In this document: positions 1-64,000 of the stretch, one piece after another | Numbering within the stretch: position 1 is the first letter of the stretch | Layout: each line of letters starts with the position of its first letter | Source of the DNA: a virus | Length of the DNA: 64,000 nucleotides | Virus record (IMG/VR): IMGVR_UViG_3300021959_010405 | Span: 1-64,000 of that record | Strand: one strand, 5' to 3' | Notes under the pieces: model-generated | Database searches by the model: none | What the model was told of the DNA's origin: nothing | What the model saw: only the letters and a program-made list of their open reading frames with translations | Translations under genes and position numbers: made by a program

Positions 1-39
1 TGAAATAGAGACATCTCCTGAATCTGATCAATAGCGAAT

Positions 40-501
40 TTATTCTGTTTCGATTTCTCTTACCTCAACGTCTATAGTATCACTATCATTAGATTTGTCT
101 ATTAACTCCTTAAGAAGTTCTTCTCTTGTTAATAATAGCTGAGCACCAATTTCTTTATTAGTCTTTGCTTGTTGACTATCTATTTTCATTTGAGTAACTT
201 CCTTTGTATTGGTGTTTTTCTCGCGCGAAGTCACTATCCTTTGTAGAATGTCGATAGAGGAAGTTGCTGATCTTATAAGAGATGCTAACGCTTCGCTGTG
301 ATCCGCGTCTGGGGCTGAATCAATAAAGTCTTTTAAATTCTCTACTGACTCGACACTATCCTTGATAAGCCTTCCCGAATATTTGAGAAGAAACTCCTCA
401 ACATTATCTGGGGTAAGCTCTAGACTATCTTCATTTGCTTTAGATTCTCGTGGAATTTCTTGCAATTGAGATAATAGATCATTTACGGTTTCATCGCTCA
501 C
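40..501 (-). CDS. Putative terminase small subunit (T4 gp16-like)
   Basis: Helical acidic 153-aa ORF. LIKDSVESVENL...HSEALASLIRS and C-terminal LLLTREELLKEL resemble the gp16 pattern. The GTG start has TAAATA 5 nt upstream. Confidence 0.5.
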   Translation of the reverse strand: MSDETVNDLLSQLQEIPRESKANEDSLELTPDNVEEFLLKYSGRLIKDSVESVENLKDFIDSAPDADHSEALASLIRSATSSIDILQRIVTSREKNTNTKEVTQMKIDSQQAKTNKEIGAQLLLTREELLKELIDKSNDSDTIDVEVREIETE

Positions 502-506
502 AAAAT

Positions 507-512
507 TATTTA
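507..512 (-). promoter_or_regulatory. T4-type late promoter core (TAAATA)
   Basis: TAAATA-ATTTT-GTG on the minus strand. Confidence 0.65.
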
Positions 513-521
513 ATACATTTA

Positions 522-549
522 TTGATTTTTACAACATACATATTATACT
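522..549 (+). promoter_or_regulatory. sigma70-like promoter of dut
   Basis: TTGATT-N16-TATACT, 6 nt before ATG 556. Confidence 0.6.
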
Positions 550-555
550 ATTAGT

Positions 556-1068
556 ATGAGGATAGAGTTTCTAAAAACGCATCCGGATGCGAGGCTTCCG
601 GAGCAGAATAATCAAAAAACAGATGGTACTGCAGATACCGGGTACGATTTGTATGCAGTTGAAAATGTTGTTATACCAGGTGTACATATTGAATCTAATA
701 TAGGGTCTGATGCTGAAAAGCGTCTTAAAGTAAACGGCTCATCTAGATATAAAGTTGGATCCGCAGTTGTTCCTGTTGGGTTAGAAGTCGCTTTTATTGA
801 GCCTGGTTACTGGTTTCGTATTGAAGGTAGATCCGGTTTAGGGTTTAAGTACGGAATACAACCTCACTTCGGTATAATTGATAATCAATATCGTGGAGAT
901 CTAGGCGTTAAACTATATAATCTAGGTAGTGATGATTATATCGTATCTGCAGGAGATAAAATCGCTCAAATGGTATTTTATCCTTTAGTAGAAGCTCAAA
1001 TGAAATTTGCAGACGCTAAACAAGAGACCGACAGAGGAGAGAAAGGTTTCGGTTCATCTGGAAAATAA
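556..1068 (+). CDS. dut: Trimeric dUTPase
   Basis: Motifs GYDLYA, GRSG, GIIDNQYRG, GDKIAQM and RGEKGFGSSG. Confidence 0.95.
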   Translation: MRIEFLKTHPDARLPEQNNQKTDGTADTGYDLYAVENVVIPGVHIESNIGSDAEKRLKVNGSSRYKVGSAVVPVGLEVAFIEPGYWFRIEGRSGLGFKYGIQPHFGIIDNQYRGDLGVKLYNLGSDDYIVSAGDKIAQMVFYPLVEAQMKFADAKQETDRGEKGFGSSGK

Positions 1069-1070
1069 CT

Positions 1071-1994
1071 ATGAATTTAATCGACATATGGTGTGAAAAG
1101 TATCGCCCGAAAACTCTTGACGAAATTATCTTGAGCGATCAATCAAGAGCTCAGCTTGATGAGATTGTCAAGAATAAAAGTATACCTCACATATTGCTTC
1201 AAGGCCCTCCAGGTATCGGCAAGACTACATTAGCTAAAATTATAGTTAATGATATTCTTAAATGTCAACATCTCTATATTAATGCTAGTGATGAAGGAGG
1301 AATCGATACAGTACGAAGTAAGATTGTAGGGTTTGCTAAGACTAAGAGTATTGATGGCAATATTAAGGCAGTTATTCTAGATGAGGCAGATGGTTTAACT
1401 CCTGAAGGTCAACGCGCGCTGCGTAATGTTACTGAAGAGTATTCTCAGTATACGAGATTTATTTTTACAGCTAACTTCAAACATAGGATTATTGCTCCTA
1501 TTCAGAGTAGGGTTCAAGAAATTGATATTGAGCCCTCTATCAAGGATGTAGCAAAGAGATGCTTTGATATTCTTAAGAAAGAGAATATTAAAGTTAGCGA
1601 GGATGAAAGGCTAAAATTTGTAGATCTTATTCGCAAGTATTATCCTGATATTCGTAAGACAATTAATATCTTACAAAAGTTTAGTAATAGTGGAGAATTA
1701 AAAATTGTATCTACTGAGAATATTGATCATATTGCATCTGAGGTATATTCTATGCTCAAGGATCCTCTATCTCTTCGCAAATATACAATTAATCATGAAA
1801 TCGATTTTCAAAATGATTATCAAATGCTCTTGAAGGCTGTTCTGGAAATCATATATAAAAGCAGCTTAAAGGATGATACCAAGCAAGAGTGTATATTGAT
1901 AATCTCAGAGCATTTGTACAGATGCTCATTTTGTGTTGATCAGGAGATCAACTTCACTGCATGCTGTATACAGTTGAATAAAGCTATATACTAG
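1071..1994 (+). CDS. gp44: Clamp loader AAA+ subunit (T4 gp44 / RFC-small-like)
   Basis: WCEKYRP, Walker A GPPGIGKT, Walker B ILDEAD, IQSR, DIRKTIN. Confidence 0.92.
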   Translation: MNLIDIWCEKYRPKTLDEIILSDQSRAQLDEIVKNKSIPHILLQGPPGIGKTTLAKIIVNDILKCQHLYINASDEGGIDTVRSKIVGFAKTKSIDGNIKAVILDEADGLTPEGQRALRNVTEEYSQYTRFIFTANFKHRIIAPIQSRVQEIDIEPSIKDVAKRCFDILKKENIKVSEDERLKFVDLIRKYYPDIRKTINILQKFSNSGELKIVSTENIDHIASEVYSMLKDPLSLRKYTINHEIDFQNDYQMLLKAVLEIIYKSSLKDDTKQECILIISEHLYRCSFCVDQEINFTACCIQLNKAIY

Positions 1995-2548
1995 CCCATA
2001 TACTTTCCAGTATACGGAGCATACTTAGGAGGTGTAGGTCCTGGCTGGCTTACATTCTCCCCTGTAGAGTTTTTATCATCGACTTGCTGTAATTTTCCTT
2101 TGCCGTCATCAGCTTTATTAGTCTGATTCATAAACTCTTCTTCCTCATCGCTTACAGGCTCTGGCTTTATATTTATTTGATTATCTCTTCGAAGAGCGTC
2201 TGGTATAGGGTCCAGGTTAGGGTATGTTGTTACAACCTTGCAGCAATCGCATGGCATTGGCATCTTCCCTACGAGGCGACCTCCACCATAATCCGCAGCA
2301 ATCATTAATACTACATCTCCTGTATTATTCAAATCACTCCCTGGGGCGCGTGATGGATATTTATTGACTATATCTACAACCTTTAGATTGAGTCCCTGAT
2401 CTATAAATCCCTTCAATTCCTCTCGGGAATTTTCAGGAACTTTATCTAGATCTGGTATTTCGACAACATCCCCCACGAGAAAACCATTCCGCTGTAATCT
2501 GGTTAAAGTTGATTCACATAGATCTATAAACTTTGACTTGCTTTTCAT
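1991..2548 (-). CDS. Hypothetical late protein
   Basis: 185-aa ORF with TAAATA 7 nt upstream; N-terminal FIDLCES then an SH3-like VGDVVEI segment. Confidence 0.65.
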   Translation of the reverse strand: MKSKSKFIDLCESTLTRLQRNGFLVGDVVEIPDLDKVPENSREELKGFIDQGLNLKVVDIVNKYPSRAPGSDLNNTGDVVLMIAADYGGGRLVGKMPMPCDCCKVVTTYPNLDPIPDALRRDNQINIKPEPVSDEEEEFMNQTNKADDGKGKLQQVDDKNSTGENVSQPGPTPPKYAPYTGKYMG

Positions 2549-2571
2549 CTATCATTATTTATTCTTTTCCC

Positions 2572-2577
2572 TAAATA
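2572..2577 (+). promoter_or_regulatory. Late promoter core of the baseplate operon
   Basis: TAAATA-TTTCT-ATG(2583). Confidence 0.7.
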
Positions 2578-2582
2578 TTTCT

Positions 2583-3068
2583 ATGGGAAACGTTAAAATA
2601 ACATCACTACCTAAAGCGCGTGAATATGATAAGTCGTTCGCATTTTCAGATTTACATTTAGACATCGATACACCGTTTACTAATATATCGGAAGCTTTAG
2701 CGCAAAACAATAAAAAAGATATACAAATTGATTATGATATAGGCGCTATTAAAAATTCTATAGTCAATATTCTAACAACGTCTCCTGGAGAAAAAATATT
2801 AAACCCTACATTTGGTTTAGATTTGCGAGACTATCTATTTGAGCCAGTATCAAAAACTACTGCAGATAGGATATCTTCTCAGATACTCACCGGCTTGTTA
2901 GATCAAGAACCTCGAATAAGGTTTAACTACCCGCCAGAGGTTATACCAAGCCCTGATGAAAAAAGCTATACCATTAATATGCGTGTATCTATACCGTTTC
3001 TAGATGTTAGCGAAATATTCTTAAGTGGTTTACTTGAGTTTGATGGGTTTGTTTTATTAAATACATAA
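2583..3068 (+). CDS. gp25: Baseplate wedge subunit gp25-like
   Basis: AIKNSIVNILTTSPGEKILNPTFGLDLRDYLFEP...EPRI signature. Start moved to ATG 2583, just after the late promoter. Confidence 0.88.
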   Translation: MGNVKITSLPKAREYDKSFAFSDLHLDIDTPFTNISEALAQNNKKDIQIDYDIGAIKNSIVNILTTSPGEKILNPTFGLDLRDYLFEPVSKTTADRISSQILTGLLDQEPRIRFNYPPEVIPSPDEKSYTINMRVSIPFLDVSEIFLSGLLEFDGFVLLNT

Positions 3069-3076
3069 TATAAAGT

Positions 3077-4906
3077 ATGAGTCAAGAATTTGCAGAATAC
3101 AATTTAGCCAAAGGAGCGTACGCTTCTTTCGACGCTATAACATTAAAAGAGTTTATTAAAGAGAGGTTAACTGAGACCTCTATATTTACAGATCAAAACT
3201 ATGAAGGCAGTAATCTAGCGGCTATTACTGATATTTTTGCATTTGCATATCATATTTTACTTTTTTATTATAATCAAACAGCTAGTGAATCGTTATTTGA
3301 TCAATCTGAGTTGTATGAGAATATGAATAAAATAGTTAAAGCTGTTGGGTATAAGCCAACTGGCCCTAGAACATCGGCAGTAACATTTACAGCCGCTGGC
3401 GATGATACTCTACCTATCAACACTTATACTATAAAGAGATACTCGAGTATTAATTTCAACGGATTTACATACACATTTACAAAAGATGCAACATTTGAAA
3501 AAACATTATCCGGGACAGAGACTTTATCTGATTTTGCAGAGAATAATTTAATATATCAAGGAACTGTAGTTGAATATCCAGATTATACCGCTATTGGGGA
3601 AGATAATGAAGTATTAACTATAATTTTTGATTCAACAGAAGAAGATGCTACATTTATTGATTTCGATAATATTGATGTATATGTCGAGAATGCCAGTACT
3701 GGTGAGTGGTCTCAATGGGAGGAGGTTGATTCGCTATTTTTATCTAAATCAACCGATAAAGTATTCGATAAGAGAGTGAATGAAAATGGCCGATATGAAT
3801 TAAAGTTCGGAAATAATATTAATGGTAAAAGACTCTCTCCCGGAGATATTGTATCGGTATTTTATCTATTAAGCGATGGTGATAGAGCTATACTTGATCA
3901 AAATTTACTCTCTCAGGCAAGCAGCATAACGGAATATAGAACTACAAAATTTGATACGTTGCAAGATTATATATATGATTCAGATTTAACATTTTTATCA
4001 CCGAACTTATCACAAGCAATCTCTATAGATAACCCAATACAGTCTACAAGAACATCGACGTATGAAGATGTAGATAGTATAAAAAGTCTAGCCCCGAAAT
4101 TATTTACTGCGCAGAATCGAGCAGTATCAATAACAGATTATAATGCATTTATAGAGAAAAAATTTAACAATATTTTACAGTCATTTAAAGTTGTCTCAAA
4201 TGAGACCTATCTAGGCGGTTATATGAATTATTTTTATGACATCGGATTATCTAGACCGAACGATAATACAAATGTTCTAACTAATCAGGTTTTATATGCA
4301 GATGCATGCGATTTTAATAATGTATACATATTCGCAGTTCCGAAGGTAGGTGCAATATTGGACGAGACTACACCGAATGCTATTCCCATATCCCAAAAGA
4401 ATGCAATACACTCCCAGCTGCAAGACGTAAAAATGATTACTAATGAGATAGTAATCTCCGATCCAATATATACAGCTTTCGATTTTGGAGTTGATATATC
4501 TACCAACGAACCTCGGACGCTATCTAAAATAAGAGATGGTGCAAAAATCGAGATAGAAATAGATTCGCAGTCACGTATTTCAAAAGAAGTCATAAAAAAT
4601 TCAGCAATTGCAGCTATTAAAGACTTCTTTAAAGTTAGTAATAATAATCTTGGCCAATTAGTAGATTTATCTATATTATCAAGAACAGTTTTATCAATAG
4701 AAGGTGTTATAAGCATTTCTACAAAATATACACACAATGATAAAGTATATACTGTTCCCGGGTTTAGCTTTGTTACATGGAATCCGCAATATCCAGAAGA
4801 AGATATAGCTATAACAACTCAAACAATTTCTTTACCATATTTTAAGTTTCCGTTCCTCTTCGAAGAGTCGAATCTATCGCTTAAAATTGACATTATTCGT
4901 AGATGA
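3077..4906 (+). CDS. gp6: Baseplate wedge subunit gp6-like
   Basis: FTDQNYEGSNL, GYKP, YELKFGNNINGK and QNRAVSITDY motifs; directly follows gp25. Confidence 0.88.
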   Translation: MSQEFAEYNLAKGAYASFDAITLKEFIKERLTETSIFTDQNYEGSNLAAITDIFAFAYHILLFYYNQTASESLFDQSELYENMNKIVKAVGYKPTGPRTSAVTFTAAGDDTLPINTYTIKRYSSINFNGFTYTFTKDATFEKTLSGTETLSDFAENNLIYQGTVVEYPDYTAIGEDNEVLTIIFDSTEEDATFIDFDNIDVYVENASTGEWSQWEEVDSLFLSKSTDKVFDKRVNENGRYELKFGNNINGKRLSPGDIVSVFYLLSDGDRAILDQNLLSQASSITEYRTTKFDTLQDYIYDSDLTFLSPNLSQAISIDNPIQSTRTSTYEDVDSIKSLAPKLFTAQNRAVSITDYNAFIEKKFNNILQSFKVVSNETYLGGYMNYFYDIGLSRPNDNTNVLTNQVLYADACDFNNVYIFAVPKVGAILDETTPNAIPISQKNAIHSQLQDVKMITNEIVISDPIYTAFDFGVDISTNEPRTLSKIRDGAKIEIEIDSQSRISKEVIKNSAIAAIKDFFKVSNNNLGQLVDLSILSRTVLSIEGVISISTKYTHNDKVYTVPGFSFVTWNPQYPEEDIAITTQTISLPYFKFPFLFEESNLSLKIDIIRR

Positions 4907-7900
4907 GCGATCATATAAAAACAGATTACGTATTTTTCAGAACTAAAAACTTTACGGGGAATTATGCAACAAGTGGATATGCTTTGAGTATATCTCCCTT
5001 TACCTTTTTACCTGATGTTTCACAAAGCGTTCTTTATTCTAAGCAAAGGATACTCTGGGATTTCGGTGATGGTACTACATCCCAAGAATTGTGCGCATCT
5101 CATTACTATACATCGCCAGGAACATATACTGTATCGCTATATCTATATAATAGCGCTGGTGATTCTTTTATTGACTCTTTTAGTACAGCTGTTACTGTAG
5201 ATAATTATATAACAGATACAATAACACTATCTAGCGACTCTAATTTTGTTCAAGAAGCAGGTAGTATAGGCAATGTTAATGGTATAACTGTTATTAGATA
5301 TAATAGCTGGCAATCTTATAATGCTCTTTCTGCAGATGGGTATACTATTAACCTATACGCATCAGGTAGTAATGATGATTTCTTTGATGAAGAAACATAC
5401 AATAAAACAAAATATGGGCATCTAGACTCGTATAATAAATTTTATTCTAAAGATTACAATAATGTATCGCAACGCTATGATTTAGTCCCTAGAGAGAGTG
5501 TACAGACATCGAATAACCTTCTGTACGCAAAAGTTAGTGGTGAAGATTTAATATTATGCGATAGGAGTGAAGATAATGCAGTATTTGTGGGATCCTATGG
5601 GACAGCAAAAATATATTTTTCAGCTGACAGACCTTCGATTGATGGTTTATGGTTTAGAGAAAGAACTCCAGTATTAATTTTCGCAAGTTTTGATACTTCA
5701 AATTTCAAAAGCAGAATATCTCAAGAAAATAATTATACTGTAGATAATTCCTTACCCTACTTAAACTCTATTACAACTAATGCAGGATTTGTAATCACTC
5801 CTCAGTTAAGTGTAAATCAGCTCTCATTTTCGTCTAACGGGATAGACGGTATAGGTGATAATGAGCAAGTGTTTAATATTAACCCGACCCAGTACGTTGA
5901 GACTAAAATCCCAGTTGTCATAAAAGTAAAAGATGCTGATAACTATCCGACAAAATACATACCAACTCTCACAGCTGTTGATTCAATATCGAATAATTAT
6001 GAAATAAAAATAGATGTATTGAGCGGTGACGGAGATTTGGTGAGTGAAGCTGCGCAGCCAGTTATAGTATCAGATTTTTCCGGAGTATCTTCATATGATT
6101 CAGGAGGCTACTGGAAAGGGTTTTTATACTTCCCCAGCACATTTTTAGCTAGCAATAGCGCTAATACTTTAACCAATATTCATTTATCAGCTAATACTAC
6201 TATATATGAGCAATACAATTATGTAAAAGACCCTACGCCATTAGCATTTGTAGGAATGCCAAGCGCTGGGGACATATCTAGAGTAAACATAATACAAGAC
6301 TTTAATGTATGCAACGGAGACTCTTTAAAAACGAGAGGTAAAGCAGAATCTGGATTTAATATTAGTACTAATAATGAGCCTTTATCAAATATATCAGTCC
6401 AGGTAGTGCCTGAGGAAATATCTGATATAGGATCATACTACAACATTTGGGTAACGGATGATAATAATAATAGGTTGCAGAAATATGACTCGTTCGGCAA
6501 TTTGTTAATAACAAGAAATTTAACATATAACCCATATCAGATCGCCGCTGACAGTGAAAAGAATGTTTGGGTTTCATTATTTGATAGTAAACGAGTATTT
6601 AAATATGATTCAAACGGACTTAGCCTACAGTCTACGATAGCGTTTTCATCTAACCCTACTGTCAGCGCTACAGCGATCGAAGTTGATAGTTTAGATAATG
6701 TTTGGGTAGCATATAATGATACTACTGAGTTGTCCGCGGCTCTTGTAAAGTTCAGTACAGATGGGACTCAACTATCTAGTGTATATTTAACTGCGGGATA
6801 TATAATAGGGGATATAGCTGTTACACAAGATAATGATTTATGGGTTACAATGCAGGACACAGCAACTGCGAGTGAGTTAGCTAATTATAATGATCTTATA
6901 GGTTATCATGATGATAGCGCTGGAACAACATCTACAGTTTATGGGGTTTCAGGTAGAGCTAGCTATATTACTATTGATGTTGATAATAATCCATATTTTA
7001 TCAACAACACAAATACAGTAATAAAATTATCCGCTACTAATTATTCTCCAACGGTAATTAGCTTACCAGAATCAGATAATACAAATGCTCTCGAATCTGA
7101 TTTGACCGGGATTGCATCCACTGCTGGTAAAGATGTAATTGTAATTAATAATTCCCGAAGTAGCCTAATGGTTATTGATACAGTCGCTGCAGCATATGAT
7201 ACTGAATATGTTATTAATGGTGTTGCCGGAAATGAAATATCTACGTTAGGGGATTGGACTGGGTTTGATTGGATTTTAAAATACTCCCCAAGAACCAATA
7301 CCCTTTCTGGGTCAGTCTCCGGAGTCAGTAGCAAGTTTAATGTTTTTAATGTTGAAGATAGATATCTCTTTGGCAAAACTAATGAGGATTTTGACACTGC
7401 AGAACTCTATAAAGATTTAAGATATCAAGAAGCTCTATTTGACGATAGTAATTTATTTGATGTATTTATAAAATCTATTGTTGGTAATGTTGATTCAGAC
7501 CCTACCAGCTTGGGTAAAACCATGTATGAAAAAGCAGCAAATTTCGTATCTAATAATCAGGATATAGATACATGCGAAATTGACGCTTTATATAGTATAT
7601 GTAAGCTATTCGATGAAAATCTCGAATATTTTGATCAATTCAGATTTACATCCCCCGCTACAATAAAGAGACTAATTAATTTAATATCTATAAAGCAGTC
7701 CAAACTATGGGGTGGTAGAAATAAATTTGATAGGGATTTCGATGTAAACAATTATGACCCATCTATTAATAATTACTTCGGTCTAAATCTCGGTGAAAAA
7801 CTCGATATATCTACTACAATACTAACTGCTGGCAGCGCATCTGAACCGATAGTAGCTTATAGCAAATTCGGCGAAAAATATACCTATATCAACACTAACA

Positions 7901-8238
7901 TAGTTAGCTCGGCACATGTCGATTTTATTGATGAAGATTTGCAGACATACGCACTGTCATCATACAATTATAGATGGGGATGGCCTTTAGTACTCACATC
8001 TGATATTTCCGGGTCGAATGGGTTGGATCAATATTACAACTTCCATACATACACCCCAGGTTTTGAGGATACACAATCGGAAGGGACTATCAATTGGGGA
8101 GATACTATAAACACTCTACAGGAAACGGCAAGTGCTAAAGATACTTGGTTCGGTGAAAATCAAATAGTGGAAAATATTTTTACCTATAATTTAATGCAGG
8201 GATTGAATATATTCTACACAACAACAGGTAGTTCTTAG
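4903..8238 (+). CDS. Large baseplate/tail protein with N-terminal PKD domain and beta-propeller
   Basis: WDFGDG...HYYTSPGTYTVSL (PKD); repeated IAxD..NVWV blades; coupled to gp6 by an ATGA overlap. Confidence 0.7.
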   Translation: MSDHIKTDYVFFRTKNFTGNYATSGYALSISPFTFLPDVSQSVLYSKQRILWDFGDGTTSQELCASHYYTSPGTYTVSLYLYNSAGDSFIDSFSTAVTVDNYITDTITLSSDSNFVQEAGSIGNVNGITVIRYNSWQSYNALSADGYTINLYASGSNDDFFDEETYNKTKYGHLDSYNKFYSKDYNNVSQRYDLVPRESVQTSNNLLYAKVSGEDLILCDRSEDNAVFVGSYGTAKIYFSADRPSIDGLWFRERTPVLIFASFDTSNFKSRISQENNYTVDNSLPYLNSITTNAGFVITPQLSVNQLSFSSNGIDGIGDNEQVFNINPTQYVETKIPVVIKVKDADNYPTKYIPTLTAVDSISNNYEIKIDVLSGDGDLVSEAAQPVIVSDFSGVSSYDSGGYWKGFLYFPSTFLASNSANTLTNIHLSANTTIYEQYNYVKDPTPLAFVGMPSAGDISRVNIIQDFNVCNGDSLKTRGKAESGFNISTNNEPLSNISVQVVPEEISDIGSYYNIWVTDDNNNRLQKYDSFGNLLITRNLTYNPYQIAADSEKNVWVSLFDSKRVFKYDSNGLSLQSTIAFSSNPTVSATAIEVDSLDNVWVAYNDTTELSAALVKFSTDGTQLSSVYLTAGYIIGDIAVTQDNDLWVTMQDTATASELANYNDLIGYHDDSAGTTSTVYGVSGRASYITIDVDNNPYFINNTNTVIKLSATNYSPTVISLPESDNTNALESDLTGIASTAGKDVIVINNSRSSLMVIDTVAAAYDTEYVINGVAGNEISTLGDWTGFDWILKYSPRTNTLSGSVSGVSSKFNVFNVEDRYLFGKTNEDFDTAELYKDLRYQEALFDDSNLFDVFIKSIVGNVDSDPTSLGKTMYEKAANFVSNNQDIDTCEIDALYSICKLFDENLEYFDQFRFTSPATIKRLINLISIKQSKLWGGRNKFDRDFDVNNYDPSINNYFGLNLGEKLDISTTILTAGSASEPIVAYSKFGEKYTYINTNIVSSAHVDFIDEDLQTYALSSYNYRWGWPLVLTSDISGSNGLDQYYNFHTYTPGFEDTQSEGTINWGDTINTLQETASAKDTWFGENQIVENIFTYNLMQGLNIFYTTTGSS

Positions 8239-8260
8239 TAGTATAGATTACTATACTACA

Positions 8261-8266
8261 TAAATA
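8261..8266 (+). promoter_or_regulatory. Late promoter core
   Basis: TAAATA-TATTT-ATG(8272), preceded by a 9-bp hairpin at 8238-8259. Confidence 0.7.
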
Positions 8267-8271
8267 TATTT

Positions 8272-11200
8272 ATGTCGTCTTTAAATGGATTAGTTGTTAT
8301 TGAAAATTCTATAACAAATCCAAAATCTAACCCAAAATATTGGATAGATAATAGGGAACCTTTGTCGTTTTTTGATTTTCTTAAATATATTGGTGAAGAA
8401 GCAACTCCAAAGGAATTTAATAATACATATAATTCCTATCTTCAAGATTGGTATGCTAAAAAAGGTACTAATACAGCAGTTATTGCAGGCAAGGTCCGCG
8501 ATCAATATAAGGAATTATTTAAGGAAATTTCTTTAAATTATACTACTGCAGAAGAAAAGAGATTCTTAACTAATATCGATTATAATGATGAGCAGGATGT
8601 AGCTATAGCTATACCATTTTTCAGTAAAAAGCTATCCGATATTTGCCAGTTTTATATTAAGAAGAGAGAAAAGGTAAAGTCTAAAGCACAACTTAACAAA
8701 TATAGAGGGTCACGTGTAGGCTTAGAAAAAACTATATCCGGGATAATACTCGATTATATTCTTATTGATGATAGTGATAATACGTATAATACAGCCAGTA
8801 TATCATTATCGTCTATAACGCAAGGGTTGCAAATAGAAGTGGAAGAGCTATATGATATATACTCTGAATATTTCAATATTGATCCGGACTTAGCTGCTGG
8901 CAACTATGAAAGTAGCTCTCAAATAAGAGAGAATCTATTTACTGCTAATTCAAATGATGTAGATTACGATCTATTTGTTGACTTTGACTTAGCATTAAAG
9001 AAAAGTATTTTTGACCAACCTATAACTATTGATGGCTTAGGAGATCTACTTGAAGTTAACTATGAGCCAGATTTTACTGAGTTGGTTTGTAGACCAGATG
9101 GGATATTAGACGAGTTATTAGATGAAAATTCCGACCCAACTAGAAATAGACTATCTCTTAAGAAGCAGCTATTAGAGAAATATATAGGCACAGATATATA
9201 TTATCTCTCCACTAATAGTACTGGAACAGACTATCTATCAGGGGTATTATTTAAGTCACAGAATCCTTCAAAAAATTTATTAAATAGAAGATTTCCAGGA
9301 ACTGCGTCAGTTCCTAGTAATAAGCACAGATCGGCAAGAGACATAGGCCTATTCTTCAAGCCGGATAATTTAGGTGTATTACACTTTAAGACTAATACAA
9401 ATAGATACAATATAAAAACAGAAGGTCTAGAGCCAGACAAAGTTTATGTTTTCCCAGACCCAGAGATATATGGTAATGTATCTAATATTACAAATGAGCC
9501 TTATGATTACCCATTCTATTTTGTAATAGATAACTCAGTATACAAGAAAAATAATAGCTACTCGTTTTCTATAGGGGACATATATAGCACACCTGAGGAT
9601 CAGCTCTTTTACGGTTATAAATCATATCAAGACTCTCCATCTACTTCAAACCAAACAAATTTACTCAAGACGTTTACATCCTTATATGATACAGGGATTA
9701 TTACAGACTGGCACGAGGATATCTTCGGAAATCAGTATGGTCTTTTAAAAGGGCCTAATTTAAACATCAAATCTCTAAGCTCAATATCGCCTGAAGTTCT
9801 TCCTGGAGATGATAGAAATTATGTTGTATTGGATGGTCATGATTTTTATGATGATCTAGAAGGATTCTCATTTAACTACTCTGTAAGTACTGGATTTACG
9901 AATGATGGGGATATAAGGTCTGGGGTTAGTGCCCGAACAATAGATGAGGCTCCCCACAATGGCAATTTTGATACAGGGTACCCATTTCTAAGTACTGGAA
10001 TGTTCGAGCTTACTGGGTCTCCAGTAAGACCTTTATACTTCCGCGAATTCTCGCCCTATATAGATGCATTATACAGCAAATCTCTAGAGGTATTAAAAAA
10101 GAATGGAAAGATTCTAGATGGCGCGGTATTCTTATTCGATGATGGCACTATATCTGATCCATTATCCGCGGGATCTGTAGATTATAATACCTCTTACACA
10201 GCTTTAAATACTTATTACAGTTTACTAGTTGAAGCCGGGTCCAATCCATCAAACCCGTTACTCCCAGCGCCAGACGGGGCTGCTAGCTTTTATTCTACAC
10301 CACCACTGTCTGCCTCAATTGTGAGTGTATTTGATGCTGGCAGCTTTTTAACTGAAGTAACTCTCGATAATGATTACCCATTCACTAATAGTATTTTTGA
10401 TTATGATCAATCAACAAATAATTTTTCATCTACAGTAATATCTTCAACTACCGGAAACCATATTGAACAAACAATTGAAGATGTGAGGGGGCTATCTGGA
10501 TCCGCGTTTGTAAGAAATATAAGCACTAATGAAGTACTACCTCTTAGTTCTGAGCTTTACAATGTATATAGAAAGTACCCGGACGTGGTTGAAAATGAAG
10601 TCTATTCTAACGTTCGATGGTTAGATGTTAATAATGATTCTATTTTTATCATAACAAACAACTATTTTGTTATCGATAAAATAAACTATGTAGATGGTGT
10701 ATATAAATCCCCTAATACTACTACTTTATATTATGATATTAGTAATACGGATGGTTTTACTCATGTAAGTTATCCATACTATAAAACAGATATAGACAAA
10801 ACATATTTCGCTATTACACAATTATTATCTACTAATTCAACAAACAGCTACAAAACTATCTACCCGGAAATATACGAGTATAATAATAAAACAAATAAAT
10901 CTAATAAAATATTCCCAACAACGGAAAGTGTATCGACTCTGCAGAATTACTTCCGGCTTAATGATCCTGCTTCATATAATGGTATAAATATTATAAGAAT
11001 TAAGAGACCATCTCTAACGTATAATTCGAGAAACAATTTATATTCTATAACTTACGTTGGTGAAGATGGTAATAATGTAGGGTATATATTTAATATTAAA
11101 TTTAGCTACTTAAACGAAAATATTACTTTTAAATCAATTAAATGGTATAAATTGTCTACAAACGGGTCAACTTATAACTTTTATGACTCACTAGGGGGTC

Positions 11201-11274
11201 AACTCGAGACTAATAATATTGTAGGAGATGCTGCATCTCAAAATACGCCAATCGGAGAATATAATTTTAACTAA
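8272..11274 (+). CDS. Large virion structural protein (baseplate-associated)
   Basis: 1000-aa N/S/Y-rich ORF in the tail operon with its own late promoter. Confidence 0.6.
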   Translation: MSSLNGLVVIENSITNPKSNPKYWIDNREPLSFFDFLKYIGEEATPKEFNNTYNSYLQDWYAKKGTNTAVIAGKVRDQYKELFKEISLNYTTAEEKRFLTNIDYNDEQDVAIAIPFFSKKLSDICQFYIKKREKVKSKAQLNKYRGSRVGLEKTISGIILDYILIDDSDNTYNTASISLSSITQGLQIEVEELYDIYSEYFNIDPDLAAGNYESSSQIRENLFTANSNDVDYDLFVDFDLALKKSIFDQPITIDGLGDLLEVNYEPDFTELVCRPDGILDELLDENSDPTRNRLSLKKQLLEKYIGTDIYYLSTNSTGTDYLSGVLFKSQNPSKNLLNRRFPGTASVPSNKHRSARDIGLFFKPDNLGVLHFKTNTNRYNIKTEGLEPDKVYVFPDPEIYGNVSNITNEPYDYPFYFVIDNSVYKKNNSYSFSIGDIYSTPEDQLFYGYKSYQDSPSTSNQTNLLKTFTSLYDTGIITDWHEDIFGNQYGLLKGPNLNIKSLSSISPEVLPGDDRNYVVLDGHDFYDDLEGFSFNYSVSTGFTNDGDIRSGVSARTIDEAPHNGNFDTGYPFLSTGMFELTGSPVRPLYFREFSPYIDALYSKSLEVLKKNGKILDGAVFLFDDGTISDPLSAGSVDYNTSYTALNTYYSLLVEAGSNPSNPLLPAPDGAASFYSTPPLSASIVSVFDAGSFLTEVTLDNDYPFTNSIFDYDQSTNNFSSTVISSTTGNHIEQTIEDVRGLSGSAFVRNISTNEVLPLSSELYNVYRKYPDVVENEVYSNVRWLDVNNDSIFIITNNYFVIDKINYVDGVYKSPNTTTLYYDISNTDGFTHVSYPYYKTDIDKTYFAITQLLSTNSTNSYKTIYPEIYEYNNKTNKSNKIFPTTESVSTLQNYFRLNDPASYNGINIIRIKRPSLTYNSRNNLYSITYVGEDGNNVGYIFNIKFSYLNENITFKSIKWYKLSTNGSTYNFYDSLGGQLETNNIVGDAASQNTPIGEYNFN

Positions 11275-11792
11275 TGAAAACGTATACAGTCTCAATTACC
11301 GGTAACACATCTACTCTCGAGAGTTTAGTATATTATGACGAGATTGCGGTAAAGGGCGATGTTGAATTTACATTTGATTTAACAGGCCTTGAAGTAAATC
11401 TTAATAATATATTAAGAATAGATATAGATTATGGGGATAGTAGTGATATAGAGAGATTCTCATATGATGTTGGGGTTGACCACGAGACTAAGCCTATAAC
11501 ATATGAAATAGCATTATATGGCGCTTACAGACCTGAATCAATTTTTAAACATGTTTATAGACCTCTAAATAGCACATACTTCTCTCAATTGACTGCTAGT
11601 ATATTATTGCAGTATGGTAATTTTGACCATTCAAAAATTATAATACCTATAAAAATAGCTCAACACTCTTATTACGATGTATTAGGGTCAATTAATGTAT
11701 TAGATACACAAATTATATCAACTACTGCTAGTGATATTTTTTGTGTGGTTGAAGATGAAGACGGAGATATAATAAACTTAGTTTTGTCATAA
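11274..11792 (+). CDS. Virion structural protein
   Basis: 172-aa ORF coupled (TAATG) to the upstream gene; IDYGD PKD-like motif. Confidence 0.55.
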   Translation: MKTYTVSITGNTSTLESLVYYDEIAVKGDVEFTFDLTGLEVNLNNILRIDIDYGDSSDIERFSYDVGVDHETKPITYEIALYGAYRPESIFKHVYRPLNSTYFSQLTASILLQYGNFDHSKIIIPIKIAQHSYYDVLGSINVLDTQIISTTASDIFCVVEDEDGDIINLVLS

Positions 11793-11802
11793 ATATATAA
11801 TA

Positions 11803-14800
11803 ATGGATGTAGTAGATTTTAATGACAGTGCTAAGTGTCTGAGTGCGGATTATATCGATAGCGATAATATAGAGCTGAGTGTTAATAGCATACAGGTAGA
11901 GCAAGGAATTAATATATTTGATGTACCAGCTTTAAATTCACTCAAGGATTCAAAAATAGGTAACTACAGCGCGCTATATCTTACAGATAAGAAGTATGGT
12001 AGCGATATTGTTTCATTTAAAACAATAAGCGAGATACCAAGAACAAAAATTATAACCTATATTGCTACAACATCCAACGCAGATAAAACACCAGAAAAAT
12101 ATTTACATATAGAGCCTGGCACAGTTGGTACTAATAGTGTAGCTGCTTACTCGTTCAAATCTCCAAATCAAATCAAAGATGTAAATAGAATCTTTTTTGA
12201 AATAGATGTATTATCAGATAGATATTGCCGGGTTCTGCATAGAGATGAAAATAGATTTTATTACTTAACAGTAAATCAAGATTTAGATTTTTATTTTGCG
12301 GATAGAGACTATCAAAATACATCATTTAATGTGATCGATGATAGCGTATTTGAATATATTATAGATGAGGAAGGCGACGATGTAGTTTTTTACAAGGCAT
12401 TAAGCGCTACGCCGGCTGTTGGGAATGATGTGAAGATATTATCGTTCAATGATAACAAATTAACTCTCAATACTCCAGCATCTGCCGGGATTATATTGTT
12501 TGATAATAGCAATAGATTTAAAATAGATTTCGTCAATAGATATAATAGCATAACACCTAAGCTTGACACATCTTGGGTATCATATGATATAATTGATAGT
12601 ATTAATATAAATTCATCAAAGAGCTCCTTTAAAGAAAGAAATAGTTATCTATTCTCTACACAATACAGTAACGCTACCGGCAATGAATTAAAATTTAATT
12701 TGTTACCTTTAAAAGATAATTTTTCTGAAAGAGATAATCAGCATAGAGGTGATTATATAACTCAATACACTAATAAAAATACTCCTAACGTAGATATGAG
12801 GGAGTATGAAAAAATCCATATAGGGCCTCGGCAAGAAAGTAATAATAATGATATATCTCTTTCATATACATTTTATAACTCAGACTATGTATTTCTCCCA
12901 GACCAGTATACAGTTTTTACAACACCTAAATCGCTATACCCCTACTCAAAAATTAATGTTAATGATACATTGATAGCTAAAAATGGCGCACTAGGTGGTG
13001 ATTCACCACACACATCAGATAAAATATTTTGCAAGCTCGATCAAGGGAATGCTAACCCTACTGATGGAACATATTTATGTACCTGGCTATCAGGAGGAGA
13101 CAAAGACACTATAGGCGTGTGGGTTGACAGATTTTATAATCCAACACTAACATCTAAAATAGAGGCCTTATCATCAGTGTCAGTAAAGCTATTTGATTTT
13201 ACCGACCCATCAGAATGCGCTATAGAGAGTGGCAATATAAGAGATCGAAATTATTACGATAGAAAAAGCAGCCTAGTATTTGAGGAAGACAAGCAATATA
13301 TTTATGAGAGAATAGGTAATGAATATGTGACAGAATACTTGAAGCATCTCGATCAATATTCTCTTATAGATAAATTTAGCTTAATAGGTGCTGATGGGTC
13401 TAGACTCGATTCAATACCAACATCAGAAGATACGCAACTCTTTAATTTAACAAATGCGTACTATACTCTCTCGAACTATGATGCTATAGACAAGCAAATT
13501 ACCATATCGTTTTGGCTCGATACTGATGATTGGTCTAAACCAGTAGGGTACTCTATAGCCGGAAATTTAACAAACAGGGGTATAGGAATTTTAAATGATA
13601 CTATAATAACACCCTTTATAACATTACATTATCAAAATATATTACATATATACAATACTTCTTTTGATCTTATCGATAGTATAGACTTTAAAGAGCCAAT
13701 AAGAGATATAATACGTGAGGATTCGCTCGATAATTTTTATATTGTTACAGACTACCAAAATATTTTTAAAGTTCAATCTAACGGGGCTGTGTTCGATAAA
13801 GCATCTATAGGTATTGTCGGTGAGTACGAAAACTATCTCATAAAGGGCAATAAAATATATTTTCTACACGACGATAAAACTATAACAATATTTGACACAG
13901 TGCAAGAGACATTTGATGATACTACTACGGTAGAAATACCGGATGAGAGTGGACTACCGCAGAATATCAACTCATTAGTTTATGATAATGTATCGGAAAG
14001 CTTAGTAGGGTCTCGAGGGGATAAGTCAGTAAAGATAGATGATAATAACTATGTGTTTGTTGTAGATAATAAGACACTTGTTAAGGAGAGTATAGATCAC
14101 TCTAAACGAACTGTTTTAATGTCATCTTCAACCTCTATAAAAGATTTTGTAATTGATGATAATTCATACATATATGTATTGCATGATAATAATAAACTAT
14201 CTAAATATACTAAAGATAGATTAAGAGTGTATCAAATAGAAATAACTGACTCCACAACTAATAATGATGAGTTGGAAGCTATAGCTATTGATTTAGTTAG
14301 AGAGTATACATCAAACGGTTTAGAGCAATACCCTATTGCCATATGCAATAATGATCAACAAAAATTATATGGCGCTACAATAAATGAAACAGACGGGTCA
14401 GTAGTAACTAAGCAATTAAATGACATTTACGGTAAATTTTATGATAAGTGCGATCAGTTCTATCTGGATAATAGAAGATACAATCTTACAAACTATAGCT
14501 ATTTAAAAGAAGAGGCTGGGAGTACAAATACACTCTCTTTCATAACGAAGTTAGATAATATCTATAATAATCGAACATCTTTAAACTCTAAGATTGAATA
14601 TAATATAGAGTCACTCCCTCCAGGGCAACACCATTTTGTATACAGGATAGATACAATAACTGGCAATATTACCGTCTTCGTTGATGGTATTAAAGTTGAG
14701 AATGTTAAATTCGAGCCTGGCAAATTCGCTCTGCAGAGTATATTCGATGAGGGACTTTTTATAGGAGGTACAGGATTTAACAATAATGTATTATTAGGGG

Positions 14801-15159
14801 ATTATTTAAATCAAAATGATAGATATTTTTGCCAAAATCTATTTATTAAGCAACCGAAAATTTATAACTACGCAATCGATGATGTGGATGTTAAGTTCTT
14901 AAATTTACACAATATTAAGATTAATGAAGTTGTTGCGAGTATGCCATCTGGTGAGAGAAATCAAATAGAACGAATACAAAGATTTTTTAAATGGCAGTTA
15001 CCTGGTAACAAATCCAATTATATTAATCTTAAAATCAAGAATAACATATTAACAGACGATGCTCTAAATAATACAATTAAGGGCGAAATCTTAAGAGAAA
15101 TATCAAGCTCCCTACCAGCCTCTGTGGTTGTTAAAGATATTACATTTGAAAACTATTGA
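11803..15159 (+). CDS. Virion protein with LamG/ConA-like domain
   Basis: ITISFWL...; HHFVYRID..ITVFVDG...IGG...PKIYNYAI; TAAATA 7 nt upstream. Confidence 0.7.
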   Translation: MDVVDFNDSAKCLSADYIDSDNIELSVNSIQVEQGINIFDVPALNSLKDSKIGNYSALYLTDKKYGSDIVSFKTISEIPRTKIITYIATTSNADKTPEKYLHIEPGTVGTNSVAAYSFKSPNQIKDVNRIFFEIDVLSDRYCRVLHRDENRFYYLTVNQDLDFYFADRDYQNTSFNVIDDSVFEYIIDEEGDDVVFYKALSATPAVGNDVKILSFNDNKLTLNTPASAGIILFDNSNRFKIDFVNRYNSITPKLDTSWVSYDIIDSININSSKSSFKERNSYLFSTQYSNATGNELKFNLLPLKDNFSERDNQHRGDYITQYTNKNTPNVDMREYEKIHIGPRQESNNNDISLSYTFYNSDYVFLPDQYTVFTTPKSLYPYSKINVNDTLIAKNGALGGDSPHTSDKIFCKLDQGNANPTDGTYLCTWLSGGDKDTIGVWVDRFYNPTLTSKIEALSSVSVKLFDFTDPSECAIESGNIRDRNYYDRKSSLVFEEDKQYIYERIGNEYVTEYLKHLDQYSLIDKFSLIGADGSRLDSIPTSEDTQLFNLTNAYYTLSNYDAIDKQITISFWLDTDDWSKPVGYSIAGNLTNRGIGILNDTIITPFITLHYQNILHIYNTSFDLIDSIDFKEPIRDIIREDSLDNFYIVTDYQNIFKVQSNGAVFDKASIGIVGEYENYLIKGNKIYFLHDDKTITIFDTVQETFDDTTTVEIPDESGLPQNINSLVYDNVSESLVGSRGDKSVKIDDNNYVFVVDNKTLVKESIDHSKRTVLMSSSTSIKDFVIDDNSYIYVLHDNNKLSKYTKDRLRVYQIEITDSTTNNDELEAIAIDLVREYTSNGLEQYPIAICNNDQQKLYGATINETDGSVVTKQLNDIYGKFYDKCDQFYLDNRRYNLTNYSYLKEEAGSTNTLSFITKLDNIYNNRTSLNSKIEYNIESLPPGQHHFVYRIDTITGNITVFVDGIKVENVKFEPGKFALQSIFDEGLFIGGTGFNNNVLLGDYLNQNDRYFCQNLFIKQPKIYNYAIDDVDVKFLNLHNIKINEVVASMPSGERNQIERIQRFFKWQLPGNKSNYINLKIKNNILTDDALNNTIKGEILREISSSLPASVVVKDITFENY

Positions 15160-15179
15160 TAGTTTCATAAATATACAAA

Positions 15180-17189
15180 ATGACCTTTGACCCTACAGCC
15201 AAGAGATTCAATTACACCTCTGGAGGTGAGCTAACCTTAACTGGGTCAGACTATATCGGGTATTTTAATGTTGATGCAGATGAGATATGGACTGGTAGAT
15301 ATAAAGATAGCCAATCTAAGGAACTATTACCTACATCGAGATTAAAAAGTGATTTGTACTTATCAAATTATTTTCAAGACAGGGTAATTGTAGATAATCT
15401 ATCACTACCCAATACTCTCGACGAAATATTAATACCAGAAAACGAGATAGTCACTTCACAGATTTTTTCAAGTTGCTTAAACAGAATATACGAAAACACT
15501 CTGTATATGTATAGTAAGCTGTTTATTGCATCTAATGATATTCCTGTAAGCTATTCATCATGGGCCGGTATAAGTGCATCAACATATATTGACCCTACCC
15601 AAGTAGATTCAGCTTCTGGTGCAATATCTGGTTTAGGGCTTCAGTGGTTTCCGTCAGATGTTGCAGTAACAACTGAAAGGGCGGAGTATATAGGGTATGA
15701 TGCATTAGATGAACTAAACAAGCTTACTGCAATACAATCTACAAGCAATACATATTTCCTGTTTGGGATAACAAATACAGAATTAGTGGTATTGGAAAGT
15801 GATGAAGACAGAACAACAATTTCTGTAACATTCAGTTCTAGCTTTGTCGATTCGAATACAGATAAAGAATACGTTAATATTGCCGATATATCTATTAATG
15901 GTGATAATCTGTATATGGTTGATAGTTCTGAAAACTATCTATACAGTTACAATATACTGGGATATACTAAGGATGATAATATTCTTCAAAACTCTAGGCA
16001 ACTGCTAAAAATTCAAGGCGGTCATGGGGATGCAGATGATAAGAGCAAGTACGACTCTCCCAACGTTGTAGAGTCAGGTTCAGATAGAGTATATGTAGCA
16101 GATTCTGGAAACAATTGCGTTAAAATATATGACACCAATCTCGCATGGATAAATACATACAATTTCACACTTGATGATATATCGGTTGTAGATATAAAGT
16201 ATAATAAACTATTTGATAATGTATTTGTTGTCTTCAGAAGTAAATTAAAATATGACTTTTTTATCTGGATATTCAATAAAGATTTTACTACAGTTATAGA
16301 TAAATTCGACATAAATGAACAGTATGAACAATTTGATCTTGATGTAGGTGTTAATGAGGGGGATCTATTGCTTCGAAATAATAGAATCTTCTTAGGTAAG
16401 GAAGAAAATGGTGTAGGTGAAGAGATATTAGGGATAGAATTTTCATCTCAAGACTCAAATATATTATATATTTACACCGATTCTAACATTTACAAAAAAT
16501 TCATATCAACCCCTACAAAAACTATAGGCAAATGGAGACTTAACGCTCGAGGGGTAGTATTTGGATTTATTTGGAATTTTATTGATGTTGAAATAGATAA
16601 GTTTTTAATACCATGGAATCAGCTATCAGGTAAAACTGTAAATGATATTATTGTAAAATCAATATCAATAATACCAACAGATGGAAATTTTGATGACATA
16701 TTTGCGCTCGTATATACATCCCAAAGAGATGCAATTAAAATCTTATATGCTAATGAATATACCTTGTATGATAGTGCTCTGCAGTCTGGAGATGTTGATC
16801 TATATAACTCTACAAGATCTGGAACATTAGAAGACGAATATATTAATGCATTTACTATTAATAAAGAACTATACAAGCAAGTATTTAATATAGTTTCTTT
16901 AAAGAATCTATTAAGAGGTAGATTTATTAGTGAGTATGACAAATATAATAGCTTAGTTTATAAACAATATGAATATATAGCGACAGACGAGTTAGAAGAG
17001 CTTATTATAGAAAATGTAGAAAATTTACAAATACATGACAATGAGCATGTAAGTAGCGAAGTAATAAACAGGAGTTTGCGCAAGATTTACCAATTCCAAT
17101 CTAAAATGTTAGATGTTACTAGAACTAATATAAAAAATATCAGCCCTGTATTAGCTTTGACCGGCACTAACATAGTTGCAATAGATTAA
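15180..17189 (+). CDS. Virion protein with NHL-like repeats
   Basis: GGHGDADDKSKYDSP...RVYVADSGNNCVKIYD; TAAATA 6 nt upstream. Confidence 0.68.
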   Translation: MTFDPTAKRFNYTSGGELTLTGSDYIGYFNVDADEIWTGRYKDSQSKELLPTSRLKSDLYLSNYFQDRVIVDNLSLPNTLDEILIPENEIVTSQIFSSCLNRIYENTLYMYSKLFIASNDIPVSYSSWAGISASTYIDPTQVDSASGAISGLGLQWFPSDVAVTTERAEYIGYDALDELNKLTAIQSTSNTYFLFGITNTELVVLESDEDRTTISVTFSSSFVDSNTDKEYVNIADISINGDNLYMVDSSENYLYSYNILGYTKDDNILQNSRQLLKIQGGHGDADDKSKYDSPNVVESGSDRVYVADSGNNCVKIYDTNLAWINTYNFTLDDISVVDIKYNKLFDNVFVVFRSKLKYDFFIWIFNKDFTTVIDKFDINEQYEQFDLDVGVNEGDLLLRNNRIFLGKEENGVGEEILGIEFSSQDSNILYIYTDSNIYKKFISTPTKTIGKWRLNARGVVFGFIWNFIDVEIDKFLIPWNQLSGKTVNDIIVKSISIIPTDGNFDDIFALVYTSQRDAIKILYANEYTLYDSALQSGDVDLYNSTRSGTLEDEYINAFTINKELYKQVFNIVSLKNLLRGRFISEYDKYNSLVYKQYEYIATDELEELIIENVENLQIHDNEHVSSEVINRSLRKIYQFQSKMLDVTRTNIKNISPVLALTGTNIVAID

Positions 17190-17198
17190 ATAAAATAA

Positions 17199-18611
17199 AT
17201 GGCTACAAACTTATTATCAAACACTATTTCTGATATATACAAGGGAATATTGCATACTACTCAGGAGCTATCTGGAAATATCCAACAGATAGTATATGAT
17301 GGTGCAGGTAATGAAACGTCTATGCAGATTGGCCTTAGCGGAGTCACTTTTAACACGTTGAATACAACCTCGCTGTCATCATACAATTTATCATACCCAA
17401 CTGAGGTGGGTGCTCAGTATAGTGTTTTAGCGCAATCAAATAATACAGGAATGCTCGGTATAGTCCCTCTGTCAGAGATTATTTGCAATGCTACTAATGG
17501 CATTAATTACTCAGCAAAAGGAATCCTCGATCGAGAGATTATGTTTCCTACACTATCGTGTGGTATTATAACAGATACTACCCAAAAGCCAATTTGCGAT
17601 ATATACAATAGTGTCGGTGTATTAACACATACATCAGTTTCTGGAAGTATTCCAAAGAACCAGTTCGTAGCAGGAATCTCCCTAACATGCGGCTTAATAA
17701 GAAGCGATGGAATATCATATGAAACTGGAAACATTGACCCGCTTGTCCCACTAGAGAAGGACAAGTACTACATTTTATCTACAGATAAAGATATAGTGAA
17801 TGAAGGCGAAACGTTTACTATAAGATTAAAGACGGTTAATGTTCCGGATTTCGAAAAAGTCTCTTACAAAATAACAGGAGTTACCTCTGATGATATAGAT
17901 GGGGCTGCTCTAACAGGCGAATTTGATATTATCAATAATGTTAGCACAATCACATTTACAACATCTATTAATGAGGATGTAATCGGGGTCCCGAACGAAA
18001 CATTTAAAATTGAACTTACAAACCTACCATCATATTCACCTCCTACTTTTGCGCATGTAGATATAATATCTGATTTACGAATAAAAGACTATAATAGAAT
18101 ATGTATAGCAGTAATAGACGAGACAGCTGACCAATCGCGTGGCACTACTCAAAACGATTATAATACATTTGTAGCTAACCACCCTAATCGAGAATTTCAC
18201 TTAATAACTGGCAAGGCACCGGCTGGTCAGGGAGGCTCTGGGGCTCGTAAAAGTTTAGAAATTCCTGCGGGATTTGCTAATAACCCAAATTTCTTTATAC
18301 ACGGATTTCCAGAAGATAATTTAACAAACGATAGACAATTTATAACCAGAGATGAGAGGTTATTTGAATGGCAAGCAGATGGTTTTGATGAAGTGCAAGA
18401 TTGGTTTAGCTTAGCTAATTTAAATAGAGTATACAGAGGATCTACTATTTACTTTGCTGTAGATAACTCTGGATCAACAACAACAAACTTAGTTAGAGGT
18501 CATTATGAGGATTTCGTAGCAAAGTGTACAGCTCACGGGTTAAAAGTAAAAGAATTAAACATGCGCAGTGAACGGTATATTAAGCCCTTTATAGGGGCTT
18601 TACCTGACTAG
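17199..18611 (+). CDS. Tail fibre-like protein A (Ig-like module plus vWA-like tip)
   Basis: YDGAGN fibre N-terminus; VNEGETFTI...YKITGV module; C-terminal RICIAVIDE...YFAVDNSGS. Confidence 0.7.
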   Translation: MATNLLSNTISDIYKGILHTTQELSGNIQQIVYDGAGNETSMQIGLSGVTFNTLNTTSLSSYNLSYPTEVGAQYSVLAQSNNTGMLGIVPLSEIICNATNGINYSAKGILDREIMFPTLSCGIITDTTQKPICDIYNSVGVLTHTSVSGSIPKNQFVAGISLTCGLIRSDGISYETGNIDPLVPLEKDKYYILSTDKDIVNEGETFTIRLKTVNVPDFEKVSYKITGVTSDDIDGAALTGEFDIINNVSTITFTTSINEDVIGVPNETFKIELTNLPSYSPPTFAHVDIISDLRIKDYNRICIAVIDETADQSRGTTQNDYNTFVANHPNREFHLITGKAPAGQGGSGARKSLEIPAGFANNPNFFIHGFPEDNLTNDRQFITRDERLFEWQADGFDEVQDWFSLANLNRVYRGSTIYFAVDNSGSTTTNLVRGHYEDFVAKCTAHGLKVKELNMRSERYIKPFIGALPD

Positions 18612-18640
18612 AAATTAAATTTTAATATAAATAATACATA

Positions 18641-20530
18641 ATGGCCAAAGATTTAACAGATAATTTCGTAGCTAATACATATAAAGGATTATTACACGCT
18701 CAGGGAGATGAAATACCAGCTGTAGGTGAAGTAGATATATATGACGGTGCTGGGAATAAAACAGACTTAACATTAGGCAGAGAAACTACTATATGCACCT
18801 CTCTTTCTGCAGGAGTGTTAAGCGCTGCTGGTCTCGAATATCCTACAGAGATTGGTAGTAAATACGATGTAGTAGCTCAAGCAACAGATGGCGAGAATAA
18901 TGTAGGAAAGCTTACACTACAAGATATTAATAGTCTACTATGTGCAGGTATTAATAGTTTATCTTCTTATGAGCCTCCTACAAACCCGACTAAAGTTCCT
19001 ATACCAACAATTGAGTGCGGTATAGTTACAGGAATAACAGAAAAAAATATTTGCGAGATAAATGAAGCTATAGGGGGTATAACATCAGAATACGACCCAG
19101 CATCATATACAGAAAATAACTTTGTTACAGATCTAGATGTCGAGTGTGGTGTTGTAAAGAAGATACATTATGGGTCTATATCACTTCCTCAAAATTTTGC
19201 GTTATCATCTAACAAGAGTAAAGTTCTAAGAAAAAACGGAGTAAGGGGGGTCGCGGCGAGTGTCCAAATAGCAGTAGGCAGAAACTGGGAGTTTATGCCT
19301 GAAAATTATGTAAATGGGTTTGGAATTCGCGGTCAATTATCTGGCAAATCTGCTATTACAATACCAACGACTAGACCGGGTTATCAATATGATTATTACT
19401 ATGTTTTCAAAACAGAAAAGGAAAAGGTTAATATACCTAGCACTGGGACATATACAATAAAAACATTTATAGACGATTACGGGTTTGTATCCTTAGATGG
19501 AGTTCGAACTAATCTCGGAGTAGCGGGGAAGGACGGTACCAGTTTTAAAACATGGACGCAATATCTAGATGTTGGAGAGTATATTTTAGAAGGAGCCTTT
19601 GCTAATAGAGGCTGGACTAAAAGACCCGGAAATGCTGGCACTATAGGCGTCGTTATAACAGATAGCGTCGGTACTGTTATATGGTCAACAGATGATTATA
19701 TCACTAGTGATGATAATTTAATTTACAGTGATGGTTCTGGTACTGCTTCGTCAACAACAACGAGATCTTCTACTAGACCGGAAGATTCTGAGTTTAGAAT
19801 TACTCTAAAGACTCAAAATGTACCTAACGGGACACTTGTGCCATATACTATAACGGGAGTACAATCTAATGATATTAACGGCGCACCTCTAAAGGGTAGA
19901 TTTACAGTTCAAGACAGTAGATCTTTTATCGATTATATAGCAACTAATCCAAGAGATCCCAATGAAACTTTTACATTGACCCTGGATAATGATTTTGATT
20001 CGGCAAGTGTATTGTTAGAAACAGGGCTTACAACATCAGCGAATAGATTCTGCATAACTGCTATTAATGAAACTGAAGGCGGTTCATTTTCTAAGCCTTT
20101 CCAAATTAGAAATGATTATGATACTTTTCGTAGTGAGTATCCAGATAGACTGTTAATTATATTAATGTACAAATCACAGTCGATAAGCCAAAATTTGATT
20201 TATATTGCACCTAAGATGGTAACAGATCCAAACACTATAATATACGGCAGCTCCAAACCAGGAAAATCCGGTTATATTGAGGGAGATCTAGCTCTACCCG
20301 GAAAAGGTCTGGTTAAAAACAATTGGTTCAATCTTGCAGGTCTAGGCTCATTGGCTTCTGGTGATAGAATATATTACTGGACAGACCCATCTGGCTCAAT
20401 GAGTGATTCTAAAATCAGGTCTGATCTTAACAACTTTAGACAGGGATGCCAAGATAGTAACATTGAAGCTATCAGACTCACGAGTAATACTGAGAATTAT
20501 ATAGCACCATTTCTTAGAGAGTTGCCTTAG
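18641..20530 (+). CDS. Tail fibre-like protein B, paralogue of A with an extra beta-sandwich
   Basis: Same N-terminus, Cys motifs, YTITGV module and tip (RFCITAINE...YYWTDPSGS); PA14-like insert; TATAAATA 7 nt upstream. Confidence 0.7.
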   Translation: MAKDLTDNFVANTYKGLLHAQGDEIPAVGEVDIYDGAGNKTDLTLGRETTICTSLSAGVLSAAGLEYPTEIGSKYDVVAQATDGENNVGKLTLQDINSLLCAGINSLSSYEPPTNPTKVPIPTIECGIVTGITEKNICEINEAIGGITSEYDPASYTENNFVTDLDVECGVVKKIHYGSISLPQNFALSSNKSKVLRKNGVRGVAASVQIAVGRNWEFMPENYVNGFGIRGQLSGKSAITIPTTRPGYQYDYYYVFKTEKEKVNIPSTGTYTIKTFIDDYGFVSLDGVRTNLGVAGKDGTSFKTWTQYLDVGEYILEGAFANRGWTKRPGNAGTIGVVITDSVGTVIWSTDDYITSDDNLIYSDGSGTASSTTTRSSTRPEDSEFRITLKTQNVPNGTLVPYTITGVQSNDINGAPLKGRFTVQDSRSFIDYIATNPRDPNETFTLTLDNDFDSASVLLETGLTTSANRFCITAINETEGGSFSKPFQIRNDYDTFRSEYPDRLLIILMYKSQSISQNLIYIAPKMVTDPNTIIYGSSKPGKSGYIEGDLALPGKGLVKNNWFNLAGLGSLASGDRIYYWTDPSGSMSDSKIRSDLNNFRQGCQDSNIEAIRLTSNTENYIAPFLRELP

Positions 20531-20569
20531 TGTGAGTGGATTTTAAATAATTACCACTAAATAAATACA

Positions 20570-22393
20570 ATGCCGGATATATCAATAGTTAAATTTAAAG
20601 TGCGAAGAGGCTCTGATGAAGAAAGAGCTCGAGTAATACTCGAACAAGGGGAACTCGGATACACAGTAGATACAAAGCGACTTTTTGTTGGCGATGGTTT
20701 ATTATCTGGCGGCTACGTGGCTGGGTCAAAAGTTCATGATTTTTTATCCACTAATGATACGAGAAATAATATTACAAATGCTTATAAGAACGATATAGTA
20801 TTTGAAAATAATTGGATATATCAGCTAACCGGTACTGATTATTCAGATTTAGATCATTGGAAGCTTATAGCAGGAGGAATTGCTGATAATAATACTTTAG
20901 ATTATAATGGTGATCGCGAATTACAGGTTGCAGATCAAGGGGTAGGGTCAGATCAACTAGCAGACGATGCAGTTATTGCGAGTAAGTTCCATCTAGCCTC
21001 AGCGGTATATGTATCAGGAGGCATCGTTGTTAATTCAACTTACGGTCTAAGTGCTAATGTTGATGATGTCACTTTAACTACTCATGACAATATTTTTAAA
21101 GTTAAAGATGATGGCATTTATACAGATCAACTCTCAGCTGATGCAGTAACAGAAGATGTAATAGCTTCTTCAGCTTTAGGGGCTGGTCTTAGTGGGGGAA
21201 GTGGAGAGATATTAACAGCTAAAATAGATAATACATCTATAGTATTTAACGATAGCGATCAGCTAACTGTTGGTGAGGTGGACGCATCAAACATTGCAGT
21301 AGGCCCGGGAATATCTACAGATGATGGAAGATTAACGCACTTTATAGAGGATGTCAATACAACCGAATTTACGGTCGACGGTCAAGCAACACTCAATTTT
21401 GCTCAAAGATTAAATGAGAGTGTTACTCACTTTCTACCAAGACTCGAAGTAGATAATAAGGGATTAGTAACATCAAGCGAAAACGGTAATGTATTAGCTC
21501 TCTCTGCCAATCACAGTACTTATGGTGGTTTCTATGGCCAGCTATCTGGGCAGGAATCTTCTACTCGAGTAACAACAGTAACCGCTACCACAGCAACGAA
21601 CGTTCAAGAGCTTTCAAGTGCTGGATTTATGGTCCTTAGATTAGGAGCTCCATCAACTGAGGATGATGCACAAATTCTTGCGCAGGGCGGTGGGGCTGAA
21701 GGATATTACGCAGTGCCTATATTCGCAATACCAGATGAGTTGGTAACTCTTATAGAGAATCAAGCAACAATTGAAGTATACGGCTTTGAATGGGGTGCAT
21801 ATAGAGCTTATGATCCGACAAGCAATGATTACGAGCTCAATGGTCAAATACTAAGCGCTGCAGCATGCTCTGGCGTATGGGACTATACAGGATATGCAGA
21901 AGAAGTTCTTGTATATACAGCAGTCCAAGAACCAGATATCGGAGATGTTTTTGCTATAGATTCGAATACACTATCTGCTGGCGCACTGTCGGGCTGGATA
22001 GGTATTGATATAAAGAGTAAGGTTTATAATGTAGACCAGTCGAGTGTAATACAAGCAATTTCAACATGCGGTGATCTCTACCCAATATCGTTAAGCGCAT
22101 ATAGAGCGTATGACCCTGCTAGTAACGATTATGAGGCTGGCATAGCTACACTTTCTGCAGCTGCTTGCTCCGGAGCTGATTCTTACTATAATCCGACTGA
22201 TCTAATAGTTGTATATACTCAAGATACGATATTATCAGTAGGAGATTATATTGCTGCATCAACTACTGAGTTACAAACAGTTGATACACCTTCACTATCA
22301 GGATGGATTAATTTGGTATCTACTGATCCAGAAGTTTATCTCGTTGATGGTAACAATCAAATAGCAGCAGTATCTGCATGCAGCGAATCATAA
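20570..22393 (+). CDS. Tail fibre protein with Mtd-N-like N-terminus and duplicated C-terminal domain
   Basis: KVRRG...LEQGELGYTVDTKRLFVGDG; two ~100-aa AYRAYDP..NDYE repeats. Confidence 0.75.
   Translation: MPDISIVKFKVRRGSDEERARVILEQGELGYTVDTKRLFVGDGLLSGGYVAGSKVHDFLSTNDTRNNITNAYKNDIVFENNWIYQLTGTDYSDLDHWKLIAGGIADNNTLDYNGDRELQVADQGVGSDQLADDAVIASKFHLASAVYVSGGIVVNSTYGLSANVDDVTLTTHDNIFKVKDDGIYTDQLSADAVTEDVIASSALGAGLSGGSGEILTAKIDNTSIVFNDSDQLTVGEVDASNIAVGPGISTDDGRLTHFIEDVNTTEFTVDGQATLNFAQRLNESVTHFLPRLEVDNKGLVTSSENGNVLALSANHSTYGGFYGQLSGQESSTRVTTVTATTATNVQELSSAGFMVLRLGAPSTEDDAQILAQGGGAEGYYAVPIFAIPDELVTLIENQATIEVYGFEWGAYRAYDPTSNDYELNGQILSAAACSGVWDYTGYAEEVLVYTAVQEPDIGDVFAIDSNTLSAGALSGWIGIDIKSKVYNVDQSSVIQAISTCGDLYPISLSAYRAYDPASNDYEAGIATLSAAACSGADSYYNPTDLIVVYTQDTILSVGDYIAASTTELQTVDTPSLSGWINLVSTDPEVYLVDGNNQIAAVSACSES
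21791..22390 (+). repeat. Tandem ~300-nt (100-aa) coding duplication
   Basis: AYRAYDPxSNDYE...LSAAACSG...LSGWI occurs from 21791 and again from 22091. Confidence 0.85.
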
Positions 22394-22405
22394 AATATTT
22401 AAAAA

Positions 22406-24289
22406 ATGGCTATTGAAATTGACAGTAATACAATTATTAAACTAATCGTTCGTAATGGTAGCGATGAAGAACGACAAGGTATAGTTCTCGCAGAAGGTGA
22501 ACTTGGATATACTGTAGATACAAAAAGATTGTTTGTCGGGGATGGCGTAACCCCTGGAGGTGTAAGCGTATCAAATAGGTTCCTCGGATCTACTACAAAT
22601 ATACTCGACCCTTCATTATCTCCTAATATTAATGATATTGTTTTTAAGTCTGATACTAACGAACTATTTAGATTACAGTCTGCAGGTGGTACATCCCTTT
22701 CAGACTGGCAGCTACTATCTGGACCAACCTTAAATGTTGTAGATAACGCAACACTTTCAGCGAATTCTACAACAGGCGAATTATTTGTAAACCTCATAAG
22801 TGGGACTAATTTAGATGATAGCATATTCTCAAGCAATATAGTAAGAAGCGGTAATAGTATTGCATTAGCAGAAGACCTTGCAGTGAATTTAGTAAGAACA
22901 GATGCTATAACAGCAAATGCTGCAGCATTTTTAAATATTACAAATAATATAGAATTTTCTGACGGAACCAATACAGAACAATATGTATTTCCAGTAAATC
23001 AACCATATGGCGATAATTACCATCTTGTTACAGATACAAGCGGTAACTTATCATGGGCTGCAGCAGACCGTGTAGTTGAAGGCACAACATATATCAACAC
23101 AGCAGCTATACCAGTTGGAACAATTACACCTTACATCTCTTTAAACCCTCAGGCATCTGCAACAACAATCGCAGGATGGTTATTCTGCGACGGATCAATT
23201 CTTGCTGGCTCTGAATATCCGGAACTTTCAGCGGCATTGGGAAATACATTTGGAGGCGATGGTATTACTACCTTCCACTTACCTGATCTAAATAGATCAA
23301 CAACATATGGCATAGATCCTACAACCGAATCAATAGGTAATACTTTTTTGCCAACAACTAGTTCAACCCATCTTTCACCGTCGCTATCAGCCTTCAATGT
23401 ATATTACATAATAAAATATAGACCAGATACTGCATTCGAAGATAACGTTCTTGAATTAAATGTGCAGACCCTTACATCTCAAGGAGTATCTGGATATGAT
23501 ATAACTAGCGGGCAATCAGTTAGTAGTGTGGGACCGAGTGGGCAGTTTTCTATTAGTATACCTACCGGGGATATAGGAACTGGTAACGAGCGAGTTGTAG
23601 AGTCTGTGCAACGTGCAAGAGTGCCCTCAATGACAGCATGGGACTCGCCCGGTACTTATGAATATATAGTGCCTAGCAATGTATACAGAATCAAAGTAAC
23701 CGCAACCGGGGCGGGTGGTGTAGGATATGTAAGATGGACAGTAGGCGGTCAAACTATTTGGAAAAGCGATGGTACAAATGGCGGTGCTGGCGGTAGTGTA
23801 GTTGCATATATAAACGTTGAGCCTGGGCAAACATATCAAGCTGTAATAGGTAATAAAGGGGTGTCGAGCAATAATACCAGAACCGGAGCCACATTAGGTG
23901 TAGGTGAGAATACTACTTTCGGGCTAAGCACCGGTGGTACAGTTTATGACGATATTATAGCGCAAGGAGCATACGATGGAGGTAATCAACGCTCGCTTGC
24001 CATCAACAGAGTTTATCCTAGCTATGCTAGAGGTGGATATAAAGGTGGTGGGTATACTGTCAATAACAGCTCCGGAACGATTTCTTCATATACAGGAATC
24101 AATGGTGGAGAAGGTGGAAACTATTTCGGATTTGAAGGCGGGTTCTCGGTAGGTGCATCAAGTATGTGGGGATCGGGACCTGCTCCAGGTGGTGGAGGAT
24201 CCGGTAATAGTAATTATGGCCATAAAGGTGGTGCTCCTAGAACAAGTGCTGCAGCTGGTGATGGATTTATAATGGTTGAAGAATTATAA
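22406..24289 (+). CDS. Tail fibre protein: Mtd-N-like head, tail collar domain, glycine-rich tip
   Basis: GELGYTVDTKRLFVGDG; IPVGTI...GWLFCDG...YPEL...TFHLPDL (collar); TGAGG/GGAGG-rich C-terminus. Confidence 0.82.
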   Translation: MAIEIDSNTIIKLIVRNGSDEERQGIVLAEGELGYTVDTKRLFVGDGVTPGGVSVSNRFLGSTTNILDPSLSPNINDIVFKSDTNELFRLQSAGGTSLSDWQLLSGPTLNVVDNATLSANSTTGELFVNLISGTNLDDSIFSSNIVRSGNSIALAEDLAVNLVRTDAITANAAAFLNITNNIEFSDGTNTEQYVFPVNQPYGDNYHLVTDTSGNLSWAAADRVVEGTTYINTAAIPVGTITPYISLNPQASATTIAGWLFCDGSILAGSEYPELSAALGNTFGGDGITTFHLPDLNRSTTYGIDPTTESIGNTFLPTTSSTHLSPSLSAFNVYYIIKYRPDTAFEDNVLELNVQTLTSQGVSGYDITSGQSVSSVGPSGQFSISIPTGDIGTGNERVVESVQRARVPSMTAWDSPGTYEYIVPSNVYRIKVTATGAGGVGYVRWTVGGQTIWKSDGTNGGAGGSVVAYINVEPGQTYQAVIGNKGVSSNNTRTGATLGVGENTTFGLSTGGTVYDDIIAQGAYDGGNQRSLAINRVYPSYARGGYKGGGYTVNNSSGTISSYTGINGGEGGNYFGFEGGFSVGASSMWGSGPAPGGGGSGNSNYGHKGGAPRTSAAAGDGFIMVEEL

Positions 24290-24308
24290 TTTAATTATAA
24301 ATACAATT

Positions 24309-24491
24309 ATGGGCGATGAAACCATCTACGAGTTAAATTTGACAGATCTACTTATTTTAATTGAATTAATTAATAAGACATTAGAGAGAGGGGCCATAGA
24401 CCCGGGAATGATGGAAGCTGTTGGTTCTATATATAATAAAGTATCACGAATTATTGAGGATATGACACTACCTAAAGATAAATGTAGTTAA
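24309..24491 (+). CDS. Small late protein (possible fibre chaperone)
   Basis: TATAAATA-CAATT-ATG(24309) places the start; 60-aa helical ORF. Confidence 0.55.
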   Translation: MGDETIYELNLTDLLILIELINKTLERGAIDPGMMEAVGSIYNKVSRIIEDMTLPKDKCS

Positions 24492-24502
24492 TAAATAACA
24501 AT

Positions 24503-26788
24503 ATGCCGGATACTATTATAACATCACTTTCTAGCAGCGCAAATAGTATATCTAATGTTAGTTATTTAAACGCAAATTATGATATAGTATGGTCGTTCGA
24601 ATTTGCATTATCCGGGAATGCGGGAGATCAAGGAAGCTTTACTACATTTCTATATGATAATAATACTCTCACCGGCGGAGGTGTGAGTCTAGGGGGAGGA
24701 TATGCTCCTCTTAGTTCTGTTGTTCTTGGAGATCTCTACTGGAGCACTATTAATGATGAACAAGACGAATTTTCGGAGTACCAAAATAACACTTGGCAAT
24801 CATTTGCGACGGCTGTTAAAGATGCTTTTAATGGGAGCACTTATACTGATTATGAAGGCTACGGCGGATACAGTCCAGGTGATAACATAGGTTTTATAAA
24901 ATTTGTAGATGGGGATAATGTAGATATACTTTCTATAGATATATTTGAGTTAACTACTACAATGGAGGATATATCATCTACTATTCAAGCTAATAGCGCA
25001 CTCTCTGCAAATTTTGCAGGAATTGAATTTACCCCAGTTGATGATCAATCCCCGGTATATTTCAAATTTGACTCTGATATGGATGGTCTATCTGCGGAGG
25101 CAAGTTTACCAAGTGGTACCGGCACTTCACCACTAGTAAGAAGAAATTTAAACACATATGAGGGGGTAAGTGGCGCTGCTATAGGGATAAACTTTGATAC
25201 AACAGGTTTATTCGCTTTAAGCAGCTCGAGCGATATAGGAGGTATAACAGATACTGTAGAAAATTCGCTCTCAATAAGGTCTGGCGAATCTACAAACTAT
25301 AGCTTACTTACTAGTACTCCTCTATCCTCTCTCGATTCATCATTTTATCTAACATCTAACGAGAACGCATTCCAGACACTAAGATTCCGGCTAACTGATA
25401 TTGGCCAAACTATAAAAATAGATGTTTTAAGAGATGGTATATATAATGAGATTTTTTCATACCCGACTAATTTACAAATAGACGATAATACTCAATATAA
25501 AGTAGGTATAAGCTATACCAGCCCAGTATCGGGTAGAGATTCTACACCATATAAATTTTCAATAAAAAACTTACATATCGATGGTGTATCTGCAACTCCT
25601 GACTCGATCACTGTTACAGGCAATAATAACGATTTCGAACAATACTCTTTAAGTGGATTTAATAACGTTACGGCTCCCACTGCTGCAGTTACTATAGTTA
25701 ATCTCGAATCTATACCCCTGTATGATTGTCCAATATCTACATCTCTAAGCTCTATATCAAGCGCTGGATGTGTTAGCGATTTCAATACTACATCTGCTAC
25801 TGATACTCTAATTTTGCCTTCAATACAGGCTGTAGGGTCATTTACAAATGTAACAAGTGCAGAGAAAGTAGCGGTAGTTGTGGATGATCCGGTAGTTAGG
25901 CCTAATAGAAATTATAATTGTTCACAAGCTGTAACAGAAAGAACCTATCAAACGCCTCTAGAGCTCTCGCTCGCATCATTCCCTTATATAGATACAATAA
26001 ATCTAACAGATACAACAGATACTGTAAGATTTGATTATAACTTTAAAACATTTGGAGGTAAGATAGAGATATACTATGATGGTGCAGAAGTAATTGATAC
26101 TGGGTATGTATTAAACGATATCGACAGTAATGAGACGGAATTCAGAGAAGGTCTAATAACTGTAAGTCAAGATGATGCGGTATCTGCAACAATTACAGAG
26201 AATGTCTCAGGAACACTCACATTCAATAAATCTACTACAACCCCAGCATCAGCTGAAGTTAGAATATACGCACCGCTGAGCGGAACATCTTACGAATATA
26301 CAGTATTTTGTCCAATACTATCCTGTGGAGAGCTCGCTACTGGAGGTCAGACTGCAGATATAAATGCAACTGGTATTGAAGGATATACAAGTTCTCGTAG
26401 AGTGGTCGATTTAGGAGAGGATACTGGGACAGTGACACTAGCTTACAGCGCGTGGGATCTGCCAGATAGGTATCAAGTATACTATGATGGATCGCTAGTT
26501 ATTGACACTCTATGGGTAGGTAATAGTGCTCAGAAATTTACAGATATGCTAGGAAGCTTCCTAACTAATACATTAGGAACATCTGCAGATGCCACTACGA
26601 TACTTCCAGGGAGTGGTCAAGACACATTTGAGAAAACTACTACATCACCTACTACTGCAGAGGTTGTTGTTACATCGCCGTTCTACGGTACAGTATGGAA
26701 CTATCGATTAAGATGCCCGGACGTTCTATATCTTCCAGAGCATATACCGCAATCATTTATACAAGATCATATTGAAACTTTCCCATGA
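24503..26788 (+). CDS. Virion protein with L-type-lectin-like domain and two C-terminal Ig-like repeats
   Basis: IVWSFEF...GGGYAP...GAAIGINFDTTG; repeated YYDG..VIDT...TF.K.TT.P..AEV...CP; TAAATA 5 nt upstream. Confidence 0.62.
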   Translation: MPDTIITSLSSSANSISNVSYLNANYDIVWSFEFALSGNAGDQGSFTTFLYDNNTLTGGGVSLGGGYAPLSSVVLGDLYWSTINDEQDEFSEYQNNTWQSFATAVKDAFNGSTYTDYEGYGGYSPGDNIGFIKFVDGDNVDILSIDIFELTTTMEDISSTIQANSALSANFAGIEFTPVDDQSPVYFKFDSDMDGLSAEASLPSGTGTSPLVRRNLNTYEGVSGAAIGINFDTTGLFALSSSSDIGGITDTVENSLSIRSGESTNYSLLTSTPLSSLDSSFYLTSNENAFQTLRFRLTDIGQTIKIDVLRDGIYNEIFSYPTNLQIDDNTQYKVGISYTSPVSGRDSTPYKFSIKNLHIDGVSATPDSITVTGNNNDFEQYSLSGFNNVTAPTAAVTIVNLESIPLYDCPISTSLSSISSAGCVSDFNTTSATDTLILPSIQAVGSFTNVTSAEKVAVVVDDPVVRPNRNYNCSQAVTERTYQTPLELSLASFPYIDTINLTDTTDTVRFDYNFKTFGGKIEIYYDGAEVIDTGYVLNDIDSNETEFREGLITVSQDDAVSATITENVSGTLTFNKSTTTPASAEVRIYAPLSGTSYEYTVFCPILSCGELATGGQTADINATGIEGYTSSRRVVDLGEDTGTVTLAYSAWDLPDRYQVYYDGSLVIDTLWVGNSAQKFTDMLGSFLTNTLGTSADATTILPGSGQDTFEKTTTSPTTAEVVVTSPFYGTVWNYRLRCPDVLYLPEHIPQSFIQDHIETFP

Positions 26789-28275
26789 CCTTCAAGGAAA
26801 AACTCGATAAATTTACCTTTCTAGTTCCCATCTTTAACTTAGAAGGCGATAGGTTAGAAAATTTTAAATTTGTTTTATCTAAACTAGTTGAAACCGAAGC
26901 TAATATATTAGTTGTTGAGCAAGTTAAGGATAAAAGAAAAAAGTCTACACCTGAAGGGTTGTGTAAAAAATTAAATGTAGATTATTTGCCAGTTAAAATA
27001 AGTAGCAATGCTATGAACAAATCTATGGTAATTAACCATGCTGTAGATATTATTGATACTGAATTTGTTTGGGTCAATGATGCAGACTGCTATTTAAAAT
27101 TTCCTAAAATTATAGAAACTGTAAATTTCAACCATGATTTTATACAGCCATATCAACAAATTAAATTTATCAGTAAGCAATTAAGCGATAGTATTAGAGA
27201 TAATATAAAATGTAATATAGATTTTAGCAACAAAAGTACTGCGTTCAGTGGATGCATGTATGGGGCATTAAGTTTTATTTTCAAAAAAAAGGCGTTCAAA
27301 GACATAGGCGGTCTAGATAATAATATTGATTTATATCATGAAGATACAGAGTTATGCTATAGGTTAATAAAAAATAAAAAATACGATATACATATGCTTT
27401 TCGGCATATACGGTATACATTTACATCATGAGTATAATAACAGACCTACGCGTATTAAAATAAATGGAAAAAGGATGAGTAATCTACATAATAACGTAAG
27501 TCTTAATGATATTATTCATACTATACAGGATTATTATGGACAACTCTTCCTAAAATCAAAAAAAATAGAAATATTAACTATGTTTAGAGGTGATCTAAAT
27601 CTACTAGAAAATATAACTAAGTTTATTAATAGTAGTAGCAAAGAAATAGAAGAACTGAATATTAATATTACATGGGTATGTAACAGTGAGTGTGAACAAT
27701 TTAAGAGAGCTATACGCAAGAATTCTCAAATTAATAAAAGAATAAATATTCGTCAAGGCAGCGATTTAGGAGGGCATAATAAAGATGACTACCTTGCGGG
27801 TGATATTCACTATAAAATAGGCAGCGCATATGATGATTACTTCAGAAAAAGTAATGCAGATATAATAATAACATTGGAGGACGATGTATTACCTCTAGAA
27901 AAAAATGCTATATCAAAACTATTGCTAAGCCTTATACAGCACCCAAGCGCGGCAATAGTTTGCGCTACATATGAATCACGACATATATCACAATATTGCA
28001 AAATGGAGGGGGTTTCCATCGGCCATTTAATCGGAGAAAAATCCGGCCTATTAATGAACAATATAAAAAATACTGGTCTAAAGGAAATGTCGTGGGTAGG
28101 TGGCGGATTTACTGCATATGATTTGAGTATATTTATGAATATAAATAACTTTGCGTCAGAATTTTCGTATACATCCCCGATCGGTTGGGATATATTTTTA
28201 TCAAATCATGCGCGAAAGTCTGGAAAGAGTGTATTACTCGATACTAATATATTTTGCGATCACATATATACGTGA
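26785..28275 (+). CDS. Two-domain GT-A glycosyltransferase
   Basis: Domain 1: VNDAD and IGGLD...HEDTEL (GT2/GT7-like). Domain 2: LEDDV...GWD. ATGA-coupled to the lectin-like gene. Confidence 0.8.
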   Translation: MTFKEKLDKFTFLVPIFNLEGDRLENFKFVLSKLVETEANILVVEQVKDKRKKSTPEGLCKKLNVDYLPVKISSNAMNKSMVINHAVDIIDTEFVWVNDADCYLKFPKIIETVNFNHDFIQPYQQIKFISKQLSDSIRDNIKCNIDFSNKSTAFSGCMYGALSFIFKKKAFKDIGGLDNNIDLYHEDTELCYRLIKNKKYDIHMLFGIYGIHLHHEYNNRPTRIKINGKRMSNLHNNVSLNDIIHTIQDYYGQLFLKSKKIEILTMFRGDLNLLENITKFINSSSKEIEELNINITWVCNSECEQFKRAIRKNSQINKRINIRQGSDLGGHNKDDYLAGDIHYKIGSAYDDYFRKSNADIIITLEDDVLPLEKNAISKLLLSLIQHPSAAIVCATYESRHISQYCKMEGVSIGHLIGEKSGLLMNNIKNTGLKEMSWVGGGFTAYDLSIFMNINNFASEFSYTSPIGWDIFLSNHARKSGKSVLLDTNIFCDHIYT

Positions 28276-28292
28276 TTACATCTTTTGCAATT

Positions 28293-28907
28293 ATGAAATC
28301 AATTCTTTTTCAACATAACGCTAAAACAGCTGGGCATTTTATATGCAGCTACCTTAGATCATTCGACGATATTAATATTGTAAATCAATCATTAGATCTG
28401 CATTTACCGGTTTTCGATGAAAGGGTTGCACCTTTATTTGAAAATGATTCAATTATTAACATGACATGCATACGACACCCTATTGATCGCTTTGTTTCAA
28501 TATATAATTTTTTACTAATAAGGCAGTTAACTAACCAGTTAAAAGAACACGAGGAAGAGCGCGATTTCGATTTAAATATATTTCTAGACCACTCAGATGT
28601 ATATCAATACAAATATTACGGAAAGACTGTAGAGGAGGCTATTAATACTATTAAAAAATTTGATTATATTATTGAATTTAATAATTTATCTGAAGATCTT
28701 AATTATTTTACAACTAATGAAAACCTTTCAACAGATAAATACTTTGATTTCAATCGCAAAGTTAATGCGACGAATTATTTGATAAACAGCTTTACTGTAG
28801 ATAATATTAAATTAATTACTAGTAAACTCACATGCGATATATACTTTTATAGAGAAGTAAAGGAGCACCTAAAACGTAAAAACAATATAGCGATTAATAA
28901 TGACTAA
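28293..28907 (+). CDS. Sulfotransferase (family-2-like)
   Basis: FQHNAKTAG (5'-PSB loop) and IRHPIDRFVSIYNF (3'-PB motif). Start set at ATG 28293. Confidence 0.8.
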   Translation: MKSILFQHNAKTAGHFICSYLRSFDDINIVNQSLDLHLPVFDERVAPLFENDSIINMTCIRHPIDRFVSIYNFLLIRQLTNQLKEHEEERDFDLNIFLDHSDVYQYKYYGKTVEEAINTIKKFDYIIEFNNLSEDLNYFTTNENLSTDKYFDFNRKVNATNYLINSFTVDNIKLITSKLTCDIYFYREVKEHLKRKNNIAINND

Positions 28908-29012
28908 CTGAGCGATGTATGTTGCATTTATAGAGTAATTTGTAATTTAAAGTACAGTAGGATACTCTAATGTAGAGTAGTAATACCAATGCTTTCCTAT
29001 AAATAATATAGA

Positions 29013-31628
29013 ATGAATCTAACTTTAAATACTAACATAGGAGGGTATTTTACCTACAGAATATATAGGGAGACTCCTGACAAAATAGTATACAAGTCGC
29101 CAGAGAGAAAAAACCTTATTGTTGATACAGGTTTAGAATTTTTATATGATAAGTCTATTAATGATGTCATAAGGGTTTTAGATCTAGGTGTATCTAACCA
29201 GCAAGTGAGAGAGACTGATACAGGAATTGTAGGTGAAAGGTTTCCAAGCTCATCATATTTTACTAACCTATCTGCCCTATCATTATCTGCTTCAGCAGAT
29301 TATAATACCAATACATCTCACCATACAGCTTTTTTTAGAACTAGAACAACTCCAAGATCTCTAAGATTAAGGGAATTCAGCATTAAACCAGAAGGTAGTA
29401 GTGATGCATTTTGCCGACAGCTATTAGATATTGACCTCGAACCTGGAGATGGTATAGAGTTTACTTATGAAGTAAGGGTTGAATGGCCATGCGGTATACA
29501 GGAGTTTAACATGCCACTAACTTATCGAGTTGGGCTGAGTGGTGAGGAATATGGCGTAGTTCAAAAACAAAATTTTGATGATTGGACATACTCTACCCAG
29601 TCAACTAATATCGAAGACTGGGTTTCTATAGCAGTAGGAGGAACAACATATATAGCTGTAGCTTCATCTAATAACTCTGGATCTGGAGAAAACATAATAT
29701 ACTCAACAAACGGTAAAGAATGGCAAGATGCCACGATTGTAAAATCCACACCACCTTACACAGAATCGTCAGCTGGCGCATCATTAAATGATGTAACATT
29801 CGGTAATAATACACTTCGAGGTATAAGTCAATTTGTTGCAGTTGGTAGTGGTGCAGTTGCGATATCCAATGATAACCTCAATACATGGTTGCTGGTAGAT
29901 CCAGTTAAGAGCTATAACTGGACTGGAGTGACTTTCGGATATTCAAGTAAATCATCATTTACAGGAAGATATTTAGCAGTCTCCAATACTGGGGATAATA
30001 GGGTAATGCACTCACAGACTGGAACTGATTGGATAACAGGTGGTGATGATATTACTAATAGTATTGGTTGGTCATCAGTAGCCTACGGGCCCGTATCAGG
30101 ATTTGTAGCTGTTGCAGATTCTGGATCACATAGAATAGCATATTCATCAACTGGAACATCATGGGCATCTGCAGAAGCTACACAACACAATAGTTGGTCT
30201 GATATTGTATATGGTAATGGGGTTTATGTTGCAGTATCAAAAGATGGATCCTTAAGGTCAATGTATGCCAATGAATCTGATCTTTCTACATGGACTGCAG
30301 TAGCTACCCCAGAGCAAAACTCATGGAATAGTGTAGCATATGGCAATGGTGTTTTTGCGGCAGTGGCTCCTGATGGTGATAGCAGAATAATATATACTAG
30401 AGATTTAGTAGAATGGACTGCAGTTGATACATTAAGTTCCCTACAGTGGTCAGGTATATCTTATGATGGAACTAACAGACGATTTGTAGCAGTAGCTAAA
30501 TCTGGTAGCATATATTCTGCATATAGCATATTCATAGACACTCCAGTCTACCCCTCTACAACAGTGCCTGTATCTGCATCCATTACACAGATACCTATAG
30601 ATGGGAGAGTAACTATGGATGATAGTCACTATATGTATACTGTCAAATCTATAGAATTAAGCGGATGTGTTGAAAATACTACTTATAATTCATTAGATTA
30701 TAGCACTGAGAATGAAACGAATAGTTATTCAAAAGCTTCAAGCAGTTTCACATACCCTAACTCTGCTATAAATTCATTCTCATTTGGGCCTCTTAGTGGG
30801 TATGGTCCTATTAAAGGTTTAATGGTAACAAAAGGTAGAACAGAGTCAACACCAATATCTACAACAAGATTAGGGCTTGAATGGTATATGCCAGCAGCTC
30901 TGCAGCCAGATAATAATGAAACTATCTCAAGCCTCTCTGGATCATCTCAACTAATTCAAGGAGAGGCTGGATCTCTCGACAAGCCTATATTGCAGAGTAA
31001 TAATATTAATGACTTACTAAAACTTGACATTAATATTATTAGCAAGTGGGGCAGTGACAGGTCTGGGGCAGTTAAGAGAGTAGCATCAAGTGATAATGAC
31101 TCTTCAACCGGTAGCATTTCAATTGCAATAGGTAAATCGCAGTGGAAACTATTTCAGCCAGTAAGCACAATAGAACCACTCCTATTACCAACAACAATAG
31201 ATTCTCAAGACCCTAATTCCGAATTAAAAATAAAACTTGTATCAAATATACCACTATCTGTGTCTAATAGCGACTCTCTAACAGATGTCGCTAGCATTAC
31301 TATAGGGAGTGCAGAAAAGACTGGTTTAATCGATTTCAATACAGCAGAGTCCACATGGAGCTTCGCAACATCTGCAGATATAGTAAATACCAGCTACACT
31401 AGCAGCGAAATAGAGCGCCTATTACAAGAATCCATAGCCCGAACAACAGGAATATTAAATGAAGTATCTAATGTGGAATTTACAGATAGACTTATTATAA
31501 TAACTTTAAATAATAATATAACCATCGATAGAGCATTAATTAATACCTATGATCATAATACCTATAATACCACTCTCGATTCGTTGCCAGTTGAAACGTT
31601 CTTTAGCTTTGAGAAATTATTTAATTAA
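29013..31628 (+). CDS. Tail-associated protein with W..VAYGNG beta-propeller
   Basis: KNLIVDTGL N-terminus; about 6 WxxVAYGxGxFVAV blades; TATAAATA 7 nt upstream. Confidence 0.72.
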   Translation: MNLTLNTNIGGYFTYRIYRETPDKIVYKSPERKNLIVDTGLEFLYDKSINDVIRVLDLGVSNQQVRETDTGIVGERFPSSSYFTNLSALSLSASADYNTNTSHHTAFFRTRTTPRSLRLREFSIKPEGSSDAFCRQLLDIDLEPGDGIEFTYEVRVEWPCGIQEFNMPLTYRVGLSGEEYGVVQKQNFDDWTYSTQSTNIEDWVSIAVGGTTYIAVASSNNSGSGENIIYSTNGKEWQDATIVKSTPPYTESSAGASLNDVTFGNNTLRGISQFVAVGSGAVAISNDNLNTWLLVDPVKSYNWTGVTFGYSSKSSFTGRYLAVSNTGDNRVMHSQTGTDWITGGDDITNSIGWSSVAYGPVSGFVAVADSGSHRIAYSSTGTSWASAEATQHNSWSDIVYGNGVYVAVSKDGSLRSMYANESDLSTWTAVATPEQNSWNSVAYGNGVFAAVAPDGDSRIIYTRDLVEWTAVDTLSSLQWSGISYDGTNRRFVAVAKSGSIYSAYSIFIDTPVYPSTTVPVSASITQIPIDGRVTMDDSHYMYTVKSIELSGCVENTTYNSLDYSTENETNSYSKASSSFTYPNSAINSFSFGPLSGYGPIKGLMVTKGRTESTPISTTRLGLEWYMPAALQPDNNETISSLSGSSQLIQGEAGSLDKPILQSNNINDLLKLDINIISKWGSDRSGAVKRVASSDNDSSTGSISIAIGKSQWKLFQPVSTIEPLLLPTTIDSQDPNSELKIKLVSNIPLSVSNSDSLTDVASITIGSAEKTGLIDFNTAESTWSFATSADIVNTSYTSSEIERLLQESIARTTGILNEVSNVEFTDRLIIITLNNNITIDRALINTYDHNTYNTTLDSLPVETFFSFEKLFN

Positions 31629-31879
31629 TCGTCGAACGTTAAACCTCGTGCTTCTTGCTCAAGTCTAAGTCTCATAGAAGGGAACATTTCTTTAATATAG
31701 GCATTATATGCTGAGGGTTTGATCCATTTATAAGATGTATCAGTATCTATACCACTTTTCTCTGCAAAATTAGCAGATACATTTACTGCTTCCATTAAGC
31801 ATAGCCAACGAGCTTGTTGTTCTACAGGGAGTTCATCAAATCCAGGCTTGTTATTTGTATTATCATCGTTTTTACTCAT
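31625..31879 (-). CDS. Hypothetical protein, possible gp33-like late co-activator
   Basis: LMEAV...EKSGI...KWIKP...RLEQEARGLTF loosely follows the gp33 pattern. Confidence 0.35.
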   Translation of the reverse strand: MSKNDDNTNNKPGFDELPVEQQARWLCLMEAVNVSANFAEKSGIDTDTSYKWIKPSAYNAYIKEMFPSMRLRLEQEARGLTFDD

Positions 31880-32280
31880 AATATTATTGATCTAAGAAGA
31901 AAAAGAAATTGATTACTATCAATATTGATTTCCGAGTCTTCGAGAATTTTTATAAAGCTCTCTAACCCTTCAATACAGTTTTTAACAATTTTATTCTTCT
32001 CTATATTATTATAACTAAGTTCCCTTTGTAAAATCTCTTTATATGAAATTAGTAGAATAAGTATTATATCATTCGATGACGAGTTAGGTTTAATACTATC
32101 ACGATATAATTTTCCTAATCTGTATGCAGCTTTAATTTCTTCTGGTTGATCCTTTACAAACGACTCGAGTATTACTGCAATATCCTCTATATTACCTGTT
32201 GGCTTTTTACTAATCATAATATTTGATGGTTCTCTATCTTTAGCGTTTTTGTAAATAGAATTTTCTGTAATATCATTCAT
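31876..32280 (-). CDS. Hypothetical protein
   Basis: 134-aa ORF overlapping both neighbours in an operon. Confidence 0.6.
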   Translation of the reverse strand: MNDITENSIYKNAKDREPSNIMISKKPTGNIEDIAVILESFVKDQPEEIKAAYRLGKLYRDSIKPNSSSNDIILILLISYKEILQRELSYNNIEKNKIVKNCIEGLESFIKILEDSEINIDSNQFLFLLRSIIL

Positions 32281-32713
32281 CCTTTTTCGGCAGATTTGGT
32301 GTGGTTATAGAATTATAGATTGCATCAATATTGCGATTAGATTGCTCTAAATCTACCGGTAGAGTTGCCATCACTGTCTCAGCATTAATTTGAACATTAA
32401 CTCTTTTATCACACCCATCGCATATATACGAGTTATTGCTATTGAGTGTTACTGGTATAAACTGGTCTACTGCTTTATGACATGGACAAACTACAGATAA
32501 TCCCTGCTTTTCCATAGACTTGATACGATCTACCTCAATTTTGCGGAGATTTATATCTCTAAGACTATTTAACGCAGCAAATATTATTATTTGAGCGCCG
32601 GTTGCCATAACAAACACTTGCCAAAAACCATATTGAAGTAGCGACGCTGCAATCGCAGTGCTAATTAGCAAGGTCAATATTAATGATCTTAAAATACTTA
32701 TAAAAGGTCCCAT
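32273..32713 (-). CDS. Membrane protein with C-terminal Zn-ribbon-like motif
   Basis: Two hydrophobic segments, then CPCH...CDGC. Confidence 0.6.
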   Translation of the reverse strand: MGPFISILRSLILTLLISTAIAASLLQYGFWQVFVMATGAQIIIFAALNSLRDINLRKIEVDRIKSMEKQGLSVVCPCHKAVDQFIPVTLNSNNSYICDGCDKRVNVQINAETVMATLPVDLEQSNRNIDAIYNSITTPNLPKKDE

Positions 32714-32736
32714 ATAATATATGGTATAGTATAATT

Positions 32737-33102
32737 CTACTTATTCAACTGTAAATTATCTATTTCCGCTGTTGCATTTGCTACTATAGCATTGGCTTCA
32801 TCTAAGCTATTATTTATAGCTTCTATAGTCTTTAATTTGCTACCGTTTATAGAAGGATTATTAGTTACTTGTTTAAAAATCTTTTTAATTGAAAGAATTG
32901 ATACAAATACGTCACCTAACCTATCAACAATATTTGATAATTCATAAGGTAGCGCTTGCTGCCCAATATTATTTGTATCTTGCTGCTGCTTCTCTCTATC
33001 AAAAACGTCGCCGACAGGCATTCTCACCTTAGCATCATCTGAAACACCGCTACCTACACCACTACCTGATTGGGAACGCTCTTGATTAGACATTGTATCC
33101 AT
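32737..33102 (-). CDS. Hypothetical late protein
   Basis: TAAATA-ATATT-ATG(33102) places the start downstream of the track's 33186. Confidence 0.6.
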   Translation of the reverse strand: MDTMSNQERSQSGSGVGSGVSDDAKVRMPVGDVFDREKQQQDTNNIGQQALPYELSNIVDRLGDVFVSILSIKKIFKQVTNNPSINGSKLKTIEAINNSLDEANAIVANATAEIDNLQLNK

Positions 33103-33156
33103 AATATTATTTAATATAAATGCAAGAGAAATACTAAATAATGCATAAATATTATT

Positions 33157-33600
33157 ATGAATTTTTACAGTAAGGCATTTAATCAACTTTTAGAACAGGA
33201 CGAAAATATGGATATGGCTGTCGATCCGGGAGCTGAAGCCAGTGCTGCTCAAGAAACATTAGAGCCAGGAACTGAAATGGGCGATTTGGGAGCTAGTGGC
33301 GATGCTGCTACATCTGGCGCTGAAGTAGCAGACGCCATGGCCAGAAACAGCGAAGCGATGAAAACAACTCTCACAACTTGGATCGAAACAATGGATGAAT
33401 TTGTTGAGTTTTTAAACGGTCTTGAGGAAGGGTCAGTTCAATCTCAACTCAAAAATGCGGTACCTGACACGATAATGGATAAAATTAGAGGGTCAGAAAT
33501 GAAAAAGATATCCCGAGTATCAATGGAAGTCGCCGGTCTCAAAGAAATTCTTCGCGGCTATCTCGCAAGCTCTGACGATGCTAAATACAAATACGTATAA
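33157..33600 (+). CDS. Probable head-associated late protein
   Basis: TAAATA-TTATT-ATG; N-terminal FNQLLE-Q processing-like site. Confidence 0.6.
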   Translation: MNFYSKAFNQLLEQDENMDMAVDPGAEASAAQETLEPGTEMGDLGASGDAATSGAEVADAMARNSEAMKTTLTTWIETMDEFVEFLNGLEEGSVQSQLKNAVPDTIMDKIRGSEMKKISRVSMEVAGLKEILRGYLASSDDAKYKYV

Positions 33601-33622
33601 TTATTCTATTATTTTTATATAA

Positions 33623-33922
33623 ATGGAAAATAACGATACTTTTGTATTTGAATTCGATCGAATTGTTGAGCAAATCCTCAACGAAAAGATTGATAAAGAT
33701 CGAATGAAATGTAACTCACCGAGACGCACATCCGGCGGGTCTAAAAAGTTCGTTGTTAAAGCTTGTAAGGACGGTAAAGAGAAGATTGTTCGTTTCGGTG
33801 ATCCGAACATGAAAATTAAAAAGAGTAACCCAAAGAGACGTAAATCTTTCCGTGCTCGACACAAATGCGATCAGAAAAAAGATAAATTCTCGGCTGGCTA
33901 CTGGAGTTGTAAAAAGTGGTAA
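33623..33922 (+). CDS. Small basic Cys-containing protein
   Basis: Acidic leader ending QILNE, then K/R-rich KKFVVKAC...VRFGDPNM...SFRARHKC...YWSCKKW. Confidence 0.7.
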   Translation: MENNDTFVFEFDRIVEQILNEKIDKDRMKCNSPRRTSGGSKKFVVKACKDGKEKIVRFGDPNMKIKKSNPKRRKSFRARHKCDQKKDKFSAGYWSCKKW

Positions 33923-33931
33923 TAATTTAAT

Positions 33932-34954
33932 ATGAATACGAGAAGAAGGCGTAAGAATTTAAATGAAGCTAAAAAAGGTGCTCGTAATTTACCACCTGGA
34001 GCTCCAGGTGGTGTTAGGTCCTCCGGATTTATTGATCCTAGCAATGTAGATGATAGACCTAAGGCAAGCAATCTTCCTAGCGATAAGGGGATAATGGATC
34101 AAAAAAAGTTATATAATCTTTTTAATACTGGTCTAAAAATTATATTCAGACAAGGAAAAGGAGATGAATTAGAAAACTTTATTGAGGATGGTTTGAAAAG
34201 CTATAATAGACTCAAAAGTGCAGCAAGAATATTATCTGATCCTAAACGCTATAGAGATTATAGTCCCGAGTTGTATAGACAAGATGCTAAGCAGAGTAAA
34301 TCAGAAATATTAGACCTTTACGACGATGCAGAAGATTATCTCTCACGCCTTGTTGCTCAGACTGTCGGGCGCGCGTATATAAAAGCAAGTAGCGAAGATA
34401 AACAAAAAATTGCTACAATGAAAGATTTAAGCGAGCTCCCGACTGATCTTGACTCAATATCTGTAGATGAAGCTGAGCTTATATCTGCAATATTTTTTAA
34501 AGGCAGTGAAAGGGCCTCCAAGGATGAGGCAATTGAAAAAGTTAACGCAATTGTAAACTCCTTTATTAAACTCGATAAAGAAGTTATGGCAGATGAGGAT
34601 ACTGTTCATAATATGCTAACGCGTTTGCAGACAGCAGCTAAAACTGCTAAAGTAGAAAAAGATCAAATTAATATGCCTAAAAAGAGGCAGCCAATAGCTG
34701 AGCCTACTGCGGGCTACTCAAATGTTGATTTAGCGATCAAGCGTAAGATTACTAAAGCGTTTGGAAGCGGGGATCTAGATGAAGTTAAGGCTCAACTAGA
34801 TGCGTCAGGCAGAAAGGATCTAGTTAAAGCTGTTGGAGATAAATCCGAGGCTCAAATATTAAAAGCATATGTTACAGGGAAGCCGATTGAAGAAGGATTT
34901 GTATCTATGTATGATCTAGTTGTAGAAGATCTACTTCATCGATATAGCCTCTAA
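33932..34954 (+). CDS. Probable head-associated protein
   Basis: 340-aa helical ORF; KNLNE-A near the N-terminus. Confidence 0.55.
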   Translation: MNTRRRRKNLNEAKKGARNLPPGAPGGVRSSGFIDPSNVDDRPKASNLPSDKGIMDQKKLYNLFNTGLKIIFRQGKGDELENFIEDGLKSYNRLKSAARILSDPKRYRDYSPELYRQDAKQSKSEILDLYDDAEDYLSRLVAQTVGRAYIKASSEDKQKIATMKDLSELPTDLDSISVDEAELISAIFFKGSERASKDEAIEKVNAIVNSFIKLDKEVMADEDTVHNMLTRLQTAAKTAKVEKDQINMPKKRQPIAEPTAGYSNVDLAIKRKITKAFGSGDLDEVKAQLDASGRKDLVKAVGDKSEAQILKAYVTGKPIEEGFVSMYDLVVEDLLHRYSL

Positions 34955-35965
34955 AGCTATTTTAGCACCCATTCCTTTATACGAGTTATCTGTAATGAAT
35001 TTTGCAGATAACTCGTTTAAGTTAAACTTAATAGCTAAATCATTAAAATCCTTATATTTACGACCTATATTTTCAGGCCATATAAATAGAGTCTCATTCT
35101 GATCTGCTAATATTTTACTTTTAGATAGACTAGCCGAATCTATCCATTGGGAGTCTAGAACCCATATTCTCCTAAAGAGCTTAAGGGCTGATAACTGTTC
35201 TTCTTGTTTACGAGTAAACGACTGGTGAGATTTTTCCTGTATACCAGCGACCGCGAGACCGTTATTAACAAAGAAGCTATTGATAGGGCCCTCAAAGATA
35301 AACACATCATCTAAAGATGCATCGATATTATCGAAACCATACAAACTTTTTGTACTATTTACTTTAGATATATATTTCGGCTTTGTATCGTTTGCAAAAA
35401 TAGATCTAGATTGATAAAAAACAATCTCGCCGTTAGAATCATAAAACGGTATAACAAGTCTGTCCTTATGAACATTATCATTTAAGGAAACATACAAGGC
35501 CTTGGGTCTATTAACAGCTGTATCAAGCTTTCTAGACTTAATTATATTAATAGCGCGCTTAACTGTATTATTATTTTTAAAGAACTCTACTTGTAACTCG
35601 TCGAGCAAATTTATACAATCCTTAGGTAGCGTGGAAGCCTCTTTCTTTTCAGGCTGATCCCTTCTTTCAATATATTCTTCAACATCTACATCAAAATCCT
35701 TAAGCTCATCAATAACATCGTTAAAAGATAAATTGCCGGCTTCTTTAACCCAATTTAACGGGCTAGAGGACCACCCGCAATTGTGGCAGTATATATTGTT
35801 GTTAGACGGTATATAGTAACATCTCTGCTTTCTCCCTATAGAGTTACCTTCTCTACATATAGGGCATCCGCATTGATAAGAATCATTAAACTTATTATGT
35901 TTAGATCCTACCCCGTACTGGAAGAACTTTAATACAATATATTCTCTAGGGAGCTCAAAGGGCAT
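34931..35965 (-). CDS. gp61: DNA primase
   Basis: CPIC...YCHNCG zinc finger, RLVIPFYD, YQSR, KYI, and TOPRIM FIFEGPINS. Confidence 0.92.
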   Translation of the reverse strand: MPFELPREYIVLKFFQYGVGSKHNKFNDSYQCGCPICREGNSIGRKQRCYYIPSNNNIYCHNCGWSSSPLNWVKEAGNLSFNDVIDELKDFDVDVEEYIERRDQPEKKEASTLPKDCINLLDELQVEFFKNNNTVKRAINIIKSRKLDTAVNRPKALYVSLNDNVHKDRLVIPFYDSNGEIVFYQSRSIFANDTKPKYISKVNSTKSLYGFDNIDASLDDVFIFEGPINSFFVNNGLAVAGIQEKSHQSFTRKQEEQLSALKLFRRIWVLDSQWIDSASLSKSKILADQNETLFIWPENIGRKYKDFNDLAIKFNLNELSAKFITDNSYKGMGAKIALEAISMK

Positions 35966-35972
35966 CCCTTAT

Positions 35973-36000
35973 ATTATAAAGGAGATTAATAAAATCTCAA
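35973..36000 (-). promoter_or_regulatory. sigma70-like promoter of primase
   Basis: TTGAGA-N16-TATAAT, 7 nt before ATG. Confidence 0.6.
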
Positions 36001-36049
36001 CAAAATATTATGATATTTGGGAGATCGTATCCCGTACTAGCAGCAAAAC

Positions 36050-36346
36050 TTAGTCGTCGTGGCTAGCTCTCCATATGAGATCTTCCCACTTATTAAGGAG
36101 TTCACCCATCACAACTTGAATCTCTTCAAAGTCGCCATCATAGTTAAGTCCTGGGCCACCGCGGGTTTTATTGATATGTTTATTTAAATTGGATCCCTTT
36201 CTTAATACATTTGAAAGAGCGTCCACCGCCCTAGTAACATCATCTACCGACATATTGTTTAAGGCTTCGGCAAGGATTTTAAGCTTATACTCTTTAGCGC
36301 TTATTTTTTTATAATTTTCAAAAATTATTTTTGATTCATTATTCAT
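36050..36346 (-). CDS. Small late protein with MNNESKIIFENYKK leader
   Basis: TAAATA-ATATT-ATG; leader shared with 36394-36786 and 50922-51644. Confidence 0.7.
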   Translation of the reverse strand: MNNESKIIFENYKKISAKEYKLKILAEALNNMSVDDVTRAVDALSNVLRKGSNLNKHINKTRGGPGLNYDGDFEEIQVVMGELLNKWEDLIWRASHDD

Positions 36347-36378
36347 AATATTATTTAGTTGTTTGGGCGTTTTTTTTT
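36308..36378 (-). repeat. Promoter+leader cassette copy A
   Basis: aaaaaaaaacgcccaaacaacTAAATAatattATGaataatgaatcaaaaataatttttgaaaattataaa. Confidence 0.8.
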
Positions 36379-36393
36379 AAATAAAAATAGTAT

Positions 36394-36786
36394 TTAAGCA
36401 TCGGCCATGCCTTGGCCTGCCATATCCATCCAGAGATGGTAAGCAAAAGTACCCTCTTCGTGAGGGTTGTTACCTTCAAGACCACCAGGCTTTGGGAGAT
36501 GGTATCCCATACCAGCGTCATAACCAAGACCGTATGCGCCGATAAAATCTTTGTGGTCGCGAGCAATCTTGTCAAACATCGCAAACTGCTTAAGGTCAAG
36601 CGGTTTCATACTTTGGTCAAAATCCTCTTTAGTTGCACTGATCCTCTTTGAATTGTCGAGAAGTTCCTGCATACCTTCTTCGTCAGTAGGGACTTCAATC
36701 GTAGACTCGGTAATGCCTTCAATCTTAGTCTCTTTATTGTTTATTTTTTTGTAATTTTCGAAAATTAATTCTGAGTCTTTATTCAT
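36394..36786 (-). CDS. Small late protein with MNKDSELIFENYKK leader
   Basis: TAAATA-ATGTT-ATG; acidic body. Confidence 0.7.
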   Translation of the reverse strand: MNKDSELIFENYKKINNKETKIEGITESTIEVPTDEEGMQELLDNSKRISATKEDFDQSMKPLDLKQFAMFDKIARDHKDFIGAYGLGYDAGMGYHLPKPGGLEGNNPHEEGTFAYHLWMDMAGQGMADA

Positions 36787-36816
36787 AACATTATTTAGAG
36801 ATTTAGGTGTTTTTTT
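36748..36816 (-). repeat. Promoter+leader cassette copy B
   Basis: aaaaaaacacctaaatctcTAAATAatgttATGaataaagactcagaattaattttcgaaaattacaaa. Confidence 0.85.
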
Positions 36817-36856
36817 AAAAAAATAGTAATAATGTTTAAATTAACGACCGTAGTAT

Positions 36857-37237
36857 TTAATATATTCCGATCTCCTTAAGACCTTCTTCAATTTTGCTCT
36901 TGATAAAACTCTCTCCAACACCAGGATTGCGGCGAGCGATATCCCGAGTCTCGCTTTCGACAAAGTGAACAATGGACTCAACCGGAGCGTCGCCAGATTC
37001 AACAATTTCTGCTAGACTCTCAACTACGGACTCGATCTCGTTTTTAAGATCTTCGTTCATATCATATTTTTCTCTAATTTCAACAATACCTTTGCGAATA
37101 AAAGCTCCGGACTGAGGATCGATCCAATGAGCTTCAACAACAACCTTATCAGGAAGGTCGTTTTCAACTAATCTAGGAGCGACTGGTTGACCGCTTATAG
37201 GGGAAGGTATATTTACAGGTCGTACAAACTGATTCAT
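36857..37237 (-). CDS. Hypothetical late protein
   Basis: TAAATA-AGTGT-ATG; 126 aa. Confidence 0.65.
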   Translation of the reverse strand: MNQFVRPVNIPSPISGQPVAPRLVENDLPDKVVVEAHWIDPQSGAFIRKGIVEIREKYDMNEDLKNEIESVVESLAEIVESGDAPVESIVHFVESETRDIARRNPGVGESFIKSKIEEGLKEIGIY

Positions 37238-37285
37238 ACACTTATTTATGTAAAACTATGCAAATAACTTACTAATTTGGAGAAG

Positions 37286-39058
37286 TTAACGCCGACGACG
37301 ACCACGCCTTCTAGTCTCGTCATCAATATTCGGGTCCGAATCATTTAGCTTCTTTGGGCTCTTACCAGGATTGCTCGAGTCAACCCCGTCGTAGTTGTTA
37401 CCATGACCGTTATTTTGTTTAAGAGCTGCATCTTCCTCGTCAGTCAAATTTCTAGAGCAATCAATCGAGCCGACGTCAGTCTCAACCTCCTCATAAAAAC
37501 TGACCAGAAATGCTAGATCTTGAAGATCGAACCCACTGCTACTTACATCCGTATGGGTCAACTCGACCAAGTAAATCACATCCCTCGAGCCGATCTTTAT
37601 CCTACCTTCCGAATCGAGAAATGGCAGAAGGAAGGACTCGATCGAGGGCTGCTGATACAGGGGCGTTGTTGTCGGAGGGACATCACCATTCCGAAGGGCC
37701 CTTACATTTTGTGAAACCGAGCGGGAGTCGAACGTTGAACTCCAATACCCGTCATGGCGTACGTAGCGTCCACTGAAATCGAGAGTGTCTCCGCTAGCCA
37801 ACTTTGTCGACCAAACAATCTTGTTTGGATTAATACGATCATTCGTATCAAAGAAAAAGCTTTTTGAGGAACCTCCATTCTGACTCACCCTTCCTTGCGT
37901 AGGTACCCATTCCCAGTGAACAACTTTATCACGCCAATTCTTCCAAACTCTCTTAACAGAGGCGCCAAGTACCCTAACATCAGCGAAGACGCAACGATCA
38001 GCTCGGACCGTTCCTGTATTTTCAATGGACACAATATCCGAAACAGCCTCAGGAACAGTAACATTCCACGATAGTGTTGGGTGAGTACCCGCTTGAACTT
38101 GAGTCGGGCTAGCAATCAATGTACCAACGGGGATGATCGGAGATTCTTCCTGTCCCAACATTAAAGCTGGTACTGCTGTCAGCATAATGAATATTAAGGC
38201 AAATAATTTACTAATAGTATTATTTAAAACGCTTTTCATAAAGAAAACGTCATGCCATTTACTTTCTTGCTTAAGAATACCGTTAAGATTAAATTTTTCG
38301 CAGATATTTTTAAACGTCTTGAAGTTAGGCTCAAATTCTGCATCAGGAATCTGACTATCATAAAACTTATACTCATCTACCCACATCTCATTGTGACTAT
38401 TATCTAGATCAATAAGCTCTCTATTTTTATCAACAATATCTTGTTGTTCTTGTGTCAGTATCTTTTCTCCTTTGATAATAGCAAGAGCTCTTTTATTACC
38501 AAACCCCTCTACGCCTTCAATATTGTCTGACTTATCACCAACAATACACTTATACTCACAAAATCTATTCGGATGCATGCCATATTTCTCATACATTGTG
38601 GGAATATCAAACAATATCTTTTTAATTGGTGAAAATACTTTAGTTTCTGCAGAAACTAATTGTAAAAGATCTGTATCCGCAGAAATAATGACATTCTCGC
38701 CTGGAAGCTTTTTTGATAGCCAGAAAATAATATCATCTGCTTCACCTCTCTTAGGATATACATTAATAATACCTAGTGACTCAAATAGATTCTCAATAAC
38801 ACTGGTAAGTTCATGGACCTGCGCATTATATTCATTATCTCTTGTTTCCTTATACACAGAATCACCTTCCTTTCTGAAAGCTACCTCTGAACTCTTACGC
38901 ATATCCCATGCGCAGTATATCTTTGTTGGTTCAAACTTTTCTACATAGGATTTAATAGATGTCAACACAATAGAGAGGTGATTTACACCACCCCTACTAT
39001 TTGATACCCAGTAGGCTCTATGTACAAGATTATTACCGTCAATTATTAGATTTTTCAT
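37286..39058 (-). CDS. rnh: T4-type RNase H (5'-3' exonuclease) fused in frame to a secreted-type domain
   Basis: LIIDGNN, CAWD, YKETR, EADD, SADTDLLQL, GDKSDNIEGVEGFG. No stop before a hydrophobic segment and a ~285-aa unrelated domain. Start set at MKNLIID (39058). Confidence 0.85.
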   Translation of the reverse strand: MKNLIIDGNNLVHRAYWVSNSRGGVNHLSIVLTSIKSYVEKFEPTKIYCAWDMRKSSEVAFRKEGDSVYKETRDNEYNAQVHELTSVIENLFESLGIINVYPKRGEADDIIFWLSKKLPGENVIISADTDLLQLVSAETKVFSPIKKILFDIPTMYEKYGMHPNRFCEYKCIVGDKSDNIEGVEGFGNKRALAIIKGEKILTQEQQDIVDKNRELIDLDNSHNEMWVDEYKFYDSQIPDAEFEPNFKTFKNICEKFNLNGILKQESKWHDVFFMKSVLNNTISKLFALIFIMLTAVPALMLGQEESPIIPVGTLIASPTQVQAGTHPTLSWNVTVPEAVSDIVSIENTGTVRADRCVFADVRVLGASVKRVWKNWRDKVVHWEWVPTQGRVSQNGGSSKSFFFDTNDRINPNKIVWSTKLASGDTLDFSGRYVRHDGYWSSTFDSRSVSQNVRALRNGDVPPTTTPLYQQPSIESFLLPFLDSEGRIKIGSRDVIYLVELTHTDVSSSGFDLQDLAFLVSFYEEVETDVGSIDCSRNLTDEEDAALKQNNGHGNNYDGVDSSNPGKSPKKLNDSDPNIDDETRRRGRRRR

Positions 39059-39296
39059 TTTTGTCGTATTGTTTTTTTGATACTTTATAGACATATCTTG
39101 GAACTCTTTCAACCATATTAACGATGCCAGATTCTATACCATCGTCAAATGTTTTACAGTCGATTGTTCTATTTTCCATTAATGGTATCGATAAAAAATT
39201 ATATTGAGGTTCCTTTTTTTCTTTTCCACAATATATCCACATTTCACCAGCATAACTACCAGTTTCAATTGCGTATATTTCTCTTTCTTTTGGCAT
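39039..39296 (-). CDS. Hypothetical protein
   Basis: 85-aa ORF in a tightly packed operon. Confidence 0.6.
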   Translation of the reverse strand: MPKEREIYAIETGSYAGEMWIYCGKEKKEPQYNFLSIPLMENRTIDCKTFDDGIESGIVNMVERVPRYVYKVSKKQYDKNEKSNN

Positions 39297-39297
39297 T

Positions 39298-39717
39298 TTA
39301 CAATTCCGGAGGAAGCTGTCGTGAAAAATATTTAGTTACAAGTTTTTGTAAGGACATTCCCAGAGCATCTGTTTCCATAGCTGATTTAGCCTTTATAATT
39401 TCAACCGGATCTCCGTTAAAATCAAAACCTATAAGTATAAAAGATGAAATAAACTCTTCAACAGTCGAAGATAATGCAATCTTACAATTCCTAGTATATT
39501 TTTTTTCCTTGGATACGTTTTTCAATGCTTCTACTAGCATCTCTTGAAAGACCTCTTCATCAACCCCGTCAATATCTTCTGAATCTATATAAATTTCGTA
39601 TTCTTCCTCCGGAAAGCTTTCAGACTTTTTTTTATTATTAGATATATCAGGTTTTTTCTTGTTCTTACTACCTTTGGGTCGTCCTCTTTTACGTTTCTTG
39701 GGGTTCTGATCCTCCAT
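39298..39717 (-). CDS. AT-hook-containing protein
   Basis: KRKRGRPKGSKNKK followed by an acidic stretch; TATAAATA 6 nt upstream. Confidence 0.65.
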   Translation of the reverse strand: MEDQNPKKRKRGRPKGSKNKKKPDISNNKKKSESFPEEEYEIYIDSEDIDGVDEEVFQEMLVEALKNVSKEKKYTRNCKIALSSTVEEFISSFILIGFDFNGDPVEIIKAKSAMETDALGMSLQKLVTKYFSRQLPPEL

Positions 39718-40072
39718 TAGATATATTTATATCAGAACCCTTAAAAAATCGACTTTTATCAGACGCAGATTGCTTGACCCCCGATGTAATGAGTTTTTCA
39801 ACGATAATTTCTATTGATGATGTCTTTAGCATAGTGTTTTTTGCAAACAATTTGCCCCCATCGTCGAAATGAAATACTACCTCGCCTTTAACGAATGGGT
39901 CATTCATACAAGTAATAAATAAGCTCGTGTCTCCAGGATCGACCAATATAGTCCATCTCCTAGGATCGTCTTTTTTATAGTCTTGGAAGATTCTTAAAAC
40001 AATAAAGTCATTGTCTCTAAGACGCTTTATGAAATATCCGGGCGTATAAATTTTGTTTTTTGTATTTTTCAT
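39689..40072 (-). CDS. Hypothetical protein
   Basis: 127-aa ORF coupled to gp45. Confidence 0.6.
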   Translation of the reverse strand: MKNTKNKIYTPGYFIKRLRDNDFIVLRIFQDYKKDDPRRWTILVDPGDTSLFITCMNDPFVKGEVVFHFDDGGKLFAKNTMLKTSSIEIIVEKLITSGVKQSASDKSRFFKGSDINISNGGSEPQET

Positions 40073-40800
40073 GCTACTACTGAAGTTACAATGTATTGTA
40101 AGATAGATTGATTTGTTGTAATTTTAAATTGAACGATACCATATTCATTATTAATGCTGACGTCAGTATTTAAATTAAGAGCAGAAAAAGAACGCACAGC
40201 ATCTAACATTAGAGGTATAGGTTCAGTTATCGGAGGGCCGTTATAATTATCTACAACGCAGAAGGTAAACATATCGCTGTTATCAATAGTCCTATCAGTC
40301 AATTCAGCATATATACTGTTTTCTTGCGTATAAAGATATATTTTATTAACATCGCCTGCGATTGAGGAGCTTTTAACGAGCTGATTGATAACTTGACTCT
40401 CTATTAGAAAATTAACATCATACTCGAACTCGTTAATTTTATCTAAATTAAGCTTAGGGACCGTAAGAATGCCATCTTCAAACAAATGAAATCTAAATTT
40501 AATATTATTTGATTTATATTGTATATTGTTTGAATTAATTTTAAGACTAACTTCATTATCATCAATAATTTTTAGTGAACTAACTAATTTATCAATATTA
40601 GGCACATTAATTTGAAATTCCTCTTCAACGTTAGAGGCTAACATATATTTTGAATATAATACTGTCGTATTATCTATCGATGATACTAAGCAACTTATTT
40701 CATTTCCGGAAACTTTAAGTATTGCGGTTTCGGAAAATCGATTTATAGGCTTTAAGAAATTTTGTATAAAGCCATCCTTGTCTTGTAGATTTAAATCCAT
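40069..40800 (-). CDS. gp45: Sliding clamp (gp45-like)
   Basis: 243 aa with two-domain clamp-like spacing; NIDKLVSSL and KFRFHL..GIL; replication-cluster context next to gp32. Confidence 0.7.
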   Translation of the reverse strand: MDLNLQDKDGFIQNFLKPINRFSETAILKVSGNEISCLVSSIDNTTVLYSKYMLASNVEEEFQINVPNIDKLVSSLKIIDDNEVSLKINSNNIQYKSNNIKFRFHLFEDGILTVPKLNLDKINEFEYDVNFLIESQVINQLVKSSSIAGDVNKIYLYTQENSIYAELTDRTIDNSDMFTFCVVDNYNGPPITEPIPLMLDAVRSFSALNLNTDVSINNEYGIVQFKITTNQSILQYIVTSVVA

Positions 40801-41355
40801 TTACTTTTTTTTAGCGACCTTTTTAGTAGAGGGTTTAGTAGCTTTTTTCGCGGTAGGTCTTTTGACTGCTTGGAGCTCTTCCACTATAGATAATACCTTA
40901 TTAAGTTTATTATTCAACAAGTTAATTTCGCCTAAAATAATATTTGTCTGACCATTAGGTTCAGTAAAATCAAACTCTAATTGATCTGGATCGATTTGAT
41001 TTGTTACCGGTTGTACATTATTAGCTGGTTGTACATTATTAGCTGGTTGTATAGGTGGTTCAGTAACATTGCTTACTCCCTCAACGGGTTCAATTCCTAA
41101 ACTCTCCAGGGGCGCGTCGTATGGTATCATCTGCGCCGCTACATCTACCCCTCCCGGTAGACCATGAGGGAGCGTCTGGGAGGGAGTAGACGATGCAAAT
41201 TTGGCATCGATTTCGGAAGCTACTTTAGTTATTAAAGTTTCATTATTTTGCTTTGATACTGGGACTACAGTTCCAGAATCAATTTCCTTAGATTTATTCA
41301 TTATAGATCCAAGGAAATTTGCAATTGCTGCCTTTTCGTTTTGCGAATTATCCAT
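40801..41355 (-). CDS. Hypothetical protein
   Basis: Start at ATG 41355, 1 nt after the gp32 stop; contains QPANNV repeats and a DQLEFDF motif. Confidence 0.6.
   Translation of the reverse strand: MDNSQNEKAAIANFLGSIMNKSKEIDSGTVVPVSKQNNETLITKVASEIDAKFASSTPSQTLPHGLPGGVDVAAQMIPYDAPLESLGIEPVEGVSNVTEPPIQPANNVQPANNVQPVTNQIDPDQLEFDFTEPNGQTNIILGEINLLNNKLNKVLSIVEELQAVKRPTAKKATKPSTKKVAKKK
41007..41050 (-). repeat. 18-bp coding tandem repeat (QPANNV)
   Basis: ggttgtacattattagct repeated on the + strand. Confidence 0.8.
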
Positions 41356-41356
41356 A

Positions 41357-42223
41357 TTAATCATCGATACCAGCAAGAAGCTCAGCGACAATGGAATCAT
41401 CATCATCAGTAGCTGTATCTGTCGCTGCCGGTGCACTGTTTGTAACGGGCACTGTATTAACTGCAGGAGATGGGTTAGCTTCGTGAACCGTAGGAGTAGA
41501 ATAACTATCGGAAGATGATTCATTTACAAGATAGTGCTCTTGGAACATTTTTTCGAGCTCCTCGTATGACTTAACCTGAAAGACCTCGTCAAGTACATGT
41601 GTATTCTTGTAGATTTCTTCAATCCTACTATCAGATAACCCAAGATCGCTCTTCGACCCTGTAAACCGAGAAGAAACGTAGGTTGGATATTCACCCTGTG
41701 ATTCGACTTCAATTTTTAGACTAACACCGTTAGATCCAAGATCAAAAATACGAGGACCAAACTCATCACTATCCTCACCATCGATAGCCCTGCGGATAAT
41801 TTTATCTAGCTGCTTACCATAACGAATAATTTTAACTTCACCGTTATTATCCGGATTTTCAGTATCGTCTACTACATAGGCGTTAACAAGCCACTTTTCC
41901 GCACGACGGACAGATTTAATCTTCTCTTTTTCATCGTCAGTACCGTGTTTGTAAATACGATATCGCGCTTCTAGAATAGGGTCACGCTCTCCAAACGATT
42001 GAGGAGAAATAGACTGAACATATTGACCGGTCGCGAAAGACTCCCACCCAACTGTATAGTAGTGAAAGAAACTCTTTTCTGGAGCTTCCACGTTAGGCAG
42101 AAGCCTAACTGTATATGTATTGCCGGATTTCATAGAAAGAATATCGGCATAACTATTTCGCTCTTCTTGCTTAGAGAGAGCGCCTTTAATGCTATCAAAC
42201 ATAGATGAATTGAATGTACTCAT
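41357..42223 (-). CDS. gp32: Single-stranded DNA-binding protein
   Basis: VRLLP, FFHYY, LVNAYVVDD, NNGEVKIIRYGKQL, IFDL, YPTYVSSRF, acidic tail. Confidence 0.9.
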   Translation of the reverse strand: MSTFNSSMFDSIKGALSKQEERNSYADILSMKSGNTYTVRLLPNVEAPEKSFFHYYTVGWESFATGQYVQSISPQSFGERDPILEARYRIYKHGTDDEKEKIKSVRRAEKWLVNAYVVDDTENPDNNGEVKIIRYGKQLDKIIRRAIDGEDSDEFGPRIFDLGSNGVSLKIEVESQGEYPTYVSSRFTGSKSDLGLSDSRIEEIYKNTHVLDEVFQVKSYEELEKMFQEHYLVNESSSDSYSTPTVHEANPSPAVNTVPVTNSAPAATDTATDDDDSIVAELLAGIDD

Positions 42224-42236
42224 ATTTTGTATCTTT

Positions 42237-42264
42237 ATTATAGGTTATCTTAGGTTATTTTCAA
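42237..42264 (-). promoter_or_regulatory. sigma70-like promoter of gp32
   Basis: TTGAAA-N16-TATAAT; the spacer holds ATAACCTA twice. Confidence 0.65.
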
Positions 42265-42876
42265 CTTGGTTTTTATTTGTTTTATTAGGTTGTTATATTT
42301 GCTAGAGTTTAAACATTTAGTTCTTGCAAAATCTATTCTATCGAAAAAGTCATCACCGCACATTAGCTTAGTAATATCTTTATCGCATTCTAAAATTATT
42401 GTATTAAATTCGGAAAAGGAAATTAGCGCATTTATCCAGGTTTTTCGCTCCATTAGGTGTAGGAGACATTTATACTGATTACCATCCTTTAGATTAAAAT
42501 ATTCCGTAATTGTTAATTTATTGTTGTTAATATAATCTCTTATAAAAACAAACGATTTAGCGGTCCGTGTTAGAGATTCGGCGCTGTCAGGGGAAAGAGA
42601 TTCTATATGCTTCATATACTTAACATAAGCATTCATGGCCTTTGCAGTTGTATAGAAATCTAAATTTACGTTTAAACTAGCATCCTCAAAAAATGGTGCA
42701 TAAAAAAAATCTTTAATATTTATATGAGGATATTTGAGTAATTTTTTAGATATAGCCTTGCATGGGACTAATTTATCTTCCGGAAAATTATCGAAATTTG
42801 TTCTCGCTTTCCAGGGCTTATTTTTTATCGAGCGTGTTGTAATTAGGTATTGGTTATAAACAGCTCGTTCATGCAT
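42250..42876 (-). CDS. Possible helicase loader (gp59-like)
   Basis: Immediately upstream of gp32, as in T4; ~208 aa; VYNQYL N-terminal helix. Similarity is weak. Confidence 0.45.
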   Translation of the reverse strand: MHERAVYNQYLITTRSIKNKPWKARTNFDNFPEDKLVPCKAISKKLLKYPHINIKDFFYAPFFEDASLNVNLDFYTTAKAMNAYVKYMKHIESLSPDSAESLTRTAKSFVFIRDYINNNKLTITEYFNLKDGNQYKCLLHLMERKTWINALISFSEFNTIILECDKDITKLMCGDDFFDRIDFARTKCLNSSKYNNLIKQIKTKLKIT

Positions 42877-42878
42877 TG

Positions 42879-43178
42879 TTATTTTATTACCTGCGATGGC
42901 GCGCATTTATTTAAATATTTTGAAATATACTTACTTTTACTTAGTGTTGGATCGTATTCGATAAATCTCGCAAACGTATCGTAGTCATTATCGATACCCG
43001 TCATATATTGGAATAAATTTCTATAGTTTTTATTCTCCAATAATAATAAGAAAATATTCGGTAAATTCAACTTTTTATTATGTAAAATACAAATAAAACT
43101 ACAAAAACATAAAAGCAAATGATCGCTTTCTACAAAGTTTATACTGTCGATAGGGTTAAATTGATTTTTCGGGGTCAT
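42879..43178 (-). CDS. Hypothetical protein
   Basis: 99-aa operonic ORF. Confidence 0.55.
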   Translation of the reverse strand: MTPKNQFNPIDSINFVESDHLLLCFCSFICILHNKKLNLPNIFLLLLENKNYRNLFQYMTGIDNDYDTFARFIEYDPTLSKSKYISKYLNKCAPSQVIK

Positions 43179-44050
43179 ATTTTTTTAAGTTTTTTAGTAA
43201 AATTCATAAACTGTTCAGTAATATAACCTCCCGCTGATTCGGCATGCCCTCCCCCGTTCGCGAGTTTTTTCGCTATTTCATTCATAGGGAGTGTGCACTT
43301 ATCTGAACGTCTAAATGAAACTGTACCGCTGTTTGGGTTTACCACAATACCAATATCTGCGTTATATGTAGAAATAATATTTTTAGCTATATCATTAATA
43401 CCAAAACTAGCTATAGTTGAAACTACTCGACGAGGCTTTTCTCCAATATTAATATCCCCTACATGTATTTCTATTTTTGAAAGAATTTCTTTAAGTTTTT
43501 TATTATATATATTAATTGAATTTTTTTGCTGTCGAGAAAATCCTGAAAATCCGTTATGAAAACTATCAATAAATTTTTGAACCCTATCCCCAGTTAGACT
43601 CCAATAGAGTCTATTTAAATCCTCCGACATTGGATATTTTAGTTCGTTACTATCGTAGTCATCTATTAGATTTATAAGGAGTTTTTGCTCCTTAAATGCA
43701 TTAATAGAATCCTTATAAGTATCATATATTAATTTTGTAGTAGATCCGCACTTCTTAATAAGAGTATTGCATTTACTATATCTATTAGATTCTAAGATGT
43801 GAGTGTCATGATGATCTATAATGAAGATGTTCTTCTGATCTACAATATCAATGTTAGAGCTTACATCTAGATCACATATAAAAATTTTCTGAAAGTTATG
43901 ACCTTCATGACGATACCAATTTTCGAAATCCTTACGAAAATTACGAGATGTAGTTATTTTACTAGGCAATGTTCTTTTAGCGAACCAAGAAAGGGCTAAA
44001 ATAGAACCTACACCATCTAAATCTACATCTGACCAAACAAATAGCGACAT
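43175..44050 (-). CDS. DHH-family phosphoesterase
   Basis: SDVDLDG, ICDL, IIDHH, DDYD and GGGHAESAGG (DHHA1). Confidence 0.9.
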   Translation of the reverse strand: MSLFVWSDVDLDGVGSILALSWFAKRTLPSKITTSRNFRKDFENWYRHEGHNFQKIFICDLDVSSNIDIVDQKNIFIIDHHDTHILESNRYSKCNTLIKKCGSTTKLIYDTYKDSINAFKEQKLLINLIDDYDSNELKYPMSEDLNRLYWSLTGDRVQKFIDSFHNGFSGFSRQQKNSINIYNKKLKEILSKIEIHVGDINIGEKPRRVVSTIASFGINDIAKNIISTYNADIGIVVNPNSGTVSFRRSDKCTLPMNEIAKKLANGGGHAESAGGYITEQFMNFTKKLKKI

Positions 44051-44082
44051 TTACAATATAATTATATTAATTATTGTAATAA

Positions 44083-45414
44083 TCAACTATCGGTAAGCAT
44101 TCTTAAGCTACTATAAATATCGTTAGATTCGTCTGTTTCAGATATCATATCTTCTTCATCGAATTCGCTTAACGTTAAGGTAGTAAAGTCAATAGAAAAG
44201 CGATTAGACCCTACCGCTCTACCGAATCGATTTTTCATTATACCTGCATGTATTGTTTGAAATTCTATATCCTCTTCATCCTGCCATAATCCCATAATAA
44301 AGTCTGCAGTTGCAGCAACACCAACCGATTCAGATAAGCTATCAAGACCAGGATTATCTTCATCAAAACCACCACGATTTAGCTGAGTAGCGGTAATGAT
44401 AGGGCAGTTATAAATGTAACTCATAGCCCTAAGCTGCTCTGTTACATGCTTAACTCTTTCATATAGGTTTGTACCTGATGGTGAAGATAATAAGTTCAAA
44501 TAATCAATTACGATAGCATCAAATTTAATTCCTGACGATTGTAATTTTTTTATAAACCCTGACAATTGTTTAGGGGTAATAGTCGAAGGAGGAAACTCCT
44601 TTATATAAATTTTACGTCGAGGATTTTTCTCGTGTATCTTGAGCATATCGTTTTTCAACGCGGCAGAAGAATTAGCCAATTCAGATAAAGGTATAGCTGT
44701 AGCATTAGAGCATAATCTTCTTGCATAGATCATCTCCGACATTTCAAGAGATATAACTAGTACATTATTACCAGCTGCGGATATATTATTTGCAATATTT
44801 CCTAAGAATATACTTTTACCAACGTTAGGTCGGCCTGCATATATATAAATCGATCTACCGTCTCTCAAAAATCCTCCTCCAAGAGTTTTGTCCATCCACT
44901 CCCACCCGGATGAAATTACAGGCTCGACTTTATTAAGATCTTCAACAATACGATTAATGTCTGTAAATAATTCAATACCATGATCTGTAGTGAGATTTAC
45001 ATTACATGCTTTTTCAAATTTATCTAGAATTAAAGAGGTATCTGCACCCCCATCACCAACAGTCTTGGCTGTTTCAAGAAGAGTATTGTAGACATTACGT
45101 TCTTTAATAAACTGCTCTGTATTCAGTATTAACTCATCTTGATTATAATTAGTATCTAATTTACTAAATTCTTCTACTACGGACTTAAACGATGTTCGAA
45201 GATCGTCTGTAGTTAATAAAGCCTTTACCTCTGTAATATTAGGGCATGTATTATTGCGATCATGAAAATCAGAGATAATACTAATTATATCCTTAATGTT
45301 TTTATTTTCAAAAATATCAGGCTGTAAAAAATCAATTACAGATGTAAGATAACCTTCATTAGTTAGCGAATGGAAAAGAATAATCTTTTCCATAAATTTA
45401 TGATCTATCTTCAT
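44083..45414 (-). CDS. gp41: Replicative helicase
   Basis: GRPNVGKS Walker A, SLEMSE, IVIDYLNL, TATQLNR, KNRFG. Confidence 0.93.
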   Translation of the reverse strand: MKIDHKFMEKIILFHSLTNEGYLTSVIDFLQPDIFENKNIKDIISIISDFHDRNNTCPNITEVKALLTTDDLRTSFKSVVEEFSKLDTNYNQDELILNTEQFIKERNVYNTLLETAKTVGDGGADTSLILDKFEKACNVNLTTDHGIELFTDINRIVEDLNKVEPVISSGWEWMDKTLGGGFLRDGRSIYIYAGRPNVGKSIFLGNIANNISAAGNNVLVISLEMSEMIYARRLCSNATAIPLSELANSSAALKNDMLKIHEKNPRRKIYIKEFPPSTITPKQLSGFIKKLQSSGIKFDAIVIDYLNLLSSPSGTNLYERVKHVTEQLRAMSYIYNCPIITATQLNRGGFDEDNPGLDSLSESVGVAATADFIMGLWQDEEDIEFQTIHAGIMKNRFGRAVGSNRFSIDFTTLTLSEFDEEDMISETDESNDIYSSLRMLTDS

Positions 45415-45419
45415 ACAGT

Positions 45420-45935
45420 TTAAGCCGCGTGCTTAGTCCAAGTAGCGAAGGGCTTATCCATTTTATAATATAGTTGATATTTTTCAACTGTAGGAAGAGA
45501 TTCAAAATTTGGCAGCTGCCTGCAATTCATGGTTTGACTAATCGCTACTGCGAAGGGAGTAAGCTCACCATCAGGTATGTGAGAATTTCCTATGTTGCTA
45601 TCACACCATTCAATAAATGGTCTAGTGAAATGTTCCTTACCAGGCCATCTACGTAATCTCTCGTCACACATTTCGAGTGCATGATTTATAAGCCATTTCA
45701 TATTAGACTTTGACTCAACTACCCATTTGCTGCAAGGGTGATTGCGATGTCTTTTAGCTTGTTTTCGTGGCTGACCGGTCGCGGTCCTAGGACAATCCGG
45801 ATGCTCTAGTTGTTCCGTTGTAAAACAATACGCTAACATTTGACCAGACTCGATAATCATTTTCGATCTTATGTGTTTATCACACATAAGTCTTGCGGCT
45901 TCTTTAGGATTGCTATCAAGTACAAATATATTCAT
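45420..45935 (-). CDS. Pyrimidine-dimer DNA glycosylase-like protein
   Basis: MNIFVLD..P..AA...CDKH..KMIIES.QML and H.NHPCSKW. Confidence 0.75.
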   Translation of the reverse strand: MNIFVLDSNPKEAARLMCDKHIRSKMIIESGQMLAYCFTTEQLEHPDCPRTATGQPRKQAKRHRNHPCSKWVVESKSNMKWLINHALEMCDERLRRWPGKEHFTRPFIEWCDSNIGNSHIPDGELTPFAVAISQTMNCRQLPNFESLPTVEKYQLYYKMDKPFATWTKHAA

Positions 45936-45941
45936 ATAATG

Positions 45942-45969
45942 AATATAATTTCATATGAGAAATAATCAA
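45942..45969 (-). promoter_or_regulatory. sigma70-like promoter
   Basis: TTGATT-N16-TATATT, 6 nt before ATG 45935. Confidence 0.55.
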
Positions 45970-45983
45970 TTTTTTTTTCAAAT

Positions 45984-46676
45984 TTAAGACCACTTTTCTA
46001 AAAACCACTTTTTACCAGCTTCCCACTCATTATCCGGATTAGTTAATCCTGGTGATTTATGAACAATAGGAATATCCCATACTCCTATTTTCTTTTTATT
46101 TTTATTACATTCAAGCGAAAAATCTAAATCATAATAATGAAATCTAGATGGATTATCCTCACTAAATCTGCATGACTCTAACACGCTAGGTGTAGTTGCA
46201 ATAAATACCCCATCAATAAGTAACACTCTTTCGTTTAGAGGGCCGAATGAGGTGTACATATAGGGCATTATATTATTAGAATCGGGAGATAAGCAGTGAG
46301 CTACACAACCTCTCCTCGATTCTGGAGGACCCATTAAGTGCCAAAGACCATATTCTATATTTGATACAGTAGTTGTACCTGCTACACCTACAACATCAAA
46401 CTGCTCAAATGCCTTATCTAATTTTCGATCTATGTTACCACAATTTATATATACATCATCATGTACAAATACTATAGCTGTATTATCGTCGTAATATCCC
46501 AAGCTCTCATCAATAAATTTATTATATTGAGCTGATAGTGATTTATCATTTGTATCAAACCTATAAATGTCATAATTCAAATTAGGGCATTCCTTCGATA
46601 TACTTGTCTCTAGTAACGTTTTTTTACTAGATTTGTTTTTAGTACAGATTACGAAAGATATATTTGTGATACTCAT
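45984..46676 (-). CDS. GT-A glycosyltransferase-like protein
   Basis: IVFVHDDV, VVGVAG, LIDGVFIA, FHYYDLDFSL. Confidence 0.8.
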   Translation of the reverse strand: MSITNISFVICTKNKSSKKTLLETSISKECPNLNYDIYRFDTNDKSLSAQYNKFIDESLGYYDDNTAIVFVHDDVYINCGNIDRKLDKAFEQFDVVGVAGTTTVSNIEYGLWHLMGPPESRRGCVAHCLSPDSNNIMPYMYTSFGPLNERVLLIDGVFIATTPSVLESCRFSEDNPSRFHYYDLDFSLECNKNKKKIGVWDIPIVHKSPGLTNPDNEWEAGKKWFLEKWS

Positions 46677-47371
46677 ATAAAGAAAGGGCTTTTATTTTTA
46701 AATTGTCCGACTAACACGGGACCTTTTGATGTTAACTCAAAAATCTTACCCTCTTTCAATTCTTCCCATTGGTTTTTACTATTAATAGAAGAAAAGTTCC
46801 CTCTATCGTCAGCAAACAATGTAGATCCCTGCCTCGCTATATAAACTTTTTTAGAATCGGTGTTGTATACCCAAACTGAAAATGTACCCTCAAGCTTAGC
46901 TAAAGCCTTTTCAATAGCAGTTACATGATTTACCTTTATTTTAGTAGATGATATGCTATTTGCCATGATAGGTATAAGTTTTGAATCAACTGATACTTTT
47001 ATACCATTGTTATATTCCTTAATTAAAGATTCCTGATTAGTAATCACTCCATTATGAGCAATTATCCATTCACCGATATGAAAAGGGTGTGTAGTCTCTT
47101 CACTCCATTTTCTATTAGACCCTGTAGGTGCTTGTAAATGACCTAAATATATATCAAACTTATCCGGTTCTAGTATTTTACTAATTTTATCTTGTTTACC
47201 TTCCCACCTCTTAACTTGGTATAGTTTTTTAATATTTTTTTTCTTGTTTGGAGAATAATTGAGTACATCATATATACCCATATAACTACCTCCCCACGCT
47301 CCTCTAATTTGATTCACGTCGTGAAGAACTTCAAACATTGATTTGTTAAAAGAACCAAATATCGCACACAT
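46673..47371 (-). CDS. Stand-alone class II (Ntn) glutamine amidotransferase
   Basis: N-terminal M-C-A-I-F-G, HPF, AHNGVI, DS, LEGTF; TATAAATA 5 nt upstream. Confidence 0.85.
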   Translation of the reverse strand: MCAIFGSFNKSMFEVLHDVNQIRGAWGGSYMGIYDVLNYSPNKKKNIKKLYQVKRWEGKQDKISKILEPDKFDIYLGHLQAPTGSNRKWSEETTHPFHIGEWIIAHNGVITNQESLIKEYNNGIKVSVDSKLIPIMANSISSTKIKVNHVTAIEKALAKLEGTFSVWVYNTDSKKVYIARQGSTLFADDRGNFSSINSKNQWEELKEGKIFELTSKGPVLVGQFKNKSPFFI

Positions 47372-47466
47372 AACCTTATTTATAAAAGAATTAGTTTAAA
47401 ACAAACTCCTCAAATTAATAATAAATATAATTCCTAAAAAATCCACTTGTTTGAATAAATATTTCT

Positions 47467-48942
47467 ATGAAGCCATGGCAAAATGATATTTTCAGCTTAT
47501 ATGTCGAACAAAGAGGTCGAGCAGGTCGCAATGTAGGTAAATACCACCCTAAATTAAAAGGAACTAGACAGGACGTTAGATCTGCAGGTCTTTCAGTTCC
47601 AAGTAGAGATGCTCCTAATTTTATTGCGACATTATTATATAATTTAGACATATTTGATGATGCAGAAGCTGACTCTATTATACGCGCGACATCATCTCCA
47701 GCACGGGGAGAGTCCTTAATGCAATCATTGGAGGCTCATTCCGACGAGATTATTAAACGTCAAGATGATATTTCTAATGCATACGAAGAGGAGTTAACAA
47801 AGTATGTAAATAGAGCTAAAATCAATAGAGGTCGTGGGGGTAAAGGTAGTAAAGGTCGTACAGAGAGATACGAAGCTCAGGCAGCTGCTATTGAAATAGC
47901 AAAGCAACAAAAAGAACTATTGAAGCAAATGAAGTCTCAAGGTGTTGATGCTGCTACGTCTATAGAGGATGCTATTTTAAATAGTATGGAGAGTACAAAA
48001 GACGAGACTCTAGTCTCTATGCAAATAAGAGGTCTTACAGATGCGGATGGTTTAATTGATACAATCGAAAAGTTAGGTGTTGATAAATCTGATATTGGCG
48101 TTGAAAGGGTTTCGGGGGGAGTTGTTGTAGATTTCTTTATATCGACAAATTCTCGTATAGGTAGGGATTTCGAAAGTATTCCTCCTACAGAAATTGATGA
48201 TATGTTTAGTAGATTTAGTTCCTCCGGTGAGGTTGTTGTGGAGGTTCTGCCTCCTGATGATATTGCTGATGCCATATCTGGTTTAAAATCAAGTTTATCT
48301 CAACCAGATAGAAAATCGAAAGGCGAAACTTACGACGAGCCAGAAAAGGAAGATAGCGAGGTAGAGTTTGACCCTAAAACATCGGGGGAAGTACCAACTG
48401 TTACGTCAGTAGATGATGATGAAGACTTTAGACCTACAGAAGATGATTTTGATGAGGTAGGTGTTGCATATGACCCGTCGTTTAGTCGTGAGGATGATTA
48501 CGACGTAGACTCGGAGGATATGAACTATGATCCAATGAACCCATATGATGAGGATCGGTTCGAAGATGAAGAGGGTGAGCGCGAATGCGAAGAATGCGAC
48601 GGAGAGGGAGGTAAAGAATATCCATATCAAGGAGAAATGGAATGGGAAACATGTAGATCTTGCAAAGGATCTGGTAAAACTAATCAACCATCACGCTACG
48701 GTGAAGATCGATATGAAAACGAAGAGGCAAAGCCAGATTATATTGATATCGATGGGGATGGTGACAAAGAGGAGCCGATGAAAAAGGCTGCTAAGGAGAG
48801 AGAAGAAGAAAACAATGAAGAAAATATCAATGAAGGGCACAAAATGTCACCCCAGCAAGCAAACCAATGGATGACTCAACAGCGAAACGAGAGAATGCGC
48901 AGTTATATGAAGCATGACGAGCGCTGGAAAGGATATTATTAA
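47467..48942 (+). CDS. Acidic late protein (probable internal head protein)
   Basis: TAAATA-TTTCT-ATG; D/E-rich C-half with two CxxCxGxG motifs and DIDGDGDKEE. Confidence 0.65.
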   Translation: MKPWQNDIFSLYVEQRGRAGRNVGKYHPKLKGTRQDVRSAGLSVPSRDAPNFIATLLYNLDIFDDAEADSIIRATSSPARGESLMQSLEAHSDEIIKRQDDISNAYEEELTKYVNRAKINRGRGGKGSKGRTERYEAQAAAIEIAKQQKELLKQMKSQGVDAATSIEDAILNSMESTKDETLVSMQIRGLTDADGLIDTIEKLGVDKSDIGVERVSGGVVVDFFISTNSRIGRDFESIPPTEIDDMFSRFSSSGEVVVEVLPPDDIADAISGLKSSLSQPDRKSKGETYDEPEKEDSEVEFDPKTSGEVPTVTSVDDDEDFRPTEDDFDEVGVAYDPSFSREDDYDVDSEDMNYDPMNPYDEDRFEDEEGERECEECDGEGGKEYPYQGEMEWETCRSCKGSGKTNQPSRYGEDRYENEEAKPDYIDIDGDGDKEEPMKKAAKEREEENNEENINEGHKMSPQQANQWMTQQRNERMRSYMKHDERWKGYY

Positions 48943-48957
48943 TTTAAAAAAAAGATT

Positions 48958-50322
48958 ATGACTAATGATACAGATCTAATTTTTGAAAGATATTGCAATA
49001 TACAAGAAGGTATTTTTCAGCGAGGGAGAGCCAAACTAAACGCATTCGGTGAAACTGATGAAAGTCTTCAGAATTTAATTAACCAATATACAAAAAAAAT
49101 AGGTAAACATGTAGGAGATTTAGAAGCTGATTTAAAAACATTTAAAGGAAGTCTTCAGCCAATAACTCAAGAAAAAATGGCGATTTTACTTAATAATTTA
49201 AATAGCGCAGGAGTCGAAAGTGCTCAATCCGCACTAGGTAAAATAGGTCATATGTTAGGTAGATTCGTCGGCGCTGCAGCTCCTGCAGCTGCAGTCACTG
49301 CATTAGCTGCTGGTACTGGTGGTTTAGGTGGAATAGCTACTGGAGCACTCGCAGGCGCAACTCGAGGGCTTCAACGTAATTTAACTAGGACTGATATCGA
49401 TACTAAAAATAAATTTGGAAATGTTGCAAAAACTACCGCTGCCGGCGCTGCGATTGGAGGTGTAAGTGACTTTGTTGCAAGCAAGTTAGCTAATGCACCT
49501 GATGCAGGATTTGAACCAGCAGGGCCACCTAGCGAGTTAGCTAATGCACCTAGCGAGTTAGCTAATGCACCTGATGCAGGATTGGACCTAGCAGGTGCAC
49601 CTAGCGAGTTAGCTAATGCACCTGATGCAGGATTGGACCTAGCAGGTGCACCTAGCGAGTTAGCTAATGCACCTCTACAGGATACCATTGGTGCAATGCC
49701 GGAGTTACCTCCTATGAATCCCGACCTTTTCCAAAATTTGCACAATTCTTCGTATGATCCAAATAGTATAGTAGATCAGGCTAAGATGTTGTTGCAACAA
49801 CAGGCGGAGCAGCAAGGAATAACTGATCCAAACGAAATTGCTAATTTCGTTTATAGAAATGGTGGTATTGAAACTCTAGATAGTGTAGGGGCTGAGGAAA
49901 TTATTAATAACTTTAATTCTACAGTGGACCAAATTGCAAGTCAAGCTATTGAACCGGGAATCACGTTTTCGGAATTACCAACAGATCTTAAGTCTAGCGC
50001 GGAAGGTCTCTATAATCAAATGATAGAAAAGGGTTATTCAGCTGAAGATGCATCAAATGAATTGAGTGGCATTAATGATATATTCGCCGGCACTAAGAGG
50101 GTATCAGGAGATGACGCTGCCGTGGAAGTGGTTAAAGATTATGTAAAAGGAGTCGCTGAGGATATAGCCAGCCCAGGAACTTCTAATAACACTCTTAATG
50201 TACTTCAAAACGCGGCGAGGCGCGGCAGGCTGACTGATGAAATGAAACAACTTTTTCTTAATAAAGCTATAGAAAGAGGAGCTACTGACGGAGAGTTACA
50301 GGCTATTATGAATTTAAATTAA
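48958..50322 (+). CDS. Gly/Ala-rich protein with tandem repeats (probable head/ejection protein)
   Basis: MTNDTDLIFERY..IQE-G leader; hydrophobic GA-zipper; SELANAP repeats. Confidence 0.65.
   Translation: MTNDTDLIFERYCNIQEGIFQRGRAKLNAFGETDESLQNLINQYTKKIGKHVGDLEADLKTFKGSLQPITQEKMAILLNNLNSAGVESAQSALGKIGHMLGRFVGAAAPAAAVTALAAGTGGLGGIATGALAGATRGLQRNLTRTDIDTKNKFGNVAKTTAAGAAIGGVSDFVASKLANAPDAGFEPAGPPSELANAPSELANAPDAGLDLAGAPSELANAPDAGLDLAGAPSELANAPLQDTIGAMPELPPMNPDLFQNLHNSSYDPNSIVDQAKMLLQQQAEQQGITDPNEIANFVYRNGGIETLDSVGAEEIINNFNSTVDQIASQAIEPGITFSELPTDLKSSAEGLYNQMIEKGYSAEDASNELSGINDIFAGTKRVSGDDAAVEVVKDYVKGVAEDIASPGTSNNTLNVLQNAARRGRLTDEMKQLFLNKAIERGATDGELQAIMNLN
49480..49674 (+). repeat. 51-bp/21-bp coding tandem repeat
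   Basis: agcgagttagctaatgcacct occurs 5 times (first copy has one mismatch), 3 of them extended by a 30-bp block. Confidence 0.92.
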
Positions 50323-50338
50323 CCCCATTAATACATTA

Positions 50339-50893
50339 ATGAAAAAATATGACACAGATATTATTTTAGAGAAGCAATTATCACAAATTGATGAAGGTCT
50401 TCTAGATCGCATAAAAGCTAAAGCTTCTGGAGCTAAAGCTTTCCTCACAACTGACATGGGTAAAGGATTAGGTGGTATGAGTCAAAACTATCAAGAGACT
50501 GCCCAATCAAAGCTTATTGATAATAAGATTGAAAAAATACATAAAATTATATTAGATTTAGAAACAGATCTAATGAAAACTGCAGGAATGAGTACTGAGA
50601 CTTTAAAAAATCAATACCCTCAGATTTATCAGCAGTTACAGTTTTTAAGAAATTCAGTATCTCTTAACCCGCAACAACAGCAAGCCCCGCAACAACAGCA
50701 AGACCCGCAACAACAGCAAGACCCACAGCAACGCTCATTTAACCCCGGAGATGTAATTAAATACACTAGTACAAGAAACCCTCAAGGGGAGCAGGCTGAA
50801 GTTGTAGAGGTTTTGCAAAACGGAAATATACAGGTTAAGCCAGTAGGCAAATCTAATCCTGTTTTTGCTATATCCCCAAATCAAATTCTATAA
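50339..50893 (+). CDS. Probable head protein with PQQQQ repeats and SH3-like tail
   Basis: QIDE-GLLDRIKAKASG; C-terminal FNPGDVIKY...AEVVEVLQNG. Confidence 0.65.
   Translation: MKKYDTDIILEKQLSQIDEGLLDRIKAKASGAKAFLTTDMGKGLGGMSQNYQETAQSKLIDNKIEKIHKIILDLETDLMKTAGMSTETLKNQYPQIYQQLQFLRNSVSLNPQQQQAPQQQQDPQQQQDPQQRSFNPGDVIKYTSTRNPQGEQAEVVEVLQNGNIQVKPVGKSNPVFAISPNQIL
50669..50731 (+). repeat. 18-bp coding tandem repeat (PQQQQA/D)
   Basis: ccgcaacaacagcaag(c/a)c, 3.5 copies. Confidence 0.88.
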
Positions 50894-50960
50894 AAAAACA
50901 CCTAAAGACCTAAATAATATTATGAATAAAGACTCAGAATTAATCTTTGAAAATTATAAA
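50892..50960 (+). repeat. Promoter+leader cassette copy C
   Basis: aaaaaaacacctaaagaccTAAATAatattATGaataaagactcagaattaatctttgaaaattataaa. Confidence 0.85.
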
Positions 50961-51644
50961 TCTATAAATGTAAAACAGTTAATGCTCGAATCATCTTTTG
51001 ATACATTTGAGCGAAACGCGCCTAACGTAAATACTCTAGAAGAGGCGTATGCAATTTTAGATATATATGAGATGTTAGAGGAAGCTGGGTTTTTTGGAGC
51101 TGTAAAAAATGTAGCTCGAGGGGCTGGTAATACCTTAAAGGCAGGAGCTACTAAATTAAAAGCCGGAGCTCAACAAGTCGGTGACGTGGTAAAATCGGGA
51201 GCTCAACAAGCTGGTAGTGCCTTAAAGGCAGGAGGTGCTGGATTGGCAGCTGGAGCTCAACAAGTTGGTTCAAATGTAGCCGATATGGCCCGGACTGGAG
51301 CTGCCGTCTCGCAAGGTCAACAAGTAATTAAACAAGCCGCTACAGCTGCACAACAAATTATTGATCTCGTAAACAAAGCAAAGCAAATCTCTCCAGAAAC
51401 ATTCACAGGCTCGCAAGGTCGTGAGCTCGCTCAAAATATATCAAATCTTCCGCTTATAAAAATAATGGATTATTTAGATGAACTAGCTGCAAATACCACC
51501 GCTGCAGCTACGGCCGCTAGTGATAAAGGAATATTTGGAGGGGCCGGCGCTGCTGCAAAGCAGGCCGCTTCTAATGAATATCAACAATCTCAGCAAGCAG
51601 CACAACCAGCAGCACAACCAGCTGCAGCTGCTCAACCAGCTTAA
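50922..51644 (+). CDS. Ala/Gln-rich probable head protein
   Basis: Start placed at ATG 50922 by the late promoter; MNKDSELIFENYK leader; KAGAQQVG repeats. Confidence 0.68.
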   Translation: MNKDSELIFENYKSINVKQLMLESSFDTFERNAPNVNTLEEAYAILDIYEMLEEAGFFGAVKNVARGAGNTLKAGATKLKAGAQQVGDVVKSGAQQAGSALKAGGAGLAAGAQQVGSNVADMARTGAAVSQGQQVIKQAATAAQQIIDLVNKAKQISPETFTGSQGRELAQNISNLPLIKIMDYLDELAANTTAAATAASDKGIFGGAGAAAKQAASNEYQQSQQAAQPAAQPAAAAQPA

Positions 51645-51649
51645 TAAAT

Positions 51650-52411
51650 CTACAATAGGTTCTTAAAGGCGTAGACTTCGTATGGTATGAGGTCTACGCC
51701 TTTTTCTTTGTATACATCAATTAATCGCTTTTGATCCTTATATAAGCAAGGATCTGCATAACCAGCCTCTAGAAATCCTTGTAATCTTAGAGATGAGCTT
51801 GCAGTTGTGGACTCAGGTAATTTACCACCTTCGTAGCATGTCCAGGTTTCACTAAACATTACCTTGTTATTAATACCTTCTTGAACGATCTGAGCTTTAG
51901 ATAGATCTATAAGCGGCGCCTCTATCCTTATGGGATTATCTCTATTAAGATTTAATATATTATTAATAGAATCTAAAAATTCAGGCGAGCCATCCCAGTA
52001 TCCAGCAAGAGAATCTGCTTGAGCTGCACCATGCCATACTGTATCTGCTCCTACAGCTTCAGCGTGAGCAGCACATATACTCAAAAACATCATATTTCTG
52101 TTAGGTACATATGTTTTAGGCTGAGCTTCACCCATAATATCTCTAACGTTAGGGGTTTCTATACTATTGTTTGTTAGAGAGCTAGTAGGTGCGAGTTCTC
52201 TAAGAAAGTTAACATCTAATACCTTGTGATGAATATTTTTATTCTTTTTAAGGGCGTGTTTAATTTGCATATGAGCAAATTCTATCTCTTTTTTATGTCT
52301 CTGACCGTAATCAAACGTCAAACAATGAATAGAATCAAATTCATTGACTGCTTTATGTAGGAGAACAGAAGAATCCATGCCTCCAGATATTGGTAATACT
52401 AATTTATTCAT
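51650..52411 (-). CDS. queC: QueC-family PP-loop ATPase lacking the zinc-binding Cys cluster
   Basis: ISGGMDS, FDYGQRH, YVPNRN, APL, TWTCYEG. Confidence 0.85.
   Translation of the reverse strand: MNKLVLPISGGMDSSVLLHKAVNEFDSIHCLTFDYGQRHKKEIEFAHMQIKHALKKNKNIHHKVLDVNFLRELAPTSSLTNNSIETPNVRDIMGEAQPKTYVPNRNMMFLSICAAHAEAVGADTVWHGAAQADSLAGYWDGSPEFLDSINNILNLNRDNPIRIEAPLIDLSKAQIVQEGINNKVMFSETWTCYEGGKLPESTTASSSLRLQGFLEAGYADPCLYKDQKRLIDVYKEKGVDLIPYEVYAFKNLL
51665..51709 (+). terminator. Probable intrinsic terminator of the + strand island, inside the queC 3' end
   Basis: AAAGGCGTAGAC...GTCTACGCCTTT (12-bp perfect stem) followed by TTCTTT. Confidence 0.65.
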
Positions 52412-52421
52412 ATTGTGTTAA

Positions 52422-52610
52422 TTACCCAATTTTATATTCGTAATCTTGGAAATTGAAGCGTACGTATTTATTAGTGTAATAAATCTCTCGGTGTTTGACT
52501 CTATCGCAATGTGTCGTCCACTCACTTTCACCGATTTTTCTACCGGATATAGTTTTACCGTCTTTCGCTGCTTGTATAATCGCGATTTGTTCATCGTATG
52601 TATATTTCAT
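52422..52610 (-). CDS. Small conserved-type phage protein
   Basis: IQAAKDGKTI...W...FNFQDYEYKI pattern common in phage hypotheticals. Confidence 0.55.
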   Translation of the reverse strand: MKYTYDEQIAIIQAAKDGKTISGRKIGESEWTTHCDRVKHREIYYTNKYVRFNFQDYEYKIG

Positions 52611-52615
52611 TCGTT

Positions 52616-53374
52616 CTATGGTAATTTAGGGTCTAGACTCCAAGCTTCAACTACATGTTGTTTAACATAATCCCACGACATTTTAAAGGTACCATTATCG
52701 CCCCATAGATTTGACCAGGAATTTACCAATGTAATACCGCTTTCGTCAACTTCATCAACATAAACCCAATGGTAGCCCACTACAGGGTCGCTAGGGCCTG
52801 GCATTAAAAGCTCTCCAGTATTTTTAGTATGTATCTCGAAGGATTTATGAACTGCCATGGTTATTCCTACTGGTAGTTTTTCCTCTCCAATACAATAAAA
52901 GAAGTCATTTACAATGTTATCAAAATTTTTTTTATTGAAGTCAAATCTTTTATACCCTTTAAATTTAATAAGCTTGTCCTCACCTATTTCAGGTGGAGAT
53001 TCATTAAAGTTTTCAGGCTTCCATTCTACATCTTCGCATGTACCGATTTTAACTAAATTTTTAAAGACATCACGGGGATATGCTCCACTATTTTGTGTCT
53101 CCCAACCATTAGCTTTCCTCGCCCAATACCAAATCCAATATGGACTAAAATCTATACTATCAGTGGTAAGACGCTTATATAAGGTATGAAGCATTCCTGC
53201 CGTACCATGACCAGTACACGATCCCCATGTCCCTTGATCTAAAATTTTACCTCTATATTCTTTGAGAGAAGCTTTTTTCTTACTTGTACTACCCGCCTTA
53301 TATAAAATATCTCTACTATCTGGTAGAGATGGTAATACATATGAATATTTGTTTCTAAGTTTTGATAATTTCAT
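52616..53374 (-). CDS. Papain-like (C1A) cysteine protease
   Basis: DQGTWGSCTGH (Q/C), GYHWV (H), NSWS..WGDNG (N). Confidence 0.88.
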   Translation of the reverse strand: MKLSKLRNKYSYVLPSLPDSRDILYKAGSTSKKKASLKEYRGKILDQGTWGSCTGHGTAGMLHTLYKRLTTDSIDFSPYWIWYWARKANGWETQNSGAYPRDVFKNLVKIGTCEDVEWKPENFNESPPEIGEDKLIKFKGYKRFDFNKKNFDNIVNDFFYCIGEEKLPVGITMAVHKSFEIHTKNTGELLMPGPSDPVVGYHWVYVDEVDESGITLVNSWSNLWGDNGTFKMSWDYVKQHVVEAWSLDPKLP

Positions 53375-53691
53375 ACACCTTCAAATGATAAATTTAAAAA
53401 TAAATCAATAGACTTAACAACAATTGTACGATCTTTACCTGCTGCCCATTTGTTGATAGCACTATATTTAATTTTATTAATGTTACCTTTCAAGTAATCT
53501 TCCCTATAGCTTGTAATTAAATCCTTATCACGTGTAATATATACGAGTTCAGTTAAATATTTAGCCTTAATAAAACTCTCACTGGATGCAGGGGGTTCTA
53601 CATCATGAGAACGATTTACAATTGCACAGCTTGTAACTAATACAAAAGGCAGTATAAATATCAATAGTTTTTTACTAAAATTCGTTAGCAT
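53371..53691 (-). CDS. Putative lipoprotein
   Basis: MLTNFSKKLLIFILPFVLVTSC: basic N-region, hydrophobic core, lipobox-like Cys. Confidence 0.6.
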   Translation of the reverse strand: MLTNFSKKLLIFILPFVLVTSCAIVNRSHDVEPPASSESFIKAKYLTELVYITRDKDLITSYREDYLKGNINKIKYSAINKWAAGKDRTIVVKSIDLFLNLSFEGV

Positions 53692-53884
53692 ATAATTCCT
53701 TCTCATCATTTTCTTGATCTTTATCATCTATTAAAATTATTATCTCTTGATTTTTTTTAATTGTTTTAATTAATTTTTTAAATAATTTCTCTTGGGTTTT
53801 ATTTAATAAAGTTATACCACCATTCGAAACGGCTTCCATCGTCTCAATTAAGTCGTCCTGCAAAAAATATTTTTTAAGCTTCAT
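53675..53884 (-). CDS. Hypothetical protein
   Basis: 69-aa ORF overlapping both neighbours. Confidence 0.5.
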   Translation of the reverse strand: MKLKKYFLQDDLIETMEAVSNGGITLLNKTQEKLFKKLIKTIKKNQEIIILIDDKDQENDEKELYANEF

Positions 53885-55004
53885 CCTTTACAACATCTCC
53901 GGTTTCGCTCTCTACAATCTCTTCAGGAACCTCTTCTTCTCCCTCCTCTAGATTACTGTACATCCATTCTGATTTAATTCTTTCTTCTAGTCTAGGTATA
54001 ATAGTCTCTTCCCAGAGATCAACATCCTTTCGAAAGTTTTTATAATATCCGATTTTTTTACCATCCTCTAACTGGTAAGTAGATCCAGTCTGTATCAAAA
54101 CACCTAAACCTACAGCAATATCTAATAGACCATAAAATCTGTCTAGACCTTTTGAGAAGGATAGGTACATCTCTCCTTCGAGATATTGCTTTAAAAAACG
54201 ATTTTTTCTTGTAAGAGCTCTAATAATAATACCAGAATATTTTTTCTGACTTACAGCAAGTTTACCATCACTGATCTTACCACCATCCTCCTTCATAGGT
54301 TTGCGAGCTAGCTGGACTGTTACAGATGGCAGATATACAACCGATTTGCCTCCAGGCATATTTTTCTCAATTGATGGAAACATTGCAGATGGGTCATCGT
54401 ATACATGGTTAGTAAGCAATACAGTTGTTTGTGTTGTAGCACCTAAATTAGTACATGTTTGAAGTAATGATTTAATTGCTCTAGCTTTAGTACCCATATC
54501 GACTGCGGTACTCTCTTTATTCATTCGATTTAACTCAAGCTCGGATTGAAGATTCCCTAATGAATCTACTGCGATAATAAACTTACCTTCAAGCCCCTTT
54601 TCTTTAATAGCTTCGAATAATTTATAAATAGCATTTCTTGTTTGTTCAATACTAGAACATGGTACATATTTTACATTTGAAATATCTAGACCAATCCTCT
54701 CAGCGGATTCCGGGTCGATCGCGTTCTCAGTATCAAATACGACTGGTATAAGACCTTCCTTTTGTGCATTAGCAAGAATCTTCATAACAAATAATGACTT
54801 ACCAGTCATCGACTCACCCGCTAACATAGTCACTCGACCTTTGGGAATGCCTCCATTTACAGAACCAGAAATTATTGAATTTAATACATATGATCCTGTA
54901 TCGATCCAGCCCTTTACCAGACTAAGGGAAGAGTTATCCAAGTAAGATGCGAAAGGGTTAATTTCGTCAATCTCATCTAATGCGCTTTTTATATCTTTAT
55001 CCAT
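53874..55004 (-). CDS. uvsX: RecA-like recombinase
   Basis: IDTGSYVLN, AGESMTGKS, FDTE, AVDSLG, DMG..A, TNHVY, PGG. Confidence 0.93.
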   Translation of the reverse strand: MDKDIKSALDEIDEINPFASYLDNSSLSLVKGWIDTGSYVLNSIISGSVNGGIPKGRVTMLAGESMTGKSLFVMKILANAQKEGLIPVVFDTENAIDPESAERIGLDISNVKYVPCSSIEQTRNAIYKLFEAIKEKGLEGKFIIAVDSLGNLQSELELNRMNKESTAVDMGTKARAIKSLLQTCTNLGATTQTTVLLTNHVYDDPSAMFPSIEKNMPGGKSVVYLPSVTVQLARKPMKEDGGKISDGKLAVSQKKYSGIIIRALTRKNRFLKQYLEGEMYLSFSKGLDRFYGLLDIAVGLGVLIQTGSTYQLEDGKKIGYYKNFRKDVDLWEETIIPRLEERIKSEWMYSNLEEGEEEVPEEIVESETGDVVKDEA

Positions 55005-55044
55005 ATACTACAAATAGTATAATATATATTTTAAATTAGTCCAT

Positions 55045-55072
55045 AAAAAAAGCCCCCGTAGGGGGGCTTTTT
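55045..55072 (-). terminator. Intrinsic (bidirectional) terminator
   Basis: AAAAAAAGCCCCCGTAGGGGGGCTTTTT downstream of the gp43 operon. Confidence 0.85.
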
Positions 55073-55095
55073 AATTATTTATTTTATATTATTTT

Positions 55096-55479
55096 TTATT
55101 CATCAAAAAGTTTGATCACCTTTTCACTATTATCTGGTGTTACAATTTTTGATTCTGGAACTAGTCCGAAAGTTCTATTGTATTGCTGTAAGAGTCTTTC
55201 ATCCAGCTCAATAGGTTTATTACTTACCGTAATATCACTTTTATTAAAAACCCACTCAGTACCTGTATCGCGCTGATCCGAACTTAGCAGCTCTGAAAAC
55301 CATACTGGGAAAAGCTGTACTTGAATTTGACCATCTTGAGTTGGTTGAAGGTGAACCGATGCAGGATTTCTCACTACGAGGGTTTTGGTATTTTCGCTAA
55401 CTAGCTGGCCAATAATTGATCTTTGACCATCAATAAAGGAAACTAAATCTTTTGCTTCGACTGGTGTTTTTTCACTCAT
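55096..55479 (-). CDS. Hypothetical beta-rich protein downstream of gp43
   Basis: Start likely ATG 55479 (MSEK); IIGQLV...LVVRNP pattern. Confidence 0.6.
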   Translation of the reverse strand: MSEKTPVEAKDLVSFIDGQRSIIGQLVSENTKTLVVRNPASVHLQPTQDGQIQVQLFPVWFSELLSSDQRDTGTEWVFNKSDITVSNKPIELDERLLQQYNRTFGLVPESKIVTPDNSEKVIKLFDE

Positions 55480-55511
55480 ATATGTATATTTTATATTAAC
55501 TTTTGTATTAT

Positions 55512-58121
55512 TCAAGAAAATAATTCAAATAAATCACAACGAATCTGCTCGTTAGGCTTTCTTGCCACCCAATTTACGCGTTTGTAGAATCGCTCAACAA
55601 CGCTAAAAACAATTTTGTTAAACATTTTTTCATAATCAACCTTAAATAGATCTTTCATCTGACTAGGAAGTTCATCCTTAAACCCGATAACTGAGACCCC
55701 ATACTTATTTGCTGGCTGGACATACATCCAGCGAATTTTATCGCCCGTGTTTACCGGCTCATATTCGGTATCAATTGAAAGATCTTTAAGGATATTATTA
55801 TAATAGTAACCCGCTTTTGCATGAACTGGCATGCCTTTACATGTTTGAAATCCATTGCATTTTCTTACATACTCATCAAACGATGATAATCCCACAACAA
55901 AGGATATATCTTCAACTGGTAGCGAAGTAAAAATATCATATGCTTCTTTAACGGCTTTATCCGTCTCAGCTTGAGACCTTTTCATTAACATCGTCTCAAT
56001 AATATTTTTTACATAAGGCTTTACCGGATCGGGCATTGTTGTTCTTACAACTTCAACTCCGGTATACTTAAACTTATTAACCTTTACATCCTCATCATCT
56101 AGAATATGCATTGCATATCGTTTTTTCTCTAAAAATAAGCTAACATCGCTTATTACTTCCCTTTTAAATACAAGTCTACAATCTTGAGAGTTGAAAGATT
56201 TAATAGCCCATTCTGTTATGTTTTTGTTTAGATAATCTGTTAGTTCCTCACTGTACTTATAAACGTCGCTAGATAAATTACCATTTTCATCTGCAAACTC
56301 TTTTATAATCCCACTATCTACTAGAGACTTAATCGATATATAACACGAATCAGTATCATTATATACAACCGGGTCATTATGTTTTAAATAATCATCTGAT
56401 ATATTGGTCTTTTCTTTAAGATAGTTTTTAGCTAAAACGTTGGATTGTTTAATAACAGCTTGACCCGAAAGTGTAATACTACTAGCGATGTCATCATCTC
56501 CAATAGGCGAATGTTTATTACCGAAATACCCATATGCGCTATTAATAAGAACTTTAATTGTCAATTGCTTAGTATCGAGTCTATTAATTGTAAATTTAAG
56601 TTCTTGCTTCCTGTTTTCGCTATCAATATCAGTTTTATCTTGTAAGCTAACTAATTCTAAAGTAGCTTTACGAAGATCGTCCTTAACCTCTACTCGCTTG
56701 TTGTAATAAAAGTCTACCATCTCTGGCATAATACCTTTAGTTTTCTGAGAAAATAAAATACCTGCTTTCGATATCGCTAAACTTTCTTTCTTAACTAGTT
56801 GACCAAATTGAGCAGGGGTTAAATCAAACGTTTCTCCGTTTACGTACCTTACTACCACTTTACTCGAGTCATGAGAGACGATCTTACCAACTTTAGTCTC
56901 CGGAGACATGTTAAGAGAAATCATTAGGTTGGGATATAGGGAGTTAGCATCAAATGATACCACATACTGCTGAAAACCCTCTAAAGGTTCGCCTACGAAT
57001 GCACCTGGATTCTTACCAGAGTCTTCATGTCTAACAAACGTTGCAATCTTTTGATTCCGGTCACGTGCTCTAATAGTAGCCGCTCCATTGATAACAGCAA
57101 CAGCGCCCATTGCAGCTTCGAACGTAGTCAATCCAACGTATGCTAACATTCGAATCAACTCCATATATCGCAATTCTTCATCTAGCCTTTGGAGCAGAAA
57201 AACGTCGTGTATGTTATATTCAACAAACGTTTGCCAGTCTTGCGCACATAAATCAGCAATGTGCATATTGCCGTATTCGATTTTTTTCTCCCCGATTTCA
57301 ATTTGAGCAATATTATCTAATTTATATGAATCACGATTTTTTAATTGAAATCTTTTGTATACATCAAGATAATCTAAACAAGAAATGCCATCAATAAACC
57401 ATCTTACTGAATTTTTACCGAATGCTCCTCTAATAGCTCTATTATAAACATTTCCAGTAGGTGATAATCTGCGAACATGCTCCTCACCCATTACGTTATG
57501 AATTCGGTTTATAATGTAAGGTATATCGAAGCCAGCTGAGTTCCACCCAGATATAATATCCGGATAGTCTGCTTCTAGAAACGTTAGCATTTTGTCAATA
57601 AGCTCAATCTCCGTCTTACAGTTGTAATATGTAAGTTCAGATGGATCAAACTTCGAGGAATCAAACTCCCCTACCCCCCATACGTGCTTATGCTTCTCGA
57701 TAGTATCATAGATAGTTACTACGTTGATTGGGTGCACTGCCTCTTCAGGGTCTGGAAACTCATCCCGAGCTACAGCCTCAATATCAATAAACTGTACCTT
57801 GAGAGGCATCGATGAAAACTCGGGCAGCTCATTATCCTGCCAGTATTCATCAATTAAGAACTGCTGATATGTTGGAAGATTTTCAAATAATCTTCTTATA
57901 CCGGTATCACGAATAAACCTTGTTCTTTCATACTGATTATTGAATACCTTCTTACGTACTTTAGTTTTATATATAGAAACTTCGTCTCCATTTTTGTCCT
58001 CGATATATACGTACGGTCTATATGGCTGAGTATACGAGGTGCGATTTCCTTGAGCGTCCCATGTCCATACTTTAACTTCTTTAGTCCGCGGTATGTATGA
58101 AATATTTCTATATCCTATCAT
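55512..58121 (-). CDS. gp43: Family B DNA polymerase
   Basis: Exo DIE, GWNSAGFD; Pol FDANSLYP, K..INSAYG, YNDTDS, KKRY. No intein. Confidence 0.96.
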   Translation of the reverse strand: MIGYRNISYIPRTKEVKVWTWDAQGNRTSYTQPYRPYVYIEDKNGDEVSIYKTKVRKKVFNNQYERTRFIRDTGIRRLFENLPTYQQFLIDEYWQDNELPEFSSMPLKVQFIDIEAVARDEFPDPEEAVHPINVVTIYDTIEKHKHVWGVGEFDSSKFDPSELTYYNCKTEIELIDKMLTFLEADYPDIISGWNSAGFDIPYIINRIHNVMGEEHVRRLSPTGNVYNRAIRGAFGKNSVRWFIDGISCLDYLDVYKRFQLKNRDSYKLDNIAQIEIGEKKIEYGNMHIADLCAQDWQTFVEYNIHDVFLLQRLDEELRYMELIRMLAYVGLTTFEAAMGAVAVINGAATIRARDRNQKIATFVRHEDSGKNPGAFVGEPLEGFQQYVVSFDANSLYPNLMISLNMSPETKVGKIVSHDSSKVVVRYVNGETFDLTPAQFGQLVKKESLAISKAGILFSQKTKGIMPEMVDFYYNKRVEVKDDLRKATLELVSLQDKTDIDSENRKQELKFTINRLDTKQLTIKVLINSAYGYFGNKHSPIGDDDIASSITLSGQAVIKQSNVLAKNYLKEKTNISDDYLKHNDPVVYNDTDSCYISIKSLVDSGIIKEFADENGNLSSDVYKYSEELTDYLNKNITEWAIKSFNSQDCRLVFKREVISDVSLFLEKKRYAMHILDDEDVKVNKFKYTGVEVVRTTMPDPVKPYVKNIIETMLMKRSQAETDKAVKEAYDIFTSLPVEDISFVVGLSSFDEYVRKCNGFQTCKGMPVHAKAGYYYNNILKDLSIDTEYEPVNTGDKIRWMYVQPANKYGVSVIGFKDELPSQMKDLFKVDYEKMFNKIVFSVVERFYKRVNWVARKPNEQIRCDLFELFS

Positions 58122-59350
58122 CGATTAAATTTCGATAACATTATACGACCTGGATCACCATAAGGCAAATTAAAAAGTTCTAAAAAGCAATCTAAATTTT
58201 CATCTCGTTCGAGAAATCTTTTTTCCGCTACCTTATATCGACTAACAGCCTCTGATTTATATTTTCTACCATTAGATAGAGTCTGTTCAATTTTTTTGAT
58301 CATGTCATCTCCATCACTAAACTTAATAGGTGCATCTTTATATGTGCACATATCTTGACATGCAATAGGTATACCGAGAGCACAAGCCTCGATATATTTT
58401 AGATCACTTTTCGCTCTATTAAAGTTATTATCAACTAATGGGGCTACTGCCATTTGAATTTCAAGATCGTTTAATTTCTCAGGGTATAAATAAATTTGCT
58501 GCCATGGATGGAACTCTATCTCTCCAGACTGTACGTATGGTCTAAGTGCAATAGGAAATGCTCCTACAAATACCCATTGAAATCTCTTACGTGTTTTAAT
58601 TACAGCTTCTATAACGTGATTAAAATCATCCCGTTGTTTATCTTTATTATCAACATCGAAATGTGCTCCTGAACCGGCATATAGTATTCGAGGTTTATTC
58701 TGATGCTTTTTATAAAGCTGAGTTACTCTTTTCTCATTAAAGAAATTGCCAATCCAAAACTTAGGTGGAAAGTTAGGTATAACTGTAACCTCCTCTTTAC
58801 CTGTTTTTTCTCTATAATAATCACGCATAAACTCACATGTGCATGTAATTTCATCGCACAACTTCATTATTTCGAGAGAAGATTCTCTTATTTCGTCGCT
58901 TTCAAATGCAAACTTAAATTTATTATAATCAGGAATATCCTCCCGAAATATAATATCATCAATTTCATAAACAATCCTACAGCCTACCCTGGGCTGTATT
59001 TCTTTCTTCAAAAATTTTACAAACTCTAATTGATTTTTTGTAGCCTGGCGCTGTACTCGAATAACTTTTACATTTGTATAAAATTCAGGATTAGTAATCA
59101 TTACTGATGAATTTTGTACTAATGCTTTATTGTGTACATTTAATAAATGCTCAGGCCATAACATTCTCCATAAACCGCAACCACTATAGTCAGCTAAATA
59201 GTTAATACAGCGAGGTAAATCCGTGGGGTCTCCGGACTGCTTGGGAGGGGGCTTGGGTCGGGAGAAGTTTGATTCTCCAGATGGTAGATGTGGGGGACCA
59301 TATGGAGACGAAAACGGAGATGAAAACGGGAGACCCTGATTGGTAATCAT
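58118..59350 (-). CDS. GT-B glycosyltransferase
   Basis: YEIDD, RILYAG, APLVDNNFNRAKSDLKYIEACALGIP; TAAATA 6 nt upstream. Confidence 0.82.
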   Translation of the reverse strand: MITNQGLPFSSPFSSPYGPPHLPSGESNFSRPKPPPKQSGDPTDLPRCINYLADYSGCGLWRMLWPEHLLNVHNKALVQNSSVMITNPEFYTNVKVIRVQRQATKNQLEFVKFLKKEIQPRVGCRIVYEIDDIIFREDIPDYNKFKFAFESDEIRESSLEIMKLCDEITCTCEFMRDYYREKTGKEEVTVIPNFPPKFWIGNFFNEKRVTQLYKKHQNKPRILYAGSGAHFDVDNKDKQRDDFNHVIEAVIKTRKRFQWVFVGAFPIALRPYVQSGEIEFHPWQQIYLYPEKLNDLEIQMAVAPLVDNNFNRAKSDLKYIEACALGIPIACQDMCTYKDAPIKFSDGDDMIKKIEQTLSNGRKYKSEAVSRYKVAEKRFLERDENLDCFLELFNLPYGDPGRIMLSKFNR

Positions 59351-59356
59351 TGATAT

Positions 59357-59362
59357 TATTTA
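59357..59362 (-). promoter_or_regulatory. Late promoter core upstream of the GT-B gene
   Basis: TAAATA-ATATCA-ATG(59350). Confidence 0.6.
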
Positions 59363-59373
59363 AACTCCTTTAT

Positions 59374-61188
59374 CTAAACATCAACACTTTTAACACGTGT
59401 AGTTATACCATTTTCTTTTTGAAGATATATTATTTCCGCATTATCAGTTATTGACTTAATAGCTTCCGGTCGATGTGTAATAACGAAAACACATTCATTA
59501 TTAGACGAAACTCTATCGTTAAGAATATTATTAACTAACTCTACACCCTTACTGTCTAAACTTGAGTCATATAGCTCATCAAAGAAACTAACATTGTATG
59601 CAACGTTCCCTTGCATGCGTCGCGCATCGGCGAAGGTAAACAAACATGCTAAATCTATATTTTTTCTTTCTCCGTCTGAAAAATTATAATAAGAACAAAT
59701 TTTATTATTATCGTTTATAATTTCCTCTTCAAAATATTCGTTGAAGACACATATGCAGTTTGCGTCCATTTTTTTCAAATAGTATGCAAGTCTACTATTA
59801 AAAATCTGCAATATTTGTTTAACAATATATGCTTTAACCCCTTCTTCGGATACTACAAATTTACTAATATCAATGATATTCATCATATCACGATTTTTTT
59901 CAACCTTTTGCGATATATCCTCTATCTCTTTCTTAACTTCATTAATTATAAAATCTATATTTGTTTCGGTTGATTTAAGGTTTGCAATATCTATTTCTAG
60001 ACTCTCAATCCAACTCTCATGCTGTTTTATATTTTGCTCAATATTATCCTTAGATGAAGCTTCTACATTAGCTACATTTAATTTTTGTTGAATCTTTATT
60101 AAGGATTCATTTAATTTATCCTTAACGGATTGTAATTTACTAATTACCTTATTACAATCTTCAAGATCTTGTTTTCGAGTTTTTATTTTCTCGGCAATAA
60201 TTTTCTTACCGTCAGATATGCAATCGCGATCATGATCCTCAATCTGACGTAAACAAGTTGGGCATTTATTTTCAGTTGTACCAATATTCTTATAATCTTG
60301 TCCATCGCGTTTTATATCTGTTTTAATTTCAGCACAAATTTCAAGCTGATCTCTTATTTTACTTTCTACTCTTTCAATACCATCTACAACTTCATCTAAT
60401 TTGCTTTTGATTGCAGTAGTATCAGCCTCTTTTATTTTATTTAATTTATTTTTTAAATCTTTAATAGTTTTTTTATTGTCTTTATATCTTTTATTGTAGT
60501 CGACTAATTTATCTTTTCTACTCTTAAGTATATCCTCTCGTTGATCCTTATAATTGGTCTGGGATTTATTTTTTTCCTCTAATTTAGTTAGATCGATTTC
60601 ATAGTCTCTTTTTATTTCATTATAATCATTTCTAGCTAGCTTTAGCATTTCCCCGAATACCTCTAAGGAAAAAATATTTTCAATAAACTTACGCTTAGCA
60701 ATAACCTTCTGACCCATAAACGGTATGGTATTATTAGAGGTCATTACGACACAATTTTTAAATATCTCTCCCGACGCCTCTATTAGTTCTAATATATACT
60801 GTGTTGTATTAGCTATTGAGTCGCGAGTTATATCTTCCCCATTTTTTATTAATATTAACTTCGAGGGGTTTAAAGATCTTTGTATTAAGTATTCGCTAGT
60901 CTCCTCAGGGGAGGTAATTTTAAATTTTAAAGATACGCTACATTTACCATTGGTAATATTATTTACAATAAGGTCTTTTTTATTTATATCTCGGATAGTT
61001 TTACCAAATATAGCAAAATAAAAAGCATCAGCTATAGTGCTTTTACCTACCCCATTTTTACGATCTATTTTATCCTTATTGTTACCCGTAATGACATGCA
61101 TTCCAGGTTTAAATTCTATTTCGATCGGATCTTCTCCAACAGAAAAAAAGTTTTGCAATTTAAGGGTTTTGAAAAATACGTGCTTCAT
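59374..61188 (-). CDS. gp46: Recombination endonuclease ATPase subunit (Rad50/SbcC-like)
   Basis: NGVGKS, coiled coil, CPTC hook, FSDGE signature, FFDE. Confidence 0.94.
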   Translation of the reverse strand: MKHVFFKTLKLQNFFSVGEDPIEIEFKPGMHVITGNNKDKIDRKNGVGKSTIADAFYFAIFGKTIRDINKKDLIVNNITNGKCSVSLKFKITSPEETSEYLIQRSLNPSKLILIKNGEDITRDSIANTTQYILELIEASGEIFKNCVVMTSNNTIPFMGQKVIAKRKFIENIFSLEVFGEMLKLARNDYNEIKRDYEIDLTKLEEKNKSQTNYKDQREDILKSRKDKLVDYNKRYKDNKKTIKDLKNKLNKIKEADTTAIKSKLDEVVDGIERVESKIRDQLEICAEIKTDIKRDGQDYKNIGTTENKCPTCLRQIEDHDRDCISDGKKIIAEKIKTRKQDLEDCNKVISKLQSVKDKLNESLIKIQQKLNVANVEASSKDNIEQNIKQHESWIESLEIDIANLKSTETNIDFIINEVKKEIEDISQKVEKNRDMMNIIDISKFVVSEEGVKAYIVKQILQIFNSRLAYYLKKMDANCICVFNEYFEEEIINDNNKICSYYNFSDGERKNIDLACLFTFADARRMQGNVAYNVSFFDELYDSSLDSKGVELVNNILNDRVSSNNECVFVITHRPEAIKSITDNAEIIYLQKENGITTRVKSVDV

Positions 61189-62234
61189 TAGTGCGTAACT
61201 CTTTTATATAAGTCATTAACATATTGAACAACTGGCTCATTATTATCTATATCCATTATGTTTATAAATTCGGTTATTGCTCTCTCCATATCAATTCCTG
61301 AAAAATCATGCTCACCCTCTTCATCAATCATGGTATTGAAATTAATATCATGCTCTACTTCAATTTGTATGGGTTGTAAAGCTCTAAATTGTTTAAAAAG
61401 AAATTCCGAATGTTTGGTAGATATTCTCTTATCAATAATAAACTTTATTATATTGCCCTTTACAATCTTTTTTAGATCGGCTAGAGGTACTTTCTTTTCC
61501 GCAATCTCAGATAAAAATATTTTATAAAATCGAGGCGATATATTATTTTCTATAAAATCAATGTTATTTGTATCTAAATCAACAAAATATATACCTTTTG
61601 TATCCCCAGCGTCACCAAAATCCATCTGAAACGGATTACCCACATAAATGATTTGACCTTTTTTTAGCTTTCTCTCAGATCTTAAATGAAAATGCCCTGT
61701 AAATGTTAGGGGTGATTTTTTAAGAATATCGGAAGTCTTAATGCCATGGTCACAAATTTTAAATGAATTGAGCTTGAATGACTCAATCTCGAAATGACCA
61801 AATAAGATATCACTTTTAGGTATATCCTTCTCAGAGGTACCCCACGGTATAAAAGATATTTTTTTACCGCCATCCGTTGTTATGGTAGTAGTCTTATCTA
61901 GAACTGTAATATTATCTCTCCCGTCAAAAATAGAAAGAGAATTTACTGAAGATGACTCTTTATAATAACAATCATGATTACCCGGAATAAATGTAATATT
62001 ATAGTCCTTCAATTCATTAAGAACTTTAGCGGAGTGAGATATAGTATTGGTTGCGATTGAATCTCTATAATGGTAGAAATCTCCGCAAAAAACAATATCT
62101 TTTATACCTCGACTGTCCACAGTACTCTTAAACCACTTGACCCAATCAAGAGTTATCTTATGCCATATGGGACTATCTCTATGTACACCGATGTGTATAT
62201 CACTAAAGATAGCAATGTTACTTGATTTAATCAT
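61188..62234 (-). CDS. gp47: Recombination endonuclease nuclease subunit (Mre11/SbcD-like)
   Basis: SDIH, GD, GNHD, GHF, GHFH. Confidence 0.94.
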   Translation of the reverse strand: MIKSSNIAIFSDIHIGVHRDSPIWHKITLDWVKWFKSTVDSRGIKDIVFCGDFYHYRDSIATNTISHSAKVLNELKDYNITFIPGNHDCYYKESSSVNSLSIFDGRDNITVLDKTTTITTDGGKKISFIPWGTSEKDIPKSDILFGHFEIESFKLNSFKICDHGIKTSDILKKSPLTFTGHFHLRSERKLKKGQIIYVGNPFQMDFGDAGDTKGIYFVDLDTNNIDFIENNISPRFYKIFLSEIAEKKVPLADLKKIVKGNIIKFIIDKRISTKHSEFLFKQFRALQPIQIEVEHDINFNTMIDEEGEHDFSGIDMERAITEFINIMDIDNNEPVVQYVNDLYKRVTH

Positions 62235-62680
62235 AAATCACTATCGTAAAAGTCACCTTCTTCTAGATTAGATATATTTTTTGTATAAACTTTACCGTCG
62301 CTGGAATCAATCATATGTCTTTCGTAAACTTCTTCGCGATATTCGGTTTCTGCTTGATGCAATCTTTTTTCCTTTTTAATTCTATTAATAAACGATCTAA
62401 AAGCTATAGTAGTAAAATAGGAGAAGGGATTATATTTTGATGTTACATCGAAATTTTTATTTTTTAAAGCTGCATACATCTTCACGATTGCATCACCTAC
62501 CATCTCATCTCTATACGTATAATCTTTAAATTTAGAATTGTAGCTTAAGCCTGTCGCTATTTTATTAATGCATTCTCCGAGATAATCTTCGAATTTATCG
62601 CTTTGATAGAAACGGGCTATTGCATCCTTAAACTCTTTAGGTTCTACATAATAATTGCTCTTATCTTTAGTCTTTGCCAT
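62231..62680 (-). CDS. gp55: Late-transcription sigma factor
   Basis: YV..KEF, YTYRDEMVGDA, NPFSYFTTIAFRSFINRIKKEK. Confidence 0.9.
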   Translation of the reverse strand: MAKTKDKSNYYVEPKEFKDAIARFYQSDKFEDYLGECINKIATGLSYNSKFKDYTYRDEMVGDAIVKMYAALKNKNFDVTSKYNPFSYFTTIAFRSFINRIKKEKRLHQAETEYREEVYERHMIDSSDGKVYTKNISNLEEGDFYDSDL

Positions 62681-62691
62681 AGCTAACCTTC

Positions 62692-62719
62692 ATTATAGTA
62701 GATTATTATAATAATTCAA
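62692..62719 (-). promoter_or_regulatory. sigma70-like promoter of gp55
   Basis: TTGAAT-N16-TATAAT, 11 nt before ATG. Confidence 0.65.
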
Positions 62720-62723
62720 CTCA

Positions 62724-64000
62724 CTAAGGTTCTTTTATTGTAGAAATATTGAATGGTATACTCTCCTTTCGATATATTTCTAACCTTTTGTTTAAATGTG
62801 ATATTCCATAATGTAGTTGATCGGCTAGATCAATAATAATTAATTTATTTTTACTGTGATGCTTTCTCAATCCTCTACCAATCGATTGTACTAGACGTAT
62901 AAAAGCCTTGCCCCCGCTTGCAAAAACAATCATATGTATATTTTTAATATTAATTCCTGTAGAAAATATAGATGACATTGCAATACAAATAACCCCGTTA
63001 TTATTCTCCATACTCTTTTTAATTTTCTCTCTATCGTCAACCTCTACCGAGCCTTGAACAAAATGAACTTCTCTATCTGAAATATTATTAAGAGTATCTA
63101 AGAGTATCTCGCCATGAGCTATATGATTAACTAGTATTAAAATATTATTTTTAAAATTACTACTTACTTGTTTTATTATTTTGTTACGATATTCACTCTC
63201 ATATAAAAAATCTAATTCTGCCTTGTATCTTGCCGTCGATGTAAATTCATCATCCTTAAAATATGTTTTAGGTTTCTTTTTATACTCAATTTTAAGAATT
63301 TTAACCTCCGCTGAAGTTAAAAATCCTTCTTCGCGAAGTTCATTACTACCTTTCTCATAATATACTGGACCTGTCTTTCCGATTATTGACCACCTATCCA
63401 TCTGCTCCTCTGGTAGGGTACCAGTAAAGCCATATTTATTATTAGTATATATCTTACTAATTAATTTACCTATTTTGTTCTTATGCTTTACTTTATGAGC
63501 TTCATCAATAACTACTAAATCTACATGTTCTATCCATGAATGATCGTCAAACTGACTTTGAACAATTTGATTACTCGCTATTACAACATTTACATTAGTA
63601 TCTAATTTATATTGTGAGGTCCATCTGCAGAAAGTAAATGGTACATTATACTCTTCAAAATCGCTGTATGTCTGCTGTACTAGACCGCGGTCAGGTACTA
63701 ATAACAAACACCTAAAATCTTTACCTCCCTTAGTTTTATTAATAATATTATGTATAAGAGTAGCTATTGTTAAGGTTTTACCTCCACCTGTCCCTAAAAC
63801 ACATACCCCCTTACCTCCTTTAAGAGCATTTTTTAAAATTTCTTCTTGATAATACCTTAATTCTAGATTATTATCTAAAAAGATGAGTTCATCGCTAAAA
63901 CCGCAATCTACAATCTCTCTAACTTCGCTTGTAAAGGAGATCTTACATGTAGGTGCAGATTCTTTTATTGTTTTTATAACATCAGATAAGAGACCTGGCT
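62724..64000 (-). CDS. uvsW: SF2 DNA helicase (5' end beyond the window)
   Basis: The frame stays open to the window edge and includes LRYYQ and GTGGGKT upstream of the track's start; also DEAH, GFTGT, QSIGRGLR. Confidence 0.92.
   Translation of the reverse strand, partial: PGLLSDVIKTIKESAPTCKISFTSEVREIVDCGFSDELIFLDNNLELRYYQEEILKNALKGGKGVCVLGTGGGKTLTIATLIHNIINKTKGGKDFRCLLLVPDRGLVQQTYSDFEEYNVPFTFCRWTSQYKLDTNVNVVIASNQIVQSQFDDHSWIEHVDLVVIDEAHKVKHKNKIGKLISKIYTNNKYGFTGTLPEEQMDRWSIIGKTGPVYYEKGSNELREEGFLTSAEVKILKIEYKKKPKTYFKDDEFTSTARYKAELDFLYESEYRNKIIKQVSSNFKNNILILVNHIAHGEILLDTLNNISDREVHFVQGSVEVDDREKIKKSMENNNGVICIAMSSIFSTGINIKNIHMIVFASGGKAFIRLVQSIGRGLRKHHSKNKLIIIDLADQLHYGISHLNKRLEIYRKESIPFNISTIKEP

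Follow-up and report, generated by a model that had tools for sequence, protein, structure and literature searches.

The genome analysed here carries three copies of a block of about 70-100 nt, each of which heads a gene with an otherwise unrelated product. In every copy an A-tract is followed by the late-promoter-like motif TAAATA, a spacer of 5 nt, an ATG and the codons for MN(K/N)(D/E)S.(L/I)IFENYK. We read this repeated block as the start signal of late genes joined to a capsid-address peptide and recombined onto the gene pair B-A, an interpretation to which we assign a probability of about 0.7. The peptide, leader 1, is most likely the counterpart, in this clade, of the capsid targeting signal (CTS) by which T4 loads proteins into its head, an assignment that is made by analogy. 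The window, i.e., the whole stretch of DNA analysed, comprises 64,000 nt (positions 1 to 64,000 of IMG/VR record IMGVR_UViG_3300021959_010405). The genome under study is labelled G000, whereas G002, G014 and L-numbers denote contigs or loci of relatives.

36050..36346, minus strand: gene A, 98 aa, leader 1 ahead of cargo A, with a second L-x-E site (LAE) at residues 25-27
36280..36379, minus strand: cassette copy A, with A-tract, CTAAATA, 5-nt spacer, ATG and leader codons MNNESKIIFENYKKI...
36394..36786, minus strand: gene B, 130 aa, leader 1 ahead of cargo B, with an ITE site at residues 25-27
36720..36822, minus strand: cassette copy B, with A-tract, ACACCTAAAT, CTAAATA, 5-nt spacer, ATG and leader codons MNKDSELIFENYKKI...
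50886..50968, plus strand: cassette copy C, beginning right behind the stop codon of the upstream gene
50922..51644, plus strand: gene C, 240 aa, leader 1 followed by a cargo rich in Ala, Gly and Gln; convergent with queC
36282-36379 / 50889-50986: inverted repeat I1, 98 nt, 79%
36740-36822 / 50886-50968: inverted repeat I2, 83 nt, 86%

The three copies lie where a preliminary description of this DNA had placed them, at 36308-36378 (minus), 36748-36816 (minus) and 50892-50960 (plus), and their common layout is as stated there. A search across the full genome found the 20-nt core CTAAATAATRTTATGAATAA exactly three times in the window and no further copy in the rest of the 117,429-bp record. Allowing up to 3 mismatches gave 7 matches versus 0.19 expected, a count that was reached in 0 of 100 shuffles. 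Copies B and C, for which about 8 differences in 69 nt had been given, differ at 7 of these 69 positions by our count; three differences fall within the 13 leader codons and all of these are synonymous. Anchored on the ATG, the pairwise identity of A, B and C was 72-80% over −40 to 0 and 85-92% over 0 to +39, and only 17-38% further out than −40 and past +60 to +100, with the likeness between A and B extending to about codon 24. The upstream 30 nt agree at 80-87% among A, B and C, compared to 13-67% within each of the other genomes and, on average, 48% from one genome to another. Near-identical promoter-plus-leader DNA is special to this genome, and across phages the peptide is the conserved part.

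In addition to the three genes known from the preliminary description, a clear fourth leader was found on gene D and a leader-like start on gene E, both located in an island on the plus strand.

47467..48942, plus strand: gene F, 491 aa, very acidic, opens the island, its ATG 5 nt behind TAAATA
48958..50322, plus strand: gene D, 454 aa, diverged leader MTNDTDLIFERY (PSSM 38.6 bits), own TAAATA absent, inverted repeat I3
50339..50893, plus strand: gene E, 184 aa, leader-like start MKKYDTDIILEK with one extra residue, I-L-E at residues 9-11

Gene D is probably co-transcribed from the TAAATA ahead of 47467. The likeness of gene F to the leader was marginal, with PSSM scores of 7.7 and −3.9 bits, and its membership in the leader set is uncertain. 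All four G000 leaders have I-F-E at residues 8-10, an agreement at the sequence level in an L/I-x-E motif that is short and carries little information. The leader is devoid of a hydrophobic stretch, which rules out a signal peptide or membrane anchor.

BLASTP alignments among the products were confined to the first 23-36 residues, in keeping with the earlier claim that unrelated coding sequences stand behind the cassette. Without their first 20 residues, A, B and C did not align with one another at E<1, so that the cargos are not the full-length homologues by which the module would have reduced to plain paralogy. Descent of A, B and C from one duplicated gene, of which the N-terminus alone is still recognisable, is therefore very improbable. 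It could draw on the adjacency of A and B, on their likeness up to about residue 36, and on a weak second motif and low-complexity composition that D, E and C have in common. The BLASTP limits of the A/B/C likeness also rule out the remnant of a simple tandem duplication. The mature cargos have pI values of 4.4-6.9, i.e., acidic to neutral, and cargo B contains a conserved C-terminal domain, ...LPKPGGLEGNNPH...AGQGMADA. The products of A, B, C, D and E gave no match above threshold in Pfam or PHROGs, nor did their relatives in L271, L265 and L161. Searches of cargo profiles against PDB sequences reached E>=0.03 at best; the ESM Atlas returned nothing usable for B and, for C, only unnamed viral clusters scoring below 0.9. 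No match to positions 36000-40000 was obtained by blastn in 50,697 phage records.

The genome is that of a distant, uncultured T4-like myovirus from estuarine or marine water. The same record encodes a Peptidase_S77 protein (98 bits), the gp21-type prohead protease, and a Gp23 protein (299 bits). This gp23 is at most about 33% identical to that of any cultured phage, and its homologues retain an L-x-E site at the position of LTE↓A in T4 gp23. Late genes of T4-type phages have a −10 element of the TATAAATA type, which is read by the gp55-holoenzyme, and a gp55-like factor is encoded in the window.

62231..62680, minus strand: gp55-like late sigma factor (phrog_234, E 4.3e-29)

This factor is the likely reader of the TAAATA motif, which ends 3-10 nt before the ATG in 38 of 122 predicted genes, compared to about 1.1 expected. 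Tail, portal and protease genes are among the genes thus preceded, and the modal spacing is 5 nt (21 genes). Motif and sigma factor together are in keeping with the late-promoter part of the preliminary description and would predict late transcription of the leader genes. Three runs of RNA libraries contributed 1-3 short Logan contigs each on 50300-51700, a patchy coverage from which start, strand and level are not readable and in which DNA carry-over is possible. Sigma-70-like sites were not enriched (6 versus 4.2 and 10 versus 10.5 expected), and no terminator-like hairpin was found within any cassette.

The promoter-stem-loop (PeSL) cassettes described in T4-type phages (Arbiol et al. 2010, PMC2839356; Comeau et al. 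2014, PMC4122927), to which analogous elements at T-even IP loci were reported by Repoila et al. 1994 according to PMC2839356, are likewise short conserved regulatory blocks beside variable genes that serve as recombination substrates in modular shuffling. In these accounts, however, PeSLs consist of an early sigma-70-type promoter with a stem-loop and are entirely intergenic, whereas the block studied here has a late-type TAAATA and reaches 16-25 codons into the gene. The lack of sigma-70-like enrichment and of terminator hairpins, together with the extension into coding sequence, rules out a PeSL element.

Leader 1 is widespread. A search of IMG/VR with a relaxed back-translated leader pattern, all counts of which are lower bounds, yielded at least 118 stretches with at least 128 starts and at least 97 different complete proteins, each 50 aa or longer. 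The starts include duplicates from near-identical contigs, and 114 distinct upstream-plus-protein combinations remain among the matches listed. Cargos were clustered by BLASTP at E<=1e-4 after removal of the first 14 aa, with partial proteins and complete ones below 50 aa left out. Together with the five proteins of G000, the at least 97 proteins formed at least 38 clusters, at least 33 from IMG/VR and 5 that are G000 singletons. The relatives thus show varied cargo behind a constant leader, as the preliminary description had proposed to check, and the at least 33 further unrelated clusters argue against plain paralogy. An in-frame stop was found upstream at a median distance of 4 codons among the 128 starts listed. 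Since the search pattern itself fixed I8, F9, E10 and Y12, the invariance of these residues in the IMG/VR set is circular. Only the whole-contig scans of G000, G002 and G014 escape this circularity, with a PSSM that was trained on the pattern matches. They detected 4, 3 and 6 leader genes, respectively; in G014, which is 100% complete, these scored at least 21.8 bits and all remaining genes at most 8.4 bits, a clear gap. By tblastn, a 302-aa leader family had no match in the 50,697 phage records. A literature text search for the leader strings returned nothing relevant; supplements, which lay outside that search, could contain such lists.

With TAAATA placed so close to the ATG (5 nt), a ribosome would encounter no 5' sequence other than the first codons. 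The block might then be mainly an RNA or DNA expression element of (near-)leaderless mRNAs, with downstream-box-like first codons and the peptide as a by-product. Such a role would fit the 5-nt spacing at 21 genes, the A/T-rich leader codons and the conservation, in G000, of the 30 non-coding nt along with the codons. We nevertheless consider it improbable. The N-termini of 34 other genes with the same promoter spacing are unrelated to the leader. TAAATA is present 3-12 nt upstream in 92 of 128 leader starts among the matches listed, and 36 have none that close; gene D likewise has a leader and no promoter. Moreover, the amino acids are constant across phages while third positions and Leu codons vary: among the listed matches I8 is encoded by ATA, ATT and ATC 31, 63 and 12 times, F9 by TTT and TTC 72 and 34 times, and Leu at position 7 by six codons. 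This synonymous variation indicates selection on the peptide. Finally, alternative leaders on the same cargos also bear I-(L/F)-E.

These alternative leaders occur in another T4-like clade, in which cargos A and B form the same two-gene module. In nine contigs, the homologues of B and A are flanked by Portal_T4 and Peptidase_S77 and precede the T4_CASP scaffold and Gp23, in the slot that genes 67/68 occupy in T4. They share a leader of their own, M..F...HD.LA.AAKEIL(E/D), and the N-terminus of the cargo A homologues differs from leader 1 (MEDFNKKHDSLAEAAKEILDEN). Since these homologues are 55-87% identical to cargos A and B and yet bear other N-termini, they also contradict plain paralogy. In G000 the module is placed beside primase, outside the head module, and a head-closure homologue precedes the protease; the head-module position of B and A is that of the other clade. 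A leader-like start was found in none of 80 loci of the nearest primase relatives, which do not have A and B at this locus; they are absent, for example, from L038, L039 and L057. Leader 1 was absent across 16 other-clade loci, and the other two leader families, leaders 2 and 3, were absent in G000, G002 and G014.

The B-A region of G000 is colinear with L271, at 71% identity over 639 nt including 45 nt at 100%. This identity drops to 0.10-0.13 exactly across the intergenic region and the first 16-23 codons of A, and the blastn homology of cargo B to its relatives ends at about 36711-36722, at about codon 22-25. As the homology to the foreign B-A module breaks exactly at the cassette, we conclude that the address label was swapped by recombination, and the sharp break is a further point against paralogy. 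Recruitment of genes by recombination, as proposed in the preliminary description, has thereby been mapped to the nucleotide for one swap. The portable module of that description stands as regards unrelated cargos, spread of the leader and the swap, but not as regards promoter plus leader as near-identical DNA outside this genome. Resident copies of the promoter-plus-leader cassette would have replaced the start regions of B and A, a prohead-core-type module that was relabelled in this genome, and the copying of a resident cassette onto each gene by recombination would account for the near-identity of the three cassettes as DNA. More generally, and with about even odds, T4-like phages may have at least three clade-specific address labels (MNKDS.LIFE.Y; M..F...HD.LA.AAKEIL(E/D); MS.IQ.FIDAV.LGD), cargo that crosses clades being re-addressed by the resident cassette. 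G000 would then, with the same balance of odds, represent re-addressing caught in the act on a two-gene module.

In T4, the CTS is found on internal proteins IPI, IPII and IPIII (Mullaney & Black 1996, as cited in PMC3012670). Its first 10 residues suffice for targeting, processing is governed by residues 8 and 10, and gp21 cleaves after L/I-X-E (PMC9026906). Leader 1 resembles it as a short N-terminal propeptide (10-19 aa class) common to otherwise unrelated, dispensable-looking proteins, in its 10 residues with an I-x-E end at a gp21-type site (here MNKDSELIFE↓N, the cut being putative), and in being carried by several genes of a genome, at different loci within variable (hyperplastic) regions. 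T4 ipII and ipIII (AF158101) both begin MKTYQEFIAE↓A and are identical in DNA over the leader and the preceding 13 nt, comparable to the near-identical start regions found here. In contrast, MNKDS.LIFE.Y and MKTYQEFIAE agree at 4 of 10 positions (M1, E6, I8, E10), a comparison too short for statistics. T4 ip genes have AAGGA before the ATG, whereas here TAAATA lies 5 nt from the ATG without a Shine-Dalgarno sequence. The cargos are acidic to neutral, unlike the T-even internal proteins, which are described as basic (PMC9026906). The present clade is uncultured and aquatic, and targeting is the putative function of its leader.

By this analogy and by synteny, we propose the following course. 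RNA polymerase with the gp55-like sigma factor would presumably read (C)TAAATA + 5 nt + ATG as a late-gene start. Through the peptide M-N-(K/N)-(D/E)-S-x-(L/I)-I-F-E and the adjoining x-Y-K, the cargo would be held on the scaffolding core during prohead assembly, and the gp21-type protease would remove this peptide after the glutamate of I-F-E or, in A and B, at the second L/I-x-E near residue 27. The freed cargo would stay within the head and leave it with the DNA at ejection. A label this short and autonomous allows unrelated genes to sit behind it. Peptidase_S77 was found in all 6 leader-bearing contigs of 66% completeness or more and in 11 of the 18 tested overall, as well as in G002; each of the 7 contigs without a match is at most 50% complete.

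A real peptide signal could also have another address, such as a chaperone, a different virion part (neck, baseplate or fibres) or a host structure after synthesis, which we regard as rather unlikely. The final location of the leader proteins is one that we infer, the cargos are not basic, and gene F of the island is without a leader. Furthermore Y12, which was fixed by the search pattern in the IMG/VR set, and often K13 are conserved past the proposed cut, unlike in T4, suggesting an epitope longer than a T4-type CTS; either the signal reaches past E10 or the cut lies elsewhere. On the other hand, leader length and I-x-E end agree with the T4 CTS, the A/B homologues between portal and protease adjoin scaffold and capsid genes, the protease accompanies leader genes wherever the contig is complete enough, and the tail and fibre genes of G000 have no leader. 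The analogy of the A/B homologues to T4 gp67/gp68 lies in the portal-protease slot and in their N-terminal I-(L/F)-E sites. In sequence, similarity was not significant (nothing by phmmer; Smith-Waterman z 1.8, with the score reached in 122 of 2000 shuffles), and here the genes have moved from the head module to the primase side. A by-eye likeness of the MS.IQ.FIDAV... N-terminal domain to gp67 was dropped for the same reason, its Smith-Waterman shuffles not being significant. In phiKZ-like giant phages (201phi2-1, SPN3US), many head-internal proteins are likewise cut after the glutamate of a short motif, and propeptides of ejection proteins are processed by a gp21-related protease (PMC9026906). 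The motif there is S/A-x-E, however, and a single common 12-residue leader is not described in the sections of PMC9026906 on these phages.

The packaging label as such is not new, since T-even internal proteins are known to follow this logic (PMC3012670, PMC9026906, PMC12373910); the novelty lies in the leader family, in how widely it has spread and in re-addressing across clades. Recruitment by recombination, as proposed in T-even phages, gains direct evidence from the leader replacement mapped here on the imported genes B and A. T4 internal proteins that enter with the DNA are anti-restriction weapons, Ip1-3 each blocking a different GmrSD enzyme (PMC12373910). If the broader view of clade-specific labels is true, the 12-residue leader would be a tag by which the proteins that a large uncultured clade of aquatic phages packages, and probably injects, can be read from metagenomes, including candidate anti-defence proteins. 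The conserved leader would provide a sequence-only listing of these proteins, in which dozens of unannotated families are already visible, and would also constitute a natural experiment on address labels co-evolving with the prohead core. The CTS is an engineering handle for loading foreign proteins into heads (PMC3012670, PMC9026906), and leader 1 would be a candidate cargo-loading tag should a member of the clade be cultured. LRR proteins beside gp23 that start with MDPIFEAYK might then also belong to the packaged proteome; the exact start pattern MDPIFE(A/V)YK was found in 0 stretches of IMG/VR.

Within the queC-side island, D and E have an EG(L/I)(L/F)..(K/R)AK motif in common and align at 35% over 79 aa (E 0.001, in a small database). 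G000 and G002 carry different leader genes in this island, and the syntenic slot of gene C is occupied in G002 by a different leader-1 gene of 455 aa.

Three near-identical cassettes, each consisting of a TAAATA late-promoter-like motif, 5 nt, ATG and the codons for MN(K/N)(D/E)S.(L/I)IFENYK, were confirmed at 36308-36378 (-), 36748-36816 (-) and 50892-50960 (+), where the preliminary description had placed them. The near-identity it noted between copies B and C also stood, with 7 of 69 nt different rather than about 8. The features concerned are:

36050..36346 (-), gene A, product of 98 aa starting MNNESKIIFENYKKI
36394..36786 (-), gene B, product of 130 aa starting MNKDSELIFENYKKI
50922..51644 (+), gene C, product of 240 aa starting MNKDSELIFENYKSI
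48958..50322 (+), gene D, neighbour of C with a diverged leader, 454 aa, MTNDTDLIFERY
50339..50893 (+), gene E, neighbour of C with a diverged leader, 184 aa, MKKYDTDIILEK
47467..48942 (+), gene F, neighbour of C
48948-49002, fourth, weaker cassette copy returned by the repeat finder
62231-62680, gp55-like late sigma factor

The 20-nt core CTAAATAATRTTATGAATAA occurred exactly three times in the IMG/VR record as a whole (G000, 117,429 bp, CheckV completeness 55%), each time inside the window, which covers the first 64 kb of G000; with up to 3 mismatches the core gave 7 matches against 0.19 expected. Anchored on the ATG, the copies before A, B and C were 72-80% identical in the upstream 40 nt and 85-92% in the first 39 coding nt, and farther out identity was at the background level of 17-38%. 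The repeat finder returned A/C (98 nt at 79%) and B/C (83 nt at 86%) as inverted repeats. Alignment among the three products was confined to the first 23-36 residues and, after removal of 20 residues, no pair matched at E<1; the cargos, that is the protein parts behind the leader, are thus unrelated, as first described. When the 602 ATG starts of G000 with at least 50 codons downstream were scanned with a position-specific matrix, four leaders scored 37-44 bits and all others at most 11 bits. A second L/I-x-E site was present at residues 25-27 in A (LAE) and B (ITE) and at residues 15-19 in D and E. In the DNA run X8, assembled contigs stopped at 50929 and resumed at 50954, both inside cassette C, which is the pattern expected of a repeated or polymorphic block.

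Among the genes of G000 are those for a prohead protease of the gp21 type at 106285-106962 (Peptidase_S77, 98 bits), the capsid protein Gp23 (299 bits) and the late sigma factor, together with a set of replication and recombination genes (UvsX, family B polymerase, gp46/47-like nuclease subunits, DnaB-type helicase, clamp loader and gp32-like SSB). The best matches of its gp23 among cultured phages, at only about 33% identity, come from cyanomyoviruses. Near-identical DNA was found in estuary and marine metagenomes, where 11 runs contained half or more of the sampled words (7 of these 11 are possibly the source sample). Taken together, the T4-type gene set, the gp23 divergence and this occurrence identify G000 as a distant, uncultured aquatic T4-like myovirus. 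T4 late promoters have the sequence TATAAATA, and transcription starts a few bases beyond it. In G000, TAAATA ended 3-10 nt before the ATG in 38 of 122 predicted genes, with about 1.1 expected from motif density, and the modal spacing was 5 nt (21 genes, in the window for example 8272, 24503, 33157 and 47467). Tail, fibre, portal and protease genes are among them. Given this genome-wide count, CTAAATA followed by 5 nt and ATG is probably the general late-gene start of the phage and is not peculiar to A, B and C. A Shine-Dalgarno sequence is absent from these starts, which together with the TAAATA spacing suggests that late mRNAs may be leaderless or near-leaderless. Three RNA libraries gave only short assembled contigs.

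The expectation that cargo varies behind a constant leader in relatives was borne out in IMG/VR. A strict back-translated pattern of leader 1 (MNKDS.LIFE.Y) retrieved six additional cargos, and the relaxed pattern M-[NDKT...]-[NKT]-[DE]-x-x-[LIF]-I-F-E-x-Y matched at least 118 stretches. The matches listed comprise at least 128 starts on at least 121 loci, with at least 114 distinct upstream-plus-protein combinations and at least 97 different complete proteins with 50 aa or more. Single-linkage clustering (BLASTP E<=1e-4, first 14 residues removed) yielded at least 38 cargo clusters, at least 33 from IMG/VR and five G000 singletons. Among the listed starts the upstream in-frame stop was a median of 4 codons away and at most 20 codons in 123 of 128; because of this short distance they are considered true N-termini. 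TAAATA was located 3-12 nt upstream in 92 of 128. The search pattern itself fixes I8, F9, E10 and Y12, which makes their invariance among these matches circular; the codons behind I8, F9, E10 and position 7, however, vary freely (ATA/ATT/ATC 31/63/12, TTT/TTC 72/34, GAA/GAG 91/15 and six Leu codons at position 7), which argues that the constraint acts on the peptide.

In whole-contig scans, G002 (185 kb, 88% complete), which is syntenic with G000 and has a 69% identical gp23, had three leader genes, and G014 (229,717 bp, rated 100% complete) had six, every one of the latter behind TAAATA. Natural variants in G014, such as LIMEAY, TIFEQY and LLFEAY, retain the glutamate. Peptidase_S77 was found in G002. 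Of 18 large leader-bearing contigs 11 have it, among them every one of the six with 66% completeness or more; the seven contigs with no match to it are each at most 50% complete. As DNA, the 30 nt preceding A, B and C were mutually 80-87% identical, the corresponding values being 47-57% within G002, 27-67% within G014 and 13-43% within multi-leader loci, and comparison between genomes gave a mean of 48% and a maximum of 63%. One further contig, L235, carries four leader-1 genes of 116, 84, 191 and 216 aa with unrelated cargos and no close TAAATA, and two-gene arrays were seen at L131, L222, L224 and L233.

The G000 leader MNKDSELIFE|NYK and the T4 leader are equal in length and have E6, I8 and E10 in common. 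In the T4 record AF158101, ipII and ipIII both start MKTYQEFIAE|A, with the leader DNA and the preceding 13 nt identical between them, and ipI starts MKTFKEF...STITE|A. According to PMC9026906 (sections 2.5-2.6), gp21 cleaves after L/I-X-E and the first 10 residues of IPIII are enough to direct it to the head; residues 4 and 7 are important for targeting, 8 and 10 for processing. In PMC3012670 and PMC12373910, the T-even internal proteins are diverse injected anti-restriction proteins with the leader as their sole common part. L-x-E is also kept in gp23: the homologues from G000, G002 and L271, a member of another T4-like clade, have it in the N-terminal region where T4 gp23 has LTE|A, with exact alignment to that site for L271 only; this retention would be consistent with a conserved protease specificity.

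The cargos of A and B were also found under other leaders. Cargo B homologues (55-87% identity over the C-terminal 100 residues) have three types of N-terminus, namely leader 1 or the close variant MDKESNLIWESY, a 70-residue region from MS(K/N)(I/T)Q.(F/L)I(D/N)AV.LGD (leader 3), and the start M(K)(S/T)FDN.HD.LA.AAKEILEGN (leader 2), to which type the cargo A homologues starting MEDFNKKHDSLAEAAKEILDEN also belong. A leader-2 pattern search gave 9 loci. Leaders 2 and 3 were absent from G000, G002 and G014, and leader 1 from 16 loci of the other clade. In L271, L273 and L274 a B-type gene is directly followed by an A-type gene, in the same order as in G000. On these contigs the small B/A-type genes lie between Portal_T4 and Peptidase_S77, followed by the T4_CASP scaffold and Gp23, and so occupy the position that genes 67 and 68 (prohead core proteins) have in T4; direct similarity of A/B-type proteins to T4 gp67/gp68 was not significant. 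A and B may thus be head-internal proteins, for which the portal-protease slot of their homologues is the best available support.

Core proteins of G000 and the other clade are only about 30% identical. Despite this distance the B-A region matched as DNA over 639 nt at 71% identity, and cargo A contains an unbroken stretch of 45 identical bases. Identity was 0.10-0.13 over the part that begins with the B stop codon and takes in the initial 16-23 codons of A, with the drop exact at these limits, and within B the homology ended at about codon 22-25. In G000 these non-homologous gaps are filled by the cassette, and the closest relative of the A and B cassettes is the copy before gene C, 14 kb away. 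In the simplest reading, the B-A module would have moved between distant T4-like phages, and recombination would have given both B and A the resident promoter-plus-leader. The direction of transfer would follow from the young cassette copies and the absence of A/B in the nearest relatives of G000.

Both loci are variable. The A/B pair sits between primase and a 126-aa gene; the relatives with the most similar primases (74% and 60% identical) lack A/B-type genes at this locus, and in none of 80 related primase loci did a leader-like start lie up to 6 kb away. In G002 a different, 92-aa leader gene adjoins primase. The primase and 340-aa gene pair (33932-35965) is inverted in G000 with respect to the closest relatives L038, L039 and L057, and one end of this inversion borders directly on the A/B insertion. 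At 37286-39112 (-), the ORF for a 5'-3' exonuclease (RNase H-like) has about 600 aa, versus about 288 aa in these three relatives and G002, so that its C-terminal 300 residues are an extension specific to the G000 genome. The C island is bordered by a 232-aa gene (46673-47371) and queC; in G002 the equivalent slot is taken by another leader-1 gene, 455 aa long, and tblastn of F, D, E and C in G002 gave no match for any.

As far as sequence reaches, these data support the proposal of a portable promoter-plus-capsid-address module, in which packaging, cleavage and ejection are putative. The mechanism they support is the principle known from T4, where diverse internal proteins share a capsid targeting sequence and conserved start regions act as recombination handles. 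The literature searches did not turn up the leader-1 family itself, its spread in uncultured aquatic T4-like phages across dozens of cargo families that lack annotation, evidence for one cargo module bearing different clade-specific leaders, or a mapped relabelling event.

The N-terminal propeptide of gp23 has a conserved (I/M/L)(F/L)ENQE motif (IFENQE at residues 36-41 in T4, MLENQE at about 45-55 in G000, 108102-109598) that resembles LIFENY of leader 1; that leader 1 mimics the capsid protein's own core-binding segment is speculation only. Three tandem LRR paralogues adjoin gp23 outside the window (locus L005, G000 109653-111596 (-)) and start MDPIFE(A/V)YKQIL, the leader-1 core I-F-E-A-Y-K after a shorter N-terminus. 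The exact start pattern had no other match in IMG/VR. Among the best 120 homologues listed, 12 had an MDPIFE-type start and most others MIKL(L/I)DILENK or similar, with I-L-E at residues 7-9. The LRR proteins may be head-packaged too, but the shared motif is short.

Also beyond the window, a 106-aa gene at 69792-70112 (+) is a shortened homologue of a 176-195-aa leader-1 family (54-64% over 51-59 aa). It starts MSNENKDIVALYEK, with M1, N3, E4, I8 and Y12 kept and A replacing E10, and appears to carry a leader whose cleavage glutamate was lost. D and E contain in-frame tandem repeats (49480-49674 and 50667-50732), with 51-/72-nt units encoding PSELANAPDAGLDLAGA and 18-nt units encoding PQQQQ(A/D); a contig of one DNA run had a 3-nt deletion at 50683, and repeat length may thus vary within the population. 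Directly after gene C, within the 3' end of the convergent queC, an 18-bp hairpin with a T-run at 51665-51703 is likely a bidirectional terminator.

Follow-up and report, generated by a model that had tools for sequence, protein, structure and literature searches.

A phage 5'-3' exonuclease gene that reads through into captured DNA, and the predicted membrane insertion and export of its distal domain

The stretch of DNA considered here, called the window below, comprises positions 1 to 64,000 (64,000 nt) of the IMG/VR virus record IMGVR_UViG_3300021959_010405. On its minus strand we saw an open reading frame of 590 codons (37286..39058; ATG at 39058, stop codon TAA at 37286-37288), in which a 5'-3' exonuclease is followed by the sole strongly hydrophobic segment of the chain (residues 285-302) and then by a distal domain of 288 aa. 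Alternative in-frame starts further upstream, TTG or ATG, would extend the protein to 608 or 602 aa. The locus raises three questions: is such a chain real, where did its distal part come from, and what would become of a replication nuclease that continues into a signal-peptide-like segment?

The initial annotation, made from the sequence of the window, had observed that the nuclease runs past KWHDVFF into QEES with no stop codon. The ORF bears this out: across the join the chain reads ...KWHDVFF-MKSVLNNTISKLFALIFIMLTAVPALMLG-QEES.... The interval given at the time, 38150-39058, covers the nuclease and the join; the part predicted to be exported runs on to 37286.

An open frame across the join

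The identical 590-aa protein (P0001) is encoded on four ENA contigs besides the IMG/VR record. A variant of the same length (P0128) differs by 27 substitutions, of which 8 fall in the nuclease part, 4 at the join and 15 in the distal part, and a fragment (P0004) has a join of identical layout; the frame is open across 288 codons in three diverged variants. The fused lineage was detected in runs from many studies, dated 2018 to 2025, and the fusion is restricted to this one narrow lineage (about 95% identity). An exhaustive search of 1.84 billion representatives gave no second protein matching both halves (each of the best 150 of 15812 hits matched one half only). Homologues of the distal domain longer than 555 aa did not appear in a word-index search, a weak one that missed the window's own protein too. 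The phage GenBank collection held neither a DNA nor a protein match, and scans of metagenome contigs gave no confirmed locus. In one RNA run (X19) 12% of the sampled words were present with no assembled contig, a result not readable as expression.

Could the join be an artefact, either a chimeric assembly of phage and host DNA or a one-base error that removed a stop codon? The GC content steps sharply at the join (nuclease part 0.29-0.36, distal part 0.46-0.49); also, the host gene and the copies of other phages co-occur with this one in samples, with loose ends at 37283 and more variation over 37283-38181. However, both flanks of the foreign piece consist of phage DNA whose gene order is exactly that of relatives, the identical protein came from separate ENA and JGI assemblies, and the diverged variants keep the join. 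Furthermore, independent 1.5-kb contigs cross it: a single contig from a run of 2024 (X9) spans 37455-39002 and a single contig from a run of 2020 (X14) spans 37910-39200, each with 0 gaps. An indel restoring the stop codon, named in the initial annotation as an outcome that would speak against it, is seen in neither of these two unrelated runs. An artefact is thus hardly credible; the fused ORF is real and the join is not an assembly error.

The end of the nuclease and the origin of the added DNA

Residues 1-264 (38267..39058, minus strand) make up the body of a 5'-3' exonuclease, or flap endonuclease, modelled by AF2 with pLDDT of about 90. Pfam family PF02739 (5_3_exonuc_N) matches residues 4-160 with 86.6 bits (cut-off 34.3) and phrog_107, exonuclease, matches the nuclease half with E 5e-35; the H3TH domain (PF01367) scores 34.7 bits, below its cut-off of 40, over profile positions 2-39 of 97 only. 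When aligned to the 5' nuclease of Taq Pol I, the protein has the acidic metal ligands D7, D52, E106, D108, D109, D128, D130, D175 and D178, and its GDKSDN motif aligns with Taq GDESDN. It is the sole PF02739 match in the 117-kb record; as this record is only about 55% complete, a second nuclease gene may lie elsewhere. Its gene occupies the 'rnh' position of T4-like genomes, after the sliding clamp gene and three small genes. PF02739, the acidic ligands and the genomic slot are common to this protein and the free-standing 5'-3' exonucleases (Pol I 5' nuclease domain, T5 D15, the T4-like rnh slot), with the match to PF01367 being a partial one. Unlike these, the fused protein extends 303 residues past the usual end: a comparison of homologue lengths, which had been suggested as a check, gave 285-300 aa for unfused nuclease relatives, with the stop after ...LFA or ...LFSx.

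Nine nearest unfused relatives were compared, five of them syntenic (clamp, three small genes, nuclease, next gene) and four closer in sequence; P0157 and P0159, used as queries against viral contigs, returned only 50%-identity relatives already known. All nine stop at position 287/288, ending in ...KLFA-stop or ...ELFSx-stop. Since the four closest all end in ...KLFA-stop, the native stop corresponds to codon 288, which is TTA here (38195-38197). The initial annotation had singled out the same codon, noting that GCC TTA ATA is one base away from GCC TAA. It was right about the codon but not about the cause: the loss of the stop is no assembly or sequencing error but goes with a foreign insertion of about 0.9 kb, which begins within a donor signal peptide. 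Just before this codon, residues 265-287 (...KWHDVFFMKSVLNNTISKLFA; 38198..38266, minus strand), among them M274 (ATG 38237-38239), form the native C-terminal tail helix of the nuclease, as in unfused relatives; in the model of the full-length chain, reliable for residues 1-290 only, a continuous helix occupies residues 265-295.

The captured foreign DNA extends from codon 293 to 3-8 nt past the stop codon (37283..38181, minus strand). It has 85-86% nt identity to loci in T4-like phage contigs (L009-L013) and in Verrucomicrobiales MAGs (L014, L015 and L017), with GC of 0.476 vs 0.336 in the nuclease part. Donor homology is limited to this interval, it begins downstream of any donor start codon, and the phage synteny resumes at 37248. 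In the syntenic loci L002-L006 the next gene lies within about 20 nt of the nuclease stop; the captured gene is absent from syntenic nuclease relatives and sits here between conserved neighbours. Nor do relatives carry the two parts as separate genes next to each other, as had been considered: nuclease relatives have no second gene, and other phages have it elsewhere.

The standalone copies encode 312 aa in the phage contigs and 326 aa in the MAGs (P0137) and have 87-89% aa identity to the captured part; 213 genome loci of Verrucomicrobiales carry the gene, the best with 89% aa identity. They resemble the captured part in the register of the signal peptide, the LMLG/QEES site and the C-terminal tail; unlike the fusion, they are separate genes having their own start codon and n-region. 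The Verrucomicrobiales copy heads a conserved six-gene operon with two pseudopilin-like genes, and the copy in phage contig L010 is located between a putative Hsp20-like gene and an opposite-strand gene of 267 aa preceding DNA polymerase. In the tree, the fused clade (100/98) is nested among the phage standalone copies (90/87), and these are within the host copies. GC3 goes from 0.58 in the host through 0.49-0.50 in standalone phage copies to 0.45 in the fused gene, with 0.275 in the nuclease. The captured gene probably came from a Verrucomicrobiales host and would be a moron-like, or host-derived auxiliary, gene of the phage. Neither a promoter nor a terminator motif, which a classical moron has of its own, was found within the captured DNA.

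The hydrophobic segment and the distal domain

Between the native tail and the donor homology there are five join codons, 288-292 (LIFIM; 38183..38197, minus strand), AT-rich and matching poorly to nuclease relatives and donors alike. They fall inside the hydrophobic segment, residues 285-302 (LFALIFIMLTAVPALMLG; 38153..38206, minus strand), which resembles a signal peptide or an anchor. Averaged over 19 residues, its Kyte-Doolittle hydropathy reaches 2.15 at 285-303 (2.6 over 15 residues); the next best window of the chain has 0.87, and the maximum in unfused relatives is 1.2. The segment is hydrophobic beyond chance, and this property is kept across variants (2.15 and 2.25) despite 4 changes in 29 residues.

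Elements of a signal peptide are present as well: basic K275 and K284 are followed by LFALIFIMLTAV-P-ALML, and the c-region has Gly at -1, Met at -3 (atypical) and, at -6, a Pro, which breaks helices. A site for signal peptidase is predicted between G302 and Q303 (between 38153 and 38152), LMLG/QEES as in standalone homologues. The signal-peptide register is identical in the window, in the phage standalone copy and in the host copy, and the c-region is common to the N-terminal signal peptides of standalone proteins. As the tail is shared with nuclease relatives and donor homology starts at codon 293, the 'signal peptide' is a hybrid of the nuclease tail helix with the h- and c-region of the donor. 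It begins at residue 274 of the ORF and would be N-terminal only if translation started at ATG 38239. On that condition the initial annotation had called it a good signal peptide; the basic n-region and the h-region are indeed there, but in the full-length ORF the segment is internal.

Two methionines were considered as start codons. M292 is Ala in P0128, hence it is not conserved. M274 was rejected as a new, fusion-specific start: Met is found at this position in the four closest unfused relatives (P0157, P0158, P0159 and P0162; 54-88% identity, of which P0157 and P0158 have 84-88% and P0159 has 68%), with Ile in five distant ones. Moreover, M274 with the next 13 residues is the nuclease's own native tail, kept in unfused P0157, P0159 and P0162. 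With M274 and the tail being ancestral, ATG 38239 did not arise as a start.

In the distal domain, AF2 predicts a beta-sandwich similar to LecB/PA-IIL at residues 73-251 of P0002, which are residues 346-524 of P0001 (37487..38023, minus strand; pLDDT 79.6). The model aligns to LecB (1gzt_A) with Z 10.0 and rmsd 2.9 A (112/114 residues), to thrombocorticin (7f91) with Z 7.4 and to C2 and TNF-like folds with Z 5-6; the Foldseek matches are BclA and LecB (E 4e-3 to 8e-2). According to the models, the distal domain has a LecB-like fold, that of the calcium-dependent fucose lectin of Pseudomonas aeruginosa. It differs from LecB in its larger size, in an additional sub-domain at the N-terminus and in a long tail rich in charges, and shows no sequence-level match. 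Pfam and NCBIfam have no family for this domain (across 61 family members Pfam gave nothing beyond chance), a PDB sequence-profile search returned nothing relevant, a BFVD fold search returned nothing below E 0.009, and matches in the ESM Atlas were limited to hypothetical clusters of Verrucomicrobiota and a DUF4114 lead below threshold. An acidic motif, E-L-T-H-T ... G-x-D-L-Q-D, is invariant in the family, and we take it to recall the LecB calcium loop; the invariant E226, D238, Q240 and D241 (P0002 numbering) are candidate calcium-site residues.

The chain ends with a family-specific tail (NNGHGNNxDGVDSSNPG ... DPxxDDE ... RGRRRR; 37289..37477, minus strand), predicted to be disordered and weakly matching phrog_23810. 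The tail was rejected as a general sorting signal, since it is confined to the captured-gene family with 1-2 copies per genome. The dN/dS ratio of the distal domain is about 0.07 vs all copies (dS 0.67-0.75) and, along the branch of the window alone, about 0.08, a low value partly accrued on the branches of the donors and not only after the fusion. Judging by these ratios, selection acts on the distal domain.

Export of the distal domain and competing readings

We propose that a promoter-less and start-less copy of a Verrucomicrobiales gene for a secreted protein, truncated within its signal peptide, was inserted precisely where the flap endonuclease gene had its stop codon. The native tail (...MKSVLNNTISK) would then give the positively charged n-region, LFA and the join codons LIFIM the beginning of the h-region, and the donor the remaining h-region and the c-region (LTAVPALMLG/QEES). 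With no stop between the halves, every ribosome translating the nuclease enters the foreign domain. The hydrophobic segment, emerging after a folded 284-residue cytoplasmic nuclease, would engage Sec as an internal signal or anchor in the N-in/C-out orientation, the topology cues being K275 and K284 ahead of the segment and QEES behind it. This would bring the LecB-like domain into the periplasm or envelope, the place in which the host homologues are expected to work. The nuclease would remain on the cytoplasmic side and sit close against the membrane, since its tail helix passes without a break into the hydrophobic segment. No linker separates the nuclease fold from this segment, so membrane insertion might disturb the enzyme. 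Signal peptidase I may cut between G302 and Q303; the lectin-like domain would then be set free and the nuclease would keep a tail anchor. The odds may lean slightly towards the cleaved form. Cleavable signal peptides do not usually follow a folded domain of 284 residues.

The layout of a cytoplasmic domain, a single hydrophobic segment and an exported domain is that of bitopic N-in/C-out proteins (ToxR/CadC-type regulators, PknB-type kinases), with the layout of the fusion predicted from sequence. In tomato ringspot virus, the NTB-VPg polyprotein is cut by signal peptidase at an internal signal sequence (PMC5010249), and in an ER system it depends on the flanks whether a segment behaves as a signal or as an anchor (PMC2115504). 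Unlike those systems, which are evolved architectures or eukaryotic, the fusion arose when DNA was by chance inserted into the gene of a phage replication enzyme.

An N-in/C-out chain with an exported domain is the most likely product. A membrane-anchored nuclease with a periplasmic domain was among the readings offered at the outset; it is the best supported one, being the default product of a real and conserved ORF, with the topology as predicted. We give a probability of about 60% to a real, lineage-specific fusion that originated by gene capture and whose product inserts N-in/C-out and exports the distal domain, perhaps with cleavage.

One could also think of nested translation, in which ATG 38239 yields a 317-aa precursor as the main source of the exported domain and the read-through fusion is a by-product. 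Indeed, M274-K275...K284 with the h-region make a canonical 29-residue signal peptide, in the length class of the standalone copies, and every fused variant retains M274 and a basic residue 275 (P0128 has K275R). The genes of this phage have AT-rich leaders only, with no Shine-Dalgarno motif, so its absence before M274 (the sequence immediately upstream is U-rich) is no argument against an internal start. However, the ancestral M274 bears no sign of selection as a start, and initiation inside an ORF under translation is usually inefficient. Neither a late-promoter motif nor a convincing sigma-70-like site precedes M274: the late-promoter motif YATAAATA is absent from the ORF, its nearest occurrences being at 39724-39731 and 37243-37250 (the latter, CATAAATA on the minus strand, is the late-promoter-like motif of the next gene, 36857-37237, where synteny with unfused relatives resumes), and weak sigma-70-like matches on the strand number 11 vs 6.9 +/- 2.9 expected, i.e. 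chance level. We therefore find nested translation unlikely. Even more doubtful is a tolerated accident, with the 590-aa chain made, its distal part unexported or without a role, and the host Pol I nuclease covering for a handicapped enzyme. The rnh gene of T4 is dispensable, the captured piece came without a promoter, start or terminator, and the narrow distribution of the fusion, with no other both-halves protein found by the exhaustive search, would fit an accident too; but dN/dS of about 0.07-0.08 at dS of about 0.7, the frame kept open in diverged variants, the join still hydrophobic after its changes and the recurrence of the lineage in runs of many studies all speak against it.

Returning to the chain with an exported domain, one could speculate about its role: the distal domain could interfere with, or make use of, a pseudopilus-linked surface system of the host. 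More tentatively, a single ORF might give two working proteins via host signal peptidase I, a lectin-like protein directed against the pseudopilus-linked system and a tail-anchored flap endonuclease; this would be a bacterial-virus counterpart of the polyproteins that signal peptidase cuts in eukaryotic viruses, made by recent gene capture.

The 85% nt identity to genes of Verrucomicrobiales MAGs offers a concrete host assignment, if a probable one, for an uncultured T4-like estuarine/marine phage lineage; the captured gene would have been picked up by phages repeatedly or passed among them. The locus presents a traceable case in which a phage would express a host-gene fragment that has no start of its own, using for this the end of a gene of the essential type, with half of a hybrid signal peptide made from the tail helix of an enzyme. 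If export and cleavage do occur, Sec and signal peptidase would process, in nature, an internal signal behind a folded domain of 284 residues, and a replication nuclease would tolerate membrane tethering. Finally, the LecB-like protein heading the pseudopilin operon of Verrucomicrobiales becomes a candidate for a receptor-related or exclusion-related factor.

The fused gene and its former stop

The fused ORF lies on the minus strand, starts with ATG 39058, ends with TAA 37286-37288 and codes for a protein of 590 residues. It belongs to a 117-kb IMG/VR virus record whose gene content is T4-like. Residues 1-273 match PF02739 (score 86.6 bits, cut-off 34.3 bits), PF01367 in part and below its cut-off, and phrog_107; in an alignment with the flap nucleases of Taq Pol I and T5 they have all acidic metal ligands (D7, D52, E106, D108, D109, D128, D130, D175 and D178). 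Across the join the chain reads ...KWHDVFF MKSVLNNTISK LFALIFIMLTAVPALMLG QEES..., continuing for 288 further residues in which no Pfam or NCBIfam family was matched. The only strongly hydrophobic segment of the protein lies at residues 285-303 (Kyte-Doolittle mean 2.15, against 0.87 for the next best segment and at most 1.2 in unfused relatives); GC content steps at the join from ∼0.33 on the nuclease side to ∼0.48 on the distal side.

The join is no artefact. Four ENA contigs, of up to 118 kb, encode the identical 590-aa protein, and on five JGI contigs this ORF was called at 602 aa. P0128, found on a different JGI contig, is also of 590 aa and carries 27 differences (8 in the nuclease, 4 at the join and 15 in the distal part); a further fragment, P0004, has the same join. 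Runs from 18 studies of 2018 to 2025 (estuary, marine, seawater) contain half or more of the words sampled from 37700-38700. Single gap-free contigs of ∼1.5 kb span 37455-39002 in run X9 (2024) and 37910-39200 in run X14 (2020). Near 38150-38260 no indels were reported in the contigs of the runs compared with the window, the sole listed change being 38249 G>A (synonymous, GAC to GAT).

Five syntenic unfused phage relatives (50-53% identity) have in common the gene order clamp, three small genes, nuclease, next gene; all five nucleases stop at residue 288, ending ...IKSVMANIISELFSx. Among closer unfused relatives (P0158, 88% identity; P0157, 84%; P0159, 68%; P0160, 65%) all four C-termini read ...FFMKS.LN.TISKLFA or a close variant. 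As unfused relatives share this ending, MKSVLNNTISKLFA is the C-terminal tail native to the nuclease, and M274 (ATG 38237-38239) is ancestral. The native stop was at the position of codon 288, now TTA at 38195-38197, the very codon singled out in the initial annotation as a possible lost stop. That reading held for the position; assembly error as its cause is contradicted by recurrence of the join in several assemblies and by the gap-free contigs.

The captured DNA and its host family

From 38181 (codon 293) to 37283 (3 nt past the stop) the DNA is 85-86% identical to standalone genes of two kinds: a 312-aa gene on other T4-like phage contigs (L009-L013) and a 326-aa gene in Verrucomicrobiales MAGs (L014, L015 and L017, the last a 984-kb contig). 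Homology to unfused relatives restarts at 37248, directly ahead of the next gene's CATAAATA motif; the insert is thus delimited by sequence comparison as ∼0.9 kb, gene only, and starts within the donor's signal peptide. Displayed codon by codon, window, phage standalone copy and host copies are in one register, with 19 residues from the last basic residue to the G|Q site in all three. AAATTATT (K-L-F) occurs at equivalent positions in the tail of the nuclease and in the phage standalone copy, and may have served as microhomology in the crossover. The five join codons, LIFIM, resemble neither parent closely. Since standalone copies occur in other T4-like phage contigs, the gene circulates among phages, where it occupies differing genomic slots. 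At L010:3998-4936 (also on L009 and L011-L013; phage contigs of GC 0.42) the 312-aa ORF has a rebuilt n-region, MNNKNKLF..., and is preceded by a putative Hsp20-like gene, with a 267-aa opposite-strand gene and a DNA polymerase beyond.

The family of the captured gene has at least 385 members, the source-named ones nearly all from Verrucomicrobiales, and is encoded by 213 species-level genomes; all 61 aligned members have their own N-terminal signal peptide. In the protein tree the three fused sequences form one clade (100/98) within a group of phage standalone copies (90/87), itself placed among host MAG copies. GC3 declines stepwise, from 0.58 in the host to 0.49-0.50 in standalone phage genes, 0.45 in the fused gene and 0.275 in the phage nuclease, which fits host-to-phage capture followed by slow amelioration. 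Verrucomicrobiales is the probable host lineage of the phage.

The homologue is the first gene of a conserved six-gene set in 51-52 of the 52 fully flanked Verrucomicrobiales loci (L017:4938-10747 on the 984-kb MAG contig and 51 others among L016-L091). The set encodes, in order, the LecB-like secreted protein, a ∼220-aa protein, a secreted ∼340-aa protein, two small proteins and a ∼660-aa protein. None of these proteins matched a Pfam or NCBIfam family above cut-off; the two small ones have prepilin-type N-termini with sub-threshold N_methyl/GFxxxE matches. The set appears to be an undescribed pseudopilus-linked system.

An AlphaFold2 model of the distal domain, built from 61 homologues (pLDDT 79.6; >90 across most of residues 70-190 and 201-230), predicts a beta-sandwich. 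Its best solved match is LecB/PA-IIL, a calcium-dependent fucose lectin (1gzt_A; Z 10.0, rmsd 2.9 Å, 112/114 residues), followed by the LecB-like thrombocorticin (Z 7.4) and, lower, by C2 and TNF-like folds (Z 5-6). Invariant residues of the family include E-L-T-H-T ... G-x-D-L-Q-D. One match in the Atlas and one weak row in BFVD point to DUF4114, both as leads only.

The charged C-terminal tail (37289-37477, minus strand; NNGHGNNxDGVDSSNPG...DPxxDDE...RGRRRR), a region weakly matched by phrog_23810, is kept in roughly two thirds of sampled family members and is absent from the shorter members of ∼245 aa. With one or two proteins per host genome carrying it, the tail is specific to this family; a role as general sorting tag was ruled out. 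In one X14 contig, which carries a related copy of the tail, an extra base at 37417 (+1) and a missing base at 37425 (−1) compensate each other, so that the frame is altered for three codons.

Expression and probable export of the distal domain

Each translation of the nuclease must continue into the foreign domain. The mature region has dN/dS 0.07 versus every other copy, at dS 0.67-0.75; by a three-point split the window's own branch, on which the fusion may have arisen at any point, has dS ∼0.45 and dN/dS ∼0.08. These values indicate strong purifying selection on the distal domain. As the donor start codon is absent from the captured DNA, no YATAAATA motif occurs within the fused ORF, sigma-70-like matches show no excess over chance and M292 of the window is Ala in P0128, expression must rely on sequence that comes from the nuclease, be it the nuclease start or M274.

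The hybrid segment, with a basic n-region, an h-region, Pro at −6 and LMLG|QEES, seems to be built like the signal peptides of standalone homologues; its n-region would come from the basic nuclease tail and its h-region half from the join and half from the donor. Sec probably takes it up as an internal signal or anchor (N-in/C-out) and exports the lectin-like domain. One unbroken helix, 265-295, is seen in the full-length model, so that the nuclease would be held directly at the membrane with no linker between. Cleavage by signal peptidase I is possible at G302|Q303, the presumed site in the standalone proteins; it would free the lectin-like domain and leave a tail-anchored nuclease. Internalised signal sequences have been processed in E. 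coli. We put cleavage at near even odds, because flank changes can convert a cleaved signal to an anchor in ER systems (PMC2115504), and certain viral polyproteins are cut at internal signals (PMC5010249). If translation also began at M274, a nested start, the product would be a perfect signal-peptide precursor; the genes of this phage show no Shine-Dalgarno motifs, so that lacking one does not count against M274, but this start has no specific support.

Gene starts in the window have no Shine-Dalgarno motif; many have (C/T)ATAAATA 5-12 nt ahead of the ATG (for example at 8259-8266, 11788-11795, 15166-15173, 33144-33151 and 37243-37250), pointing to T4-type late promoters with very short leaders. 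The signal lies in position, not number, since the bare count, 25 against 28.7 expected, is not above chance. Two adjacent small ORFs, 36050-36346 and 36394-36786 (both minus strand), share a near-identical leader, MN(N/K)(E/D)S(K/E)(I/L)IFENYKKI, and diverge after it.

Rarity and significance of the fusion

When the 590-aa protein was searched exhaustively with phmmer against 1.84 billion cluster representatives (15812 hits), the best 150 hits were all of at most 371 aa, each matching one half only; judged by these, the fusion appears confined to one narrow lineage. Captured genes in phages, gene fusions and bitopic proteins are all of known kinds. What is new is the pairing of a replication nuclease with a lectin-like domain that is probably exported, a working-looking signal segment born from an enzyme tail and a truncated donor signal, and the uncharacterised host family of the captured gene.

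Follow-up and report, generated by a model that had tools for sequence, protein, structure and literature searches.

QueC enzymes are described by two hallmarks, a PP-loop and a zinc site made of four cysteines, and the zinc is stated to be required. The locus studied here raises the question of what such an enzyme does once most of its zinc ligands have gone. It belongs to IMG/VR record IMGVR_UViG_3300021959_010405 (117,429 bp, approximately 55% complete according to CheckV), from which we analysed a stretch of 64,000 nt, referred to below as the window. Genes for UvsX, a family B polymerase and a DnaB-type helicase mark the source as a T4-like myovirus. Its kinship to cultured phages is distant, with UvsX approximately 31% identical to cyanophage UvsX. 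A first-pass annotation of positions 51650-51860, a span that corresponds to the C-terminal third of the protein and includes the zinc region, had proposed a zinc-independent QueC variant, possibly with a new substrate or a new chemistry.

The gene at 51650..52411 (minus strand) encodes a clear QueC homologue, a protein of 253 aa to which no glutamine amidotransferase (Gat) is fused. We assigned it by Pfam and TIGRFAM profiles as well as by an AF2 model. The match to PF06508 (QueC) has an E-value of 2e-53 and 181 bits against a cut-off of 22, and it covers positions 3-209 of 210. The TIGR00364 equivalog score of 173 bits also lies above its cut-off (150.3), and the enterobacterial model NF008317 gives 143 only, versus 378. 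The solved QueC structures 2PG3 and 3BL5 were both matched by sequence, the former with 36-38% identity.

The published signature of canonical QueC consists of SGGxDS, YxQxHxxE, VPxRN, YPDC and C(x)8CxxCxxC, and mutagenesis of the E. coli enzyme has identified Y35, R99, Y131 and Y189 as essential (Libby et al. 2026, PMC13329287). We compared the phage protein with the canonical QueCs of E. coli (b0444), B. subtilis (3BL5) and Pectobacterium (2PG3), which form Cluster 1 of PF06508 in the same study. The PP-loop, an ATP pyrophosphatase motif, reads SGGMDS (aa 9-14; 52370..52387), YxQxHxxE is present as YGQRHKKE (52286..52309) and VPxRN as VPNRN (52094..52108), all on the minus strand. The Tyr of YPDC, the first Cys and the Tyr of TCY, K165 and R206 are shared with the canonical enzymes too. 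The items that fail are the zinc motif and the Pro and Cys of YPDC: in comparison with canonical QueC, the second to fourth cysteines have become E/D, T/S and S, and YPDC has become YWDG. The phage protein also differs in carrying approximately 25 additional C-terminal residues and in having a stand-alone glutaminase encoded nearby. Because the zinc motif of the published signature is missing, we classify the protein as a putative zinc-free variant of the QueC family, outside the canonical signature.

The former zinc-knuckle region (aa 189-213, TWTCYEGGKLPESTTASSSLRLQGF; 51773..51847, minus strand) was delimited by alignment to E. coli QueC and to related viral proteins that retain all four cysteines (CCCC sisters). 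Only the first cysteine is left, C192, which corresponds to C188 of E. coli. C197 is replaced by E200, C200 by T203 and C203 by S206, which gives the pattern C-x7-E-x2-T-x2-S where the canonical one is C(x)8CxxCxxC. The alignment with the sister viral QueCs is gapless across the knuckle and the spacing is equal. The first-pass reading, according to which three zinc cysteines are replaced with the spacing and the PP-loop kept, is therefore borne out by the alignment. Y193, adjacent to C192 and equivalent to the essential Y189 of E. coli, is kept as well, here and in all 148 members of the clade described below.

A search of 5.8 billion clustered proteins showed the same Cys-less pattern in each of its 120 best matches, which are 52-86% identical; many of these lie on contigs of 100-230 kb, and some derive from Tara surface samples. 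After IMG/VR loci had been added, the set comprised 148 distinct Cys-less sequences and approximately 37-38 sisters that keep CGxCxxC. At the four ligand positions, the 148 sequences carry Cys (148/148), Asp, Ser or Glu (135, 11 and 2, respectively), Ser or Thr (75 and 73) and Ser (148/148). Invariant across the clade, in E. coli numbering, are the P-loop, Y35, Q37, H39, E42, V96, R99, N100, Y131, D133, K165, Y189 and R206.

With the zinc columns removed from the alignment, the Cys-less set remained monophyletic and required one change (FastTree SH-like 87; IQ-TREE SH-aLRT 99). Alignment and phylogeny thus resolve one Cys-less viral clade nested among CCCC sisters of 47-50% identity, which indicates a single loss followed by wide diversification within the marine clade. 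Pairwise dN/dS within the clade is 0.02-0.14 (40 pairs). Since the pattern is shared by a clade of 148 sequences, evolves under such constraint and leaves the essential residues invariant, it is a product neither of chance or sequencing error nor of gene decay. The conserved polar replacements, maintained by strong purifying selection in a large clade, uphold the zinc-independent variant that had been proposed at first.

Among cellular QueCs, 79 of the 80 best GTDB matches have all four cysteines, and we therefore rejected the idea that the Cys-less form arose or occurs in cellular organisms. The sole exception among these 80 comes from a MAG contig of 1,984 bp, which probably represents a piece of phage DNA binned with the genome.

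The first-pass annotation had further pointed to GYWDG in place of GYPDC. This string is indeed present (aa 137-141; 51989..52003, minus strand), outside the span to which the annotation was attached, and it retains the essential Tyr as well as the Asp. A Gly at the position of the YPDC Cys also occurs in 34 of the 38 zinc-bearing viral sisters, all but one of which have Trp in place of the Pro. YWDC or YWDT stands at this place in the most similar cellular QueCs, which share 40-45% identity and belong to Chloroflexota, Hydrogenedentota and other groups. Because zinc-bearing sisters share the Gly and cellular relatives share the Trp, GYWDG is a separate and older trait, uncoupled from the loss of zinc ligands.

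The AF2 model, built on an alignment of 80 sequences, reached a pLDDT of 92.2, with values of 88-91 across the former knuckle; confidence was lowest in the loop that directly precedes YWDG (mean of 62 for residues 131-140). Its best PDB matches were Cap9 (Z 20.3), B. subtilis QueC 3bl5 (Z 19.9) and 2pg3 (Z 19.6), so that the fold is that of canonical QueC at Z of approximately 20. The model aligns to 3bl5 and 2pg3 through the former knuckle, with superposed ranges that run through residues ~219-243. A helix predicted at 204-215 begins in the A-S-S-S segment, directly after T203. Residues commonly found as helix caps include Ser, Thr and Asp. The position of this helix, taken together with the nature of the replacing residues, fits a substitution of the zinc ligands that would be structural and not catalytic. 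AF2 models no metals, and a confidently predicted loop is no proof of stability without zinc.

The upstream neighbour of queC is the gene for the UvsX recombinase (53874..55004, minus strand; RecA Pfam match and PHROG 97). On the other side lies Gat (46673..47371, minus strand; GATase_6/7), a stand-alone class II glutamine amidotransferase of the Ntn type with a Met-Cys start. Its end is overlapped by a small GT-A glycosyltransferase gene (GT; 45984..46676, minus strand; Glyco_tranf_2_5, E 9e-15). The gene order UvsX-QueC-Gat-GT is conserved in both the Cys-less and the zinc-bearing clade, recurring at 76 of 80 related loci. Gat is located 0-2.4 kb downstream of QueC in 76 of the 80, compared with 4.3 kb in the present phage. 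GT adjoins Gat in 66 of the 80 and is missing in one Cys-less subclade (L020-L035), where Gat adjoins QueC and a GT homologue was not detected within the flanks.

In the window, QueC is separated from the Gat-GT pair by a 4.2-kb block on the plus strand (47467-51644). The block has four ORFs (491, 454, 184 and 259 aa) with low-complexity repeats of Ala, Pro and Gln. These ORFs matched no Pfam family significantly; one sub-threshold match to DnaJ_CXXCXGXG was seen in the 491-aa ORF. Between QueC and UvsX, the minus strand of 52422-53727 encodes a papain-like protein of 252 aa (Peptidase_C1, weak) and two small ORFs. This segment looks like a recent insertion, since homologues of its ORFs occur in just 1 of the 80 related loci.

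The remainder of the 117-kb record holds most of a 7-deazaguanine pathway. FolE and QueD are encoded outside the window. Positions 113810-116720 of the record (G000; L006 9810-12720; minus strand) carry genes for a DpdA3-like transglycosylase, a DpdN-like formyltransferase, an AAA_28 kinase and a bimodular QueF. DpdA3 was located with the phiST CGPG_00065 protein as a query. PF01702 (TGT) and PF20314 (DUF6610/DpdA4) found nothing in the record or in four relatives, but PF01702 also misses the DpdA3 of phage CP220, so that its negative result carries no information. The DpdA3-DpdN-kinase-QueF block has the same order as that of Flavobacterium phage immuto_2-6A and shares 38-45% identity with it. 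The QueF of the record has both the ESKSIKLYF motif and the Cys/Asp site NCxVTSQPDWG. To our knowledge, the nitrile preQ0 is the only substrate known for QueF.

QueF was present in all relative records with at least 90% completeness, in both clades. The complete relative G001 (184.5 kb) has a single QueC, which is Cys-less, together with FolE, QueD, QueE, Gat, GT, DpdA3, the kinase and QueF; another relative, G005, also has QueE, QueD and FolE. Sister phages have the same pathway (FolE, QueD, QueE, Gat, QueF and DpdA3) whether their QueC is zinc-free or zinc-bearing. In the 117-kb record, itself approximately 55% complete, searches with PF04055, TIGR03365 and tblastn using the QueE proteins of relatives and of immuto_2-6A revealed no QueE. 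It is absent from the slot between PhoH and the AAA_28 kinase (G000 81484-83033; L004 17484-19033), where G004 and G005 carry it, and it may either lie in the part of the genome that the record lacks or have been lost. With the exception of QueE, all genes of the immuto_2-6A fdPreQ1 system are present in this approximately 55% complete record.

Two further features of these genomes were observed. The present phage and immuto_2-6A have the formyltransferase between DpdA3 and the kinase, but the corresponding slot of G001 (23888-24439; L091) gave no tblastn match to DpdN; it may encode another tailoring enzyme or none, which would imply a different final base. The QueD of the record (G000 80854-81483; L004 16854-17483) reads CxxxHGY instead of CxxxHGH, after FRQW(K/R)A. 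Because the QueDs of G001, G005, phiST and immuto_2-6A share this variant, it is a lineage trait of the DpdA3 phages in question.

A close comparison is offered by the CCCC sisters, which are encoded by uncultured T4-like phages (e.g., L046, L073 and L081). They are 47-50% identical to the present protein and share its synteny, YWDG and a QueF in the genome, and their knuckle is of equal length and spacing. CGxCxxC is the sole systematic difference that we found. Canonical QueC, in turn, likewise co-occurs with FolE, QueD and QueE.

Zinc cysteines have also been lost in other phages. The QueC of immuto_2-6A lacks all four (TNTSY...SASSVER), and its genome has the same DpdA3-DpdN-kinase-QueF module as well as FolE and QueD (PMC10516641). 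It differs from the present protein in a 28% identity, a 9-residue loop insert and an intact YPDC. Gat was not seen in the 3.7-kb stretch around its QueC, which falls outside the marine clade (SH-aLRT 99). In this phage, fdPreQ1 is the sole 7-deazaguanine of the DNA, at 345,000 per 10^6 nucleotides, and the replacement of G was described as complete (Cui et al. 2023, PMC10516641).

The same state was observed in a broad group of siphovirus QueCs. No Cys occupies any of the four ligand positions in the five siphovirus QueCs inspected, i.e., those of Sphingomonas phage MMDA13, Pseudomonas phage Iggy, Dinoroseobacter phage R26L, Rhizobium phage RHEph05 and Pseudanabaena phage Pan1. The MMDA13 protein has matches in 63 phage records at E <= 1e-30, with the ligand state read in the five inspected phages. 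Iggy and its relatives (MMDA13, Nanhaivirus, Kleczkowskavirus) resemble the present phage in having a zinc-free QueC, in their case within a queE-queC-queD-folE-dpdA cluster. They differ in having lost all four cysteines (SHTSYDG.YPP...LLRAQGF), in keeping YPDC, in their DpdA1-type clusters, in the lack of QueF and in an identity of approximately 35%. The queC gene of Iggy (L196 4001-5062) encodes a C-terminal tail of approximately 140 aa. Iggy DNA contains dPreQ0 at ~16.5% of G, and the long C-terminal tail was the only feature of its QueC that the authors remarked on (PMC10484667).

The siphovirus and immuto_2-6A proteins share 28-35% identity with the present QueC and lie outside the marine clade on the tree. 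A single origin of all Cys-less forms is disfavoured by an AU test (p = 0.035), a result that is suggestive only, given the long branches involved. All four cysteines are kept in the QueCs of CAjan, CP220 (QueC*), KVP40-like vibriophages and Bacillus phage BSTP12. The CAjan enzyme, which is genetically validated, was considered as a validated Cys-less case and rejected, being canonical CCCC. Two or three losses of the zinc site seem to have occurred in the sample examined, all of them in phages. Full-text searches in a library of limited extent, which are no proof of absence, returned no paper noting zinc-free phage QueCs, nor does the present protein fit any of the non-canonical clusters that Libby et al. 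(PMC13329287) describe within PF06508.

Taken together, the observations of sequence, conservation, selection, phylogeny, gene content and synteny make it likely that the protein, apart from lacking a metal, is an ordinary preQ0 synthase, which would feed a DNA modification of the preQ1/formyl-preQ1 type. The Cys4 zinc knuckle would be replaced by a polar loop, presumably without metal. QueC would adenylate CDG (7-carboxy-7-deazaguanine) and convert it via the amide ADG to preQ0, with ammonia probably released from glutamine by the neighbouring stand-alone Gat. The preQ0 would then be reduced by the phage's own QueF and formylated by the DpdN-like enzyme, and a DpdA3-type transglycosylase would insert the base into DNA, as in immuto_2-6A. 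The most economical interpretation gives the Cys-less enzyme the same task as its zinc-bearing sisters, the synthesis of preQ0. Since its module matches the fdPreQ1 module of immuto_2-6A in gene order, this uncultured marine phage is predicted to carry formyl-preQ1-type DNA.

The new substrate or chemistry suggested at first found no support, because the essential residues are invariant, the pathway is unchanged between the clades, QueF needs preQ0, and YWDG is uncoupled from the loss of zinc ligands. The first-pass annotation had itself held that its proposal would be refuted if the protein made preQ0 normally and Cys-less variants were common among validated QueCs. The dPreQ0 of Iggy and the fdPreQ1 of immuto_2-6A largely point this way, circumstantially; the hosts of these two phages may supply preQ0 themselves.

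As to why the ligands were lost, zinc economy, attractive for oligotrophic seawater where zinc is scarce, or resistance to oxidation in sunlit surface seawater, since Cys4 sites are sensitive to oxidants, would be compatible with a metal-free preQ0 synthase. Members of the clade come from marine metagenomes, including the Tara surface samples, the loss recurs in aquatic phage lineages, and Cys-minus paralogues of ribosomal proteins provide an analogy. We nevertheless regard this cause as doubtful. The FolE of the same phage is of the zinc type and keeps a Cys-x-His-His motif and later Cys residues, which we take to be its zinc ligands, as in E. coli FolE; genome-wide zinc sparing is thus unsupported. 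Moreover, phages from wastewater, soil and rhizobia, such as Iggy and RHEph05, have Cys-less QueCs as well.

A second possibility, which we judge unlikely, is that the product or the substrate has changed: the enzyme might stop at ADG, make the archaeosine base in the manner of a split Gat-QueC, or use CDG in nucleoside or nucleotide form. The gene pair does recall Gat-QueC, the dG+/G+ synthase of phage 9g and Crenarchaeota, which likewise combines a class II glutaminase with a QueC module and in phage 9g yields dG+ (PMC6884629). Indeed, PHROG 10428, a fused Gat-QueC of 476 aa, is matched by Gat in its N-terminal half (1-188) and by QueC in its C-terminal half (260-458). Kinases adjoin DpdA3 and QueD, and the essential Y189 is situated in the zinc region beside the substrate pocket (PMC13329287). 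However, Gat, GT and QueF are found equally beside the CCCC sisters, so the gene content was not altered when zinc was lost, and QueF requires preQ0, not ADG or G+. The pocket residues tested by mutagenesis are all unchanged. In contrast to Gat-QueC, which is fused, the present phage has two genes 4.3 kb apart and a QueF. We therefore rejected an identity with the G+ synthase, and the separate genes together with QueF point to products of the preQ1 type rather than the G+ type.

The QueC* of Campylobacter phage CP220, a proposed ADG synthase, is also a phage QueC homologue from a DpdA3 phage. It keeps four cysteines and FPDC, lies on a distant long branch and comes from a phage without QueF. 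An explanation of the CP220 type was rejected for the present protein on the grounds of that CCCC/FPDC sequence and distant branch and of the QueF in our record. We also rejected a QatC/Cap9 defence enzyme, as the surrounding genes serve phage replication and structure. PADLOC returned a weak 59-bit match to 'QueC' and no QatC, and canonical motifs that QatC lacks are present in the phage protein. By structure, the protein is about as similar to Cap9 (Z 20.3) as to QueC.

We think it quite unlikely that the loss of zinc marks a mechanistic change, with the loop serving as a docking surface or ammonia channel for the glutaminase, or with the pocket opened for ribosylated or phosphorylated CDG. 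If it did, the metabolism of these phages would involve a so far undescribed deazapurine intermediate and, in the pocket variant, 7-deazaguanine would be built at the nucleotide level.

It seems equally improbable that the enzyme still depends on a metal, with C192, Asp/Glu200 and the Ser/Thr hydroxyls binding Mg, Ca, Mn or Fe, or with a partner such as Gat completing the site. The residues of the knuckle would suit such a site: in E. coli numbering, none of the 148 sequences lacks C188, 137 of them have D/E at position 197, and S/T invariably occupies positions 200 and 203. Position 197 is nevertheless Ser in 11 members of the clade, and the two other phage lineages have lost all four ligands, the first Cys included, without the acidic replacement pattern. 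Moreover, where the predicted helix 204-215 starts, Ser, Thr and Asp are what would be expected of helix caps.

An inactive relic or pseudo-enzyme, brought to mind by the lost hallmark motif and by the QueE not found in the partial (117-kb) record, is scarcely credible given the dN/dS of 0.02-0.14, the catalytic residues invariant in 148 sequences and the fact that the complete genome G001, which has the rest of the pathway, encodes no other QueC.

A metal-free preQ0 synthase thus remains our preferred reading, and the confident QueC fold of the model (pLDDT 92.2, Z ~20), a check that the first-pass annotation had called for, agrees with it. For a QueC specialist, the loss of zinc is somewhat surprising, while new chemistry is not indicated. 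On sequence grounds, the hallmark zinc site appears to be dispensable in QueC: a large viral clade and apparently two more phage lineages do without the zinc ligands and keep every residue shown to be catalytic. This raises the testable question of whether the zinc site is merely a structural clasp, and the matched pairs of enzymes that nature provides, approximately 50% identical and with or without the site, are suited to probing its role. In annotating the 7-deazaguanine pathways of phages, the cysteine motif is unsafe as a filter. Finally, an uncultured group of marine T4-like phages joins those predicted to carry formyl-preQ1-type DNA.
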